A stretch of 64,000 nucleotides of DNA from Malacoraja senta (GCA_038087875.1 CM075991.1:11842001-11906000); one strand, 5' to 3'. Positions 1 through 64,000 are shown, counted from the first letter of the stretch. Program-made: numbers and translations. Notes: generated from the letters alone by a model not told the origin.

Positions 1-23
1 GTCCGAGCCAAGTTTAATAGCCT

Positions 24-223
24 NNNNNNNNNNNNNNNNNNNNNNNNNNNNNNNNNNNNNNNNNNNNNNNNNNNNNNNNNNNNNNNNNNNNNNNNNNNNN
101 NNNNNNNNNNNNNNNNNNNNNNNNNNNNNNNNNNNNNNNNNNNNNNNNNNNNNNNNNNNNNNNNNNNNNNNNNNNNNNNNNNNNNNNNNNNNNNNNNNNN
201 NNNNNNNNNNNNNNNNNNNNNNN
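24..223. other. Assembly gap (200 N)
   Basis: Run of exactly 200 N between positions 23 and 224. Confidence 0.99.
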
Positions 224-346
224 AATTGTCTTCAGTAAAATTATGAATTGTCCCTACTGTGTGTAGGATAGTGTTAATGTGCGGGGATCGCTGGTTGGCG
301 CGGACGCAGTGGGCCACATGGCCTGTTTCCGCGCTGTATCTCTAAA
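224..346 (+). mobile_element. HE1-type V-SINE, 3' part (cut by gap)
   Basis: aattgtccctactgtgtgtaggatagtgttaatgtgcggggatcgctgg...ggcctgtttccgcgctgtatctctaaa matches the 3' half of the full SINE copies elsewhere in the window. Confidence 0.8.
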
Positions 347-429
347 GTGAAGTCTAGACGAACCCACCGACCTGTAGCTGTGCCGATGCTATGCCTACAT
401 ATTTTCACCTCGCCCCGCCTCTGGGTGGT

Positions 430-1490
430 GGTGTTTGGGCCGGGGCTGTGGTGCGGGCAGGGTAGTGGTGGTGGCGGGTGAGGCGTGGGCAGGGTGGTGG
501 AGGGAGAGTGTGGGACAGGGTCGGGTGCTGTCAGTGTTTGGTGCGGGCAGGGTGGGGTGCGGGCAGGGTCGGGTGCTGTCAGGGTGGGGTGCGGGCAGGA
601 TGGGGTGCGGGTAGGGTGGGGTATGGGACGCGTCTACGTGGGGCAGGGTGGTGGAGGGAGAGTTGTGGGACAGGGTGGGGTGCGGGCAGGGTGGGGTGTG
701 GGCAGGGTGGGGTGTGGGCAGGGTGGTGGAGGGAGAGTTGTGGGACAGGGTCGGGTGCTGTCAGGGTGGGGTGCGGGCAGGATGGGGTGCGGGCAGGGTG
801 GGGTGCGGGTAGGGTGGGGTATGGGACGCGTCTACGTGGGGCAGGGTGGTGGAGGGAGAGTTATGGGACAGGGTGGGGTGCGGGCAGGGTGGGGTGTGGG
901 ATGGGGCTGTGACGTGGGTAGGGGTGGTGGAGGGTGGGGTGTGTGATGGGGTGGGGTGCGGGCTGTCGGTGCAGTGCGGGCAGGGTGGGGTGCGGGCAGG
1001 GTGGGGTGCGGGCAGGGTGGGGTGCGGGATGGGGCTGTGACACGGGTAGGGGTGGTGGAGGGTGGGGTGTGTGATTGGGTGGGGTGCGGGTGTCAGGGTG
1101 CAGTGCGGGCAGGGTGGGGTGCAGGCAGGGTGGGGGAGGGGTGCGGGCAGGGTGGGGTGCAGGCAGGGTGGGGTGCGGGCAGGGTGGGGTGTGAGCAGGG
1201 TGGATGTGAGCAGGGTGGGGTGTGTGATGGGGTGGGATGCGGGCTATCAGGGTGGGGTGCGGGCAGGGTGGGGTGTGTGATGGGGTGGGGTGGGGTGTGG
1301 GCAGGGAGGGTGCGGGCATGGTGGGGTGTGAGCAGGGTGGGTGTGAGCAGAGGGGTGTGTGATGGGGTGGCGTGCGGGCTGTCAGGGTGGGGTGCGGGCA
1401 GGGTGGGGTGCGGGCAGGGTGGGGTGCGGGCAGGGTAGGGGTGTGGGACTGGGGTGGGGTGTGAGCAGGGTGAGCGGGGGAGGCTGAGGG
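430..1490 (+). repeat. G-rich minisatellite, ~16-bp unit GGGCAGGGTGGGGTGC, in an IKBKB intron
   Basis: Dozens of tandem variant units; higher-order duplication (ATGGGACGCGTCTACGTGGGG at 623 and 821). Confidence 0.95.
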
Positions 1491-1513
1491 CTGACGGTAT
1501 GTGTTTGCTGCAG

Positions 1514-1613
1514 ACCAGCGTACGAGTGGAGACAGCCAGGAGATGGTGCGTGTCCTCCTGCAGACCCTGCAGTACTTCGACAGGAAGGTGAAGGACATCT
1601 ACTCCCACCTCAG
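1514..1613 (+). CDS. IKBKB: IKBKB exon ([34 protein letters not shown])
   Basis: cag|ACC acceptor, CAG|gtac donor, 100 nt. Confidence 0.93.
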
Positions 1614-4600
1614 GTACCAGACCCGAGACCCCGGTTCGATCCTGACCTCTGCCGCTGTCTGTGTGCAGTTCGCCATGGGGTTTCCTCCACATCCCAAAGA
1701 CGTGCGGGTTTGTAGGTTAGGGTTAGGGGAGGGCGGGTGTGGAGGGGGTGTGGGGCGGGGGCAGGGTTTGAGATGGGGGGGTGGGGTGGGGTGGGGCAGA
1801 GGCAGGGTTGAGTTGGGGGGGGTCGTGTGTGGGGTGTGACGGGGGCAGGGTTGAGATGGGGGGGTGGGGTGGGACAGAGGCAGGGTTGAGTTGGGGGGGG
1901 GGCCGTGTGGGGCGTGACGGGGGCAGGGTTGAGATGGGGGGGCGTGGGGTGTGACGGGGGCAGGGTTGAGTTTGGGAGGGGTGGGGTGGGGCAGAGGCAG
2001 GGTTGAGTTGGGGGGGGCGTGTGTAGGGTGTGACGGGGGCAGGGTTGAGATGGAGGGGGCGTGGGGAGTGGAGCAGCCCCTGACCTGCCCCTCGTTGCCC
2101 TACAGTAAGACACTGGCGTGCAAGCAGAAGGTGATGGAGTTGGTGCCGCGGCTGGAGCGGGTGCTGCAGCTGATGAACGACGACGAGAAGCTGGTGATGA
2201 AGCTGCAGGAGCAACGGCAGAAGGAGCTCTGGCACCTGCTGAAGATCGCCTGCGTGAGTCCCCACCCCACACTGCACCACGAGGAGAGACCCCACCCCTC
2301 ACCACAGCACGGGGAGACCTGACCCTTCACTACACCACAGGGGGGGAATCCCGACCCCTGGATACATTGCCAGGGAGTCCCAGTCTCTTGGATCTGCTAG
2401 TCCTGGTCTGGTAACGTTCCTGGAATGAGTCCAGGTCTCCCTGGAGCTCCCAGACCAGTTTTCTATGTTTCTATGCCTATGTTTCAGCATGTTTCAGAGC
2501 CCGGCATGAACTTCCTCTCTCTCCTTTCCAGAGTAAAGTCCGAGGCCCGGTCAGTGGCAGCCCGGAGAACATCAGTGCCAACCCCATGCCCAGCCAGTCC
2601 ATCTCTCCTCCACACGCCGCCTCCAGCATGGAGAAGCCAAAGAGCGGGTACGTTGCCGTGGAACGAGAGCTCACCGCGTACGGTTCAGTCTGCCGTGTCT
2701 GAGTTTAGTTTATTGTCAGTGGAGGTACAGTGAAAAGGTTTTGGTTGCGTGCTGTCCTGTCAGCAGAAAGACAATACGTGATTACAATCGAGCCATCCAC
2801 AGTGTACAGATACATGATCATGGGAATAATGTCTACAACGATTGGTGTAAGATTAAGCGAGTAAAGCCCAATCAAAGATTGTCTGAGGGTCTCCAGTGAA
2901 GCAGATAGTAGTTCAGGACTGCTCGTTTAAGAAAGAACTGCAGATGCTGGAAAAATCGAAGGTAGACAAAAATGCTGGAGAAACTTAGCGGGTGAGGCAG
3001 CATCTATGGAGCGAAGGAATAGGTGACGTTTCGGGTCGAGACGGGTCTGAAGAAGGGTCTCGACCCCAAACGTCACCTATTCCTTCGCTCCATAGATGCT
3101 GCCTCACCCGCTGAATTTCTCCAACATGTTTGTCTACCTAGTTCAGGACTGCTCTCTTGTTGTGATAGTATGATTCAGTTGCCTGATTATAGTCGGGAAG
3201 AAACTGTCCCTGAATCTGGAGGTGTGTGTTTTCACACTTCTATACCTCTTGCCCGATGGGGGAGCAATGCCGAGGCAGCGTGAAGTGTAGATGGAGTCAA
3301 TGGAAGGGAGGTTGGTTTGTGTGTTGTCTGAGCTGCGTCCACAATTCTCTGCTACGTCTTGCGGTCTTGGATGGAAGCTGTTCCCAAAACATTGTCTCGG
3401 CCATTGGCTTGGATGAGCATCGGACATTTGCTGCACCACCCCACGTATTGTCCACGTGGCCTTCACCTTTGGCAAACTCCCTTTGTAAATTGTTCGTGCA
3501 ATCAGAATTGCAATCTTTTCAGTAGAAACAAGGAACTGCAGATGTTGGCTAATAGACAAATGGACGCAAAGTGCTGGAGTAACTCAGTAGGTCAGGCAGC
3601 ATCTGTGGAGAACATGGATAGGCGACATCTACATGTAATCCAACCAATACAGAAAATACTATACATAAATACAATCAAGCCAAACTATACTATTACCATA
3701 AGAACAAAGGGAAAGATACATAGTGCAGAATATAGTTCTCATTGTAGTGTAGCAGGTCCAGAGACACAGTCCAATGTCCACAATGGGATAGGTTGGTGAA
3801 TCGAGACTGTACCCTAGCTTGGTCCCGTTGTTCCAACCTACCCCATTGTGGACGTGCACTTTTTAAAATTTGCATGTTCTTTCTAAATATAATGCTATAC
3901 CACTATTGTGCATTACTCTGTTATTTTGCACTATCTGTTGTACTTGTGAATGGCTAGATTGCACTCATGTAGCGTATGATTTGACTGGATAGCACGCCAA
4001 CAAAGATCATCACCGTATTTCGGTGCAACTGACAATAATAAGCCGTGAGCAAGCTCCTGTGTGTGCGGAGAGCTGTGTGCGTACATTTCTGGGAGGTGTG
4101 CGGAAGGGCAGATGGTTTGGGTCGGAGCTGGGCTAATCGATTGTGAAAAGCATGTCCTCGTTCTTCCCTTCAGCGAGGAGTCACTGGTGATGATTGAAGA
4201 ATGTCAGAACTACCGCAGCCAGCTTCTGACCGTCATGCAGGAAACAATCCAGGACCGAGAGAACTCCTTGCAGGTGAGATCGGCCACACAGCACCTCGCT
4301 TGTTTGTATTCACTTACAACGGTTCCCTTTGCTACATTTAATTCTCTTCCGTGGGGCTACATGTGCTGCCACTGCTCCTGTGTTATCAAAAGGACACTGT
4401 AGGAAATTTTACTCTACGTTTGACCCTGTACCGGGACTGTGTGTTGAGAGTATGCAGGAAGAGTTTTACCTTAAAAAAAGACACAAAGTGCTGGAGTAAC
4501 AGCAGGTCAGGCCACATCTCTGGAGAACATTTCATGGTCGGGTCCCTTCTTCAGACTGGTGACGTTTAGGGTTGGGACTGATGTAAGGTTGAAGTCGGGT

Positions 4601-4930
4601 CCTCTCTTCAGACTGGTAATGTTTCAGGTGGGGACCCTTCTTCTGATGCAAATGGTTCTTCAGTTTTACGAAACCTGTGCTGGGTTAGAGCTACAAATGT
4701 CTGATGGAAACAGAAGTTGCGATGGCTTGTGTTGACCTCAAGACACTTATCGATCTTATCCAGCACAGGTTAGGTACAGTAAAACTCTTCATGCTTATTC
4801 CCAATGCACGCTTCCAGTAGTGGATCAAGCTCAAAGTTTACTGGCAGAAATAACAAACAAAATGTCAGCTTTCTTCATCTGTTTTTATTCCTTGTTTCAG
4901 TCACTGGATTGGAGTTGGCTGTCCAGCTAA
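1514..4930 (+). CDS. IKBKB: IKK-beta, 3' part: exons 1514-1613, 2106-2253, 2532-2647, 4174-4273, 4901-4930
   Basis: Spliced translation [17 protein letters not shown]...[12 protein letters not shown]...[23 protein letters not shown]...-SLDWSWLSS*. [11 protein letters not shown] is IKKbeta-type. All junctions GT-AG with consistent phases. POLB nearby as in human 8p11. Confidence 0.95.
1730..2060 (+). repeat. G-rich minisatellite (GGCAGGGTTGAG-containing units)
   Basis: Repeated gtgtgacgggggcagggttgagatgggggg / ggcagaggcagggttgagttggggggg blocks. Confidence 0.9.
2106..2253 (+). CDS. IKBKB: IKBKB exon ([12 protein letters not shown]...HLLKIAC)
   Basis: tacag|T acceptor, TGC|gtgagt donor, 148 nt. 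Confidence 0.95.
2532..2647 (+). CDS. IKBKB: IKBKB exon ([11 protein letters not shown]...EKPKSG)
   Basis: ttccag|AGT acceptor, GG|gtacgt donor, phase 2 matches the next exon. Confidence 0.9.
2690..3420 (-). mobile_element. Rex1/Babar-like LINE 3' relic (split by the fold-back element)
   Basis: Minus ORF 3143-3559 contains [12 protein letters not shown]...[29 protein letters not shown]; GACAATAAA-type tail near 2710. Confidence 0.7.
2925..3138. mobile_element. Fold-back Penelope-derived mini-element with central hammerhead-like motif; 16-bp TSD
   Basis: Inverted arms. TAGTTCAGGACTGCTC duplicated at 2909-2924 and 3139-3154. Inserted into a Rex-like LINE relic. Confidence 0.85.
4174..4273 (+). 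CDS. IKBKB: IKBKB penultimate coding exon ([11 protein letters not shown]...ENSLQ)
   Basis: cttcag|C acceptor, CAG|gtgaga donor, 100 nt. Confidence 0.9.
4901..4930 (+). CDS. IKBKB: IKBKB last coding exon SLDWSWLSS* (NEMO-binding domain)
   Basis: tttcag|TCA CTG GAT TGG AGT TGG CTG TCC AGC TAA. Confidence 0.95.
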   Translation, partial: SLDWSWLSS

Positions 4931-5145
4931 GAGGGAGAAGGCAGTGGAGGTGGATGTCTTTGATCAGCGGTGAACACAAGCCTGCCTCCCACCCACGTGG
5001 ACTTGCGGTACATCAGCTCCCTCTTGTCTTGGGAAGAAACGACATCCCACATTCTTACCGAACTGGTGACCAGTGCCAGGAAACCCGATTCTCTAGCCCG
5101 ATCCTCTAATCCGTCCTAACTCCTGTAACCAGGAAGAAATCAATC

Positions 5146-5241
5146 TGAGGAAGGGTCTCGATCCGAAACTTCACCCGTTCCTTCTCATCAGAGATGCTGC
5201 CGGTTCCACTGAGTTACCCCAGTATTTTGTGTCTATCTTCG
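5146..5241 (+). mobile_element. Single-arm Penelope-derived hammerhead element in the probable IKBKB 3'UTR; 10-bp TSD
   Basis: (C)TGAGGAAGGGTCTCGATCCGAAACTTCACCC plus tail; GAAATCAATC at 5136-5145 and 5242-5251. Confidence 0.75.
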
Positions 5242-5609
5242 GAAATCAATCAGCTCCTAGAAACCATCCCAGGAGGACAATTGGCAACATGTTCGGCAGA
5301 GAGCTTGGGTCTGTTCTGTGCTGTCCTGTTCTACGTCCTAACGATCCTAAATGCCTTCTCCATGGTGTGGCTCTTGTGGGAGAAGGGCTGTTCCGTCTTG
5401 TGTTGGGAGGGGATGGCTGGGTAGTGGGAGCACGCCGCTACACAGGACTACACTGGCCGGAAGACTTCTGATTCCAGCTTATTGCTCATTCCGCAGGAGG
5501 CTTGTGATAAAATGTTTCGCTCGAACAGGTTGCAGATATGGCTAATGACTAATTGTAGTAAAGCATGTAATCAATGCACTGCACAGATCCACCAGCAAAC
5601 TATTTTTAC

Positions 5610-5615
5610 AATAAA
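5610..5615 (+). terminator. Candidate IKBKB polyadenylation signal
   Basis: First AATAAA after the stop codon, followed by T-rich sequence. Confidence 0.5.
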
Positions 5616-6089
5616 TAAAATTCCCTTTTATGTGCCTTATAAAACTGCAGTCACGATCTTATCTGTATGTAATGTTGTAGTCACTGAAAAGCTGATGTAT
5701 TAACTAAAGAGTCACCTTTGCGGATGTAGGTGAGTCTATTATATACACCAAGGTGCAAAAATATGGAGACCCAAGAGACTGCAGATGCTAGAGTCTTGTG
5801 CAAAAACAAAATGCTGGAAGAACTCAGCAGGCCAAGCAGCATCTGTGGAGGAAAATGGACAGATGATGTTTCAAGTTAGGATCTGCCTACGGACTGATGG
5901 AATACAGGGGAGAAAAGTGAGAGGGAGGGGAGGGGCAAGAACAGCTTTTCCCTCCCCCCCCCTCACCTCCTTACCAGCTTTCTTCGCTCCAGTGAAGAAG
6001 GGTCCCAATCTGAAACATCGTGTCTATTTCACCCCACGGATGCTGCCTGACCCACTGTGGTGAGAGATGGAGGCAATAATAACGTGTGG

Positions 6090-6405
6090 TCCTCACCTTT
6101 CACTCACCAGCCTTCCGCATCCATTCTCCAACATTTCCGCCACCTTCAATGTGATGCTCATATCTTCCTGCCATCACCCCTTTCTGCAGGAGGTAGGGAC
6201 AATGCCCTCCAGAAGTCTCATTGACTCCCCAAGCACTTTCCCCAGCAACCTCAGGGGATATAACACCTGTCCCTACACCTCCTCACTCAACTCCATCTTC
6301 TAGGGACCCCAGTAATCCTTCCAGGTGAGGCAGAGGTTAACGTGCACGTCATCAAACCTCGTCTCCTCCATCCAGTGCTCCTGATGTGGTCTTCTCTATA
6401 TCGGT
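6090..6405 (+). mobile_element. Penelope-like element relic: linker plus N-terminal GIY-YIG endonuclease
   Basis: Frame from 6319 reads FQVRQRLTCTSSNLVSSIQCS*CGLLYIG, a decayed PLE GIY-YIG motif. Confidence 0.75.
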
Positions 6406-6901
6406 GCGGCCGAGCGGTCGCCAGGGCCTGGGTCCAGAGCCTGGGGCTAGGTCGGTCCCCGAGGCCGGACTTGGGCGATGTCCCGGGATGGGGGTCCCAG
6501 CAAGATCAAAACCTTAACCCTAATGCAACTACAGTTCCTTCCTACACATTTCAAAATACTCATGGTAACCTTTTCTTATACAGACTATTCATAATTTGAT
6601 CTATCATGTATACAACATAATTATTTATCTGATCTTATCTTCAACTGACATCCTAAACCAGTTAAATTTGCTTGTGTTGTTAGAGTATTGTTTTTCTAAG
6701 ACTGGAAAACTGCCTGGGCTGAAGATCAGGGGAGCACTTTGTATATTGGGGCTTGGAAGATATTTCTTATCATGTCCTCTTGGCTCATGAGTATCATATA
6801 AAGCGAGCCAGATAAAGGAACTAATATCAGAAGAGATCATGCGGCTTAAAGCAAGGTCTCCATTGCAAAAATGCAAGGCTGAGGATCAAAAGAGAGTCAA
6901 G

Positions 6902-7039
6902 GTAGACAAAACCGCTGGAGAAACTCAACCCGAAACGTCACCTATTCCTTCGCTCCAGAGATGCTGCCTCACCCGCTGAGTTTCTCCAACATTTTTGTCT
7001 ACCTTTGATTTTTCCAGCATCTGCAGTTCTTTCTTAAAC
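6902..7039. mobile_element. Fold-back Penelope-derived mini-element; ~11-bp TSD
   Basis: AGAGAGTCAAG at 6891-6901 and 7043-7053; arm ends ...TTCTTAAAC. Confidence 0.75.
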
Positions 7040-7279
7040 AAGAGAGAGTCAAGTGTGTTTCATTGTCATGTGTCCCAGACAGAACAATGAAATTCTTACT
7101 TGCTGCAGCACAACAGGACATGTAAACATACTAGTGCACTGTAAACAATATGATAAACGAGAGAGAAACAAATAAATAAAATAGTGAATGATTGGGGAGT
7201 GAAGAATGTGGAGAGAGATCTGATGAGATTGGGGTGACATTGTGAACCCTTAAGTTGAACATCTCCTGCAGCACTCTGA

Positions 7280-7600
7280 CCCCGGGCCCAGGACATCACC
7301 TACCCCGCGGGACATTGCCCCAGACCCCAACCTCGGGGCACGACCTTGCTGGGACCCCCATCCCAGGACCGACCAAGCCCCAGCTCGGGCCCCAGGCTCC
7401 AGACCCGGGCCCTGGGCCTAGGCCCCCCGCCCGTTGCCCTGGCGACCGCCGCCGTTGCCGGGACGGAACGCGGCTGCCATGACGATGGCGGCGGCGGCGG
7501 CAGCAGCGTGCGCGTCCCCGCGGCCGGGCGTGCGTGCGTGCGGGCGGTTGGACGGTGACGCTGGAGAGGCGGTGAGTGCGCCCGGGGACGGGGGGTGGGG
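7280..7600 (+). promoter_or_regulatory. CpG island, probable ENKD1 promoter with RFX X-box
   Basis: CpG-dense. GTTGCCCTGGCGAC at 7433-7446 has one mismatch to GTNRCC-N2-RGYAAC. YY1-like GATGGCGGC at 7484-7492. Strong donor GCG|GTGAGT at 7571/7572. Confidence 0.7.
7479..7571 (+). other. ENKD1: Probable ENKD1 first exon (5' boundary unknown; contains upstream ATGs at 7479 and 7485)
   Basis: Only CpG island with a consensus donor between the IKBKB end and the ENKD1 ATG. Confidence 0.6.
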
Positions 7601-8640
7601 GGGACAGGGGGTGGAGGGTTATGGGGGGGACAGGATGCAGGGGGGACAGGAAGATGGAGGGGACAGGGGGTGGGGGGGGCTGGGGTAGAGGGTTAGGGGG
7701 GGACAGGAAGATGGAGGGGACAGGGGGTGGGGGGGACAGGGGGTGGGGGGCTGGGGTAGAGGGTTAGGGGGGGGACAGGAAGATGGAGGGGACAGGGGGT
7801 GGGGGGGCTGGGGTAGAGGGTTAGGGGGGGGACAGGAAGATGGAGGGGACAGGGGGTGGGGGGCTGGGGTAGAGTGTTAGGGGGGGACAGGAAGATGGAG
7901 GGGACAGGGGGTGGGGGGGCTGGGGTAGAGGGTTAGGGGGGGGGACGACAGGATGCAGGGAGTAATGGGGTTAGGGGGGCAACAGGATGCAGGGGGGGAC
8001 AGGAAGAATGAGGGGATAGGGGGGGAAGAGTGTTAGGAGGTGTTGAGGGGGCTAGGGACAGGGTTAGGAGGGAAACATTTAGGGGTACAGGAGGATAATG
8101 GGGACCTGAGGGTAGGAGACATGCTTAGGGGGGCAGAAGGGTTGAGGGGGGACGTGGTTGGGGACAGGGTGAGGGGTGAACAGGATGCAGGGGGAAAGGA
8201 AGATGGAGGGGACAGGAGGATAGAGGGAGGTGGGGATAGGGAGGGGGAAGAAGACAGGGTTAGGAGGGGTTGAGGGGGTGGGGTGGCTAGGGACAGGGTT
8301 AGGGGGGGACATGATGTAGGGGAACAGGTGGATAGAGGGGACAGGAGGGTAGAAGACATGTTTAGGGGGACAGGAGGGCTGAGGGGGCTAGGGGACAGGG
8401 TTAGGGGGAGACATGATATAGGGGTACAGGAGATTAGAGGGGACAGGAGGGTAGGAGACAGGGTTAGGGGGACAGGAGGGTTGAGGGGGGACGGGGCTGG
8501 GGGCAGGGTTAGGGTTGAACAGGATGCTAGGGGGTCGGGGAGTAGGAAAGATGGGGGGGGTTGGGATAGGGGGGACATGAGGGTAGGGGCTGGGGGGGAA
8601 AGTGCGGGGGCAGGGTGGGCTGGAACGGTGGCAGGGTTAC
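7586..8640 (+). repeat. G-rich minisatellite (~57-bp unit, decaying 3') in ENKD1 intron 1
   Basis: ggggacaggaagatggagggacagggggtggggggctggggtagagggttagggggg units; TTAG starts at 7764, 7821, 7877. Confidence 0.92.
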
Positions 8641-9164
8641 GGGTTGGGGGCCAGATTAAGGGTAGATGATATGGTGTGCCGGGGGGGGGGGGGGAGAGGG
8701 GCAGGCTGAGGGGCAGACGGTAGACTTACAGGTAGGGGGCATGGGCAGGGCGGAGGGGTTATGGGTAGAGGGCAAGGGCAGTGGATGGGGGGGCTGGTGG
8801 CAGGGGGCCAGGGTCAAGGGCGAAAGACAGGAGATGTTGAGCCAGGGCAGGAAGCAGGGTTACAGGCAGGGACCAAGGGCAATGGAAGAGCAAAAGGACG
8901 GTGGTCTGTGCAGATGGAAGGGTAGGGGGCAAGGGCAGGGGTGGCAGTGAGCTCGGGGAGAGGCCGAGAACCCCACCCCGTCGACCATCCTTATTTTGTC
9001 TTAAGGTAATCAAAGATATGGAATAAAGTTGAGGTGGAAATCAGACATACAATTAAATGGCATAATGTGTTTGGAGTAAACTTGAGCAAGAAACAAAATG
9101 CTGGAGGAACACGTCAGGTCAGGCAGCAACTGTGGTGGGAAATGGACAGACAGCATTTTCACAA

Positions 9165-9435
9165 GTTATAGGAGTCTGCCATTCAATCATGGCTGACCTC
9201 TGCCTCCTAATCCAATTTTCCTGCCTTCTCCCCATAACCCTGGACACCTGTTCTAATCAAGAAATTGTCCATCTCTGCCTTAAACCTATCCACTGACTTG
9301 GCCTCCACTGCCCTCTGTGGTAATGAGTTCCACAGATTAACTACCCCCTGACTAAAGAAGTTCCTCCTTACCTCCTTTCTAAAAGAGCGTCCTTTAATTC
9401 TGAAGCTGTGACCTCTGGTCCTAGTCTCTCCCACT
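9165..9435 (-). mobile_element. CR1-type LINE 3' fragment
   Basis: Minus ORF 9207-9434: [37 protein letters not shown]. Confidence 0.85.
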
Positions 9436-9624
9436 TTTGGTTTTGGACCCTTCTTCAGACTGATGATAGATGAGGTTTGACATTATCGGCTCAGTCTGAA
9501 GAAGGGTCCTGACTCAAAACATAGTCTTTCCGTTTCCCTACACAGATGCTGCCTGACCCGCTGTATTCCTCTGACACTTTGCATTTTTAGTGTAGCGTCT
9601 TTGTAAGGCTAAATGGATTCTCGG

Positions 9625-10441
9625 TCTTTAGACTTAGACTTGGATTTAGATTCCTTTATTGTCATTCAGACCTTTCGGTCTGAACGAAATTTCGTTGCCT
9701 GCAGTCATACATATAATAAATAACAAAACACACAATAAACACAAATTAACATCCACCACAGTGAGTTCACCAGGCACCTCCTCACTGTGATGGAGGCAAA
9801 AGTCTTAAAGTCTCTGTCTCTTCTCTCTTTGTTCTCCCTCTGCGCTGAGGCGATCCAGGCTTCTGACGTTGTGACCCCGCCGGGTGATGGTAAGTCAGTC
9901 CCGCGGCTGAATCCGTGCTCCGTCCGCGACGGGCCGGTTCAAACTCCGCAGCCCGGGGTGGCCGAAGCTGCCGCCCTCCAGTCCAGCGGACGCAGCTGTA
10001 GTTGCGGGAGCCCCAGAAAAACAGGTCACCCACCTGTGACCTGCGAGCTCCCGACGATGTCGTCCACCGGGCCCGCGGCCGAGCCTCCGGACTCAGGTCG
10101 CAACAGCGTCCTCGGTCGCCACCGCCGGAACGCCACCGCAGCCCCGAAGCCGGCCAGCCCCGCGCTGGTAAGTCCTGGCTCTGCCTCCGGAGCCTCGAGG
10201 TCGGTCGGTCGCAGTTGGAGTTGGAGGCCGGCAGCTCCGCCATTTTGGCCCAGCGCAGACAGAGGCAGAGAAGGGGGATACGACAAGAAAAAGTCGCACC
10301 CCCCCCCCCACCCCACCCCACACATACACAACCCAATAAACTAAAATTTAACTAAAACAGGACAAAAGAAAACAACAACAAAAGTAAAAACAGACGGACT
10401 GCAGGCGAGCCGCAGCTGGGCAACAGCGCCGCCACTTCCGG
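9625..10441 (-). mobile_element. Non-autonomous LINE derivative (CpG-rich 5' part plus Rex-type GACAATAAA/microsatellite tail)
   Basis: Minus strand starts CCGGAAGTGGCGGCG (10441) and ends GACAATAAAG...AAGTCTAAGTCT; no RT-coding sequence. Confidence 0.6.
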
Positions 10442-10513
10442 AGTTGTTCTTTGTTCCTCTCTTTAACCAAGCTACTTTGACAATACTCTGTTGCAGCATT
10501 ATCAGCAAAGAAA

Positions 10514-10598
10514 ATGTCTGAAGGACCCTCCAACATATCTGGCCCTATTCCACCAGATCCAACGCTGTTCCCAGATTTTTACCGACGTCCGATATCAG
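10514..10598 (+). CDS. ENKD1: ENKD1 coding exon 1
   Basis: ATG at 10514, TCAG|gtgaac donor, 85 nt. Confidence 0.92.
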
Positions 10599-13500
10599 GT
10601 GAACGATTATTCCGGTTTTTTTTTCCAGGTGAAATTGCTCCAATTTTCCACTTTTGTAGTGTTAGTTAAATCACCGGTCTGATCTGGGTGGCCTTAAAGC
10701 AGAAGGCAGTACAACTGGGTGGCAAAGGGGGAGAAATATCTGGTTGTCACGCGATACAAGCTTTCTGTCATTCTATACACCAGGAAATAGTTTGCAACAC
10801 AGAGTTAAGGAAAGGCAAGGAGTAGGAAAGAGACAACAAATAAATTCTTATAGTAGACACAAAATAAATTCTTATCTTGTCAATAAAAAATAAAAATGCT
10901 AGACGTATTCGACAGTCCAGTTAATATCTATCGGGGAATGGTCTCGACCTGAATTGTCACCTGTTCCATCTCTCCAGTGATGCTGTCTGAGTTACTCCAG
11001 CTTTTTGTGTCCATTGACAGAGAAACAGTTAACAGATCAGGTCGTTGATCAGCTGTTTATCTTGTTAAATTAGCAAACGGACTGATTTGCTGTAAGCGTC
11101 ACAGTGTTGGACACTGAAGAAAATTAATGGATGGGTTCTTAGTGAAAGGTTAAGATGTTTTATGGGATAATGAGATACCTGTGTGTGATTGCAAGGCAGA
11201 CATTGGATGAAATGCGGAGTTGGATGAAATTAATCGGAGTAGTGAGGTGGCCTATTCCCCATTTTTTATTGGACCTGGTTTACAATTTATGTGAATCTTT
11301 TCTGGTGCCTTCTTTTGTGGGTGGATCCTATTGATCTGGTTATGTAAAGTGACAGAGAAATGTCTGTAATTGGGGGAGGGGTGGGAAGGGTATGGTGGGG
11401 GGGAGGGGTGGGAAGGGTATGGTGGGGGATGGGGATGGGGGGATGGGAAGGTGGTTGGGGGAGGGGTGGTGGGGGAGGGGTGGTGGTGGCGGGGTTGGGG
11501 GGTTGGGGGGTGGGGGGGGGGTCTCAACCCAAAACTTCACCAATACATCTCCATAGATGCTGCCTCACCCGCTGAGTTTCTCCTGCATTTTGTGTCTACC
11601 TCCCATCTAAGTTTAATTTCCTTCTGTTTCTGCCCGCAGCTCGGGGAAGGTTAGAAGGGAACAGCCTAAAGCTAGACTTCCTCACAGGACCACTGGCTCC
11701 AGACCCCACTTTGTACCCATCATGCTACAGTGCCCGTCTGCCCCGGCCAGCCCCTCGTGTACGTGCGGACGCCCGGGAGATCCTCGAGAGGGGGCAGAGG
11801 GGCTCTGTGGGCGTGCTGCTGCAGTTGGAAGGAGTGTCCCTGCACAGGCAGCCTCCGCCAAGAAGTTAGTGGACTCTTTTACTGCTTACATCTGTGTATC
11901 CTTCAGCAGCAACAAAGAACTGCAGATGCTGCTTTATAAAAACAGACACATAGAGTTGGAGCAACTCAGAAGGTCAGTCAGTTGGGTTGCCAACTTTCTC
12001 ACTCCCAAATAAGAGACAAAAGGTCAAAATAAAGGACAAATTCCCGACGGCAATTCCTTAACCGACTCGGCCGTGGCTGGGTGAATGATGAGTTGGCCCG
12101 GCAGCTGGACTGCACACAAAGCCCACTAAGGGCCAGCTGTGGAGTTTTGGCCCCAGCGCAACGTCGCGCGCAAAGTCCAGCACCCCATCCAGCTCGTGAG
12201 CCGATGATCGGCCATGAGAAGGAGGGGTGGTGGTGTCGGCGGTAAGTAAAGGTCCGAAGGTCGGACAGCTGGCCGGGCTGCCGACCGACCGACGGGGCCA
12301 CGGGCGAGGTGCTGCTGCTGCACTCCATGGGCTGCACTATGTCGGGACGGGTGAGGCGGGGCCGGATGCGGCGCTCCGACCCGACAGTCCCCTCGACCCG
12401 AGTAGTAGCAGTCAAAAACGGGACAAGGGCAGTCCCGTACAGGACAAACCAATTTAGCCCAATATACGGGATGTCCCGGCTAATACGGGACAGTTGGCAA
12501 CCCTATCAGTCAGCATCTCTGGAGAACATGGATAGTTGATGTTTTGGGTCGGTGCCCTTCCTCAGGGTCCTGAGTAGAATCGTTACCTATCCTTGTTCTC
12601 CAGAAATGTTGCCTGACCCTCTGAGTTACTCTAACTCTTTGTGTATCCATTAGTGTTGGGTCTGCAATTACCTGTGCTGAACAGCCTTATTGCTCTAGTG
12701 GGATATCTCCATTAATGAAAAAGCATATTAAAAAACACAGTAATTGTTCTATATTAAATATAAATCTGCTTGTGTTTGATTTGGGGAGACCTGATAGAAG
12801 TGTGTAAAATTATAAGAGGCATTGATAGGGTAGACTGTCAAAACTTTTTTCCCAGGATGGAAAAATCAAATCTCAGATGGCATAGCTTTAAGGTGTTAAA
12901 GGAGATTGCAGGGCAATTTTTTTTTGTACAGATGGTGGTGGGGGTGGGGGCCTGGAATGCGCTGTCAGGGGTGGTGGTGGAGGCACATATAATAGTGGCA
13001 TTTAAGAGACTTTTGGATGGGTACTTAGACATGCAGGGAATGGAGGAACATGGATGTGCGAGCAGATAAGAGGTTGGTCTAGGCATCATGTTCGGCACAG
13101 ACACTGGGCCGAAGGGCCTGTTACTGTGCTGTTCTATACTTGCAGGCACTAGACTCCAAACGTTTCTGAGTTGGTCGGAGTTTGCAGACAGCTTTTGATG
13201 AGGGGACGGCAACAGTGTGTGTTTGGCTATTGCATGGTGTTTTGGTGATCTATCCGGACTCCTGGCGTTGCATCTGTGCCTCCCAATTTATAGAACAGGA
13301 ACAGGCCCTTCGGCCCACAGTGCCTGTGCCAAACATGACACCAAGACCATCTCCTATCAGCCTGCACATAATCCGTATTCTTCATTCCCCGCATATCCAT
13401 GTGCCTATCCAAACATCTCTTCTGCCATATTATGGAAATGTTTACAGAAATCCCAGTAATGGTTAGATGACCAGTAATTTAGTACTGTAAAAAAAATCTC

Positions 13501-16500
13501 TCAGCTCACTAGAGATTTTTTATTCCAATTGCATGGACCAGTATTAGGAGAGGAACACACCCTTCGGCCCACAATGTCCGCACCGAACATGAAGCCAAGT
13601 AAAATGAACCTCCTCCAAATGAGAGTAAATCCAATCCTGAGGATTGCTCTCCATTAGCGCCCAAACCACTGCCATGAGGCTCACCGGCCTATAATCTCCT
13701 GGATTTAAGAAGGATTTTGTTTCTTGCCAGAGAAGGAGCCCAGGGATCACGAGAAGGAGAACGTGCGGCGAATGCGGGAGATCCAGAAAAAATGCAGAGA
13801 GAAGGACCACGAGCGTGAACAGAGCGGCCCCAAACCGGTGAAAGCGTTGTGGAAATCCCACAAGTATGAATCCATTCCATCAAAAGTGATGGCTCGCTTA
13901 CAGGTAAAGGCCCGGCCTAGGTGTGAGAGAAGTTCATGGCAGGCAGGAGAGTAGTGGGAGGCTCCTGAATGAATAGTGAGATGGATAAGGGGTTGGACAG
14001 GCTAGATGCAGGGAGATTGCTCCCGATGTTGGGGAAGTCCAGGACAAGGGGTCACAGCTTAAGGATAAGGGGGAAATCCTTTAAAACCGAGATGAGAAGA
14101 ACTTTTTTCACACAGAGAGTGATGAATCTCTGGAACTCTCTGCCACAGAGGGTAGTCGAGGCCAGTTCATTGGCTATATTTAAGAGGGAGTTAGATGTGG
14201 CCCTTGTGGCTAAAGGGATCAGAGGGTATGGAGAGAAGGCAGGTACGGGATACTGAGTTGGATGATCAGCCATGATCATATTGAATGGCGGTGCAGGCTC
14301 GAAGGGCCGAATGGCCTACTCCTGCACCTAATTTCTATGTTTCTATGTTTCTATAAACTTGCACAAAGCAGAACAGAGTAAATGACTTGTGTGTGGAGTG
14401 GGTGGGCTCCGTATGAAGGGGGATGATGTCGGCAGTAGCTGATGAACATGTATGGAAGCTCTGTGCAAACGTTAGAGAATCCTCCTAGATAGTCCGAAGA
14501 AGTCTGAGGAAGGGTCTCGACCCGAAACAGCACCCATTCCTTCTCTCCAGAGATGCTGCCTGTCCCGCTGAGTTACTCCAGCATTTTGTGTCTATCTTCG
14601 ATTTAAACCGGCATTTCCTTCCTACACAGAGAATCCTCCTCCACCCCCATTGTTGTTGGAGTTATTGGATGTAACTGTGACAAACCTCATTATTATAAGT
14701 CAGTGGAGCCTGGGGCCAAACTGTGCTGTAACTGTGGACTATGTATGGAATTATATTAAATAACTTAAGGAGGAGGAAAAATAAAATATAATGCACCATC
14801 TTCCAGTTCACTATTGTAGAAATCTGACCATCTTTTAAAAAGGTAAACCACATAGTGCTTGAGCAAGCACGCCAGGCAGCATGTGCAGACGGAATGGATA
14901 GGCAACATTTTGGGTGGGAACCTTTCTTCAGACTTTTGCTGATTTAAATAAAAATTGTAGCTGTTAATTCCAACTAAATTCCTCCTGGCATGTCATGATT
15001 GTCACTTTTTTGCGATCAAAGTGGTACACTTTCAGGGTGGCACAGCTGGTAGAGATGCTGCCTCACGATGCCACAGGCCCGGGTTTGATCCTGACATCAG
15101 ACGCTGGCTGTGTGGCGATTGCACGTTCTCTTTGGGGTTTCATCCCAGAGACTTGCAGCTTTGCAGATTAATCGGCCTCTGTATACTACCCCCTAGTGTG
15201 TAGGGTGTGATGCGAAAGTGGGATAACATAGAACTAGTGTGAATGGATGATCGATGGTCGGCCTGGACTCAATGGGCTGAAAGACAAGTTTCCACTTTTT
15301 ATCTCCAAGCCTAAAAAACAAATATTTAAAACTTTTGCACGTAAGGTTTGTGAACCTTATTGCTCTAACTTATGATATTGTATGTTCAAATCTGTTGGTT
15401 AGTGAACAGACATATTATATATTGGTGTATCTCTTATGTCAGGCATATAGAAAGGATGCTGCATCAGTATAGGGACTGCACAGACAACACACCCCAAACT
15501 ATCCAGGACACTAATCTCAAAATGCACTAAGGAAGGGACACACTAATAGGTAGGTTTTCCCTTTATTCATTATCTGGACACTTTAAAACTACATTTTTAG
15601 GAAAATGAACTGGAATTACTCAGTGTGCCAGTCAGCATCTCGGGAGGGAATGGACAAGTGACATTATGGCTTCTTCAGTCTGAAGAAGGGTCCTGACCCG
15701 AAACGTTGCCTGTCCATCCCCTCCAGAGATGCTGCCTGACCCACGGGAATCCTCCAGCACTTTGTGTTTTGCTCCAGATTCCAGCATTGGCAGTCTCCTG
15801 TGTCTCTAGTACTCAGTCATGACTGTAAGTATCACCAGGAGGTCAAATAAGCTGACTACATAGAAAATAGGTGCAGGAGTAGGCCATTCGGCCCCCTCGA
15901 GCCAGCACCGCCATTCAATATGATCCTGGCTGATCATCCAAAATCAGTACCCCGTTCCTGCTTTCCCCCCATACATTGGGGCTGACACCTTGGCTTTCGT
16001 TTCTCTATTTTAATTTCTTCCACAAGATGAGTGTGTCGGAACCTGCAGCATAACTGAGCAGTGCAGAGTGTTCCTTAAATATTACCGAAGGCATTTCCGA
16101 TTTGTATCTGGTCAAAGACAGTCGTAGTGTGTGGGGTGAATTCTTGAATACATGCCTGTAACCAGGTTGCAGACTTTCCCAAAAGCTGACTGATTTATTT
16201 TCTGTCTTTTCTGTCATTTCTCCTCAGGACAACTCACCCCCCAAGCCTTTGGATAATCAGCACTACCTTAAAGCTCACTCGCGATGTGGGACTGGGTCGG
16301 TCCCAAGAGATCCACGTCCCCGAGCACAACCAAAGCAGAGATGTGTGTCGAGGCTCCAGAGGATTCTATCGCAAATGTGAGTGAAATATTGGACAGAACG
16401 CACCAAGTATTTAAACGTAGGTAGACAGAAATGCTGGAGAAACTCAGCGGGTGAGGCAGCATCTATGGAGCGAAGGAATAGGTGACGTTTCGGGTCGAGA

Positions 16501-19500
16501 CCCGAAAAATCTTTGATTTTTCCAGCATCTGCAGTTCCTTCTTAAACATTAAGTATTTAAACATGACTTTCATGCTTCGTTTAGTTTAGAGATGCAGCAC
16601 GGAAACAGCCCCTCGCCCCATTGAGCCCACAATCACCTGTTCACACTAGTTCCATATTATCCCAGTTTTGCATCCACTCCATACACACTAGGGGCTATTG
16701 ACAGAGAGCCAATTAACCTGCAGACCCGCATGTCTTAGGGATGTGGATGTGGGAGGAAACCTACTCGGTCACAGGGAGAATGTGTATACTCCACACAGAC
16801 AGCACCCGAGGTCAGGATTGAACTTGCATCTCTGGCACTGTGAGGCAGCAGCTCTACCAGCTGCGCCACTGTGCTGCCCAAATGATCAAACTGAAGCATT
16901 ATTCAATCCAAGGACAATATTACCAACTTGCAAACTCATTGCCTACAACGTGTCTAGGAAAGACTTTTGTGGGAACGTCTTGATAATCATAGAGCATAGA
17001 GCAGTACAGGAACAGGCCCTTCAGACCACAATGTCTGTGTCGAACATGATGTCAAGACCAAGTATATGCCTGCACGTAATCCATATCCCTCCATTCCTGC
17101 ATATCCATGTGCCTATCTAAATGTCTCTCAATTGCCAGGCACCCTGTACCTTCTGTGTAAAAAACCCCACTTGCCACGTACATCTTTACACTTTGCCCCC
17201 TCACCTTAAAACTATGCCTTAAACCTCTGATATAACCTCTCTGTAAATTTGCTGTTAATGCGACTAATGAAAGTGAATTTTGTTTCCTGATCATAATTAC
17301 TAACCTGCTTGTTTTTTAATTGCAGGCTCAAGTCACAGGCGTCAGTATAGATTTCATCAGGCACAACGCCCAGAATGCAAGGAAAATGCCAGTGCGACGC
17401 TCCAAATCTCTGCAGTCCCTGACAGACGTGCTGGACAGGAAAGAGAAAGAACAGCAGGACTACATCAGCCAGAATAAAGGACAGCTACCGCAGTAGTAAG
17501 GAATACATTACTCAGCAATCCTTTTCCTTCACCTCTTCCGCTGCAAGAGGGTGCTGTTGGTAGCTTTTATCTCAGAAATTATCCCTGCCTCACTCACCTT
17601 AACCTCCTACTCAATCCCGACACAACCTTCCACATATCTCCATACAGCGCCAGAGACCCAGGTTCAATCCTGTCTGTACGGAGTTTGTACGTTCTCCCCG
17701 TGGCCTGTGTGGGTTTTCTCCAGGAGCTCCGGTTTCCTCCCACACTCCAAAGACTTACAGGTTTGTAGGTTAATTGGCTTGGGAAAATTGTAACTTGTCC
17801 CTGGTATGTAGGATAGCGTTAGTGTGCGGGGATCACTGGTCGGCAAGGATTCGATGGGCCGAAGGGGCTGTTACTGCACTGTGTCTGTAAACTAAACTAA
17901 CCAAAGATGCCCTGCTCTGCTCTGCCTTGAACGGTCTTGCAATTGGTCATCCCTGCTTCTGGCGATTCCTTTACATCTTTTCCAGAGCTACATTTGGCGT
18001 TTGCTACCCTGTGAGATCGACCAGCGTTGAATCTCACATGCCGAGGCCGACCACGGCACCGTGTCCATGACTGTCCCTCAGGTGGTGAACCCAGAGTCTT
18101 GCACTTGTGGCCCTTTGCCCTCTCACCTGTGTCAAGTAGGACACAGTACAGCTCAGGAACAGGCTCTTCGGCCCACAATGTCTGTGCCGAACATGATGCC
18201 AGGATAAACTCATCTCCTCTCCGATCCATATCCCTCCATTCCCTGCATATCCACCATCCTACCCAAAAGCCTCTTAAATGCCACTATTGATTCTGCCCCC
18301 ACCACCACCCTGGCAGTGCATTCCTGGCATCCACCACCTTCTGTGTAAAAACAAAACTTCCCTGCACATCTCCTTTAAACTCTGCATCTCTCACCTTAAA
18401 GCTAAGCTCTCTGGTCTTTGACATTTCCACCCTGGGGGAAAAGGTTCTGTCTGCTTACCCTATATATATATATATATATACACCTCTCATAATTTTATAA
18501 ACTTCTATCAGGTCTCCCCTCAACCTCCAACGCTCCAGAGAAAACAATCTAACCTTTCCTTGTAGCTACTACCCTCTTCCACCATCCCCTCAGCATTGAA
18601 GTCAACTTATACTGAAGGGTTTCCTCCTCCATTACATTTCCAAACTGGATCATGTTACGATCAGTAATGTTTTTACAACTCAGCTTTGGATTCCCTCACT
18701 CACCCACAATTAGCTGCTGATTAATCTTGTTCACTCCATTTGCAATATTTATGGTTATATATCTCAGTCTTACCCAAATCCTTTGGCAAGGTTTCTAAGT
18801 TTGAAAAGTGGAGCACGTACAAGGCATGTCCATTGTTCCAGAGTGAAATTGTCAAATTAAATGTTATTTGCTTTTCTTCCTTTAAGTAAAAACTAAATTT
18901 TTCCATTTTCTTTTCTCGCTCAGAACATTTAATAAACTTATCGAATAGTGTAAGGCTTGGATAGAGTGGATGTGGAGAGAATGTTTCCACTAGTGAGAGA
19001 GTCTAGAGACTAGAGGCCGTAGCCTCAGAATTAAAGCTCGTTCCTTTAGGAAGGAGATGAGGAGGAATTTCTTTCGTCAGAGGGGGGTAAATCTGTGGAA
19101 TTAGTAGCCAAGTCAATGGATATTTTTAAGGCAAAGATAGATAGATTTTTGATTAGTACGGGTGTCAGGGGTTATGGGGAGAAGGCAGGAGAATGCGGTT
19201 AGGAGGGAGAGATAGATCAGACATGATTGAATGGTGGAGGAGACTTGATGGGCCGAATGACCTAATTCTGCTCCTATCACTTATGACCTCATAAATACTC
19301 TCATAAATCCTCTCCCGCGTTTCCAGTTTAATTGAACGGCGGAATCAATGGAGGAAAGAGGCGGAAGAGCGACAGAAAAATATCCCTGACCCCAGCATGC
19401 CTCCAGGTCACACCAGGATGCCAGAGAATGAAAGACTGGAAACACTCAGTTCCCTCCAACAAAGTAAGTTTACTGTGCTCTCCCTGCTGTAGAGGATAAC

Positions 19501-20373
19501 ATCTCTAGGATGTCCCGAAACGTCACCTATTCCTTTTCTCCAGAGATGCTGTCTGACCCGCTGAGTTACTCCAGCTTTCTGTGTCTATCGTCTGATGAAT
19601 TATTGACAGGGTAACAGTTTGTGGATAACACTTGCTCCTGCACCAACTCTACATTTGGGTGAAACAAGCATTTCAGTCCAGCTCGCCCCACACACTCGCT
19701 GAGAATGTACCGTGTACAGATCACGCTCGGACAAAGCAGTGCCCAGCGATTGCAAGTTTTAAACAAATAAGTAAAGCCATTTTGCATTTCCAAAAGCAAG
19801 AGCTGCAGATGCTGGAAGTCTCAATTAGAAGCAGAACATGGTGATAATATATGGTAGTCAAAAGTGCTGGAGAAACGCAGCGGGTGCGGCAGCATCTATG
19901 GAGCGAGTTTCATAGATGGACCATTGCTCCATAGATGCTGCCTCACCCGCTGTGTTTCTCCAGCACTTTTGTCTACCTTAGAATTTCCAGCATCTGCAGC
20001 TCCTTCTTGAACATGGTGATAATATACAGCAGGTCAGGCAGTATCAATGGAGAAAAAAGACAATATTTTGGGTTAATGACATTTCATCAGCCCGTGAACT
20101 ATTCAAGCTACATTGGTGATGCAAGTTGAGTGTTTAAAGTATTTATGTTTTAATTAACTTGAACTACCTGCTCACCTTGTTTAATCTGCTTCCTGCCAAC
20201 CCCTACCCCTAGCCCAAAATCAGCTGATCAAGCAATTGCTGATGTTTCCTGTGCGGGTGGATACGATTGGCATGCAGAATAGACGCGCTGACCTTGAGAA
20301 GAAACTGGCAGAGATCGAAGAGGCCATTAAAATCTTCTCTCGGCCCAAAGTTTTCATCAAAGTTAATGTCTGA
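10514..20373 (+). CDS. ENKD1: Enkurin domain-containing protein 1: exons 10514-10598, 11640-11864, 13731-13903, 16228-16376, 17326-17495, 19327-19463, 20213-20373 (apparent 1-nt frameshift in 16228-16376)
   Basis: MSEGPSNISGPIPPDPTL..., ARGRLEGNSLKLD, EILERGQRG, RDHEKENVRRMREIQ, HYLKAHSRCG, DFIRHNA, PDPSMPPGHTRMPENERLETL and EEAIKIFSRPKVFIK match vertebrate ENKD1. CDS sum is 1100 nt (3n-1). Confidence 0.93.
11375..11522 (+). repeat. G-rich low-complexity tract
   Basis: GGGGAGGGGTGGGAAGGGTATGGT twice plus G-runs. Confidence 0.85.
11640..11864 (+). CDS. ENKD1: ENKD1 coding exon 2
   Basis: cgcag|C acceptor, AGAA|gttagt donor, 225 nt. Confidence 0.92.
11982..12505. mobile_element. hAT-superfamily MITE (524 bp), 8-bp TSD
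   Basis: TIRs TTGGGTTGCCAAC / GTTGGCAACCCTA; TCAGTCAG at 11974-11981 and 12506-12513; splits a Penelope-derived element. Confidence 0.88.
12785..13135 (+). mobile_element. Older CR1-type LINE 3' fragment
   Basis: ORF 12770-13069: GDLIEVCKIIRGIDRVD...WNAL; gggccgaagggcctg tail. Confidence 0.75.
13731..13903 (+). CDS. ENKD1: ENKD1 coding exon 3
   Basis: gccag|AG acceptor, CAG|gtaaag donor, 173 nt. Confidence 0.94.
13985..14353 (+). mobile_element. Young CR1-type LINE 3' end
   Basis: [10 protein letters not shown]...WNSLPQRVVEASSL; (TTTCTATG)n tail. Confidence 0.9.
14487..14627 (+). mobile_element. Single-arm Penelope-derived hammerhead element; 13-bp TSD
   Basis: AGAGAATCCTCCT at 14474-14486 and 14628-14640. 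Confidence 0.8.
15036..15312 (+). mobile_element. HE1-type V-SINE (diverged)
   Basis: tRNA-like head GGTGGCACAGCTGGTAGAG...GGTTTGATCC plus V-core and CR1-like tail. Confidence 0.75.
15676..15710 (+). ncRNA. Minimal hammerhead ribozyme motif (intact core)
   Basis: CTGAAGA-A-GGGTC(CT)GACCC-GAAAC-GTT; predicted cleavage after 15707. Confidence 0.65.
16228..16376 (+). CDS. ENKD1: ENKD1 coding exon 4 (149 nt; one base short of frame)
   Basis: ctcag|GAC acceptor, HYLKAHSRCG, AAT|gtgagt donor. Confidence 0.85.
16417..16547. mobile_element. Fold-back Penelope-derived mini-element; 12-bp TSD
   Basis: AAGTATTTAAAC at 16405-16416 and 16551-16562. Confidence 0.8.
16579..16878 (-). mobile_element. HE1-type V-SINE
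   Basis: Reverse complement of SINE head (ctctaccagctgcgccactgtgctgcc) and tail (gtttagtttagagat). Confidence 0.8.
17326..17495 (+). CDS. ENKD1: ENKD1 coding exon 5
   Basis: TACTAAC branch point at 17298-17304, tgcag|GCT acceptor, TA|gtaagg donor, IDFIRHNA. Confidence 0.93.
17643..17901 (+). mobile_element. HE1-type V-SINE (5' truncated)
   Basis: V-core ggagtttgtacgttctccccgtg...ggtttcctcccacactccaaagac; (AAACT)n tail. Confidence 0.8.
18461..18480. repeat. (TA)10 microsatellite
   Basis: Directly visible. Confidence 0.95.
18940..19290 (+). mobile_element. CR1-type LINE 3' fragment
   Basis: aggcttggatagagtggatgtggagagaatgtttccactagtg...gggccgaatg. Confidence 0.8.
19327..19463 (+). CDS. ENKD1: ENKD1 coding exon 6
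   Basis: ttccag|T acceptor, CAAA|gtaagt donor, 137 nt. Confidence 0.94.
19852..20009. mobile_element. Fold-back Penelope-derived mini-element; 17-bp TSD
   Basis: AACATGGTGATAATATA at 19835-19851 and 20010-20026. Confidence 0.82.
20213..20373 (+). CDS. ENKD1: ENKD1 coding exon 7 (enkurin domain end, stop TGA)
   Basis: cctag|CC acceptor; ...KIFSRPKVFIKVNV*. Confidence 0.94.
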
Positions 20374-21359
20374 GCAGCTCAGAAAGGTAAAATTCAGGTT
20401 GCAGCAACATTTCTGTTTCTGGTTATTGCTTGGAATAATGGTTATGATGTGAAAGGCTTGGTTGTGATGTGAATGTATTGTATTGTATATCTTTATTGTC
20501 ATTTCCTGAGTATTCGCATACCCAGAGGAAACAAAAAAACGTTCCTCAACCAGTGTCCATTTCAGTGTGCAGTAAAAATGGGGAGAAGAGAGTTGAGGTG
20601 TATGAAAACAAACTTGAATCAGATACCAAATACACAGGACAAGATGTTAAAAATCCAAAGTGCCAAATATCAACTTGCTCCCGGTGGTGATGGGAGCCTT
20701 ATGCACTCACCTATGCTCCTCCGATGTTGAGAAAGGCTAGGCAGATACGTCATTGGGGTTATCAAGTGGGCACCTTTTCACTGGTGCAGCGAGCAGAGCA
20801 GAGACCTGGGATTGATCCTGATCCCAATCCCGAGTGTTGTGGAGTTTACATGATCTTCCTGTGACTGTATGGATTTCTTCCAGGTGCACCTCCCACTCCA
20901 CAAAGACATGAAGGTTAATTGGCTTCTGTAACTACCCCTAGATTGCTGGGAGTGGTTGCAAAAGTGGAATTATTGTGAATGGGTGATCGATGGTTGGTGT
21001 GGATTTGGTGGGCCGAAGGTCCTGTTTCTATGCAGTATCAATCATATTGAATGTAGGTGCTGGCTCGAAGGGCCAAATGGCCTATCCCTGCACCTATTTT
21101 TCTATGTTTCTAATTTCCTACGAAAATTATCTTTTCAAAACTAGTGATTTTGTTCATCACTGAATTAAATTTAGAAGTTTAGATGAAACCTATTTTGTAG
21201 CCAAATTTATAATTTGAATCCTCTGAATTATAGTTTTGTTCTTGTTCCTTTACATTGCAGGCTTTTAAACGGAGACATTTCTGGACTGCAGGAAACAAGT
21301 TGGAGCTACGGCACACTTTGCTTTCTGAATCTGTTGGTAACGTTTCTCACAGACCTGTA

Positions 21360-21365
21360 AATAAA
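21360..21365 (+). terminator. Candidate ENKD1 polyadenylation signal
   Basis: AATAAA 100 nt downstream of a strong acceptor at 21260. Confidence 0.45.
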
Positions 21366-21635
21366 CTGACAGAATATTTTTTTATAATAATTAAATGTTC
21401 ATTTTGTGATTCCAATGTTATTAAATTTATCAATTTTTGAAACAAGTGTTTTTGTTCTTTGAGACCTATAATAAGGGAAATATTTGGATCGTCAAAACTT
21501 CAAAGGAGAGGAGGTTTTTTTGCCTTGTTTATGTAGCATTCCCAGACCATCCTCCTATCCTTGCAGCCCCCTGACTCAATATCAAATTTCCCAACCTCCA
21601 ATAACTTGCTTTCTTTGCCTATATCAGAACTGTGT

Positions 21636-21873
21636 GCGGCATGGTGGCGCAGCGGTAGAGTTGCTGTCTTACAGCGCCAGAGACACGGGTTTGATCCCGA
21701 CCACGGGTGCTGTCTGTACGGAGTTTATACGTTCTCCCCGTGACCTGCGTGGGTTTTCTCCGGGTGTTCTGGTTTCTTCCCACATCCCAAAGGGTTGTAG
21801 GTTAATTGGCTTGGCAGAAATGTAAATTGTCCTGTAGAAGGGCCTGTTTCCGTGCTGTATCTCTAAACTAAAC
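21636..21873 (+). mobile_element. HE1-type V-SINE
   Basis: TGGCGCAGCGG A-box head, V-core, CTAAACTAAAC tail. Confidence 0.85.
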
Positions 21874-22839
21874 TGGTCACTTTTTGCTACAAGTAATTAT
21901 CTGTGATATTGGCTCGGGTTATTTTTTCTCACTTGTTCCCTCTCCATTAACACACGTATTTGCAACTCATCACACTTCTTTATAGCAACAAACAATCTGC
22001 CGGAGGAACTCAACGGCCAGGCAGCAGCCATGAGGGGAAAATAATTGCCGCAGATACCGCTCAACCCACAGATCCTCCAGCAGACTGTTCCACACCTAGT
22101 TATCCTCTGACTGCCCTCATTAACAATATATTCCCTTTGCAGAATGTGACCAAACCCTACATGGCGGCAAAGTTTGAAGTGGAAACGTTTGTGGCATTGA
22201 TGCATTGTAAATAAAATGTTATAGTAACAACATTTAGGTTTGTTATTATATATACAGAAGTACAGTGAAAATCTTTGTGTTGCATGCTATCCAAGCAGAT
22301 CAGATATTCCATACATAGTTACAATCAGTTCAAACACAGGTACAATAAACAGAGCAAAGGGGAAGATACAGAGTTCTCAGCGTTGTAGCATATCATTTAT
22401 TTTCACAATGTTCCCAATGTCAATGGGATGGAGGTGAAATGGAAAGTGCCCTTGCTTATGGAAGGACTGTTCAGAGGCCTGTTAACAGACACTCGCTGAA
22501 CAGGTACAGGGATAAGGAAGGTTTTGATGGATATGGACCAAATGGGACCAACTTAGATGGGGCATCTTGGTCGGCATGGACGAGTTGGGCTGAAGGGCCT
22601 GTTAGTGCTGTATTTCTATTTGAAGGCACAATGAATGTGACTCTATTTGATGGCACAAAAGCAATACAATGACAGCATTTTCTATGCATATTTCTGAAAT
22701 AACAATGCATGTGGACGTGGCATTCCCAGGGACACGTTGCCCGACTTTCTATTGGGGTTTCTGCACTCTCTCTCTGCAATAAAGCCAATAAATGAACCGT
22801 ATAATGAGGTTTATAAATATAGTGTAAGGCTGGTTGCAG

Positions 22840-22961
22840 CCAGAGGCCTGGGCGGGGGCGCGCACGCACGGTTTAAATCCCCGGGCAGCGGGGGCGCGCA
22901 CGCGGCCTAGCGACGCAGCAGAAGCCTGAGCTGACATTGTGACGGCGGTCGCCTGCCCGGG

Positions 22962-23002
<41 letters not shown>

Positions 23003-23047
23003 AAGGAGGCTGCCGTTCGGGCGGGCCTTGCACCGAGAGCCGCCGCC
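22840..23047 (+). promoter_or_regulatory. POLB CpG-island promoter / 5'UTR
   Basis: GC box at 22850-22855; 15-bp direct repeat CGGGGGCGCGCACGC (NRF1-like) at 22853 and 22889; half-CRE TGACG at 22940; good Kozak GCCGCCATGA. Confidence 0.7.
22963..23001 (+). repeat. (GGGACA)6GGG tandem repeat just upstream of the POLB ATG
   Basis: Six exact hexamers giving seven G3 tracts. Confidence 0.95.
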
Positions 23048-23108
23048 ATGAGCAAGAGGAAAGCGCCGCAGGAGTCGCTGAACGAGGGGATCACCGACTT
23101 CCTGATCG
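23048..23108 (+). CDS. POLB: POLB exon 1
   Basis: [20 protein letters not shown]; G|gtaatg donor. Confidence 0.97.
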
Positions 23109-26100
23109 GTAATGGAGGCTGGGAGACAGCGCGTTCAATCCCCTTCCCCTCTCCCCCTCTCCCCCCCCCTTCCCCTCTCTCCTTCCCCTTCCCCTCTCTC
23201 CTTCCCCTTCCCCTCTCTCCTTCCCCTTCCCCTCTCTCCTTCCCCTTCCCCTCTCTCCTTCCCCTTCCCCTCTCTCCTTCCCCTTCCCCTCTCTCCTTCC
23301 CCTTCCCCTCTCTCCTTCCCCTTCCCCTCTCTCCTTCCCCTTCCCCTCTCTCCTTCCCCTTCCCCTCTCTCCTTCCCCTTCCCCTCTCTCCTTCCCCTTC
23401 CCCTCTCCCCCTCCCCTTCCCCTCTCCCCCTCCCCTCTCCCCTTCCCCTCTCCCCCCCTCCCCTCTCCCCCCCTTCCCCTCTCCCCCCCTTCCCCTCTCC
23501 CCCCCCTTCCCCCCCCCCTTCCCCTCTCCCCCCCTTCCCCTCTCCCCCCCATTCCCCGCTCCCCCCTTTCCCCTCTCCCCCTTTCCCCTCTCCCCCCTTT
23601 CCCCTCTCCCCCCTTTCCCCTCACCCCCTCCCTTTCCCCTCTCCCCCTTCCCCTCTCCCCCTCCCCTTCCCCTCTCCCCCCCTTCCCCTCTCCCCCCTTC
23701 CCCTCTCCCCCCCTTCCCCTCTCCCCCCCTTCCCCTCTCCCCCCCTTCCCCTCTCCCCCCTTCCCCTCTCCCCCCCTTTCCCCTCTCCCCCCCCTTTCCC
23801 CTCTTCCCCTTTCCCCTCTCCCCCCTTTCCCTTCCTTCCCCTTTCCCCTCTCCCTCTCCCCTCTCCCCCATTTCCCCCATTCCCCTCCCCCTCTTCCTCT
23901 CTTCTCTCCCTGGGGTAACAGTTGCCCTCACCCCCCACTGCCACTTCTCCCCAGGGTAACGTCTTCCTCCCCCCCTGGGGTAAATTGCCCTCACCCCACT
24001 GTCCCCACTCTCCCCAGGGTAATAGTCATCCTCACCCTCCCCCACTCCCCCACCCTCCTTCTCCCCTGGTTACAGTTACCCCCTCTCCCTGGGGTAACTG
24101 TTGCCCTCAACCCCCCCACTGCCCTCTCTTTGAAACATACCTGGTTGTTTTATTTTGCAGAACTGGCTAACTTTGAGAGGAATGTGAATCGAGCAATGCA
24201 CAAGTACAATGCTTACAGGTAATCCTCACTATCAGTAGCATTGACGTCCGCAAGATCCCAGTTAACAGCTGCATTCTTCCCAGGGTTCCTGACCTAATCA
24301 ACAATCAATGTGGTGGAGGGGGTCAGGCAGCATCTGTGGAGGGAATGGACAGGTGACATTTTGGGTCTGGACCCTCCTTCATACTGATGGGGGGGGGGGT
24401 GGGGAGTAAGCTGGAAAAGAGAGGTAGAGCCGGAGCAAGTGATAGGTGTATGCACTTCAGTTGACTTGGGTCAATGGCTCCTGCATAATATTGGTCCCCT
24501 CAGTAAACCCAGTTCATCACCCCTATCAGGGGGTGCTTCCAATTGGATCCAGAATGATGTTCTGGACAAACAAATGAGTTACTCTAGCAATGGTTCCTAA
24601 TATGAACCACATGATGAGTATACTTCAAACTTTAATTTCACATTTTAATTGGTTTAGTTTATTTAGTTTAGATACAGCCCACCAAGTCCGCACCGACCAG
24701 CGATCCTCGCACATTAACACTATCCTACACACACTAGGGACAATTTACACTTATACCAAGCCAATTAACCTACAAACTTGCATGTCTTTGGAGTGTGGGA
24801 GGAAACCAAAGATCTCGGAGGAAACCCACGCATTCACGGGGAGAACGTACAAACTCCATACAGACAACACCCATAGTCGGGATCGAACCCGGGTCTCCGG
24901 CCCTGCAAGCGCTTAAGGCAGCAACTCTACCGCTGCGCCACCGTGCCGCTGTTGTCCTGTGGTTGCTGGGTTATAAATAGAAATACACTTTCAATCTGAG
25001 TTTGTCATCTGTAAATTAGATTCTTAATTTGCAGTATACCTGCTTTCTATGTGAGGCTCACATGGAAAGGGAGAATGCGTGCAATACAATTTTACAAAAT
25101 TAATACTTTATCGAGGCTTTCTATTCTGCAGAATGATTACCAAAAACAAAGTAGACATTTGGAATGCAAGTTTGTACTTTTTGTTATCTTCTGACAGGAA
25201 AGCAGCGTCAGTTATCGCAAAATATCCAACAATAATCAAGAGTGGTGCAGAAGCTAAAAAACTGGTGAGCATTTCAATACTAAAAAAACATTTTTGTAAC
25301 GTTTCAAAATGTTGTAAACTTTAGTTATTCTTCCCAATATTTGCATAATTTAAAACATCTTAAATGAGTTAAAAAATGACAGGGTATCCGAGGAGTTTTG
25401 TGAGATAGAATGCATTAATTTATATTTGCAATACGTTTTAGGAAGGAGTTGGTGACAGGATTGCAAAGAAGATTGACGAGTTTCTAGCAACAGGAAAGTT
25501 GCAAAAGCTGGAAAAGGTACAGCATGGATTATTTATTCAATTAACCCGTTCGATTGTTAATCACCTGTTTAGATTTATTCCAGATTAATGGTACGGGATG
25601 ATCGAACAATTATCCAAAGTAAGAAATCTATCAGGCGTGAAAAGAAAGCCATGTATGTTTTGCAAAGAAGATCTTCAGTTCACTTGGGTGGATACAAAAA
25701 AGACACAAAATACTGGAGTAACTCAGCGTGACAGGCAACAGCTCTGCAGAGAAGGAATGGGTGACGTCACAGGTCGAGACCCGAAACGTCACCCATTCCT
25801 TCTTTCCAGAGTTGTTGCCTGCCCCGCTGAGTTATAAAGTATTTTGTGTCTATCTTTGGTTTTAACTAGCATCTGCAGTCCTTCCTATACAAAAAAGCAC
25901 TGTACATTTTGAAAAGAGGGTAGTCCACACAACCCCGACCCCATATGTTTACCAGCGGGATTGGTATACTTAAAATCTGTTACTGTTGTGAAATCTTGCT
26001 CTAACTAAATTGATTTCCACATTTTCTATAAATGTATAACTTCAATTTTTTTCAAAATGGTTTAAAAATGAAGAAGGGTCTTGACCCAAAATGTCACCCA

Positions 26101-29100
26101 TTCCTTCTCTTCAGAGATGCTGTCTCACCCGCTGAGTTACTCCAGCGTTTTGTGTCTACCTTCATATGGTGTAAATGGTGTAAAAAGAAATTCCACATCA
26201 CATCGAGCAACTGGGAGCACATTGCACTGGACAGGCGCTCCTGGAGGAAATCCGTGCAGGAAGGAGCTGCACGTCACAAAATGGAACTAAGCCATGTCGC
26301 AGAGACAAAGCGACAGCACCGTAAGGAGAGAGAGAGAAGGAGGCTCGACGACTACCAACCACCGCCAGTCTCCACTGCCCACGTTGCACCAAGGTGTGTG
26401 GATCGCGGATCGGCCTCTACCGACATCTGCAGACCCACAAGTAGACGACCCTATGGAGAGGAGAGGACAGTCATACTCGTTTCCAGTGACCGCCGATGAT
26501 GATGGAGTTTAGACTTTTCATATGTTGATGATTACATTGAAATGTTGCTTTCTTTTCTCGCAGATTCGTCAAGATGATACCAGTTCATCTATTAACTTTT
26601 TAACAAGAGTAACCGGAATAGGGTAAGTTCTGCGGCAATAACATTTATCCCAGTGGTACTTCATTATCTGGCAAAATGGAGAGAATTCCATCTATCCCAA
26701 TAACTTTTGTTGCTGATGCCAGTATAGTTTAGTTTATTATTGTCACATGTACTGAGGTACAGTGAAAAGCTTTTGTTGTGTGCTAACAAGTCAATAGAAA
26801 GACAATATGGATATCAATGGATTTAGTGCTTTCAGAGCTACAGCAATAAAAGTAATAAAGAACTGCAGATGCCGGTATAATTCGAAGGTAGACACAAAAT
26901 GCTGGAGTAACTCAGCGGGTGAGGCAGCTTCTCTAGAGAGAAGGAATGTGCGATGGTTTGAGGACGTTTTCAAGGATGGAGTTTAAGAGATTGGAGACCT
27001 CGGAAGTTTTCAGCTCAGAATAAGGAAAAATTATGTTTAACTGATGGCGTAAGGGCTAAGATTTGCCACGGGAAGTGAGTTGGTGTCCTGGTCAATTTAA
27101 AATAATGGGCAATAGAACAATAACAGGGGAATGAGGTGAAATATTTTGGAAGGGATTTAAACGGGATTGTACCCAGTCACGTACTAATGCGTGTTGCTAC
27201 TTTGCAGACCTGCGGCAGCGAGAAAGTTTGTGGAGGAGGGAATCAAGACTTTGGATGGTACGATATTTGAGCCCACATTTTTTTAAACTACAACAACACC
27301 AGGCTGTAAAGTTACAATCTTAAATTTAAAAATTAATTGCCCGTAAATAATAATACATATGAAAATGTTCCTTTAATTCTTTGCTAAGTATGTGCAATAT
27401 ATTTCCTGACAATGCAAAGTATTTATTTCACTTCAGCAATCTGTTAATGATTGGTCATTCATAATGAAAAGCAAAAAATCAGCAGTTAAGAAAAATAAAA
27501 ACAGAAAATGCTGGAGAAACACAGCAGGCCATGCAACATGTTTAGTTTACTTTAGAGATGCAGCGTGGAATCAGGCCGTTTGGAAGACCGAGTCCACGCC
27601 GACCTGCAATCACTCCTATGCTAATTCCATCCTACACATTAGAATGTGGCAGGAAACTGGAGCACCCAGAGGAAACCCACGTGGTCACAGGGAGAACGTA
27701 CAAACTCCAGTAGTCGGCATCGAACACGGGTCTCTGGCGCTGTGCGGCAGCAACCCTGGCAGGGCCCTCCATTTTGAGCATTTACAATTGGGGATGAGTA
27801 AGAGGTCACATCTAGAGAACTATGGGGCTGGAGTTGAATATAGGGATGGGAAGATAAAGTGTTAAGTGCACAGCTCAAACCCATTTACATGGCCACTGTG
27901 ATGATCATCTTTAAATGTACCGCTCTTTGAGAGGAACAGTTAGCCCTCTGGAACGGGAAAACAATTTGATCTAATTATTGGCAGTAATTTTTTTCTGTCA
28001 TTTGAGGTCTAAATGGCTAGTAATGATTTGAAATATAATTTCTCTGATCTACAGATCTGAGAGAGAATGAACACATACTGAATTATCATCAGCGGATTGG
28101 CTTGAAGTAAGTGTTTTCGTGGTGGAGCCATTTTGTCATAAATGGAATGAGACACAGCACGGGATCAAGTATTAATGGCGTAAGATTTGGTGCAGTGAGC
28201 AACTTTGCTTGCCGCAAATTGTTTGTGGTGGTGCCTACAATCATCATACAGTGTTTTAAACAGGCTCTTCAGCCCAACTTGTCCACGCTGACCAACGTGG
28301 GCAATGTGAGCCTGAAGACTAACGTCCAGGTTCAGGAACAGCTACTTCCCAACAGCCATCAGGCTATAAAACACAACGAATAAGCTCTGAGCTCTGAACT
28401 GCAAAAGACTATATTATTATATGTTATTTGCACTATATTTGTTATTTATTGAACTTTTTATTTTTCTTTTTTTTCTCCCGTTATATACAATGTTTACATA
28501 TTCACATATTCTGTTGTGCTGCAGCAAGTAAGAATTTCATTGTCCCGTCCGGGACATATGACAATAAAACACTCTTGACTGTTGACATGCCCCATCAACA
28601 CTCGTCCCACCTGCCTTTGTTTGGCCCATATCCTTCTAAACCAGACCGATTCATGTACCTGTCCAAACATTGTGGCAGGAACTACCTCCTCTGGCAGCTC
28701 GTCCAATACACCCACCATCCTCTGCGTTTAAAAAAAAAAGTTGCCTCTCAGGTTCCTATTAAATCTTTTCCCTCAGCGAGAGTTTGTGAGTTTGCCAGAA
28801 CAGCAGAGAGAGCCAAAGTGAAAGTCTGAAAGAGGGCACCACCCCCTGCCTTTCTTTATAGTTAATCACTAAAACCTTTGCAGTCCTCTTTGGACCCAGA
28901 CAGTCACCTTTATTCTCCTTTGACTTCTCCTGCCACATACCTTTTCTCTGCAAGAGTGTAAATGTCTATCTATTGGTCATTTGGAGAAAAATTACTTTGA
29001 AGGGACAGTAGTATTGGCAAAGAGCTTGTGGTCAAAATGATTTTACACAACACAAAATGGGCGGAATAAGATTTTTAGAGAACTGACAGGCAGGTGTATG

Positions 29101-32100
29101 TTCCATTTAAATCTGAAAGGTGAAGTATACCTTTGTAATCAGAGCCTTGCAGCCAATTATTAAAGTTTTAATGTACCTATTGTAATTTCAAGTTGGAGGA
29201 AGTAGTTTTATGGGAATTCATGATTCAGCCAGCTATTTTGTTTTACTCCTTGGTTAAGAAAGTTAGTTTGAACCTGTTAAATCTCCCTGTTGTGCTTTAA
29301 AGGATATGGAGACAAATCTGAAATTATCCACAATAATTGAGCATGAATTTTCCAAATAGATTAACCTTAAAGACTTCAAAATGTTTTACGTTAAGGACAC
29401 AACCTTTGTGTTTAATTTGTTTGCTGATTTGGTACATTGGCTAAAATTGGAGTTGGGGGAAATTTTAATCATTTCATTTCATTTTTTTAGATAGTTTTTC
29501 TTAAATTTGAGCAATTGTGTTGTGCAGGTATTTGCTTGATGTGCTAAAGCCCTCTGGTGGCAATAAAAGGGATAACTAAACAACTTTTAGTTTTGGACAA
29601 TAAGATTATAAGTGATAGGTGGAGAATTAAGCCATTCGACCCATCAAGTCTACTCTGCCAATCAATCATGGCTGATCTATCTCTCCCTCCTAACCCCATT
29701 CTCCTGCCTTCTCCCCATAACCTCTGACAATAACTTAGTCACACTGCACATGTAATAATCTCGGAAATATTTTTCTTGAAATGGATTTCAAAATGGAGGC
29801 TGGGCAGTAACACAACGTTTAATGTGTTACATGGATCGCACAATTATAGTTTGGATCTGAAACTTGAGTTTCTACCTTGTGCTTCATGTTAGTTAGTATA
29901 TTATATGCAGTGCAGGAGGATTGGCGAGATTTGAAGGTACTCCCTTGGTATTGTGGCAAAGTAGTTGTTATTTTTCGTAAATTAACCTACATTTAACCTA
30001 CAGGGGCGACCTATAATAGGCGAGTTCAGATGGAATTGCTTTCCAATTACTACGTGCTCATAGTTATTTTATTGATCCCTGTAGGTATTTTGAGGACTTT
30101 GAAAAGCGAATTCCTCGGACAGAAATGGTGAAAATGCAGGTAAGGCAAAGAGACCTTAAACTGGGTAAGATGTGTAGGAAAGAACTGTAGATGCTGGTTA
30201 AAATCGAAGGTAGACACAAAATGCTGGAGTAACTCAGCAGGACAGGCAGCATCTGTGGAGAGAAGGAATGGGTGATGTTTTGGGTCTCGATTAGAGATAC
30301 CGCGTGGAAACAGGCCCTTCGGCCCACTGAGTCCCCACCGACCAGCGATCCCCACACATTAACACTATCCTACACACACTAGGGACATTTTTTTACATTT
30401 ATATCAAGCCAATTAACCTACAAGCCTGTACGTCTTTGGAGTGTGGGAGGAAACCGAAGATCTCGGAGAAAACCCACGCAGGTCACGGGGAGAACGTACA
30501 AACTCCGTACAGATAGCACCCGGGTTTCTGGCGCTATAAGGCAGCAACTCTACTGCTGAGCCACAGTGCCACCCTTAAACTTTGTAGTTACTTGATTGGT
30601 CTCAATGCTTGGGAGGTTCTGACATAATGGAAGGAATTGCACAAATGCGTTTTATTTCCCCTTCGACCTCTACTGCAATTTTTTTTATCGATAATTATTG
30701 TTCTCTTTTGAAAACTTGTTGAAATTAGTTCTAAGAAGCCGTCAGTCAAATGTTTCCTCATCTTTAGTCCTCATACACATCCTCTGGTTTTTCACCATGA
30801 GCCATTGGAAACTATTTCACAGGTAGACAAAAGTGCTGAAGAAACTCAGCAGGTGCAGCAGCATCTATGGAGCGAAGGAAATAGGCAACGTCTGAAGAAG
30901 GGTTTCGGCCCGAAACGTTGCCTATTTCCTTCGCTCCATAGATGCTGCTGCACCCGCTGAGTTTCTTCAGCACTTTTGTCTACCTTCGATTTTCCAGCAT
31001 CTGCAGTTCCTTCTTAAACACTTGGAAACTATTTCACGCTGCTTATTTAAACCTATCATTATTTTCACACTTGCATCTAATCTCCAGTTAGTCTTCCCCT
31101 GCTGCAAGGAGAATAATCTCAAACTCTCTGGATGATTTATAAAACGCCAATGAATAGTTGGGAATAATGAATCCCTGTAATCATTTAGTAAATCTCTGCT
31201 CTTTAGGGAAAACTGCCACACCATTCCTAAATTTGGTGCTTAGCAATTATCATTCCCTGAATATCTATGTGCCTATCCAGAATCCTATTAAATGGCAGCG
31301 TGTTCCTGGCACACACCACCTTCCTTCTGTGTAAAACTAAAAAACTTGCCCCGCACATCTCTGTTAAACATTGCCTGCACATGATCCCTGCATATCCACG
31401 TAATTTTACCACAGTAGAGTTGAAGTGAATGAAAGATCTGCCACACAGTCACGAGTGTCTCTTCTGCTTCTACTTAGCTTCGTGAATTTTAATTATTTTT
31501 GTCTCTTTTACTCTTTAGGCTATAGCTCTGAGGGAGGTGGAAAAATTCGATTCTAAATATGTCGCCACCGTTTGTGGCAGCTTCAGACGAGGTTGGTACA
31601 TTCTGCTTTCTGCATTAGCAAAATGAAAAATGGCAAATGGAATACTTGCTCTTGTGCCTAAACCAGGATACCATTTGATGATTTTCTTAACTTTTCCTTG
31701 CCTATTTTTTAAATGTTGCCTGCTTTAAAAGTAGATTTTTTTTTTTTTAATGGATCAAATTGCCAAGGATGTGTGCAAATTCACAGTGTGCTGAAGGGGA
31801 CTGGATAAGCTCTCACTGTGGTTGATCGGGGGGCTTTAAAAAACAGGAGAACTTATCACTTGTGATCTTGAGACTTATCCACTCCTCTCAATGTCTCCAT
31901 TTCTACCACATCTGCTCCTAAGATAAGGCTTTCCATCCAAGATGTCTTCTTTTGTTAGTAAACGTGGTTTCCCCTCCCGCTGTCACGGATGGATCCTTGA
32001 ACCATGTCTCCTCCGTGGCCAGTGGTTCTGCTTTTGCTCCCCCTCCCCCCCAGGCGCAACTAGGACAGAGTTCCCCATGTCCTCATTTTTCACCCCACCA

Positions 32101-35100
32101 GCCTCCGCATCCAACACATCGTTGTTTCTACTTAATAACATTTATAATACTTTCCTTTAAAGTGATTGAGCTGATAGACGACGTGCTGTTACAGTTTCAT
32201 GACGACCAGTTATTCTTTATCTGTTCACTATTTCTATTTGTTTAATGACTACTGAATGCAAAAAAAATATGTAGGAGTATGGATCAAAAGCAATATTCCT
32301 CAGTGTTCTCTCTTGTTCTCAGGCGCTGAGACCAGTGGTGATATGGATATTCTCTTGACTCATCCGGACTATACCTCGGAATCATTGAAAAGAGTACGTT
32401 GATTACCAGAGATGTCAGTTTACAATGTCATGTGTTAGTATTCAGCATGTACATAATCACCGTCATGTCATAGAGCTTCAGCTGTAAGCAGTTGTCCATC
32501 ACCGAGCGATTTCAACAGACAGGCACATGGTTTGTGTTTTGCCAGAACGAGGTTTATGTTTCGCTGAGAACGAAAGGGGGTGAGGGGGGGGACCATTGGG
32601 GCAAATAAAGGGGTACTTTGTAACTTTGTCGGCCCCCCTTATATGGCGACTCTTTGTATGCCATGGTTTGCAAAACTCCCCCTCCCGTTCCAAATCCGAC
32701 CTTTCTGTCCTGGGCCTCCTCCATGGCCAGAGTGAGGCCCAGCGCAAATTGGAGGAGCAGCACCTCATATTTTGCTTGGGTAGTTTACACCCCAGCGGTA
32801 TGAACATTGACTTCTCCAATTTGAGATGGTCCTTGCTTTCTCCCTCCTTCCCCTCCCCTCTCCAGCTCTCCCACAAGCCTACTGTCTCCACTGTCTCCGC
32901 CTCCTTCCGTTCCTTTTCCTGCCCCCCCCCCCACCAACATCAGTCTGAAGAAGGGTCTCGACCAAAAACGTGGCCTAATCTTTCTCCCCATAGATGCTGC
33001 CTCACCCGTTGAGTTTCTCCAGCATATTTGTCTACCTTTGATTTTTCCAGCATCTGCAGTTCCTTCTTAAACATCTCACTGTGAGTTGTCACATGTGACA
33101 ATAAAAGTATCTAACCTAATCTAAAGTCAATCCATCACCTTAAAAAAATCACTCTTTCCATAACCTGTGCAATATGATTTTGCAAGTACCACCGATTAAA
33201 TACAGTGGAGCAACTTGCCACGGTGATTCAACAGCGCCGTCAGAAATCACAACGGACAGTCTAGAAGGAGGAATGGACACGGTGAAACCAACACCAAGTC
33301 CCCATGAACTTTGGGAGTACCATTAGTATATGGGTAGACAAAAATGCTGGAGAAACTCAGCGGGTGAGGCAGCATCGATGGAGCGAAGGAAAAGGTGACG
33401 TTTCGGGTCTCGACCCGAAACGTCACCTATTCCTTCGCTCCATAGATGCTGCCTCACCCGCTGAGTTTCTCCAGCTTTTTTTTCTTCCTTTGATTTTTCC
33501 AGCATCTACAGTCCTTTCTTAAACATCATTATATGGGTTTCAGTTGTACAAGAAGGTGATTCGTCATCACAGGTGCATTTGGCAATGGATGGACAAGACG
33601 CATTGGCCTTGGATGTGAATGAATAATGAAAAGCTATTCCTGTTTCTGCTGGCCAGCTCCACTGGCAGTGTAGTCTATTATTATAATCCCTGAATTAATT
33701 AAAATGGTTTAATTGACCTATCCCCATTTTGTTTATTAAATTAGAGTGCTGGAGGAACTCTGCAGGTCAGGCAGCATCTGTGGGGGGAATGGACACTGCC
33801 TGATCTGTTGACTTCCTTTCGAGATTCCAGCACCTGCAGTTTCTTGTGTCCCCATTCTACCTACCCTGTGACAAGGTGTGTGCTTCCTATACCTAGTCAT
33901 GGCCATGCATTTTGTTCAGATTCAGGCATTGTTCAACAGTAGAGGGCACTGTACTTCTTCCCTAGGATGCAGATAGACTGAAGGAATTAGATGCTTGTGC
34001 TGAACTCAAAATTGCTTTAAACAGTTTTTAATTGCTGAAAACCGTCTCTTTGCAAGAGGATGGTCACCTTCATCACGTTGCAATATTAAACTACAGAATA
34101 AAGACTGAATGCTTTAATATAGGAAATAAATCCTGCAGACATGGCTACGATTAAGGTTATCTTTGGTCACCTTTTGAAGGAATTTGTGAAAAGTTCAGTT
34201 TAGTTTATTGTCACGTGTACCGAGGTACAGTGAAAAGCTTTTGTAGCGTGCTGTCCAGTCAGCAGAAAGACAATACATGATTACAATCGAGCCATTTACA
34301 GTGTTTAGATACATGGTAAGAAAATAATGTTCAGTGCAAGGTAAAGCTAGGAATGTCCAATCAAAGATAGTCTGAGGCAGACATAAATGCTGGAGAAACT
34401 CAGCGGGTGAGGCAGCGTCTATGGAGCGAAGGAATAGGTGACCCAAAACGGCACTTATTCCTTCGCTCCATAGATGCTGTCTCACCCGCTGAGTTTCTCC
34501 AGCATTTTTGTCCACCTTCGATTTTTCCAGCATCTGCAGTTCTTTCTTAAAGATAGTCTGAGGATCACCAATGGGGTAGACAGCAGTTCAGGACAGCTCT
34601 CTGGTTGTGGTAGGATGATTCAGTAGCCTGATAAAAGCTGGGAAGAAACTGTCCCTGAATCTGGAGATGTGCGTTTTCACACTTCTGTACCTTTTGCCCG
34701 ATGGGAGAGGGGAGAAGAGGGAGTGGCCGGGGTACAACTCGCCCATGCTGATGCTGCTGGCAAAAGAGAGCATGCGACCTGCTACCGTTTTGAGTGAAAA
34801 ATTTGCATTCTTAAAATGATACCAATCAAATTTGAAGCCGTCTATAATCAATTTTCATTGTGGAAAATTAATTCAAATTGTTTAGAAGTTACTTGGATCT
34901 AGGAAAGTAATTTGAGACCTCACGATATATAGCCCAATGCAATAAAAATAGTAAGTGCTGGAAATATTTAACATGACCGGCAGCATCTTAGATGAAGCAG
35001 CATTAACATGTTAGGTCAGCAACCTTTCATTCACATGATGCCCATTGACCTGAACAGGTGTATTTGTGCAGGTCTTCCCTTGTTGGTGGACATTCACTTA

Positions 35101-38100
35101 ATGAATCTTCACAACAGCGATGGGTTCTATTTAACCTGACCCCTCGCTTCGTGAATGTTTCGATGAGCTCAAGGAGACAGCTCACCACCACCGTATCGAG
35201 TGGAACTAAGGATGGACAATGTCCAAACCTTCAAAATGAATTTCAAAAAGGTGTTCTGCTCATCATGTTATTCAACCATGCCTTTTTATTTCATTACTAA
35301 TGTATAATTGAGCCTGTCATACCAATTTGATTGGAGTTGAGGTAAATTAGGTCAAATTTTGCAATGCAAGGTCACTAATTTCAAAGCTACTTTCACATGA
35401 CAGCTTTAGGCCATTCTCAATATTGAATGTAGACAAAAATGCTGGAGAAACTCAGCGGGTGCAGCAGCATCTATGGAGCGAAGGAACCTTTTTTCCTTTC
35501 ACTCCATAGATGCTGCTGCACCCGCTGAGCTTCTCCAGCATTTTTGTCTACCTTCGATTTTCCAGCATCTGCAGTTCCTTCTTAAACTCAATATTGCATG
35601 GATTGTTCCAATTCCATTTTCAGGTTTCTTGCATAAATAACTGTCACCTGGATGGTGTCTAGTTTAGTTTTTTAATTGTCACGTGTACCGAGGCAAAGAT
35701 ATTTTGTTGCGTGCTGTCCAGTCAGCGAAAAGACTATACGTGATTAAACTCATCCATCCACAGGTATGCTCGATGATGAGCCAACACCTTTTTGAGATTC
35801 ATTTTGAAGATACAAAGTAAAGGATTTCCCAAGGAGGAGTACATTAACAGAAAAAGAGTGTGAGAAAATTGGCTGGGAAAGAAATCTGACAAAAATGCTG
35901 AGTGACTTAAAAGATTTCCTTTAAACCATTTGGACGGTTTCATGTTAACAACATGCCGTGCAACGTTACCACATTTTGAAATAAATTTGTTTACAATCGT
36001 CGTGGCTACATATGCATTTAATTTTAATCCCACTTCACTAGCCATGGTAAGGAACCAATTCACATCTGACTTTTCATCTCATTAAATTGTGCATAGTAGC
36101 ACCATTATTGTATGTCATTTGATAAATGGGATTCTAGTTTGATCACTGACTTGGCTAATTCAGTCGTGGCGCCACGAGTGGACACAGCAAGGAAACTAAA
36201 TCCAGCCTTGCTAGGCTACTTACTAGAATGCCAGAAGAAGATTGGAGCAAAATGGTTTGGACAAATGGGAATGGTGCATAGTTGGTGAAACTAACTGAGA
36301 AGTTGAAAATATTTCGACGAGCATTAATGACAGACCTAATGGTTGAATTTGATCAAACTGCCCCTTCACTGAATGAGACAGCTGCATTTTAGCACCATGG
36401 AAGGTGTTTAGTTCAGTTTAGTTTATTGTACGTGTACCGAGCTACAGTGAAATGGTTTTGTTGCGTGCTATCCAGTCAGCAGAAAGACAATACATGATTA
36501 CAATCGATCCATTCAGTGTATAGACACCTGATAAGGGAATAACGTTTAGTGCAATTAAAAGCCAGCAAAGTCCGATTAAGGGTAGTCTGACGGTCACCAG
36601 TGAGGGAGATAGTAGTTCAGGACTGCTTGCTTGTTGTGGTAGGATAATTCAGTTGCCTGATTACAGCTGGGAAGAAGTGCTGCCCATTAGAAGTGATATC
36701 TTGACCTGTCATTTAATGATCTCAGCAAACCTCTGTGTGAAGGCCTTTTACTGGTGGATTTCTGCCTGACCTAACATTGTAGACACTGATAGTAGGAATG
36801 GGTGACTCTTCCCAGGTCTGAAGAAGGGGCTCGACCCGAAACGTCAGCCATCCCTTCTATCCAGAGATGCTGCCTGTCCCTTTACTTGGTGAGAAATAAA
36901 AGTGAAACTGTGATTGTCTACAAGATGCCAACTGTCAGTTTGAAAATTGTGGGAGGGAGGGACGGAGGGAGGGCTGAAGGAAGGGTTGAGCTCAAATGAC
37001 AGGTTCAGAAAATCCTAGATCGGGGTTGGCAATGATGTGATGAATTTTGATTTCAGCAAAGTGGACATGAGTCACAGAGTTGTGTGGAAGCAGGCCCTTT
37101 GAGCCATTGAGAAGGAGGAGCTATTAGATATCAGGGTGACATATTGCCTGGCATGGATGATATCTCTCTCAGTTGCCATGGCAAACAAGGGAGCCCTTAC
37201 AAAGATCTTTGCTGGATTGGTGTGGATGAGAAAAAGTTTGGCATGGACTCGATGGGCCGAAGGGCCAGTTTATGCGCTGTGCAATTCCATGACTCTATAC
37301 TGAAGCACAAACTCCGCCGTTTGAGAAGTCAGGAACTCAGTTGTTCAGACAGCAGTTGCAGAGGGAATGGGCAGACAACATGAGGTGCTGGAGGACCTCA
37401 GCATGTCAGGCAGCAACTGTGCAGGCTTCATTCCCTCCCTCCCTAGATGCTGACTGTCCCTATGTGATCCTCCAGTACTTGGTTTTTTTGCTCAAGATTC
37501 AGGCATCTGCAGTTTTTTGTGTCTCTTTATTTCTGAATATGCAGTGTTGTCTTTTAATATAAAATAATCAATAAATGCAGCAAAATATCTCTCTTGAATA
37601 GCAAGTTTAGCCTGATCTTTGCCAATTTCCATTGACTTAGTTTATCCATGAACATGCTGTTCTTTCATTTGTATTTTATTTATATTGGTGGGGACGCTGA
37701 GACCACAGGATTTATATTATTCCCTTTCAAATATACTTTCTCACAACAAAACAGCTGCTAATCAAGCAAGTGAGAAAATAAACAGTATTCTCACATTTTG
37801 ATGCGATTATGTTAACCTATATATAGAAATGCAACACAATTAGACAATAGACAATAGGTGCAGGAGTAGGCCATTTGGCCCTTTGAGCCAGCACCGCCAT
37901 TCAATGTGATCATGGCTGATCATCCCCAATCAGTACCCCGTTCCTGCCTTCTCCCCATATCCCCTGACTCCGCTATTTCTAAGAGCCCTATCTAGCTCTC
38001 ATGTTTTCCAGAACAGAAAAAATAGAAAATATTCACCAGTTCTAGCCATTTATGTCGCAGTTGAAATAGAATAACAGATTTAACATTTAGACTGATAGCC

Positions 38101-41100
38101 ATTTGGCACAATGGACAATTACTGTATGTAGTAATAATAATAATAATAATGGATGGGATTTATATAGCGCCTTTCTAATACTCAAGGCGCTTTACATCGC
38201 ATTATTCATTCACTCCTCAGTCACACTCGGTGGTGGTAAGCTACTTCTGTAGCCACAGCTGCCCTGGGGCAGACTGACGGAAGCGTGGCTGCTAATTTGC
38301 GCCTACGGCCCCTCCGACCACCACCAATCACTCGCACACATTCACACACATTCACACACACATTCACACGCAGGCAAAGGTGGGTGAAGTGTCTTGCCCA
38401 AGGACACAACGACAGTATGCACTCCAAGCGGGATTCGAACCGGCTACCTTCCGGTTGCCAGCCGAACACTTAGCCCATTGCGCCATCTGTCGTACCATGT
38501 GTGCCTAATGCTGTGACCCTGCATTTTAATTGAATGTCATTTGGGATAAGAGGAGATTTGCAAGGCTAACAAATGCAGTGATGATACGGCGTTTAGTATT
38601 TAGAGATGCTGATAACTTTACAGCCTATGGGTGAACTGGAGATGGGACTGGGACTGGACTTTGCTGCCTTCCCCCACAGTGGGAACCATTGTGGGGCGAT
38701 GTTTTTATGTTTATTGTTAAATTCTTTAATGTTATCTTTATTTGTGTGCTGCATGGCAAGTCAAATTTCACTACACCAATTGGTGTATGTGACAATAAAT
38801 GTCCTTTGTCCTTTGTCCTAGGATTTACGGTATTAAATTCTTTGTCGCTTTCCACCTCTTAGCATGGAGGATAAATTCCAGACACTGGAAAATATGTATA
38901 AATGGAGAAAGAGGAAGCAATCATTCTCTTTATGGTTTACTATAATATAGTCATACAGCACGGAAACAGGCCCTTCCTTCAGCCCATGCTGACAAAGTTC
39001 TCTCGTCTACACTCGTCCCACCTGCCCATGTATGGCCCAGATCCCTCTGAGCCTTTCCTAACCATGTACCTGTCCAAATGCCTTTTAAATGTTTTATATA
39101 GTACTTTTATCAACTACCTCCTCAGGCAGCTCATTCCACCTACCCACCACCCTCTGTGTGAAAAGTCACCCCTTGGGTTCCTATTAAATCATCACCCTCT
39201 CACCTTAAACCTATGTCCTCTAGTTCTTGATTTCCCCTTGTCTCGTTAAAGCACTCTGTCCTTTCACCCTATCTAGTCCCCTCATCTTATACACCTCTAT
39301 AAGATCACCCCTCATCCTCCTGCGCTCCATGGAATAAAGTCCTAGCTTGCCCAACCTCTCCCTGTAGCTCAGTTCATCGTGTCCTGGCATCATCCTTGGA
39401 AATCTTCACTGCACTCTTTTCAGCTTAAGGGCATCCACCGTCCAATATAATTAAGTAAAAACATTAAAAAGATGGATTTGTATTAGCACCAACAGCTAGT
39501 GCTCTCAGGTTTATTTCACTAGCCTTTCTGTGGAATAGAAATATTTGGGCAGCACGGTGGTGCAGCGGTAGAGTTTTATATATTCTATATGTTGTGTTAT
39601 TCTGTAGATTGGCAAACCTCTTAGAAATGTAGAAGGTGGTATATGGTATGAACTGCAGTTTGTTGAATTGGCCTTAGAGCTCTCACTGCCAGTAAAGTTA
39701 TGGGGAGCAAATGAAATTCTTATTGAATATTCAAGTGAGTTGTGTAAAAGACTCGGCAACAATACTGAAGTTTTGTGTTCTTTCAAAATTGCAATAGATT
39801 TGAACTGTATAAGAATAAAATGAAGAACATATTAATGAACTTGCAAGTGTGCTGGTATGGCCTCCAATTGTCCCCACCAGCTAAATAATTGCACAGATTA
39901 ATATTATTTGAGATCCACTCGAGCTCAGTTACTGAGATTTTTATTGGATCTTTTTCAGCCAAAGCTTCTTCATAAAGTTGTAGAATGCCTGGAAGCAATA
40001 GGTTTTGTCAACAACACCCTTTCCAAGGGAGATTCCAAATTCATGGTAAGTAATATTTCTCCAGTTGCTGCAATGAGAAAATGATAAACAAATGAAGAAT
40101 TTTATTTTTTTGTTAGTCTGGAATTGTCTCTCTTTCATCTATTGTATTAAAATCACAATTAAAATGATGGAAGTGGAATTTAGATGACTTCATCAAATAT
40201 GTATATACTAATATCCTAGTCATAATCATAGACCTGTGGTGGCACGGTGGCGCAGCGGTAGAGTTGCTGCCTTACAGAGCTTGCAGCGCCAGAGACCCGG
40301 GTTCGATCTCGACTACGGATGCTGTCTGTACGGAGTTTGTACTTTCTCGCTGGGACCGCGTGTGTTTTCTCCAAGATCTTTGGTTTCCTCCCACACTCCA
40401 AAGACGTCCAGGTTTGTAGGTTAATTAGCTTGGGTTTGTATACTTGGTATAAGTGGGTGTGCACATCTCTGAAGATCTTTCCTGGTCCGAGAACACTGAT
40501 GCCATTATTAAGAAAGCACATCAGCGTCTCTACTTCCTGAGAAGATTACGGAGAGTCGGTTTGTCAAGGAGGACTCTCTCTAACTTCTACAGGTGCACAG
40601 TAGAGAGCATGCTGGTTGCATCGTGGTTTGGTTCGGCAACTTGAGCGCCCTGGAGAGGAAAAGACTACAAAAAGTAGTAAACACTGCCCAGTCCATCATC
40701 GGCTCTGACCTCCCTTCCATCGAGGGGATCTATCACAGTCGCTGCCTCAAAAAGGCTGGCAGTATCATCAAGGACCCACACCATCCTGGCCACACACTCA
40801 TCTCCCTACTACCTTCAGGTAGAAGGTACAGGAGCCTGAAGACACCAACGACCAGGTTCAGGAATAGCTACTTTCCCACAGCCATCAGGCTATTAAACCT
40901 GGCTCGGACATAACACTGAACTGTATTAGCCTTTACTGTTATTTGCACTTTATCAGTATATTGATTCATGTGTGTATATATTTATAGAATGCCTTGTAGT
41001 CAATGCCTACTATGTTCTGTTGTGCTGAAGCAAAGCAAGAATTTCATTGTCCTATCAGGGTCACATGACAATAAACTCACTTGACTTGATTTGAAGTGTC

Positions 41101-44100
41101 CCTAGTGTGTGTAGGCTTATTAATGTGCTGGTCGGTGCGGACTCGGTGAGCCGAAGGGCCCGTTTCTGTATCTGCACTGTATCTCTAAACTAAACTGCAT
41201 GGAAGCAGGCCCTTCAGCCCACCTTGTCATATTGAGCTAGTCCCATTTGCCAGCGTTTGTCCCATAGCCCTCTAAACCATTCCTATCTATCTTGTCCAAA
41301 TGTCTTTTAAAGGTCATAATTGTATCCACTTCCATAGCTTCCTCTGGTTCTTTCCAGATATGGACTACACTCTGAGTGAAAACGATTCCCCTGAAGTCCC
41401 TCATAAATCTCTTCTTTAAACATAGGCTTAAGATCATCAGGATCTTAAAGTTATGCCGTCTAGTTTTAGATTCCTCGACTCTGAAATAGATTGTGAGCGT
41501 TCACATTATCCATGCCTCTCAGGAACTTGTACATCTTAATAAGGTCACCCCTCGGCCTCCTATGCTCCAAAGAAAAAAGTCCTAGCCTATCTAACCTCTC
41601 CGTGTAATTCAAGCCTGCAAACCCAGGCAACATACAGATGAATCTACGCTGCACCCTTTCCAGCTGAATGATATCTTTCATTTAGCTGGGTGACCAGAAT
41701 TCCATATTGTACGCCATTCAGTATTCAGTGCTGGATAGTTTTGGGGCCATTGCTTTGATGACTAATTAGACATTGGACTTTGTCTGTGGAACTGGTGTGC
41801 TACAATGCTGAGAACTACATTCTGCACTCTGTATCTTCCCCTTTGCTCTATCTATTGTAGTTGAGTTTAACTTGATTGTATTTATATATAGTATTACCTG
41901 ATCTGATTAGATAGCATGCAAAACAAAGCTTTCCACTGTACCTCGGTACAGGTGACAATAATAAACCTGAAGCTAAACATCTTAAATGCATCGATACTAT
42001 TCATTTCACCCACTCCCTGGAGCAGGGAGTTGCACATTTCCACCACTCTTTTGATATAACAATTTCTTTGGAATATTCTAATTTCTTGGTAATTGAATCA
42101 TGATAGCTTCTGGTAATACTGTTTCCTGTTTTCCTAAATCTACTCTATCAAAACTTTGAAGATTTTCACTTGCCGTTTCAAAACAAGGACCCTTAAAACA
42201 AACGGGTTGAGCTTGAGTTATTGCTAATCAATATGAACTTCTACAAAGGAATGTAAGAGGATGCACTTTGGGTTTCATCCAGATCTTTGAAATCCAGTCA
42301 GTAATGTTCATCTTAAATTGCTTCCTGTGGGTAAACTGACACCTTCATTTTATCATTTCAGTCCTTGCTATTCTTTTAAACTTGAAGCACCTGATCTGCA
42401 GAAGGTTTTGAACTTTTAATCACATGTTTTCCCTCTGCTTTTGAAGTATTCTGACAAGTGTGGCGAGCTTTCTGTAGGAGTGGCAGAACACTGCTGGTTT
42501 ACACTTCAGAAGTCTGTTCATTGATCTTGGTTTAAGATCATCATGAAAGACACTGGTGTCTGTTCACCTGCCACTCTCGTGGCTTTTGAAAACACGAGTT
42601 AATTGACTTTACTCGTAAAGAGGTGTGAAGTACTATTTGATATATAAATATCAAAATTAATTTTGGTGTTGAATTACAAGCACAATAACAGCGTCTCCCA
42701 AACAAAGATCTTATTATCTCTTGTCAAGATGTGAAGTGATTTTGTTGTTTGTGACACGGCTCAGATTGCTGTAACAGGCTACAGAGCGAAGTCGGCAGAG
42801 TCCGTGGCAATGACACATCCCTCCCTGATGAGCGCAATGTGTTCTGTGGTGATTTTGAACAGTAGACCAATGGGCTGATGTCGACTGCACCAACAGCCTC
42901 GGGGGTATTCTACCCACAGTCACCATCACAGACATCAGATCGGTCTTTCTGAGATTGAAGACCCTGGAAACTGACTGGCAAGGAAGGAGACTTGTCTGTG
43001 TCCTCAGAACCTGTACGGACTAGCTGGCAGGAGTATCCGCTGACATGTTTAACTTCTTCCTACTCCAAACTGAGATTCCCACCTGATTGAAGGAGGTGAC
43101 AAGGAGAAGCAAGGTAGCGTGCCTTAGTGACTACCGCCCAGTGGATCTGACATCCATCATCAATCAGCATGTGCTTCAAGAGGCCGGTCATGGTGCACAT
43201 CGTCATCAGCCTCCCAGACAGCCTTGATCCACTGCCATTTGTCCACTGCCACAACAAGTCCTTGGCAGATCTCCATGGCCCCACCCTCTCCCCAGAACAT
43301 CAGGATAACAAGGACATTGATGTAGATGTGACTCTATTCACTATAGCTCCGCATTCAATGGTATAATTCCAACCAAACTCAAGTCCAGACTCCTGGACGT
43401 AGGGCTCAGTGCCGCCCTCTGCAACTGGATCCTTGACTTCCTGATCCGTAGACTGCAATGAGCAAGGATAGGCAACGAAACATCCTCCACAATTCTCAAC
43501 ACCAGTGCCCCAAAAGGATGCTTCTCATCCCCTTACTTTCCTCCATAAACTCTCAAGACTGTGTGGCCAAATTCAACTCGAACTCCGTTTATACGTTTGC
43601 AGATGACATCACCGTGCTGAGCAAGATCTCGAACAATGATGAAACAGTACAGGAAGGAAACGGAGAGCTTAGTAGCGTCACGTCAAGACAACAACCTCTC
43701 CCTCAGTGACAGCAAAATACAAGAGTTGGTCAATAACTTCAGGAAGTGGGGTGGTGTACACGCCCCAGTCTATATGAGTGGGGACGGTCAGAAGCTTCAA
43801 GTTTGCTCGGTGTAAATATCACCCACGGCAAGTATCACCTACTTTCCTAGCACGGCCAAGAAAGTACACCAACACCTCTACTTCCTCAGATGGCGCAGCG
43901 GTAGAGTTGCTGCCTTACAGCGAATGCAGCGCCGGAGACCCGGGTTCGATCCTGACTACGGCTGCTGTCTGTACGGAGTTTGTACGTTGTCCCCGTGACC
44001 TGCGTGGGTTTTCTCTGAGATCTTCGGTTTCCTCCCACACTCCAAAGGCGTGCAGGTTTGTAGGTTAATTGGCTTGGTAAATGTAAAAATTGTCCCTTGT

Positions 44101-47100
44101 GGGTATAGGATAGTGTTAATGTGCAGGGATTGCTGGTTGGCGTGGACCCGGTGGGCCGAATGGGCCTGTTTCCATGCTGTATCTCCAAACTAAACTAAAC
44201 AAAATTGATATCTCTCCAATAACGCTTACCAATTTCTACTGACACACCAATATAATGCGATGTATTGGAATGTATCACAGGTTGATATGGCAATTGTTTG
44301 GTCCAACAAAAAATGGCAGAGTTGTGAAAGCAGCAGGTCCACCTTTAGATGTGTAGTCCAAACTTTAAATGTGAAGCATTCATTAGCCATTTGAGTTACT
44401 TCTGTTTACCCTTTCTGCTTTCAATTTTGTATTCAGCTTGCTTTTAATTCTGCTACTTCTCATTCACTCCATATGTTCTATCATGGCTGGAATCTATTTT
44501 GCAATACCTTTTTGAAGGCCTTAGAATCAATTCCTGTTTTCAATAGAGTTGTGGTTCCGAACTTTTACAGTTATGCTGGAGGTTCAACTTTTATAATTAG
44601 TGGTTTTTCTTTATTGGGATGCATCGCAGCTTGGTTTGGGGACAGCTCCATCCAAGACTGCTAGAAATGGCAGAGAAATGTGGATGCAGCCCAGACCATC
44701 ACACAAACCAACCTACCCTCCCTTCCGTTGGCAAGGTCACCAGCATAATCAAGGACGAGTTGAACTCCCTCTTCTCCCCTCTCCCATCAAGCAAGAGGTA
44801 CCAAAGTGTGAAAACGCACCCCATTCAGCGACAGTTTCTTCCCAGCTGTTATGAAGCAACTGAACCACCCTACTGGATAAGTAGACAACTGGGATTCTTT
44901 AGACTTTAGACAGCACAGTGGCGCAGCAGTAGAGTTGCTGCCTTGCAACGCCAGATCCCCAGGTTCGATCCTAACCACGGGTGCTGTCTGTATGGAGTTT
45001 GTACATTCTCTCTGTGACCACATGGGTTTTCTCCGGGCACTCCGATTTCCTCCTACATTCCAAAGACATAGAGGTTTTCATGTTATTAGGCTTCTGTAAA
45101 TTGTCCCTCGTGGGTAGGATATGAAACTGGGATAACATGGAAACATAGAAACATAGAAACATAAAAAATAGGTGCAGGAGTAGGCCATTCGGCCCTTCGA
45201 GCCTGCACCGCCATTTGATATGATCATGGCTGATCATCCAACTCAGTATCCCATCCCTGCCTTCTCTCCATACCCCCTGATCCCTTTAGCCACAAGGGCC
45301 ACATCTAACTCCCTCTTAAATATAGCCAATGAACTGGCCTCAACTACCTTCTGTGGCAGAGAATTCCACAGATTCACCACTCTGTGTAAAAAATGATTTC
45401 CTCATCTCGGTCCTAAAAGTCTTCCCTCTTATCCTTAAACTGTGACCCCTAGTTCTGGACTTCCCCAACATCGGGAATAATCTTCCTGCATCTAGCCTGT
45501 CCAACCCCTTAAGAATTTTGTAAGTTTCTATAAGATCCCCCCTCAGTCTTCTGAATTCCAACGTGTACAAGCCGAGTCTATCCAGTCTTTCCTCATATGA
45601 AAGTCCTGCCATCCCAGGAATCAGTCTGGTGAACCTTCTCTGTACTCCCTCTATGGCAAGAATGTCTTTCCTCAGATTAGGAGACCAAAACTGTACGCAA
45701 TACTCCAGGTGTGGTCTCACCAAGACCCTGTACAACTGCAGTAGAACCTCCCCGCTCTTATACTCAAATCCATTTGCTATGAATGCTAACATACCATTTG
45801 CTTTCTTCACTGCCTGCTGCACCTGCATTCCTACTTTCAATGACTGGTGTACCATGACACCCAGGTCTCGTTGCATCTCCCCTTTTCCTAATCGGCCACC
45901 ATTCAGATAATGGTCTACTTTCCTGTTTTTGCCACCAAAGTGGATAACCTCACATTTATCCACATTATACTGCATCTGCCATGCCTTTGCCCGCTCACCC
46001 AACCTATCCGTCACCTTGCAGCCTCCTAGCATCCTCCTCACAGCTAACACTGCCCCCCAGCTTCGTGTCATCCGCAAACTTGGAGATGTTGCATTCAATT
46101 CCTTCATCCAGATCATTAATATATATTGTAAATAGCTGGAGTCCCAGCACTGAGCCTTGCGGTACCCCACTAGTCACTGCCTGCCATTCTGAAAAGGACC
46201 CGTTTACCCCTACTCTTTGCTTCCTGTCTGCCAGCCAGTTCACTATCCACATCAATACTGAACCCCCAATACCATGTGCTTTAAGTTTGTATGCTAATCT
46301 CTTATGTGGGACCTTGTCGAAAGCCTTCTGAAAGTCCAGATATAACACATCCACTGGTTCTCCCTTATCCACTCTACTAGTTACATCCTCGAAAAATTCT
46401 ATAAGATTCGTCAGACATGATTTACCTTTCATAAATCCATGCTGACTTTGTCCAATGAACTCACCACTTTCCAAATGTGCTGCTATCCCATCTTTAATAA
46501 CTGATTCCAGAATTTTCCCCACCACCGATGTTAGACTAACTGGTCTGTAATTCCCCGTTTTCTCTCTCCCTCCCTTTTTAAAAAGTGAAATTACATTAGC
46601 TACCCTCCAGTCCTCAGGAACTACTCCAGAGTCTAAAGAGTTTTGAAAAATTATCACTAATGCATCCACTGTTTCTGCGGCTACTTCCTTAAGTACTCTG
46701 GGTTGCAACTTATCCGGCCCTGTGGATTTATCGGCCTTTAATCCATTCAATTTACCTAACACCACTTCCCGGCTAACCTGGATTTCACTCAGTTCCTCCA
46801 TCTCATTTAACCCCCGGTCCCTTGCTATTTCCGGCAGATTATTTATGTCTTCCTTAGTGAAGACAGAACCAAAGTAATTATTCAATTGGTCTGCCATGTC
46901 CTTGTTCCCCATGATCAATTCGCCTGTTTCTGACTGCAAGGGACCTTGTGCTTGGGTGATCATTGGCCTGCGCAGACTCGGTGGGCCCAAGGGCTTGTTT
47001 CCATGCTGCATCTCTAAAATAAAATAAAATAAATTCCAAAGTAATGTTTATATTCAAATGCACTAGACTCTTTATAATTTCTTGGGAACTTTATTTTCAA

Positions 47101-50100
47101 AAAGAAAATAAATCTCTCTGAAAGGAGAAACAAAGTCAACCTGTATAGGAAGGAACTGTTTAAACCGAAGATAGACACTCAGCGGGACAGGCAGCATCTC
47201 TGGAGAAAAGGGATGGGTGACGTTTCGGGTCGAGACCCTTTTTCAGACTGATCAGATTCAGTCTGAAGAAGGTTCTCGACCCAAAACATCACCCATTCCT
47301 TCTCTCCAGAGATGCTGCCTGTCCCGCTGAGTTGCATTTTGTGTCTAACAAAGTCAATATTTCAGGTTAAGATCAATCACCTAGTTACATTAATTCTTTT
47401 GCTCTGACCGCAAGGCTGATGGCCTGATGATTTTTTCCAGCATCTTCGGTTTATCTCAGATTTGCCGCTTTCTTGCGGCAGCTGAGGAAACACATAATCT
47501 GCCACAGGCAATGATGGTCCAATTCTATACTGCCATCGTAGAGTCTGTCCTCACCTTCTCCATCATGGTCTGGTTTGGCTCAGCCACCAAGCACGACATC
47601 CGGAGGCTGCAACGAATCGTTCGATCAGCGGAGAAGATTGTTGGCTGCAACCTTCCCCCCCCACCATCGATGAACGGTACACTGCAAGGGCCAGGAAGCG
47701 AGCGGGTAAGATCGTCTCTGCCCCTCTCACCCTGGCACTTCCCTTTGGAAGGCGACTCCGGACTGTCAAAGCTGCCACAGCCAGCCATAAAAACAGCTTT
47801 TTTCCACGAGCAGTAGCACTACTCAATAACCAAAAGTCTGTAGCCTCCTTTTGCTCTGGTATTTTATTTCATTCACATGTTTAAACTATAATGTTTATTC
47901 TGAATGTTTTAATGTTTAATGTTTTGTTCTTAATTGTTTACTGTATGTCGTGTTGTTACTTGCGAGCGGAGCACCAAGGCAAATTCCTTGTATGTGTACA
48001 TACTTGGCCAATAAACTTCATTCATTCATTCATTAGTTCATTAATTAATTCATTCATTCATTCATCTGCAGTGTTTTGCTTTTGAAAAGGTTTGAAATTC
48101 ATGTTGCTGCCAAGCCCAAAGGCATGAGATGATTTATGGAGAACTTGAAAAAGAATATCTACCTGGCCGTCTGCTCCTGTAAAAAACTTTTGTTTTTTTA
48201 TTATTGAAGTGGGTGGGGTGAAGATCAATGAAAACGAAATGATCAGTACAGCTGCTGACATGCCTGAGGCTATGGCTGCACTCCCATTAAAACCTTTTGG
48301 TTTTATGCCATATGCATTGCCCTCCATAATGTTTGGGACAAATACCCATCATTTATTTATTTGCCTCTGTACTCCACAATTTGAGATTTGCAATAGAAAA
48401 AAATCACATGTGGTTAAAGTGCACATTGTCAGATTTTAATTAAGGCCATTTTTATACATTTTGGTTTCACCATGTAGAAATTACAGCAGTGTTTATACAT
48501 AGTTTCCCCATTTCAGGGCACCATTATGTTTGGACACAGCAATGTCATGTAAATGAAACTAGTCATGTTTAGTATTTTGTTGCAAATCCTTTGCATGCAA
48601 TGACTGCTTGAAGTCCGTGAGTCTTGGACATCAACATTTGCTGGGTGACTTCTCTGGTGCTGCTCTGCCAAGCCTGTATTGCAGCCATCTTTAGCTTATG
48701 CTTGTTTTGGGGGCTAGTCCCCTTCAGTTTTCTCTTCATCATATAAATTCAGATCGGGTGATTGACTTCACCACTCAAGAATTGACCATTTTTTAGCTTT
48801 GAAAAACTCCTTTGTTGCTTTAGCAGTGTGTTTGGGATCATTGTCTTGCTGTAGAATTAACTGCCGGCCAATGAGTTTTGAGGCATTTGTTTGAACTTGA
48901 ACAGATAGGATGTGTCTATACACTTCAGAATTCATTATGCTACTACCATCAGCAGTTGTATCATCAATGAAGATAAGTGAGCCAGTACCATCAGCAGCCA
49001 TACATGCCCAGGCCATAACACCCCCACCACCGTGTTTCACAGATGAAGTGGTATGCTTTGGATCTTGGGCAATTCATTCTCTCCTTCATACTTTGCTCTT
49101 GCCATCACTCTGATATAAGTTAATCTTCATCTCATCTGCCCACAAGACCTTTTTTCCAGAACTGTGGTTGCTCTTTTAAGTACTTCTTGGCAAACTGTAA
49201 CCTGGCCATCCTATTTTTGCAGCTAACCAGTGGTTTGCATCTTGCAGTGTAGCCTCTGTATTTCTGTTCATGAAGTCTTCAGCGGACAGTGGTCATTGAC
49301 AAATCCACACCTGTCTCCTGAAGAGTGTTTTTGATCTGTCGGACAGGTGTTTGGGGATCTTTCTTTATTATAGAATTCTTCTGTCATCAGCAGTGGAGGT
49401 CTTCCTTGGCCTGCCAGTCCCTTTGCGATTAGTAAACTCACCAGTGCTCTCTTTCTTCTTAATGATGTTCCAAACAGTTCATTTTGGTAAGCCTAAGGTT
49501 TGGCTGATGTCTTTAACAGTTTTATTCTTGTTTTTCGGTCTCATAATGGCTTCTTTGACTTTCATTGGCACAACTTTGGTCCTCACGTTGATGAATAGCA
49601 ATAAAAGTTTCCAAAGGTGATGGAAAGACTGGAGGAAAGACTAGGTGCTGAGAGCTCTCTTATACCTGCGTTAAGTTGGCAATTAAACACACCTGAGCAA
49701 TTACAAACACTGGTGAAGCCATGTGTCCCAAACATTATGATGCCCTGAAATGGGGGGGGACTGTGTAAACACAGCTGTAATTTCTACATGGTGAAACCAA
49801 AGTGTATAAAAATGGCATTTAATCAAATCTGACAATGTGCACTTTAACCACATGTGATTTTTTTTCTATTACATATCTCAAATTGTGGAGTACAGAGGCA
49901 AATAAATAAATGATGGGTCTTTGTCCCAAACATTATGGAGCGCACTGTATGCTGGATGTGGTTCATGTATAATTATGCAATTTAATTACAGGGCTGTTTA
50001 CTTGAAATTGGTTTTAGATGGCGTTAAAAGAGGAAATTTGCATAAATATTTTGAGTGTTGATGTGAGGGTTGTGGCTGTTACAAAATGTGCTTTGAGGTC

Positions 50101-53100
50101 TGCCAATTTGGATTACCATAAACCAGCTTAATGACCGCAGTCAGCACGTGAAGAAAGAAACGGTTATTCTGATTTATGTAGTCTCCATAAGGTGCTTGTG
50201 ATGTTCCTTCAACAGCAGAGAAATTATTTGTTCTCATCCTCTGTCTGAAGAAGGGTCTCGGCCCGAAACGTCACCTATCCATGTTCTCCAGCACTCGGTG
50301 TCCGTTTGTGTATTAACCAGCATCTGCAGTTCTTTGTTAGGGCATAAAGTCCTATGGGCTGCACAGTGGATGTGAATGCAGTCCTGAGTAACGTGCCCTT
50401 CCTGGGCCAACACTTACTCACCTTTCTCTTAACACGAGCGAGAACTGATAATGTCACAGCACAGCACAGCAGCAGGCCCTTCAGCCTCAATATCCATGTC
50501 CCCATTGTACCCATCCATGCTAATCTCAGTCATCCACATTAAGTCCGTAGCCTTCTCTGCCTTGGCGATTCAGGTATTTGTCTCTTGATTCTTCCTAAAT
50601 ATTGTGTGTGTGTGTGCATGTGTCTGCGCGTCTCTGTGCCCGTCTCTGCGGGGTCTGTGCGTGTGTGTGTGCCTCTCTGTGCCCGTCTCTGCGGGGTCTG
50701 TGCGTGTGTGTGTGTCTGCGTGTATACCTTCACCATCTCTAGAACAACATATTTCAGACTGCAACAATCCTCTGTAACAAAAAGTCCCCTCGCATTGGTG
50801 TGACGCCTGTATGGTGGTGAGTAGTCGCCCAAAGAGTCGTACCTTTTTCTGGTCGCCGCTGGATTTTCAACACGTTGAAAATTTTCCGACGACCTGCAGC
50901 GACTATGACGGGTGCCGGCAGTGGCCGAATTAAACACGTAAGTGGGACAGGCACATAAGCATGCAACAACCCTGTAGGTATGCACGCCTGTAGCAGTGAT
51001 GAGGAAATGAGATTTGAGAGCTACATACCATGAAGAAGGATAGGAAGGGCTTTCACAATAGAAAAAAGAATTGCAGGATGCGGTCTCTCCAAACCCTGTG
51101 AATGGTATGCTTTGTAGGAAGCAGGAGACTTCTAGCTAATTGTATGCAGGTCTCAGTTTGGCCTGATAATTGATTTAATTGTTACTTTGAACTCAGCAGC
51201 TACTTCTTGAAAGTAGAGGTTTAATGAAACGCAATGCTTGCAGCTGTAATTTACAGACTCGATGAAAAATCTTGTACAAATTGTTAAAGGTAATTTTACA
51301 TGCACTGACGTTATTTTTGAAGTACCTGAATACATAGGTGTCAAATATAATTGATTTAATGTTGTACATGTAACTGCCCCAAACCAATTTCATTTAGTAT
51401 CTCAGAACAGAAAGAAGTTTTTTATTCCTTTAATCATTTTAAGCTTTTAACGTATTGGTTAAAAATGTAAAAATCCATCAAAGTTTTCAAATCTTCATGT
51501 TAATATTCTTCAGAGCAATAATATAACGGTGGAGTTCAAAATACTTGACCTCGCTGTAAGGAGCTGAATGGTGCTGGTCTGGCCTAGAATTGTCAGTGGC
51601 GCAGTGGTAGAACTGCTGCCTCACAGCGCCAGAGACCCAAGTTCGACCCTGACTATGGATGCTGTCTGTGCGGAGTTTATATGTTCTCCCTGGGTTTCCT
51701 CCCACATTCCCAAAACGTGCGGGTTTGTAGGTTAATTGGCCCCAGTGTGTAGGATGCAAAAGTGGGATAACATAGAACTAGTGTACGGAAATAGACACAA
51801 AATGCTGGAGTAACTCAGCGGGACAGGCAGCATCTCTGGAGAGAAGGAATGGGTGACGTTTCGGGTCGAGACCCTTCTTCACACTGATGCAGAAGTGCAG
51901 TGTAGTTCGGTGTGGTGTCGTTCAGACTAGTGTATGGAAGATGGATGGTCGGAGTGGACTCAGTGGGCCAAAGGGCCTATTTCCATGCTGTATCTCTAAC
52001 ACTAATCTACCGGAGAAGAGAACTAATCTCACTTGCCTTCTGTACCGGTACCGGTTGGACAGTGAAGTCTGAGTGACGACTAGGTTTCAGCGATGCAGGG
52101 CTCAACATTTGTTCTCTGATATTTAAAAACACAAAATCTTTAAAATAACTAAAACATCAAAAAAGAAAACTCATCTTTCTCTCCCCGTTCAAACCCATCA
52201 GAGTCTTTAGAATCTCAGATCTAAATTGTGTCTGAGTGTTGATACTGCTGTGGATTGGAGGGTAGTGATGAATTTGCTGCTATATATTAGTCAATATGTT
52301 TTGGAATTCTGCAATGGTAAATTCAGTCCAAAACTTACTCAAATGTAAACAGTTAACAGTTGCCAGTAATATTTAGCCCAATCATTTAAGCGATGGATCC
52401 ACCAGAATCACTGCGATCCAGACCACATTTATCTGATGGAGAAAAGGAATGGGTGACGCTTCGGGTCGAGACCTTCTTCAGAATGAGGGTCAGGGGAGAG
52501 GGAAAATAGAGATATGAAAAGTGTTCCTTTTTCCGCACTGAATCTCCAAACTAAACTAAACTAAAAGAAAGTGACAAAATAGCTAGCCTGCCATTCTTGG
52601 CTTCACGTTTCTGGCAACTTGTTCGATAAGTTTTTTGCTAAAATGAAAATTTTGCAAAACCCTGAAATAAAATGATTTTTAATCATATCCATACACTATC
52701 ACTTTTTAATTGTAACCTATTTCTCAGCGGAAAGAGCCATGACCACTTTTTGTAATAAAAGTGGATGCCGGGTGGTATGGATTGTGGTTAATTGTAACTG
52801 AGCTAAATTGAATACAGTGTTATTAGTGGTGAGGCAGCTGCTGCCTGTTGGTCTGTTTAGAATGAACAATTATCAGATAGTTGTGCATCTTTGAAGTGCT
52901 GGTTGAGACGTTTGCCTGAAGCTTTGATAGTGGAGGCATCGATCAGGCAATAGTCTGTTTTACTACCTTGTCTGAATATTGATTGCCCGTTGAATCACAG
53001 CATTGCAACTTGCAGTCTCTGCTTCCTTGCTTACCTGCTGGAGCAGCCGGCCCAAGAAGTCTTTTTGTGACAGCTGCTTTGGAGACACCGATGGGGAAGT

Positions 53101-56100
53101 ATTATTAAGTTTTGAACAACCGAGCCATTGTAAACTTCATTTGGCTGAGACCGACCTTCCCTTACTGTGGTCTTACAGTAACCCTAATATCCTGATTTGA
53201 CCTATATGTTTCCAGACCCTTGCTGTGACAATAAAGGGCCTGCCCCACTTACGCGATTTTTTTCGGCGACTGCCGGCACCCGTCATAGGTCGCCAAAAAT
53301 GTTCAAAATGTGGGGTGACGCCTGTATGGTTGTGAGTAGTCGCCCAAAGAGTCGTACCTTTTTCTGGTCGCTGCTGGATTTTCAACATTTCAAAATTTTT
53401 CGGCAACCTGCTGCGACTATGACGGGTGCATAGGAGGTGGTCAGTGAGATTGCCACAAACTAAAGGCAAATCTCCAGTCATGGAGGTGTCCATTTATTGC
53501 GCTGCCTTTAATGATGAGGATCAAAGAGTCCCTGAACTAGTTGGCCCATTGATCATTACAAGGTGACAACCACTACACATCTCAGTTTGTAACTCACCAT
53601 TTCATAATGGATATCATAAAGGCTTTTTAACTGGGTACAGTCTTGACCTTCTCACATCAAGAGTAACTGGCAGCATGGGTTTCTCAAAAGAGTCAGTTTT
53701 GTGATAGACTGAACCCACAGGATGCCCAGAGCTCCACCTAGAACCACATGGTATATCTAAACGACCACCTGAACTAAAAATCATAGCCTCAAACACATTG
53801 TTCCTTCATGAGACTGACATAAGGTCTTTGCTCACAGAAGATTCTCAGCAGGAACAAGAACTAGCTAAAAAAATCTCGAAAGAGAGTTGGGATAAACACT
53901 TGTTATATGTGCATAAATGCTCGATTAATGTAAGACACATTCTAATTCACTTTAAAATTTTACATAGATTATACTATTCAAAAGCTAAAATAAGTAAATT
54001 TTACCCAAATGTCTCTTCTATATGTGATAAATGTCTAACCCAAGAAGCAACTATAGCACATTCTTTTGTTTTTTGTATAAAATCCAAACATTTTGGAATG
54101 AAATCTTTGAAATTTTCACAAAATTATTTAAAATAAAACTGAAACTGAATGCAGAACTGATCATTTTTGGAACAATCGAAGCCAGTTTGGAGCTGACTTC
54201 GTTTCAAAAGAGCTTTCTTAATTGTGGCTTAATAATGGCAAAAAACCTATACTGAAATTTTGGAAAAACGCTCCCACGGCAACGATAAAAATGTGGATTT
54301 CTAATATGTCGGAACTGTTACACCTAGAAGATATGAGATTCCTCTTAGCAGGTAAACCAGACCATTTCCAAAAGATTTGGTCTCCATTTATCGACTTATT
54401 ACAAATATAGGGTGCAACAAAATGTTGATAATAAATGGTTTCAGGACCTGGTGAGGGGTGAGTAAAGATATGAAGTAGGTACATCCCTTTTATCTTATCT
54501 TATCTTATTTTCTTTTTTATCTTTTTCCTTTTTTTCTTTTTGTTTAACTCTTTCTTGTGGTTTAAGTCCCCATGGGTGTTCCTGGACCACTCTTTCACTC
54601 ACTCACTTACTATCTCTGCTAACTCTCTCTATCCTTTTTCTTATTAAAGTTTAAAATAAGAAGTGGTACAAGAAATGTGTAATTTTAAGTTTGTTTGAGA
54701 TTACTGCACTGTACAATACTTATAATAAAAATAAAAAAATAAAAAATAAAATTTAAAAAAAAGAAGATTCTCAGCAGATCAGCCCTCGTTGTGTGCACTT
54801 TGTAAACAACTCTTGGTCGATGATCATTGGTGTTCAACTGTCAACAACATTGCATCGGTGAAGTAATAGGTGTCCTATTCCTTCTCTCCAGAGATGCTGC
54901 CTGTCCCGCTGAGTTACTCCAGCTTCTTGTGTCTATCTTCGGTGTAAACCAGCATCTGCAGTTCCTTCTTCTCATTCTATTTCTAATTCGTATTTGCATA
55001 ACACTTAAATTGTCAGTAATAAATCCCGAGGAAGATGGAAAAGGTCCATCAAACGACACGAATGAATTGGCGAAGCTCACGCAGGCGGCCTTTAATAAAG
55101 GAGCCATGTACAAGCAGCTGCTTGTAGATGCACTATTCTATGCTCAGTGTACATTGAGGAGGATTGCATATCTGTGGTTACTAATAAAACAAGGTTGGAT
55201 TATACTTAAGTAAAACATTTCTTCAGCATGTAAGTTATGAACAATGTCACTATCAGCATAGGCGTTGCAGTTTTAGAAAATAAATATGGATTTAACAAAA
55301 TAATATATCCTAGTTGAATAGAAAATTCAATTGATCTGTTGGCAGATCAATTTCCCTCCTGGGATAAATAAAGTTCTATCGTATTGTAAAAGTTCTGCAA
55401 AACCTGTAATGAACTGTTTCGAACTGCAGGAAATATATTCGATATATTTACACTTGCAACTATTTTTCAGATTGTTTCATAATGCTCATGGTCAGTTAGA
55501 ACTTATGAACAATACACCCATGTGTAGGAGGGAGATGCAGATATTGGTTTAGATGGAAGATAAACACAAAATGCTGGAGTAACTCAGCGTGACAGGCAGC
55601 ATCACTGGAGAGAAGGAATGGGTGATGTTTCGGGGCATTTGTGTCCATTGTTTCTGAATGAACAAAAATACTTTGGATTCAACACTTTTTTGCCTCTCAA
55701 ATGAAATTGCTCCTGTCAGAAACAGTTTGTTGTGCCCGGATGGAGCGTTGTACATGGATTTTCCAGGAGCTACCGTGTCTCTCAAGCTTAACACACACTG
55801 GTCGAAACGTCACCCATTCTTTCCGTCGATCCTGCCTCACCCACTGAGTTACTCCAGCATTTTGTGTCTACCTTTGCTTGTAAGGAGGTTGTACGTTCTC
55901 TCCGTGACCTGCGTAGGTCTTCTCTTGGCGCTCCGGTATCCTCCCACATTCCAAAGACGTACAGGTTTGTAGGTTAATTGGCTTGGCATAATTGGAAATT
56001 ATCTCTAGCATGTGTGGGATAGTGTGAGTGTGCGGTGATCGCTGGTCAGCGCGGACTCGGTGGGCCGAAGGACCTGTGATTTAAGTGTATTAAATATCAA

Positions 56101-59100
56101 CATGCGCCTGCCTGTTCTACCATACCATTTATAGTCTCTTTCAACTCATCACTATTCTCTTTACATTGCACAATATTGCCACAAATCGTCCCAAGAATTA
56201 TTTTTAAGTGAAACGAAATTTGAAGACGCCAATCTTTAGACAGAATGTTACTTGTTTAATGTTGCATAAATTAGTGTTAATTTTACTGTTTTGAGCAAGT
56301 TTAAACTATTCCCCACTTGGTGTTTGGCAATAACTGAGTTGTTTAAAGATGATGTGGCTCGTGGTGGGAGAGGAATATTTAATCAATCTGTATCATCCAG
56401 CTCATCAAGACAATTCCTTTCACAAAGACAGGCACAGAGTGCTGGAGTAACACAACGGGTCAGGCAGCATCTCTGAAGAACATGGATAGGTGACATTTTC
56501 TTCAAATCCGAAACGTCACCTATTCATGTTCTCCAGAGATGCTCCCTGACCCGCTGAGTTACTCCAGCACTTTGTGCTTATCTTTGGTATAACCCAGCAT
56601 CTGCAGTTCCTTTATATTACATCCTTTCTCAGAAAACTGGATTTTATTGCAACTCGTTTAAGAAGGAACTGCAGATGCTGGAAAAATCAAAGGTAGACAA
56701 AAAATGCTGGAGAAACTCAGCGGGTGAGGCAGCATCTATGGGGGGAAAAGGAGTAGGCGACGTTTTGGGTCTCGACCCGAAACATCACCTATTCCTTCGC
56801 TCCATGGATGCTGCCTCGCCCGCTGAGTTTCTCCAGCATTTTTTGTCGACTTTTATTGCAACTTATCTAGTTTGACGGTGCAATTCTCTGCACAGTTGCT
56901 GCCTGATCACCAAATCGTGCAATCAATGAAAAATATTGGCCTGTTCACACTTAGTTTAATCTGTAAGAATGATAGTTCTTAAACTTGTTTACATACTGCA
57001 CACAATGTACTAGTACAATTCAATCCATGTTTCCTTTTCATTGCAAATATACCCAAAATAAGTCTCTCTGGGTTGGGTTTGCCCGACTGTTCAAGAATTG
57101 AATTTTTACTTGTGCTGCTTGTTTTTCTGACAATTGATAAAGATTGGTGAATTGTTAACTCTCTCTTTTACCTGCCTTTTTTGAACAGGGTGTCTGCCGG
57201 TTACCAGAAGAGAGTGATGGCAGTGAATATCCATTCAGGAGAATTGACATCAGGTGAGTTAATTAAATAAAGATTAAACAAAATGCTCTTTCCATCGGGT
57301 ATTGGACCAGCAAGTAGAAGATGGGTGGCACCACTTTAAAAAGTAAAAGACACAGGAACTTTAATTAAACTCACACTAAAGTGTCTGCAATTAATTAAAA
57401 ACATTAAGATCAAGAAAAATAGATAAACTATAGATTAAGATAAAGAGAAAAGGGTGGCACGGTGGCGCAGCGGTAGAGTTGCTGCCTTACAGCGCTTGCA
57501 GCACCGGGTGCTGTTTGTAAGTAGTTCGTATGTTCTCCCGGTGACCCGCGTGGGTTTTCTCCAAGATCTTTGTTTCCTCCCACACTCCAAAGACGTACAG
57601 GTTTGTAGGTTAATTGGCTTGGTATAAGTGTAAATTGTTCCTTGTGTGGGTAGGATAGTGTTAATGTGCGGGGATCACTGGTCGGCGCGGACTAGGTAGG
57701 CCGGAAGGGCCTGTGTCCGCGCTGCATCTAAACTAAAACTAAAGGAAAATCAATTTTAACCTTGGAATAAAAATAAAGATGATTGAGAGGAAGGTCAGTC
57801 AGCATCTGTGGAGAGGAATAGCCGATGAACAAGTGGTTGCTAAATTGCACATGAGATTAAAACATGAAAAAGTGATTTTGTTTTAGTGCATAACTGTAAA
57901 AATTAACAATATATGCCGAAATATAACTTTGTTGGCTGTTTCAGAATGGTAGTCTTCAATTGGTTTTTATCTCTGTGGTCATTGGGAGCCCTTCGTTGCT
58001 TCCAACAATAGTGATCGTGATAGCTAGCTTCACCATTACATTTATGTACTTGTATTCATGTATTCCAAATGGATATTCCAAATTGCACGGTTTTTAAATA
58101 TTGGGCAAGTGAACAGGTTTCCCAACGCGAATGAGTTGAGGAATGAACCATCTCCATTGTTCAGTAGCTTATTGTACTTTGGATAAAGGTTGCTAACTGT
58201 GTATGTTTCCCCTGCAGGCTCATTCCAAAGGATCAGTATTTCTGTGGTGTGCTTTATTTCACTGGAAGTGATCTTTTTAACAAGAACATGAGGACCCAGG
58301 CCCTGGAAAAAGGCTTCACATTGAATGAGTACACTATTCGTCCATTGGGAGTGACAGGTAGGAGCTAAATGCTTTTGGAAGAATAGAGACACAAGAAACT
58401 GCAGGTGCTGGGATTGTGCGCAAAGCATAAAGTGCTGGAGGAACTCAGCTGGTCAGGCAGCATCTGTGGAGAGAACAGATGGACCTGAGGACCTCCTGGT
58501 GGCGAGCAGGGGTGCAAAGGGACTAGACATCATGGTGAAGATGTGGAGATGGTGCCTAAAAATTGAGGTTGCTGACATGGTGCAGAACATGTGAGGTGTC
58601 TCGGATGTAGATCAGGACTGGACAAGGGTGGACCAGGTAGGACTGAGCTATTTGGAGATGAGTTACTGGAGAATATTCTGAGGGGTAAGACAAATATATG
58701 CATTTGGATAGACAGGGGCTGACCAGGGCTAGTCAGCATGGTTTTGTATATGGGCGAATGTGTCTTATGAATCTTGAGTTTTTTGAAGAAGCAACCAAAA
58801 AGATGATTGAGAACAAGGCCATGTACGTCTATATGGACTCAACAACCATTTGATAAGGTTTTACATGGTAGGCTGGATTGAGACACTTCTTCAGATGTAG
58901 GTTAGATCTTATGGGATCCACTGAGTCAAATAAATGCGCAGTCTTTTACTCAGTAGGGGGATTCAAGAACCAGGGGAGAGAGATTTATGGTGAGATTTGA
59001 AACTTTTAATAAGAATCTGAGGGGCAACCTTTTCCACAGAGGATGGTGGGTATATGGAATGAGCTGCCAGGGGAGATAGTTGAAGCAGGTATTGTAGCAA

Positions 59101-62100
59101 CATTCAAAAGACATTTGGACAGGTTCATAGATAGGAAAGGTTTAGATGGGCATGGGCCAATTGTGGGCAGGTAGGACTAGTGTAGATGGGGCATCTTGCT
59201 CAGCATGGGCAAGTTGGGCCGAAGGGCCTGTTGCTGTGCTGTATGACTCTATTACTTTATTATAACTATTTTGCAGAATGTGCAAAGATTTAAACATATC
59301 ATCTATTCCCACATAACACTCCAAACCATAAAGGAATTGTAGCCAACATTACCAATGCTGGTGAGCGATATGGGAACAAGAGCATGCTTAAAATATTGCG
59401 GCTAAAATCACTGAATAGCTGACAAAATTATGTGGTCTCAATGCTGGCAATGGTGTGAACCGGATTACCATAATGCGCCAAGTTTCTTCTGCAAGATAAA
59501 CAAATATCAAAGATGGACACAAAATGCTTTAATAACTCAGCGGAACGGGCAGCATTTCTGGATGGATGGAATGGGAGATGATTCGGGTCGAAACCCTTCT
59601 TCAGAGGTCAGGGTCTGAAGAAGTGTCTCAACCTGAAATGTCACCCATTCCTTCTCCCCAGAGATGTTCCCTGACCCGCTGAGTTAGTCCAGCTATATGT
59701 GCCCAACGTTATCGCTCTTAGGGCTAACAAAATCAAGGGATATGGAAAGAAAGCATTTGGATGATCAGCCATGATCGTATTGAAAAAGGTACGACTCTTT
59801 GGGCGACTACTCACGACCATACAGGCGTCATGTGTCGACATGTCGCGGGGTGAGGCCTGTATGGCCGTGAGTAGTCACCCAAAGAGTCGTGCCTTTTTCT
59901 GGTCGCCTCTGGATTTTCAATATTTTTAGAATTTTCGGCGACCTGCTGTGACTATGACGGGTGCCGGCAAGTCGCCGAAAAAAATCACGTAAGTGGGACA
60001 GGCCCTTTAGTGTATTCTCCATCCCTGAATATTCTGGGTTTTATTTTGGATTTCTAGCACCTATGTTTTTTTTTGTTTAATTTAAAAAAGCAAAATTAAC
60101 TTGCAAATTAAAAGCTGAAAATGTTTATTAAATGCATCACAGCACTGCTTGACCCCACGGGGAGTACTATACATCGTTTTCGTCTCCAAGAAAGAAAAGA
60201 ATTGGAGGAGACTCAAAAAGATTCATGATGTTAATATGAGAGGATATTACACTTTTATATAATCATTAAAGGGATGTGGGCTTCACTATTTAATTGCCCA
60301 TCCTTAGTTGCCAATGGAAAGGTGCTTAAGATCTGCCTTGAAACCTAGTAATCCATGAGGTTGCAGGCATGGTCGCACAGTCTGTCTCCCAGTGACCACA
60401 TGGTTTTCCTCCGGGTTCTCTAGTTTCCTCCCACAACCCAAAGATGTGCAGGTTGGTAGGTTTACTGGCAATAGACAATAGGTGCAGGAGTAGACCATTC
60501 GGCCCTTCGAGCCAGCACCGCCATTCAATGTGATCATGGCTGATTATCCCTAATCAGTACCCCGTTCCTGCCTTCTCCCCATATCCCCTGACTCTGCTAT
60601 TACTAAGAGCCCTATCTAGTTCTCTCTTGAAAATATCCAGAGAACCGGCCTCCATTGCCCTCTGAGGCAGAGAATTCCACAGACTCACAACTCTGTGAGA
60701 AAAAGTGTTTCCTTGTCTCCGTTCTAAATGGCTTACCCCTTATTCTTAAACTGTGGCCCCTGATTCTGGACTCCCCCAACTTCGGGAACATGTTTCCTGC
60801 CTCTAGCGTGTCCAAACCCTTAATAATCTTATATGTTTCAATAAGATGCCCTCTCATCCTTCTACACTCCAGCGTATACAAGCCCAGCCGCTCCATTCTC
60901 TCAGCATATGACAGTCCCGCCATCCCGGGAATTAACCTTGTAAACCTACGCTGCACTCCCTCAATAGCAAGAATGTCCTTCCTCAAATTAGGGGACCAAA
61001 ACTGCACACAATACTCCAGGTGCTCCTGGTGCTGTAAATTGTGTGTAGGGAATTGATGACAATATGGAGAGAGTAAAGTTGGATATGATTGGTGGGTGGT
61101 TGATGGTCAGTATGGAGTCAGTGGGCCGAAGGGCCTGTTTCAGTGCTGTATCTCTCTATGACTCTACAATAATTTTGTATAATATGTTTATAATGTTGGG
61201 AGTAGAGGATGGGAGGCATATGTCGAGCAGGAGAGCTTGGTTGAAAAACTAGTTTGTTATAGATTTGATACCACGTATGTTAGACAACATCTAAAGATGT
61301 TGGTTTCAATAAGATACATTTAAAAAAAAATATTTTCTACTCAAAGAAACCTTAGAGAGAATTCAATAAACATCTGTACTGTGGTATGATATGTTTTTGA
61401 TTGTGGTGTGAAAATAGCTTTCCAATCTCATGAAGTTTCAATGGTTTGGGTCACCCCTACTAAGAGAAATGCAATTTAAATAATTTAGTTCTGGGTGGTA
61501 AGAAAGGGATGCTTTCACAGATGGTCAATGCTAGGGGAGAGATTCTAAATTACAAGTGGTAAGTTCATTGAAAACTGAAAGGTCTGTTTCATTGTGAAGT
61601 TACATGTGTGGGAAGAGAGTTTCTATGCCAATGACCACGTTCTGATGTGAAATTAGTGTGTTAGGCTGCCCTAGACTGCATGGGATGCAAATGATTGTCT
61701 GGCACCAGACCTACCGGTGAGGTGTTCAAATCCCTTGTACAACATACGCTGTGGAGAAAAGCACAAAATGCTGGAAGTCAGCGGGTCGAACAGCATCTTG
61801 GGGTGGTGGGGGGGAATCGACAGACTCACGACCAAACAGGCTGACAGTCACCCCACGACATGTCGACACGTGACGCCTGTATGGTCGTGAGTAGTCGCCC
61901 AAAGAGTCGTACCTTTTTCTGGTCGCCGCTGGATTTTCAACATGTTGAAAATTTTCGGCCACCTGCTGCGACTATGGCAGGTGCCGGCAAGTCACCGAAA
62001 AAATCACCTAAGTGGGACAGGCCCTTAAGGAAGAACCCCAATACGAAACGTTGCCTGTCCGTTTTCCCTCCACAGATGCTGCCTGACCTGCTAAGTTACT

Positions 62101-63379
62101 CCAGCACTTCATATTTTGCTCTGGATTCCATCATCTGCAGATCCTTGTATCTTCATGAGCTGTGATGGCTAGGTTAGAAATGTCAACATTTCTCTGTCTC
62201 TACAGCTGCTGCCTGTTCTTACCGCCATCTAGTCTTTGCTCCACCTTCCACAGCTGCAGTTGCTTGTGTCTCCATCCCATTACTGCTCAGATTCTCATAG
62301 AGTCATCGACCATGGAATCAGACCCTTCGGCCCAACTTGCCCATACCGACCAGGATGCCCCATCTACTGTAGTGCCACCATTCCGTGTTTGGTCCATATA
62401 CCTCAACCTCTCCTATCCATGTACCTGTCCAAATGTCTTTTCAATGCTGTCTTAAATGAAGATGCTTTTTAAATGCTTTTCAATGAAGATAGATAAATGC
62501 AGTCAGTACCTGCCTCAATTTGCCTCACCACCCCCTTCAAGTAAGCTTTCTTCAATTCTTTTGAAGTATGCTTGGAAGAAGTTCTCCTCTCTCCAATTTG
62601 AGTTCTAAGAGTCCTCTCTCATTGTGCTCACTCTGTCATTTTGACTGCCCTTCGTCTCTTCACTACCAGCCAGTTTCACCCTTCCTGCTCACCTCTTTAT
62701 TCTGGCTCGCCTTCCTCTACACCAGGGGTGGGCAATATGTTCTGCATGGGGGGCCAGGATGCATGTCTGTCACGTGTACACATGGATCCCGCCCCCATCC
62801 CGCCCCGGATGGCAGGCATCAAATCACGTACTCACAGAAGGTGGAATAAAATGCTGGAGAAACTGAGTGGGTGAGGCAGCCTCATGCAATCCTTGCATGT
62901 CTCACCCGCTGAATTTCTCCTGCATTTTTGTCTACCATCGATTTTTCCAGCATCTGCAGTTCTTTCTTAAACGTGTTCACAGAAGGTGCGCGGCCGTGTC
63001 GGTGGCTTTGCGCAGGATGCGGTACGGCCAGCGCTTGGCGCCCTTCGGGCCGGATGATTACAGGGGGAAAATATCCGCCTGCGGCCCAGATGATTTCGGG
63101 TTAAGGGCCGCATTAGGTTGCCGACCCCTGCTCTACACTCTGTACAGACAGCACCTGAGGGAAGGATCAAACCAAGGTCTCTGATGCTGTAACTCTACTG
63201 CCACGCCAGTTTCCTTGCACACTGAGTTGATGTATTGAGTGGAATGGTTGTTGCATCATTGACATTGTGCTGTGTTGACTACAGGAATCCCTGGTGAACC
63301 ACTACCAGTGGAGAGTGAAAGCGACATCTTTGAATACATTGAATGGCAATACCGGGAACCGAAAGAACGAAGTGAGTGA
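23048..63379 (+). CDS. POLB: DNA polymerase beta, 14 exons, 335 aa: 23048-23108, 24161-24218, 25198-25264, 25442-25516, 26564-26622, 27208-27257, 28055-28106, 30085-30139, 31519-31591, 32323-32393, 39959-40045, 57189-57253, 58218-58357, 63285-63379
   Basis: Exon sizes 61/58/67/75/59/50/52/55/73/71/87/65/140/95 sum to 1008 nt. All junctions GT-AG and in phase. K72, D190/D192 (GDMD), D256 (RRIDIR), Y271/F272 and R283 are retained. Confidence 0.98.
23140..23910 (+). repeat. Homopyrimidine minisatellite (19-bp unit TTCCCCTTCCCCTCTCTCC, then variants) in POLB intron 1
   Basis: About 12 near-perfect 19-mers to ~23405; nearly purely C/T for ~770 bp. Confidence 0.95.
24161..24218 (+). CDS. POLB: POLB exon 2
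   Basis: [20 protein letters not shown]. Confidence 0.97.
24655..24948 (-). mobile_element. HE1-type V-SINE
   Basis: Near full-length reverse copy. Confidence 0.88.
25198..25264 (+). CDS. POLB: POLB exon 3
   Basis: [22 protein letters not shown]. Confidence 0.97.
25442..25516 (+). CDS. POLB: POLB exon 4
   Basis: [25 protein letters not shown]. Confidence 0.97.
26182..26507 (+). mobile_element. RTE/BovB-clade LINE 3' end
   Basis: [20 protein letters not shown]...[22 protein letters not shown] (C2H2), (GAT)n tail. Confidence 0.8.
26564..26622 (+). CDS. POLB: POLB exon 5
   Basis: [20 protein letters not shown]. Confidence 0.97.
27208..27257 (+). CDS. POLB: POLB exon 6
   Basis: [16 protein letters not shown]. 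Confidence 0.97.
27541..27752 (-). mobile_element. HE1-type V-SINE (diverged)
   Basis: Reverse V-core gaaacccacgtggtcacagggagaacgtacaaactcc. Confidence 0.75.
28055..28106 (+). CDS. POLB: POLB exon 7
   Basis: [18 protein letters not shown]. Confidence 0.96.
30085..30139 (+). CDS. POLB: POLB exon 8
   Basis: [18 protein letters not shown]. Confidence 0.97.
30291..30575 (-). mobile_element. HE1-type V-SINE
   Basis: Near full-length reverse copy. Confidence 0.88.
30821..31019. mobile_element. Fold-back Penelope-derived mini-element with intact hammerhead core; 16-bp TSD
   Basis: TTGGAAACTATTTCAC at 30805-30820 and 31022-31037. Confidence 0.88.
30888..30922 (+). ncRNA. Minimal hammerhead ribozyme motif (intact core)
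   Basis: CTGAAGA-A-GGGTT(TC)GGCCC-GAAAC-GTT; predicted cleavage after 30919. Confidence 0.6.
31519..31591 (+). CDS. POLB: POLB exon 9
   Basis: [25 protein letters not shown]. Confidence 0.97.
31925..32125 (+). mobile_element. Penelope-like element relic (RT C-terminus / linker)
   Basis: Decayed MSSF..KRGFP...[20 protein letters not shown] reading. Confidence 0.65.
32323..32393 (+). CDS. POLB: POLB exon 10 (catalytic D190/D192)
   Basis: [24 protein letters not shown]. Confidence 0.97.
32660..33072 (+). mobile_element. Penelope-like element 3' end: GIY-YIG C-terminus, 3'UTR, hammerhead motif and tail
   Basis: [42 protein letters not shown], then CAGTCTGAAGAAGGGTCTCGACC (32941) and the same tail as the fold-back elements, ending TTCTTAAAC. 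Confidence 0.85.
33335..33524. mobile_element. Fold-back Penelope-derived mini-element
   Basis: Central AGGTGACGTTTCGGGTCTCGACCCGAAACGTCACCT; TATATGGG at 33327-33334 and 33530-33537. Confidence 0.82.
34378..34548. mobile_element. Fold-back mini-element inside a Rex-like relic; 15-bp TSD
   Basis: AAAGATAGTCTGAGG at 34363-34377 and 34549-34563. Confidence 0.82.
35428..35587. mobile_element. Fold-back mini-element; 10-bp TSD
   Basis: CTCAATATTG at 35416-35425 and 35587-35596. Confidence 0.82.
36815..36849 (+). ncRNA. Minimal hammerhead ribozyme motif (core intact, weakened stems)
   Basis: GGT-CTGAAGA-A-GGGGC(TC)GACCC-GAAAC-GTC; predicted cleavage after 36845. Confidence 0.5.
37855..38000 (-). 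mobile_element. CR1-type LINE 3' end
   Basis: aataggtgcaggagtaggccatt...; (TAGACAA) tail. Confidence 0.85.
38132..38491 (-). mobile_element. tRNA-derived CORE-SINE with L2-type tail, resembling teleost AFC-family SINEs
   Basis: Minus strand: A box TGGCGCAATGG, B box GGTTCGAATCC, core GTCGTTGTGTCCTTGGGCAAGACACTTCACCC, L2 tail TGTAAAGCGCCTTGAG...AAAGGCGCTATATAAAT, (ATT)n end. Confidence 0.8.
38950..39435 (-). mobile_element. Older CR1-type LINE fragment
   Basis: Reverse aggacatagg-tttaaggtgaga / cttggatgatgccaggac motifs. Confidence 0.7.
39959..40045 (+). CDS. POLB: POLB exon 11
   Basis: [29 protein letters not shown]. Confidence 0.97.
40238..41195 (+). mobile_element. HE1 V-SINE (40238-40448 plus 41094-41195) split by a Rex1/Babar LINE 3' fragment (~40450-41090)
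   Basis: SINE halves are collinear; insert ORF 40593-40913 reads [25 protein letters not shown]...FPTAIRLLN, followed by a GACAATAAA/(CTTGA)n tail. Confidence 0.85.
41200..41690 (-). mobile_element. Older CR1-type LINE fragment
   Basis: Minus ORFs: [36 protein letters not shown]. Confidence 0.8.
42700..43888 (+). mobile_element. Decayed Rex1/Babar-like LINE (EN/RT relic)
   Basis: Relic YTFADDITV (43590) and gactaccgcccagtgg motifs; many stops. Confidence 0.65.
43889..44200 (+). mobile_element. HE1-type V-SINE (young)
   Basis: A/B boxes TGGCGCAGCGG / GGTTCGATCC, V-core, (AAACT)n tail. Confidence 0.9.
44912..47030 (+). mobile_element. HE1-like SINE (44912-45135 plus 46946-47030) split by the CR1 insertion
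   Basis: SINE 3' part resumes ...gggtgatc...ggtgggcccaagggcttgtttccatgctgcatctctaaa after the LINE. Confidence 0.75.
45136..46945 (-). mobile_element. CR1-type LINE, 5'-truncated (~1.8 kb) with RT domain
   Basis: Minus ORFs: [45 protein letters not shown]; one frameshift near 46015; (CATAGAAA)n tail. Confidence 0.95.
47140..47345. mobile_element. Fold-back element with two head-to-head hammerhead motifs
   Basis: ...gacgtttcgggtcgagaccctttttcagactg-atcagatt-cagtctgaagaaggttctcgacccaaaacatcaccc... Confidence 0.85.
47500..48066 (+). mobile_element. Rex1/Babar-like LINE 3' fragment with (ATTC)n tail
   Basis: [41 protein letters not shown]. Confidence 0.8.
48315..49947 (-). mobile_element. Full-length decayed Tc1-type DNA transposon with ~225-bp IR/DR TIRs
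   Basis: TIRs 48315-~48540 and ~49724-49947; TA at 49948-49949; internal direct repeats CCAT(A/T)ATGTTTGG. Confidence 0.92.
48569..49565 (-). pseudogene. Tc1 transposase pseudogene
   Basis: MKVKEAIMR..., [35 protein letters not shown]; in-frame stops and indels. Confidence 0.9.
50243..50275 (+). ncRNA. Minimal hammerhead ribozyme motif (best-preserved copy)
   Basis: GT-CTGAAGA-A-GGGTC(TC)GGCCC-GAAAC-GTC-AC; predicted cleavage after 50272. Confidence 0.68.
50600..50722. repeat. GT-rich tandem duplication (~44-bp unit twice)
   Basis: ctctgtgcccgtctctgcggggtctgtgcgtgtgtgtgtg occurs twice. Confidence 0.85.
50799..50956. mobile_element. PIF/Harbinger-type MITE fragment
   Basis: Ends GTAAGTGGGACAGGC; shares internal sequence with three other copies. 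Confidence 0.7.
53235..53430. mobile_element. PIF/Harbinger-type MITE fragment
   Basis: TAA|AGGGCCTGCCCCACTTACG left TIR. Confidence 0.72.
53852..54761 (+). mobile_element. L1-clade LINE 3' fragment with 16-bp TSD
   Basis: [10 protein letters not shown]...CDKC...H..VFC (ORF2 C-terminal Cys/His region), AATAAA plus A-rich tail; AGAAGATTCTCAGCAG at 53836-53851 and 54762-54777. Confidence 0.9.
55870..56080 (+). mobile_element. HE1-type V-SINE (partial)
   Basis: V-core and 3' part. Confidence 0.75.
56655..56850. mobile_element. Fold-back mini-element; 13-bp TSD
   Basis: TTTTATTGCAACT at 56642-56654 and 56851-56863. Confidence 0.85.
57189..57253 (+). CDS. POLB: POLB exon 12 (D256)
   Basis: [22 protein letters not shown]. 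Confidence 0.97.
57452..57742 (+). mobile_element. HE1-type V-SINE
   Basis: Head GGCACGGTGGCGCAGCGG, V-core, tail. Confidence 0.85.
58218..58357 (+). CDS. POLB: POLB exon 13
   Basis: [46 protein letters not shown]. Confidence 0.98.
58680..59250 (+). mobile_element. Old CR1-type LINE relic
   Basis: Decayed RT and 3' motifs ending gggccgaagggcctg. Confidence 0.6.
59783..60006. mobile_element. PIF/Harbinger-type MITE fragment
   Basis: Ends GTGGGACAGGCCCT|TTA; internally palindromic. Confidence 0.75.
60469..61022 (-). mobile_element. CR1-type LINE 3' fragment
   Basis: Minus ORF 60612-61007: [25 protein letters not shown]. Confidence 0.9.
61847..62025. mobile_element. PIF/Harbinger-type MITE fragment
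   Basis: Ends GTGGGACAGGCCCT|TAA. Confidence 0.75.
62723..63130. mobile_element. hAT (Charlie-like) MITE with 8-bp TSD, containing a fold-back element at 62844-62972
   Basis: TIRs CAGGGGTGGGCAA / TTGCCGACCCCTG; CTCTACAC at 62715-62722 and 63131-63138; inner TSD TCACAGAAGGTG at 62832-62843 and 62977-62988. Confidence 0.88.
63285..63379 (+). CDS. POLB: POLB exon 14 (stop TGA)
   Basis: [31 protein letters not shown]. Confidence 0.97.
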
Positions 63380-63596
63380 GTGCCACATGATGATCACGCA
63401 CAGAATCACCTGACAGAACACTCCGGGGTTCAGTGGGAGCGGGAATGTGCTGAATCTTGACAAGTAAAGAACCGAGTGAAATATATCAGAAGGAATTCTC
63501 AATAACTTTATTCAAGACCTTGGTAATGCGCATATGGCTAGCATGTTATGTATTTATAGAGATCAACGTTTGTACAACGTCCCATGCAGTAATATC

Positions 63597-63656
63597 AATA
63601 AAGCACAATTAGGGATCTGCGGTGTAGTATTTAATCATGAATGGAAAAATAATAAA
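63597..63656 (+). terminator. Candidate POLB polyadenylation signals
   Basis: AATAAA at 63597-63602 and 63651-63656. Confidence 0.5.
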
Positions 63657-64000
63657 TACAAAAATATCACATCATGTTTGTAAAACTAGTGGAGCAGAAG
63701 GGAAGTACTGGTCAGATAGCATCAAACAATGCAAACTACTGCAACATTCACAGTTAGACCATTTCCAAACTTAACTCAACGTCACTGATCATTTCCAATC
63801 AATCCTCTTTCATTCTTTTGATAAATGAGTAGTATATAGATTGTTTACTTAGTTGATCATTGCAAAGACAATAAATATTAATGTCCCATTCTCTACTTGG
63901 CTTGTACGCAGAATACTTTCACAAAAGATTTGCAAGAGGTTTACTTTGTGGTGGCAATGTGGGTCATCGTACCTCTGGCTAACGTGGATACTCTGAGTCG

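Follow-up and report, generated by a model that had tools for sequence, protein, structure and literature searches.

A Penelope-type minimal hammerhead motif probably heads the terminal unit of a massively spread Penelope-like element in a skate genome

The commonest repeat in the window (the whole 64 kb stretch of skate DNA analyzed here) includes a sequence that resembles a hammerhead ribozyme. In all probability (about 85%), this is a minimal hammerhead motif of the Penelope type that heads the 3'-terminal unit of a massively spread Penelope-like element (PLE), with inserted copies that decay neutrally and are likely to be inert in POLB, the gene in which some of them reside. The motif is of an already known kind, the minimal hammerhead of a PLE, and belongs to an element family that litters the skate genome.

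The hammerhead motif and its surviving cores

The family consensus CTGAAGA-A-GGGTC..GACCC-GAAA-CG-T-C has 12 matches with at most three mismatches on the two strands of the window, compared with 0 in 100 shuffles, which bears out the hammerhead-like consensus that the first-pass annotation of this DNA had reported at these positions. Its description as the commonest repeat of the window is confirmed by a profile search, which finds 74 arms covering 10% of the bases. The core is reached by 27 of these 74 arms, 22 of which carry at least one inactivating change, whereas the remaining five are intact. The same five cores are found in the 64 kb window by a strict descriptor (CUGANGA, 0–1 extra nt, stem II of at least 3 bp, GAAA, NN, U, H) that has a chance expectation of 0.067 per window (~1e-4 for one 128 nt consensus); they start at 5145, 15680, 30892, 36818 and 50245, all on the + strand. 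Four of them (15680, 30892, 36818 and 50245) had been recognized earlier as whole-core copies on that strand, and the core at 5145 (+), where positions 15.2/16.2 are non-palindromic, is a fifth.

The catalytic boxes (C3-U4-G5-A6-N7-G8-A9, G12-A13-A14, A15.1, U16.1 and H17) are present both in the family consensus and in the five copies. The extra A previously noted after A9 is there as well, unpaired between A9 and 10.1, with model position 10 being A in 30 of 32 arms (94%). Helix II has the consensus GGGU/ACCC with a 4 nt loop, and G10.1-C11.1 is found in 5/5 intact copies. Helix III is indeed reduced to the palindrome ACGT, as had been proposed: the 15.2-16.2 palindrome A-CG-U is seen in the consensus and in 4/5 intact copies, and U16.1 and C17 are present in the motif. 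Helix I consists of 1–2 contiguous bp in the consensus (ATCAGT versus ACCYAT) and in all five intact copies, and this shortness counts against the preferred explanation. The first reading had passed over the fact that no intact copy has more than 2 bp in this helix.

The stem II variants that had been taken for compensatory changes are rejected as such, being one-sided transitions to G.U. The non-consensus cells of stem II include 35 broken, 14 one-sided and 2 double changes, so that the variation among copies represents decay, not covariation.

The terminal unit of a Penelope-like element

The motif occupies the first 30 nt of a 100–130 nt repeat unit that is the 3'-terminal part of a PLE. 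At three independent loci, the unit lies 104–200 nt 3' of the stop of an RT + GIY-YIG ORF, and the three agree in the order of ORF end, pyrimidine-rich linker and unit. Two of these loci come from other chromosome records, one with the stop at 4711, the unit start at 4823 and a linker of 111 nt (L001), the other with the ORF end at 6040, the unit start at 6241 and a linker of ~200 nt (L002); the genomic evidence consists of the one 64 kb window and these two further loci, apparently from the same assembly. The ORF end is joined to the unit start also in public contigs of other runs.

In the window, the C-terminal end of the PLE ORF (the end of the GIY-YIG region) maps to 32584–32838 (+), with the stop expected near 32830; phmmer gives 57 hits for this segment, all with the matched part at the C-terminus of the hit protein, and tblastn agrees. 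In P0002, RVT_1 (E 5.6e-19) is followed by a weak GIY-YIG and then by the C-terminus that matches the window, and in P0025, P0003 and P0043, a weak GIY-YIG is located directly upstream of the shared C-terminus, all the GIY-YIG matches in the hit proteins falling below the cut-off of Pfam. The ORF stop is separated from the hammerhead unit by a pyrimidine-rich linker that is variable among copies (32839–32942, +) and has a summed contig depth 100–1000-fold below that on both sides. The full terminal unit with its tail (32943–33072, +; nhmmer model positions 1–128) follows directly 3' of the PLE ORF, and its core is dead (G12 to A). Further remnants in the window are a PLE reverse-transcriptase fragment at 45904–46312 (−; tblastn with P0002 residues 5–140, the RVT_1 region), an ORF fragment at 6226–6426 (+; tblastn with P0003, P0025, P0035 and P0043) that corresponds to the protein part just before and overlapping the weak GIY-YIG matches, and another ORF fragment at 31877–32156 (+; tblastn with P0035 residues 117–212 and P0018) upstream of a POLB exon.

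The PLE architecture is known here from such RT/EN fragments, the unit ends and the three loci where ORF and unit are linked. Judging from this sequence arrangement, a canonical PLE (RT with a C-terminal GIY-YIG) has the unit as its 3' end. The location 3' of the PLE ORF at three loci, together with the features listed for metazoan PLE hammerheads by Cervera and De la Pena 2014, supports the earlier assignment of the motif, which by these marks is a Penelope-type minimal type I hammerhead.

Structure of the insertions

Unit insertions in the window are strongly truncated at the 5' end. Their 3' ends show two modes, at model positions ~96–104 and 123–128, and this difference of ~30 nt (the PLE 'tail') divides the arms into 32 that have the tail and 33 that do not. 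Head-to-head inverted pairs (n=19) with variable junctions make up roughly half of the insertions, 13 of the 19 being tailed on one arm only; it had escaped the first reading that half of the copies have the segment as one arm of a long inverted repeat. Target-site duplications of 9–16 bp flank the pair as one unit in 10 of the 16 pairs checked, and because there is one duplication per inverted pair, each hairpin corresponds to one integration event. PLEs can form pseudo-LTRs through partial head-to-tail tandems. Two tandems occur in the window, both decayed (4468–4665, − strand, and 62028–62266), and no intact head-to-tail tandem of the unit is present within the 64 kb. Many copies begin at TCA|GTCTGAAG, and none of the arms detected by the profile search of the window starts at model position 31, the predicted cleavage site.

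The intact core at 30892–30919 is at the tip of a hairpin (head-to-head) insertion (30821–31021, +) that has a fold of −117 kcal/mol (z=−19), a target-site duplication at 30805–30820 / 31022–31037 and a tail on the right arm alone. The core at 15680–15707 is part of an older, diverged head-to-head pair (15599–15798, +; loop II CT, H17 = U). The core at 36818–36845 is found in a 3'-truncated unit (36816–36880, +), sense in a POLB intron, where stem II is down to 3 bp and helix I to 1 bp, and the core at 50245–50272 in a solo unit with an internal deletion (50243–50339, +; helix I of 2 bp), also sense in a POLB intron. The core at 5145–5172, intact save for the non-palindromic positions mentioned above, belongs to a tailless solo unit that starts exactly at C3 (5144–5253, +) and is flanked by the direct repeat GAAATCAAT.

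Both arms contain the whole motif in the head-to-head pair at 47149–47350, which has a 12 nt spacer and a flanking 11 bp duplication and in which both cores (47220–47246, −, and 47263–47289, +) are mutated; in the pair at 59503–59710, the motif is reached by both arms, both decayed. The head-to-head insertion at 2928–3140 has a core at 3047 with G12 changed to C and a 16 bp target-site duplication (2909–2924 / 3139–3154). In the hairpin insertion at 33330–33520, the turn falls in loop II, so that the CUGANGA box is missing; those at 25668–25883 and 56659–56857 are of the same type, and the hairpin insertions at 34369–34549 and 35420–35584 have a deeper truncation of the tip.

The inverted pairs probably form during PLE integration; according to published work, both DNA strands are cut and extended by the PLE enzyme, which starts reverse transcription at two internal sites. 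The common start at TCA|GTCTGAAG may coincide with the start of the template RNA, TCAGT being similar to an initiator motif. Snap-back of the reverse transcriptase at the GC hairpin of stem II, or its stalling there, could explain why 5' ends cluster at this stem. Whatever its nature, the role of the motif would lie in the PLE life cycle; a published hypothesis for PLE hammerheads is protein-assisted processing of pLTR-containing transcripts.

Decay of the cores within the POLB locus

The core is conserved no more than its flanks in young copies, one of the two outcomes that the first-pass annotation had jointly set against its own reading: the non-CpG mismatch after insertion is 7.7% in the core versus 7.5% in the flank (p=0.88), and 44% of the young copies have a mutation at G12, a CpG site. 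Between subfamilies A and B, 0 of the 30 motif positions differ versus 9 of the 68 flank positions (p=0.053, borderline). The hammerhead motif appears to be kept in the source elements and to decay neutrally once inserted; with the decay of the cores running at the neutral rate, selection at the host level is absent.

Two POLB exons, for residues 178–207 (32304–32393, +) and 257–295 (58213–58329, +) of DNA polymerase beta, are on the + strand, and therefore, the cores at 30892, 36818 and 50245 are sense to POLB. The latter two are located between the two confirmed exons, and 30892 lies just upstream of the 32304–32393 exon and is intronic if an exon lead at ~25.2 kb holds. The claim that all intact copies are sense to host transcripts stands insofar as the + strand carries all five, with three of them sense to POLB, but the bias is weak, with one-sided p values, all post hoc and from the window copies alone, of 0.037 (5/5) and 0.078 (4/4) versus a 15+/12− background and of 0.25 for the three in POLB. 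The intact copies are 6–14 kb apart.

Folding and covariance models

Although the catalytic boxes of the skate motif are like those of the Rfam hammerhead families (Hammerhead_1, Hammerhead_3, HH9, HH10 and Hammerhead_II), these models have no match at the gathering score in the whole 64 kb window and none even at E up to 10 in the 141 nt stretch 50200–50340. The Rfam hammerhead models call for a genuine helix III and for more base pairs in helix I. Energy-based folding does not favor the hammerhead fold: the −117 kcal/mol stem of hairpin copies swallows helix III, solo copies fold no better than shuffles, and the ACGU:ACGU dimer helix III is absent from cofolding. Given these negative results, an active ribozyme is unsupported by either approach. 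The five intact copies lack a usable helix I as well as a tandem partner, and two of them (30892 and 15680) are locked in long hairpins. Most likely, they have no effect in POLB pre-mRNA, and the intronic ones would be decaying junk, not working ribozymes.

Alternative explanations

The unit might exist elsewhere in head-to-tail arrays, as non-LTR retrozymes that descend from the PLE terminal repeat and yield small circular RNAs through processing by the hammerhead, the copies in the window being their dead monomer offspring. Joints of tail end to unit start, with 5–36 intervening letters, indeed occur in contigs of 'RNA?' runs from two organisms and of another run, the type of which is unrecorded, where they are compatible with tandem DNA or circles; the window holds two decayed tandems, and a preprint (Li et al. 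2026) describes non-LTR retrozymes from PLE terminal repeats in its one chondrichthyan. Nevertheless, such an origin is unlikely: the joints come from an assembled very-high-copy repeat and may be assembly paths or ordinary partial tandems of PLEs, the runs are labeled 'RNA?' and possibly include DNA, the window has no intact tandem, and no copies start at model position 31. Somewhat less probable still is that the hammerhead likeness is vestigial or coincidental, and the 30 nt segment never cleaves, serving as a promoter/initiator or as a GC hairpin for the reverse transcriptase. TCA|GTCTGAAG is where most copies start, both in the window and across thousands of public contigs, and nothing upstream of it is shared (the loose ends agree at 0.35–0.39), so that the template RNA may lack the 5' strand of helix I. 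The 2 bp helix I, the lack of an Rfam match and the unsupportive folds point the same way, and hammerhead-free PLE clades proliferate well, the function of the hammerhead being unclear (Craig 2021, PMC8557442). However, a chance match to the descriptor is expected at ~1e-4 for one consensus, the similarity to PLE hammerheads goes beyond the boxes to the extra nucleotide, G10.1-C11.1 and the palindromic CG, the motif occupies the usual position of the PLE hammerhead, 3' of the ORF in the terminal repeat, and an Anolis PLE hammerhead cleaves, as confirmed by C3/G8 controls.

The first-pass annotation had envisaged the intact sense copies as a functional retrozyme-like system in which two copies would pair in cis via the ACGU helix III and cut the POLB intron, altering splicing or releasing small or circular RNAs. 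The five intact cores are all on the + strand, three of them sense in POLB, PLE hammerheads are thought to work as dimers via a palindromic helix III, and contigs of the 'RNA?' runs contain head-to-tail joints of unit, linker and unit at a depth of up to ~790. Even so, such a system is highly improbable, given the weak, post hoc strand bias (p 0.037–0.25), the helix I of 1–2 bp, the long hairpins that lock 30892 and 15680, the cofolding without the dimer helix III, the neutral-rate decay of the core and the 6–14 kb between intact copies; furthermore, cleavage by PLE hammerheads in vitro is poor even in dimeric form (PMC4209133), and the one from Anolis, for which cleavage with C3/G8 controls has been reported, depends on the PLE protein and has a site at which no RNA-seq reads end (Frangieh 2024, PMC11167929). 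With helix III swallowed and no cofolded dimer, the cutting of POLB pre-mRNA in cis by two intronic copies is unsupported and unlikely, and the notion of a retrozyme-like system does not fit the window, where the copies consist of PLE ends that are dispersed and 5'-truncated or inverted, with only two decayed tandems. The preferred explanation remains a PLE hammerhead at the head of the terminal unit, with copies that decay after insertion.

Comparison with known systems

Minimal hammerhead motifs of metazoan PLEs are reportedly the subject of Lunse et al. 2017. The skate motif is like these motifs in the type I layout, the CUGANGA and GAAA boxes, the unpaired nucleotide between A9 and 10.1, G10.1-C11.1, a helix III without a loop that is the palindrome ACGU alone, the location in a terminal repeat 3' of the RT/GIY-YIG ORF, and the massive dispersal as single truncated copies with nearby opposite-strand pairs. 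It differs from them in the length of the helices, with 2 bp (GU/AC or GU/GC) in helix I, compared with the usual 4–5 bp, and 4–5 bp in helix II, compared with 6–8 bp (Cervera and De la Pena 2014, PMC4209133), the Penelope element of Drosophila virilis having the only motif reported with a 2 bp helix I (PMC4209133).

Animal non-LTR retrozymes, whose defining features are tandem arrays and circular RNAs (de la Pena et al. 2020, PMC7229834; Li, Clavereau and Pollet 2026 preprint), resemble the skate family in that their units are short and non-autonomous, contain a type I hammerhead and come from PLE terminal repeats, and head-to-tail joints are seen in the public contigs; in contrast to these retrozymes, the copies in the skate window are dispersed or inverted.

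With canonical EN+ PLEs (Penelope/Poseidon, Neptune), the skate family shares an ORF with RT plus a C-terminal GIY-YIG, a hammerhead in the terminal repeat, and two 3' ends, which would fit reverse transcription that starts at two internal sites. It also shows the PLE hallmarks of strong 5' truncation, an adjacent inverted 5'-truncated copy and a 30–40 bp tail often at one end only (Craig 2021, PMC8557442; Frangieh 2024, PMC11167929). Unlike in these PLEs, the inverted structure in the skate is cut down to two arms of 100–130 nt that make up a compact hairpin of ~200 bp, and the family is extremely dense, accounting for 10% of the window.

A hammerhead-like motif heads the commonest repeat

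The first-pass annotation had placed a minimal hammerhead at the heart of the window's commonest repeat and named four intact copies, at 15680, 30892, 36818 and 50245. The sequences at these places agree with its wording, and the abundance of the repeat is borne out by a profile search that yields 74 arms (35 on + and 39 on −), together accounting for 10% of the bases. The hammerhead-like segment makes up the first 30 nt of a 100–130 nt unit. Its 27 nt consensus has 12 matches at ≤3 mismatches (both strands), compared with none in 100 shuffles. A strict descriptor (CUGANGA, 0–1 extra nucleotide, stem II of at least 3 bp, GAAA, two nucleotides, U, H) is matched by the same four copies and by one more at 5145; all five lie on the + strand, and 0.067 matches per window are expected from resampled sequence. 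Positions 24–223 are 200 N, an assembly gap or a masked stretch.

Beyond the catalytic boxes, the hammerheads of metazoan Penelope-like elements (PLEs) have four recurrent features (Cervera and De la Pena 2014, PMC4209133), three of which can be checked on a single sequence. The unit consensus has a nucleotide between A9 and 10.1, a G10.1–C11.1 pair and a palindromic 15.2–16.2; the fourth feature, covariation-rich families, was not seen among the window copies. Helix I is short: in the consensus, ATCAGT upstream of C3 and ACCYAT past the cleavage site form 2 bp, two mismatches and 2 bp, and in the five intact copies the contiguous helix is only 1–2 bp. No hammerhead was matched in an Rfam scan of the whole window at the gathering threshold or in a permissive scan (E up to 10) of 50200–50340; the sole weak matches, algC, HgcC and MIR856, are attributed to chance. 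Because of the short helix I and the lack of an Rfam match, the sequence is classed as a minimal hammerhead motif of the PLE type whose helix I is unusually short, and as a putative rather than a demonstrated ribozyme.

The repeat belongs to a Penelope-like element

An open reading frame segment at 32584–32838 reads through without stops, and a search of 1.8 billion proteins returned 57 that match it at their C-termini. The window has more PLE ORF fragments at 6226–6426, 31877–32156 (+) and 45904–46312 (− strand). The window's fragments are too short and broken for Pfam, which returned nothing useful on them, and the link to PLEs is therefore drawn via homologues; ESM Atlas gave only a weak GIY-YIG lead on the ORF end. 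In one homologue, P0002, RVT_1 is followed by a GIY-YIG match (weak, below the Pfam cut-off) and then by the C-terminus matched by 32584–32838, and three further matching proteins show a weak GIY-YIG just upstream of the shared C-terminus. At the locus of P0002 (L001), which is on a different chromosome record, the ORF stop at 4711 is followed by a 111 nt pyrimidine-rich linker and then, at 4823, by a unit whose core is intact. The order is the same at a third locus (L002), where the linker is ~200 nt, and the ORF end is joined to the unit start in public contigs of other runs as well. The element is a canonical EN+ PLE and the motif belongs to the PLE minimal hammerheads. The commonest repeat of the window is thus explained as ordinary PLE debris, so that no host ribozyme function is needed to account for it.

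The fragments at 31877–32156 and 32584–32838 straddle the POLB exon at 32304–32393 (residues 178–207) on the + strand; they have the same orientation and are collinear, corresponding to residues 117–212 and 318–392 of one matching protein, P0035. They may be two coincidental insertions or something odder. At 3001–6460 of L002, the public assembly has a C-type lectin-domain gene model (P0056) whose predicted protein extends over the PLE ORF end, linker and hammerhead unit, probably an annotation artefact caused by the PLE repeat.

Structure and origin of the insertions

Full copies are ~200 bp long and consist of two inverted arms with an unpaired ~30 nt tail on one side, bracketed by direct repeats of 9–16 bp. 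In the head-to-head copies at 47149–47350 and 59503–59710, the opposite arm carries the exact reverse complement of the motif. The window holds 19 head-to-head pairs, in 13 of which the tail is confined to one arm, and 37 solo arms. The 3' ends of the arms are bimodal, falling at model positions ~96–104 (33 arms) and 123–128 (32 arms), and the 5' ends concentrate at three model sites: 1–2, 11 (the turn inside the palindromic stem II) and 18–24 (the 3' side of stem II). Inverted arms flanked by direct repeats could be read as a MITE, or a DNA transposon with terminal inverted repeats; this reading is rejected given the unpaired tail that follows the arms on one side, the long, variable target-site duplications and the continuity of the unit with a PLE ORF. 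Faithful copying of a hairpin master element is less likely, since the tip junctions vary between pairs.

In thousands of contigs, homology breaks off upstream of the boundary between TCA and GTCTGAAG (loose-end agreement 0.35–0.39), and therefore most copies genome-wide begin there. We infer from this sequence pattern that the usual template RNA would have its 5' end at the boundary. An unrelated repeat at 49800–49950 reaches a summed contig depth of 1e4–1e5 or more in 4/4 public runs, those of other organisms included, and is probably a very abundant SINE-like family.

Near-perfect inverted repeats of 70–100 bp lie within POLB introns at 30821–30985 (+), and also at 33330–33520, 56659–56857 and 2928–3140. 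If transcribed, such repeats would give long double-stranded RNA, on which RNA editing or small-RNA pathways could plausibly act. In the annotation of elasmobranch introns, the ~200 bp hairpins are likely to be miscalled as microRNAs or ribozymes.

Decay of inserted copies

Two young subfamilies comprise 18 and 12 arms, with mean pairwise divergence of 13% and 16%, respectively. The excess conservation of the core over the flanks that the first-pass annotation had made a test of its reading does not appear in these young copies: within subfamilies, 7.7% of non-CpG positions are mutated in the core vs 7.5% in the flanks (p=0.88), and the CpG site containing G12 is lost in 44% of the copies. The same annotation had taken stem II variants as compensatory; the non-consensus cells comprise 35 broken pairs, 14 one-sided G.U changes and only 2 double changes, and these variants are therefore ordinary transitions. 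Judged by their substitutions, inserted copies decay neutrally. The two subfamily consensuses are identical across the 30 nt motif and differ at 9 of the 68 flank positions (Fisher p=0.053), and older, diverged copies retain the catalytic boxes though the flank changes. There is a modest sign of constraint on the motif in the source elements.

Proposed cleavage in host introns and a possible retrozyme alternative

The POLB exons on the + strand (32304–32393 and 58213–58329), together with further exon leads, put the copies at 36818 and 50245 in POLB introns and the copy at 30892 in a probable POLB intron, all three in sense orientation. As the first-pass annotation had noted for its four copies, the intact cores (5/5) lie on the + strand; the bias is weak and post hoc (one-sided p=0.037, given that 15 arms on + and 12 on − reach the core; 0.078 for the four copies originally named and 0.25 for the three in POLB). 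The first-pass annotation had further proposed that two intronic copies pair in cis and cut the POLB pre-mRNA. The hairpin copy at 30835–30975 folds at −117 kcal/mol (z=−19) with ACGU paired in cis, which gives a two-way, not a three-way, junction; solo copies are no more stable than shuffled sequence when folded, with the purine box pairing to a downstream CCUUCU run. On cofolding two copies, an ACGU:ACGU helix III never formed, and energy folding of the five intact copies as monomers and dimers gave no hammerhead-compatible minimum-energy structure; given how unstable PLE hammerheads are known to be, this result is not conclusive. Even dimeric PLE hammerheads show almost no activity in vitro (Cervera and De la Pena 2014), and the Anolis PLE hammerhead requires the PLE protein, with no RNA-seq reads ending at its site (Frangieh et al. 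2024, PMC11167929). The folding results and these published data thus argue against the proposal and make cleavage of POLB pre-mRNA by intronic copies unlikely.

The unit might also live as a non-LTR retrozyme, with head-to-tail arrays transcribed and then cut by a dimeric hammerhead into circular RNAs of ~150–170 nt, and intact cores preferentially surviving sense in introns, where they would act on, or be tolerated by, the pre-mRNA. 'RNA?'-flagged runs of two other organisms, and one run whose type is not recorded, give contigs in which the tail end is joined back to the unit start, with 5–36 intervening letters and depth up to ~790; in the 'RNA?'-flagged runs, 50332–50338 is joined to 50239–50245, and 33072–33074 to 32939–32947. 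Such joints could come from PLE partial tandems, from retrozyme arrays or from small circular RNAs, and contigs cannot separate the three. None of the window copies begins at model position 31, where cleavage is predicted. Taken as a whole, this extension of the PLE reading is very improbable. A degenerate mini-tandem at 4468–4665 (−) contains four hammerhead-like cores 22–44 nt apart, followed by a normal unit; all four are mutated, and they are the only cores in the window near enough to dimerise.

Comparison with known Penelope-like elements

The element and its hammerhead are of a well-known kind, to which the skate family adds a member. The literature searched holds no description of this PLE family in skates; a 2026 preprint (Li et al.) describes PLE-derived retrozymes in one chondrichthyan. 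The skate motif differs from other PLE minimal hammerheads in its very short helix I; the Drosophila virilis element is the only one with a reported 2 bp helix (Cervera and De la Pena 2014). The window offers a compact and clearly resolved set of PLE integration products from a cartilaginous fish, with ~200 bp hairpin pairs that are each flanked by a single target-site duplication, a tail on one arm only and junctions clustered at the stem II hairpin. The structural features of the unit agree with those of PLE insertions, namely heavy 5' truncation, a neighbouring inverted copy that is itself 5'-truncated, a 30–40 bp tail that is often present at just one end, and terminal repeats that contain hammerheads (Craig et al. 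2021, PMC8557442). Reverse transcription by the PLE enzyme begins at two internal sites, which accounts for the tail, and the enzyme cuts and extends both DNA strands (Frangieh et al. 2024); the skate insertions fit both two-site internal initiation and cleavage of both strands.
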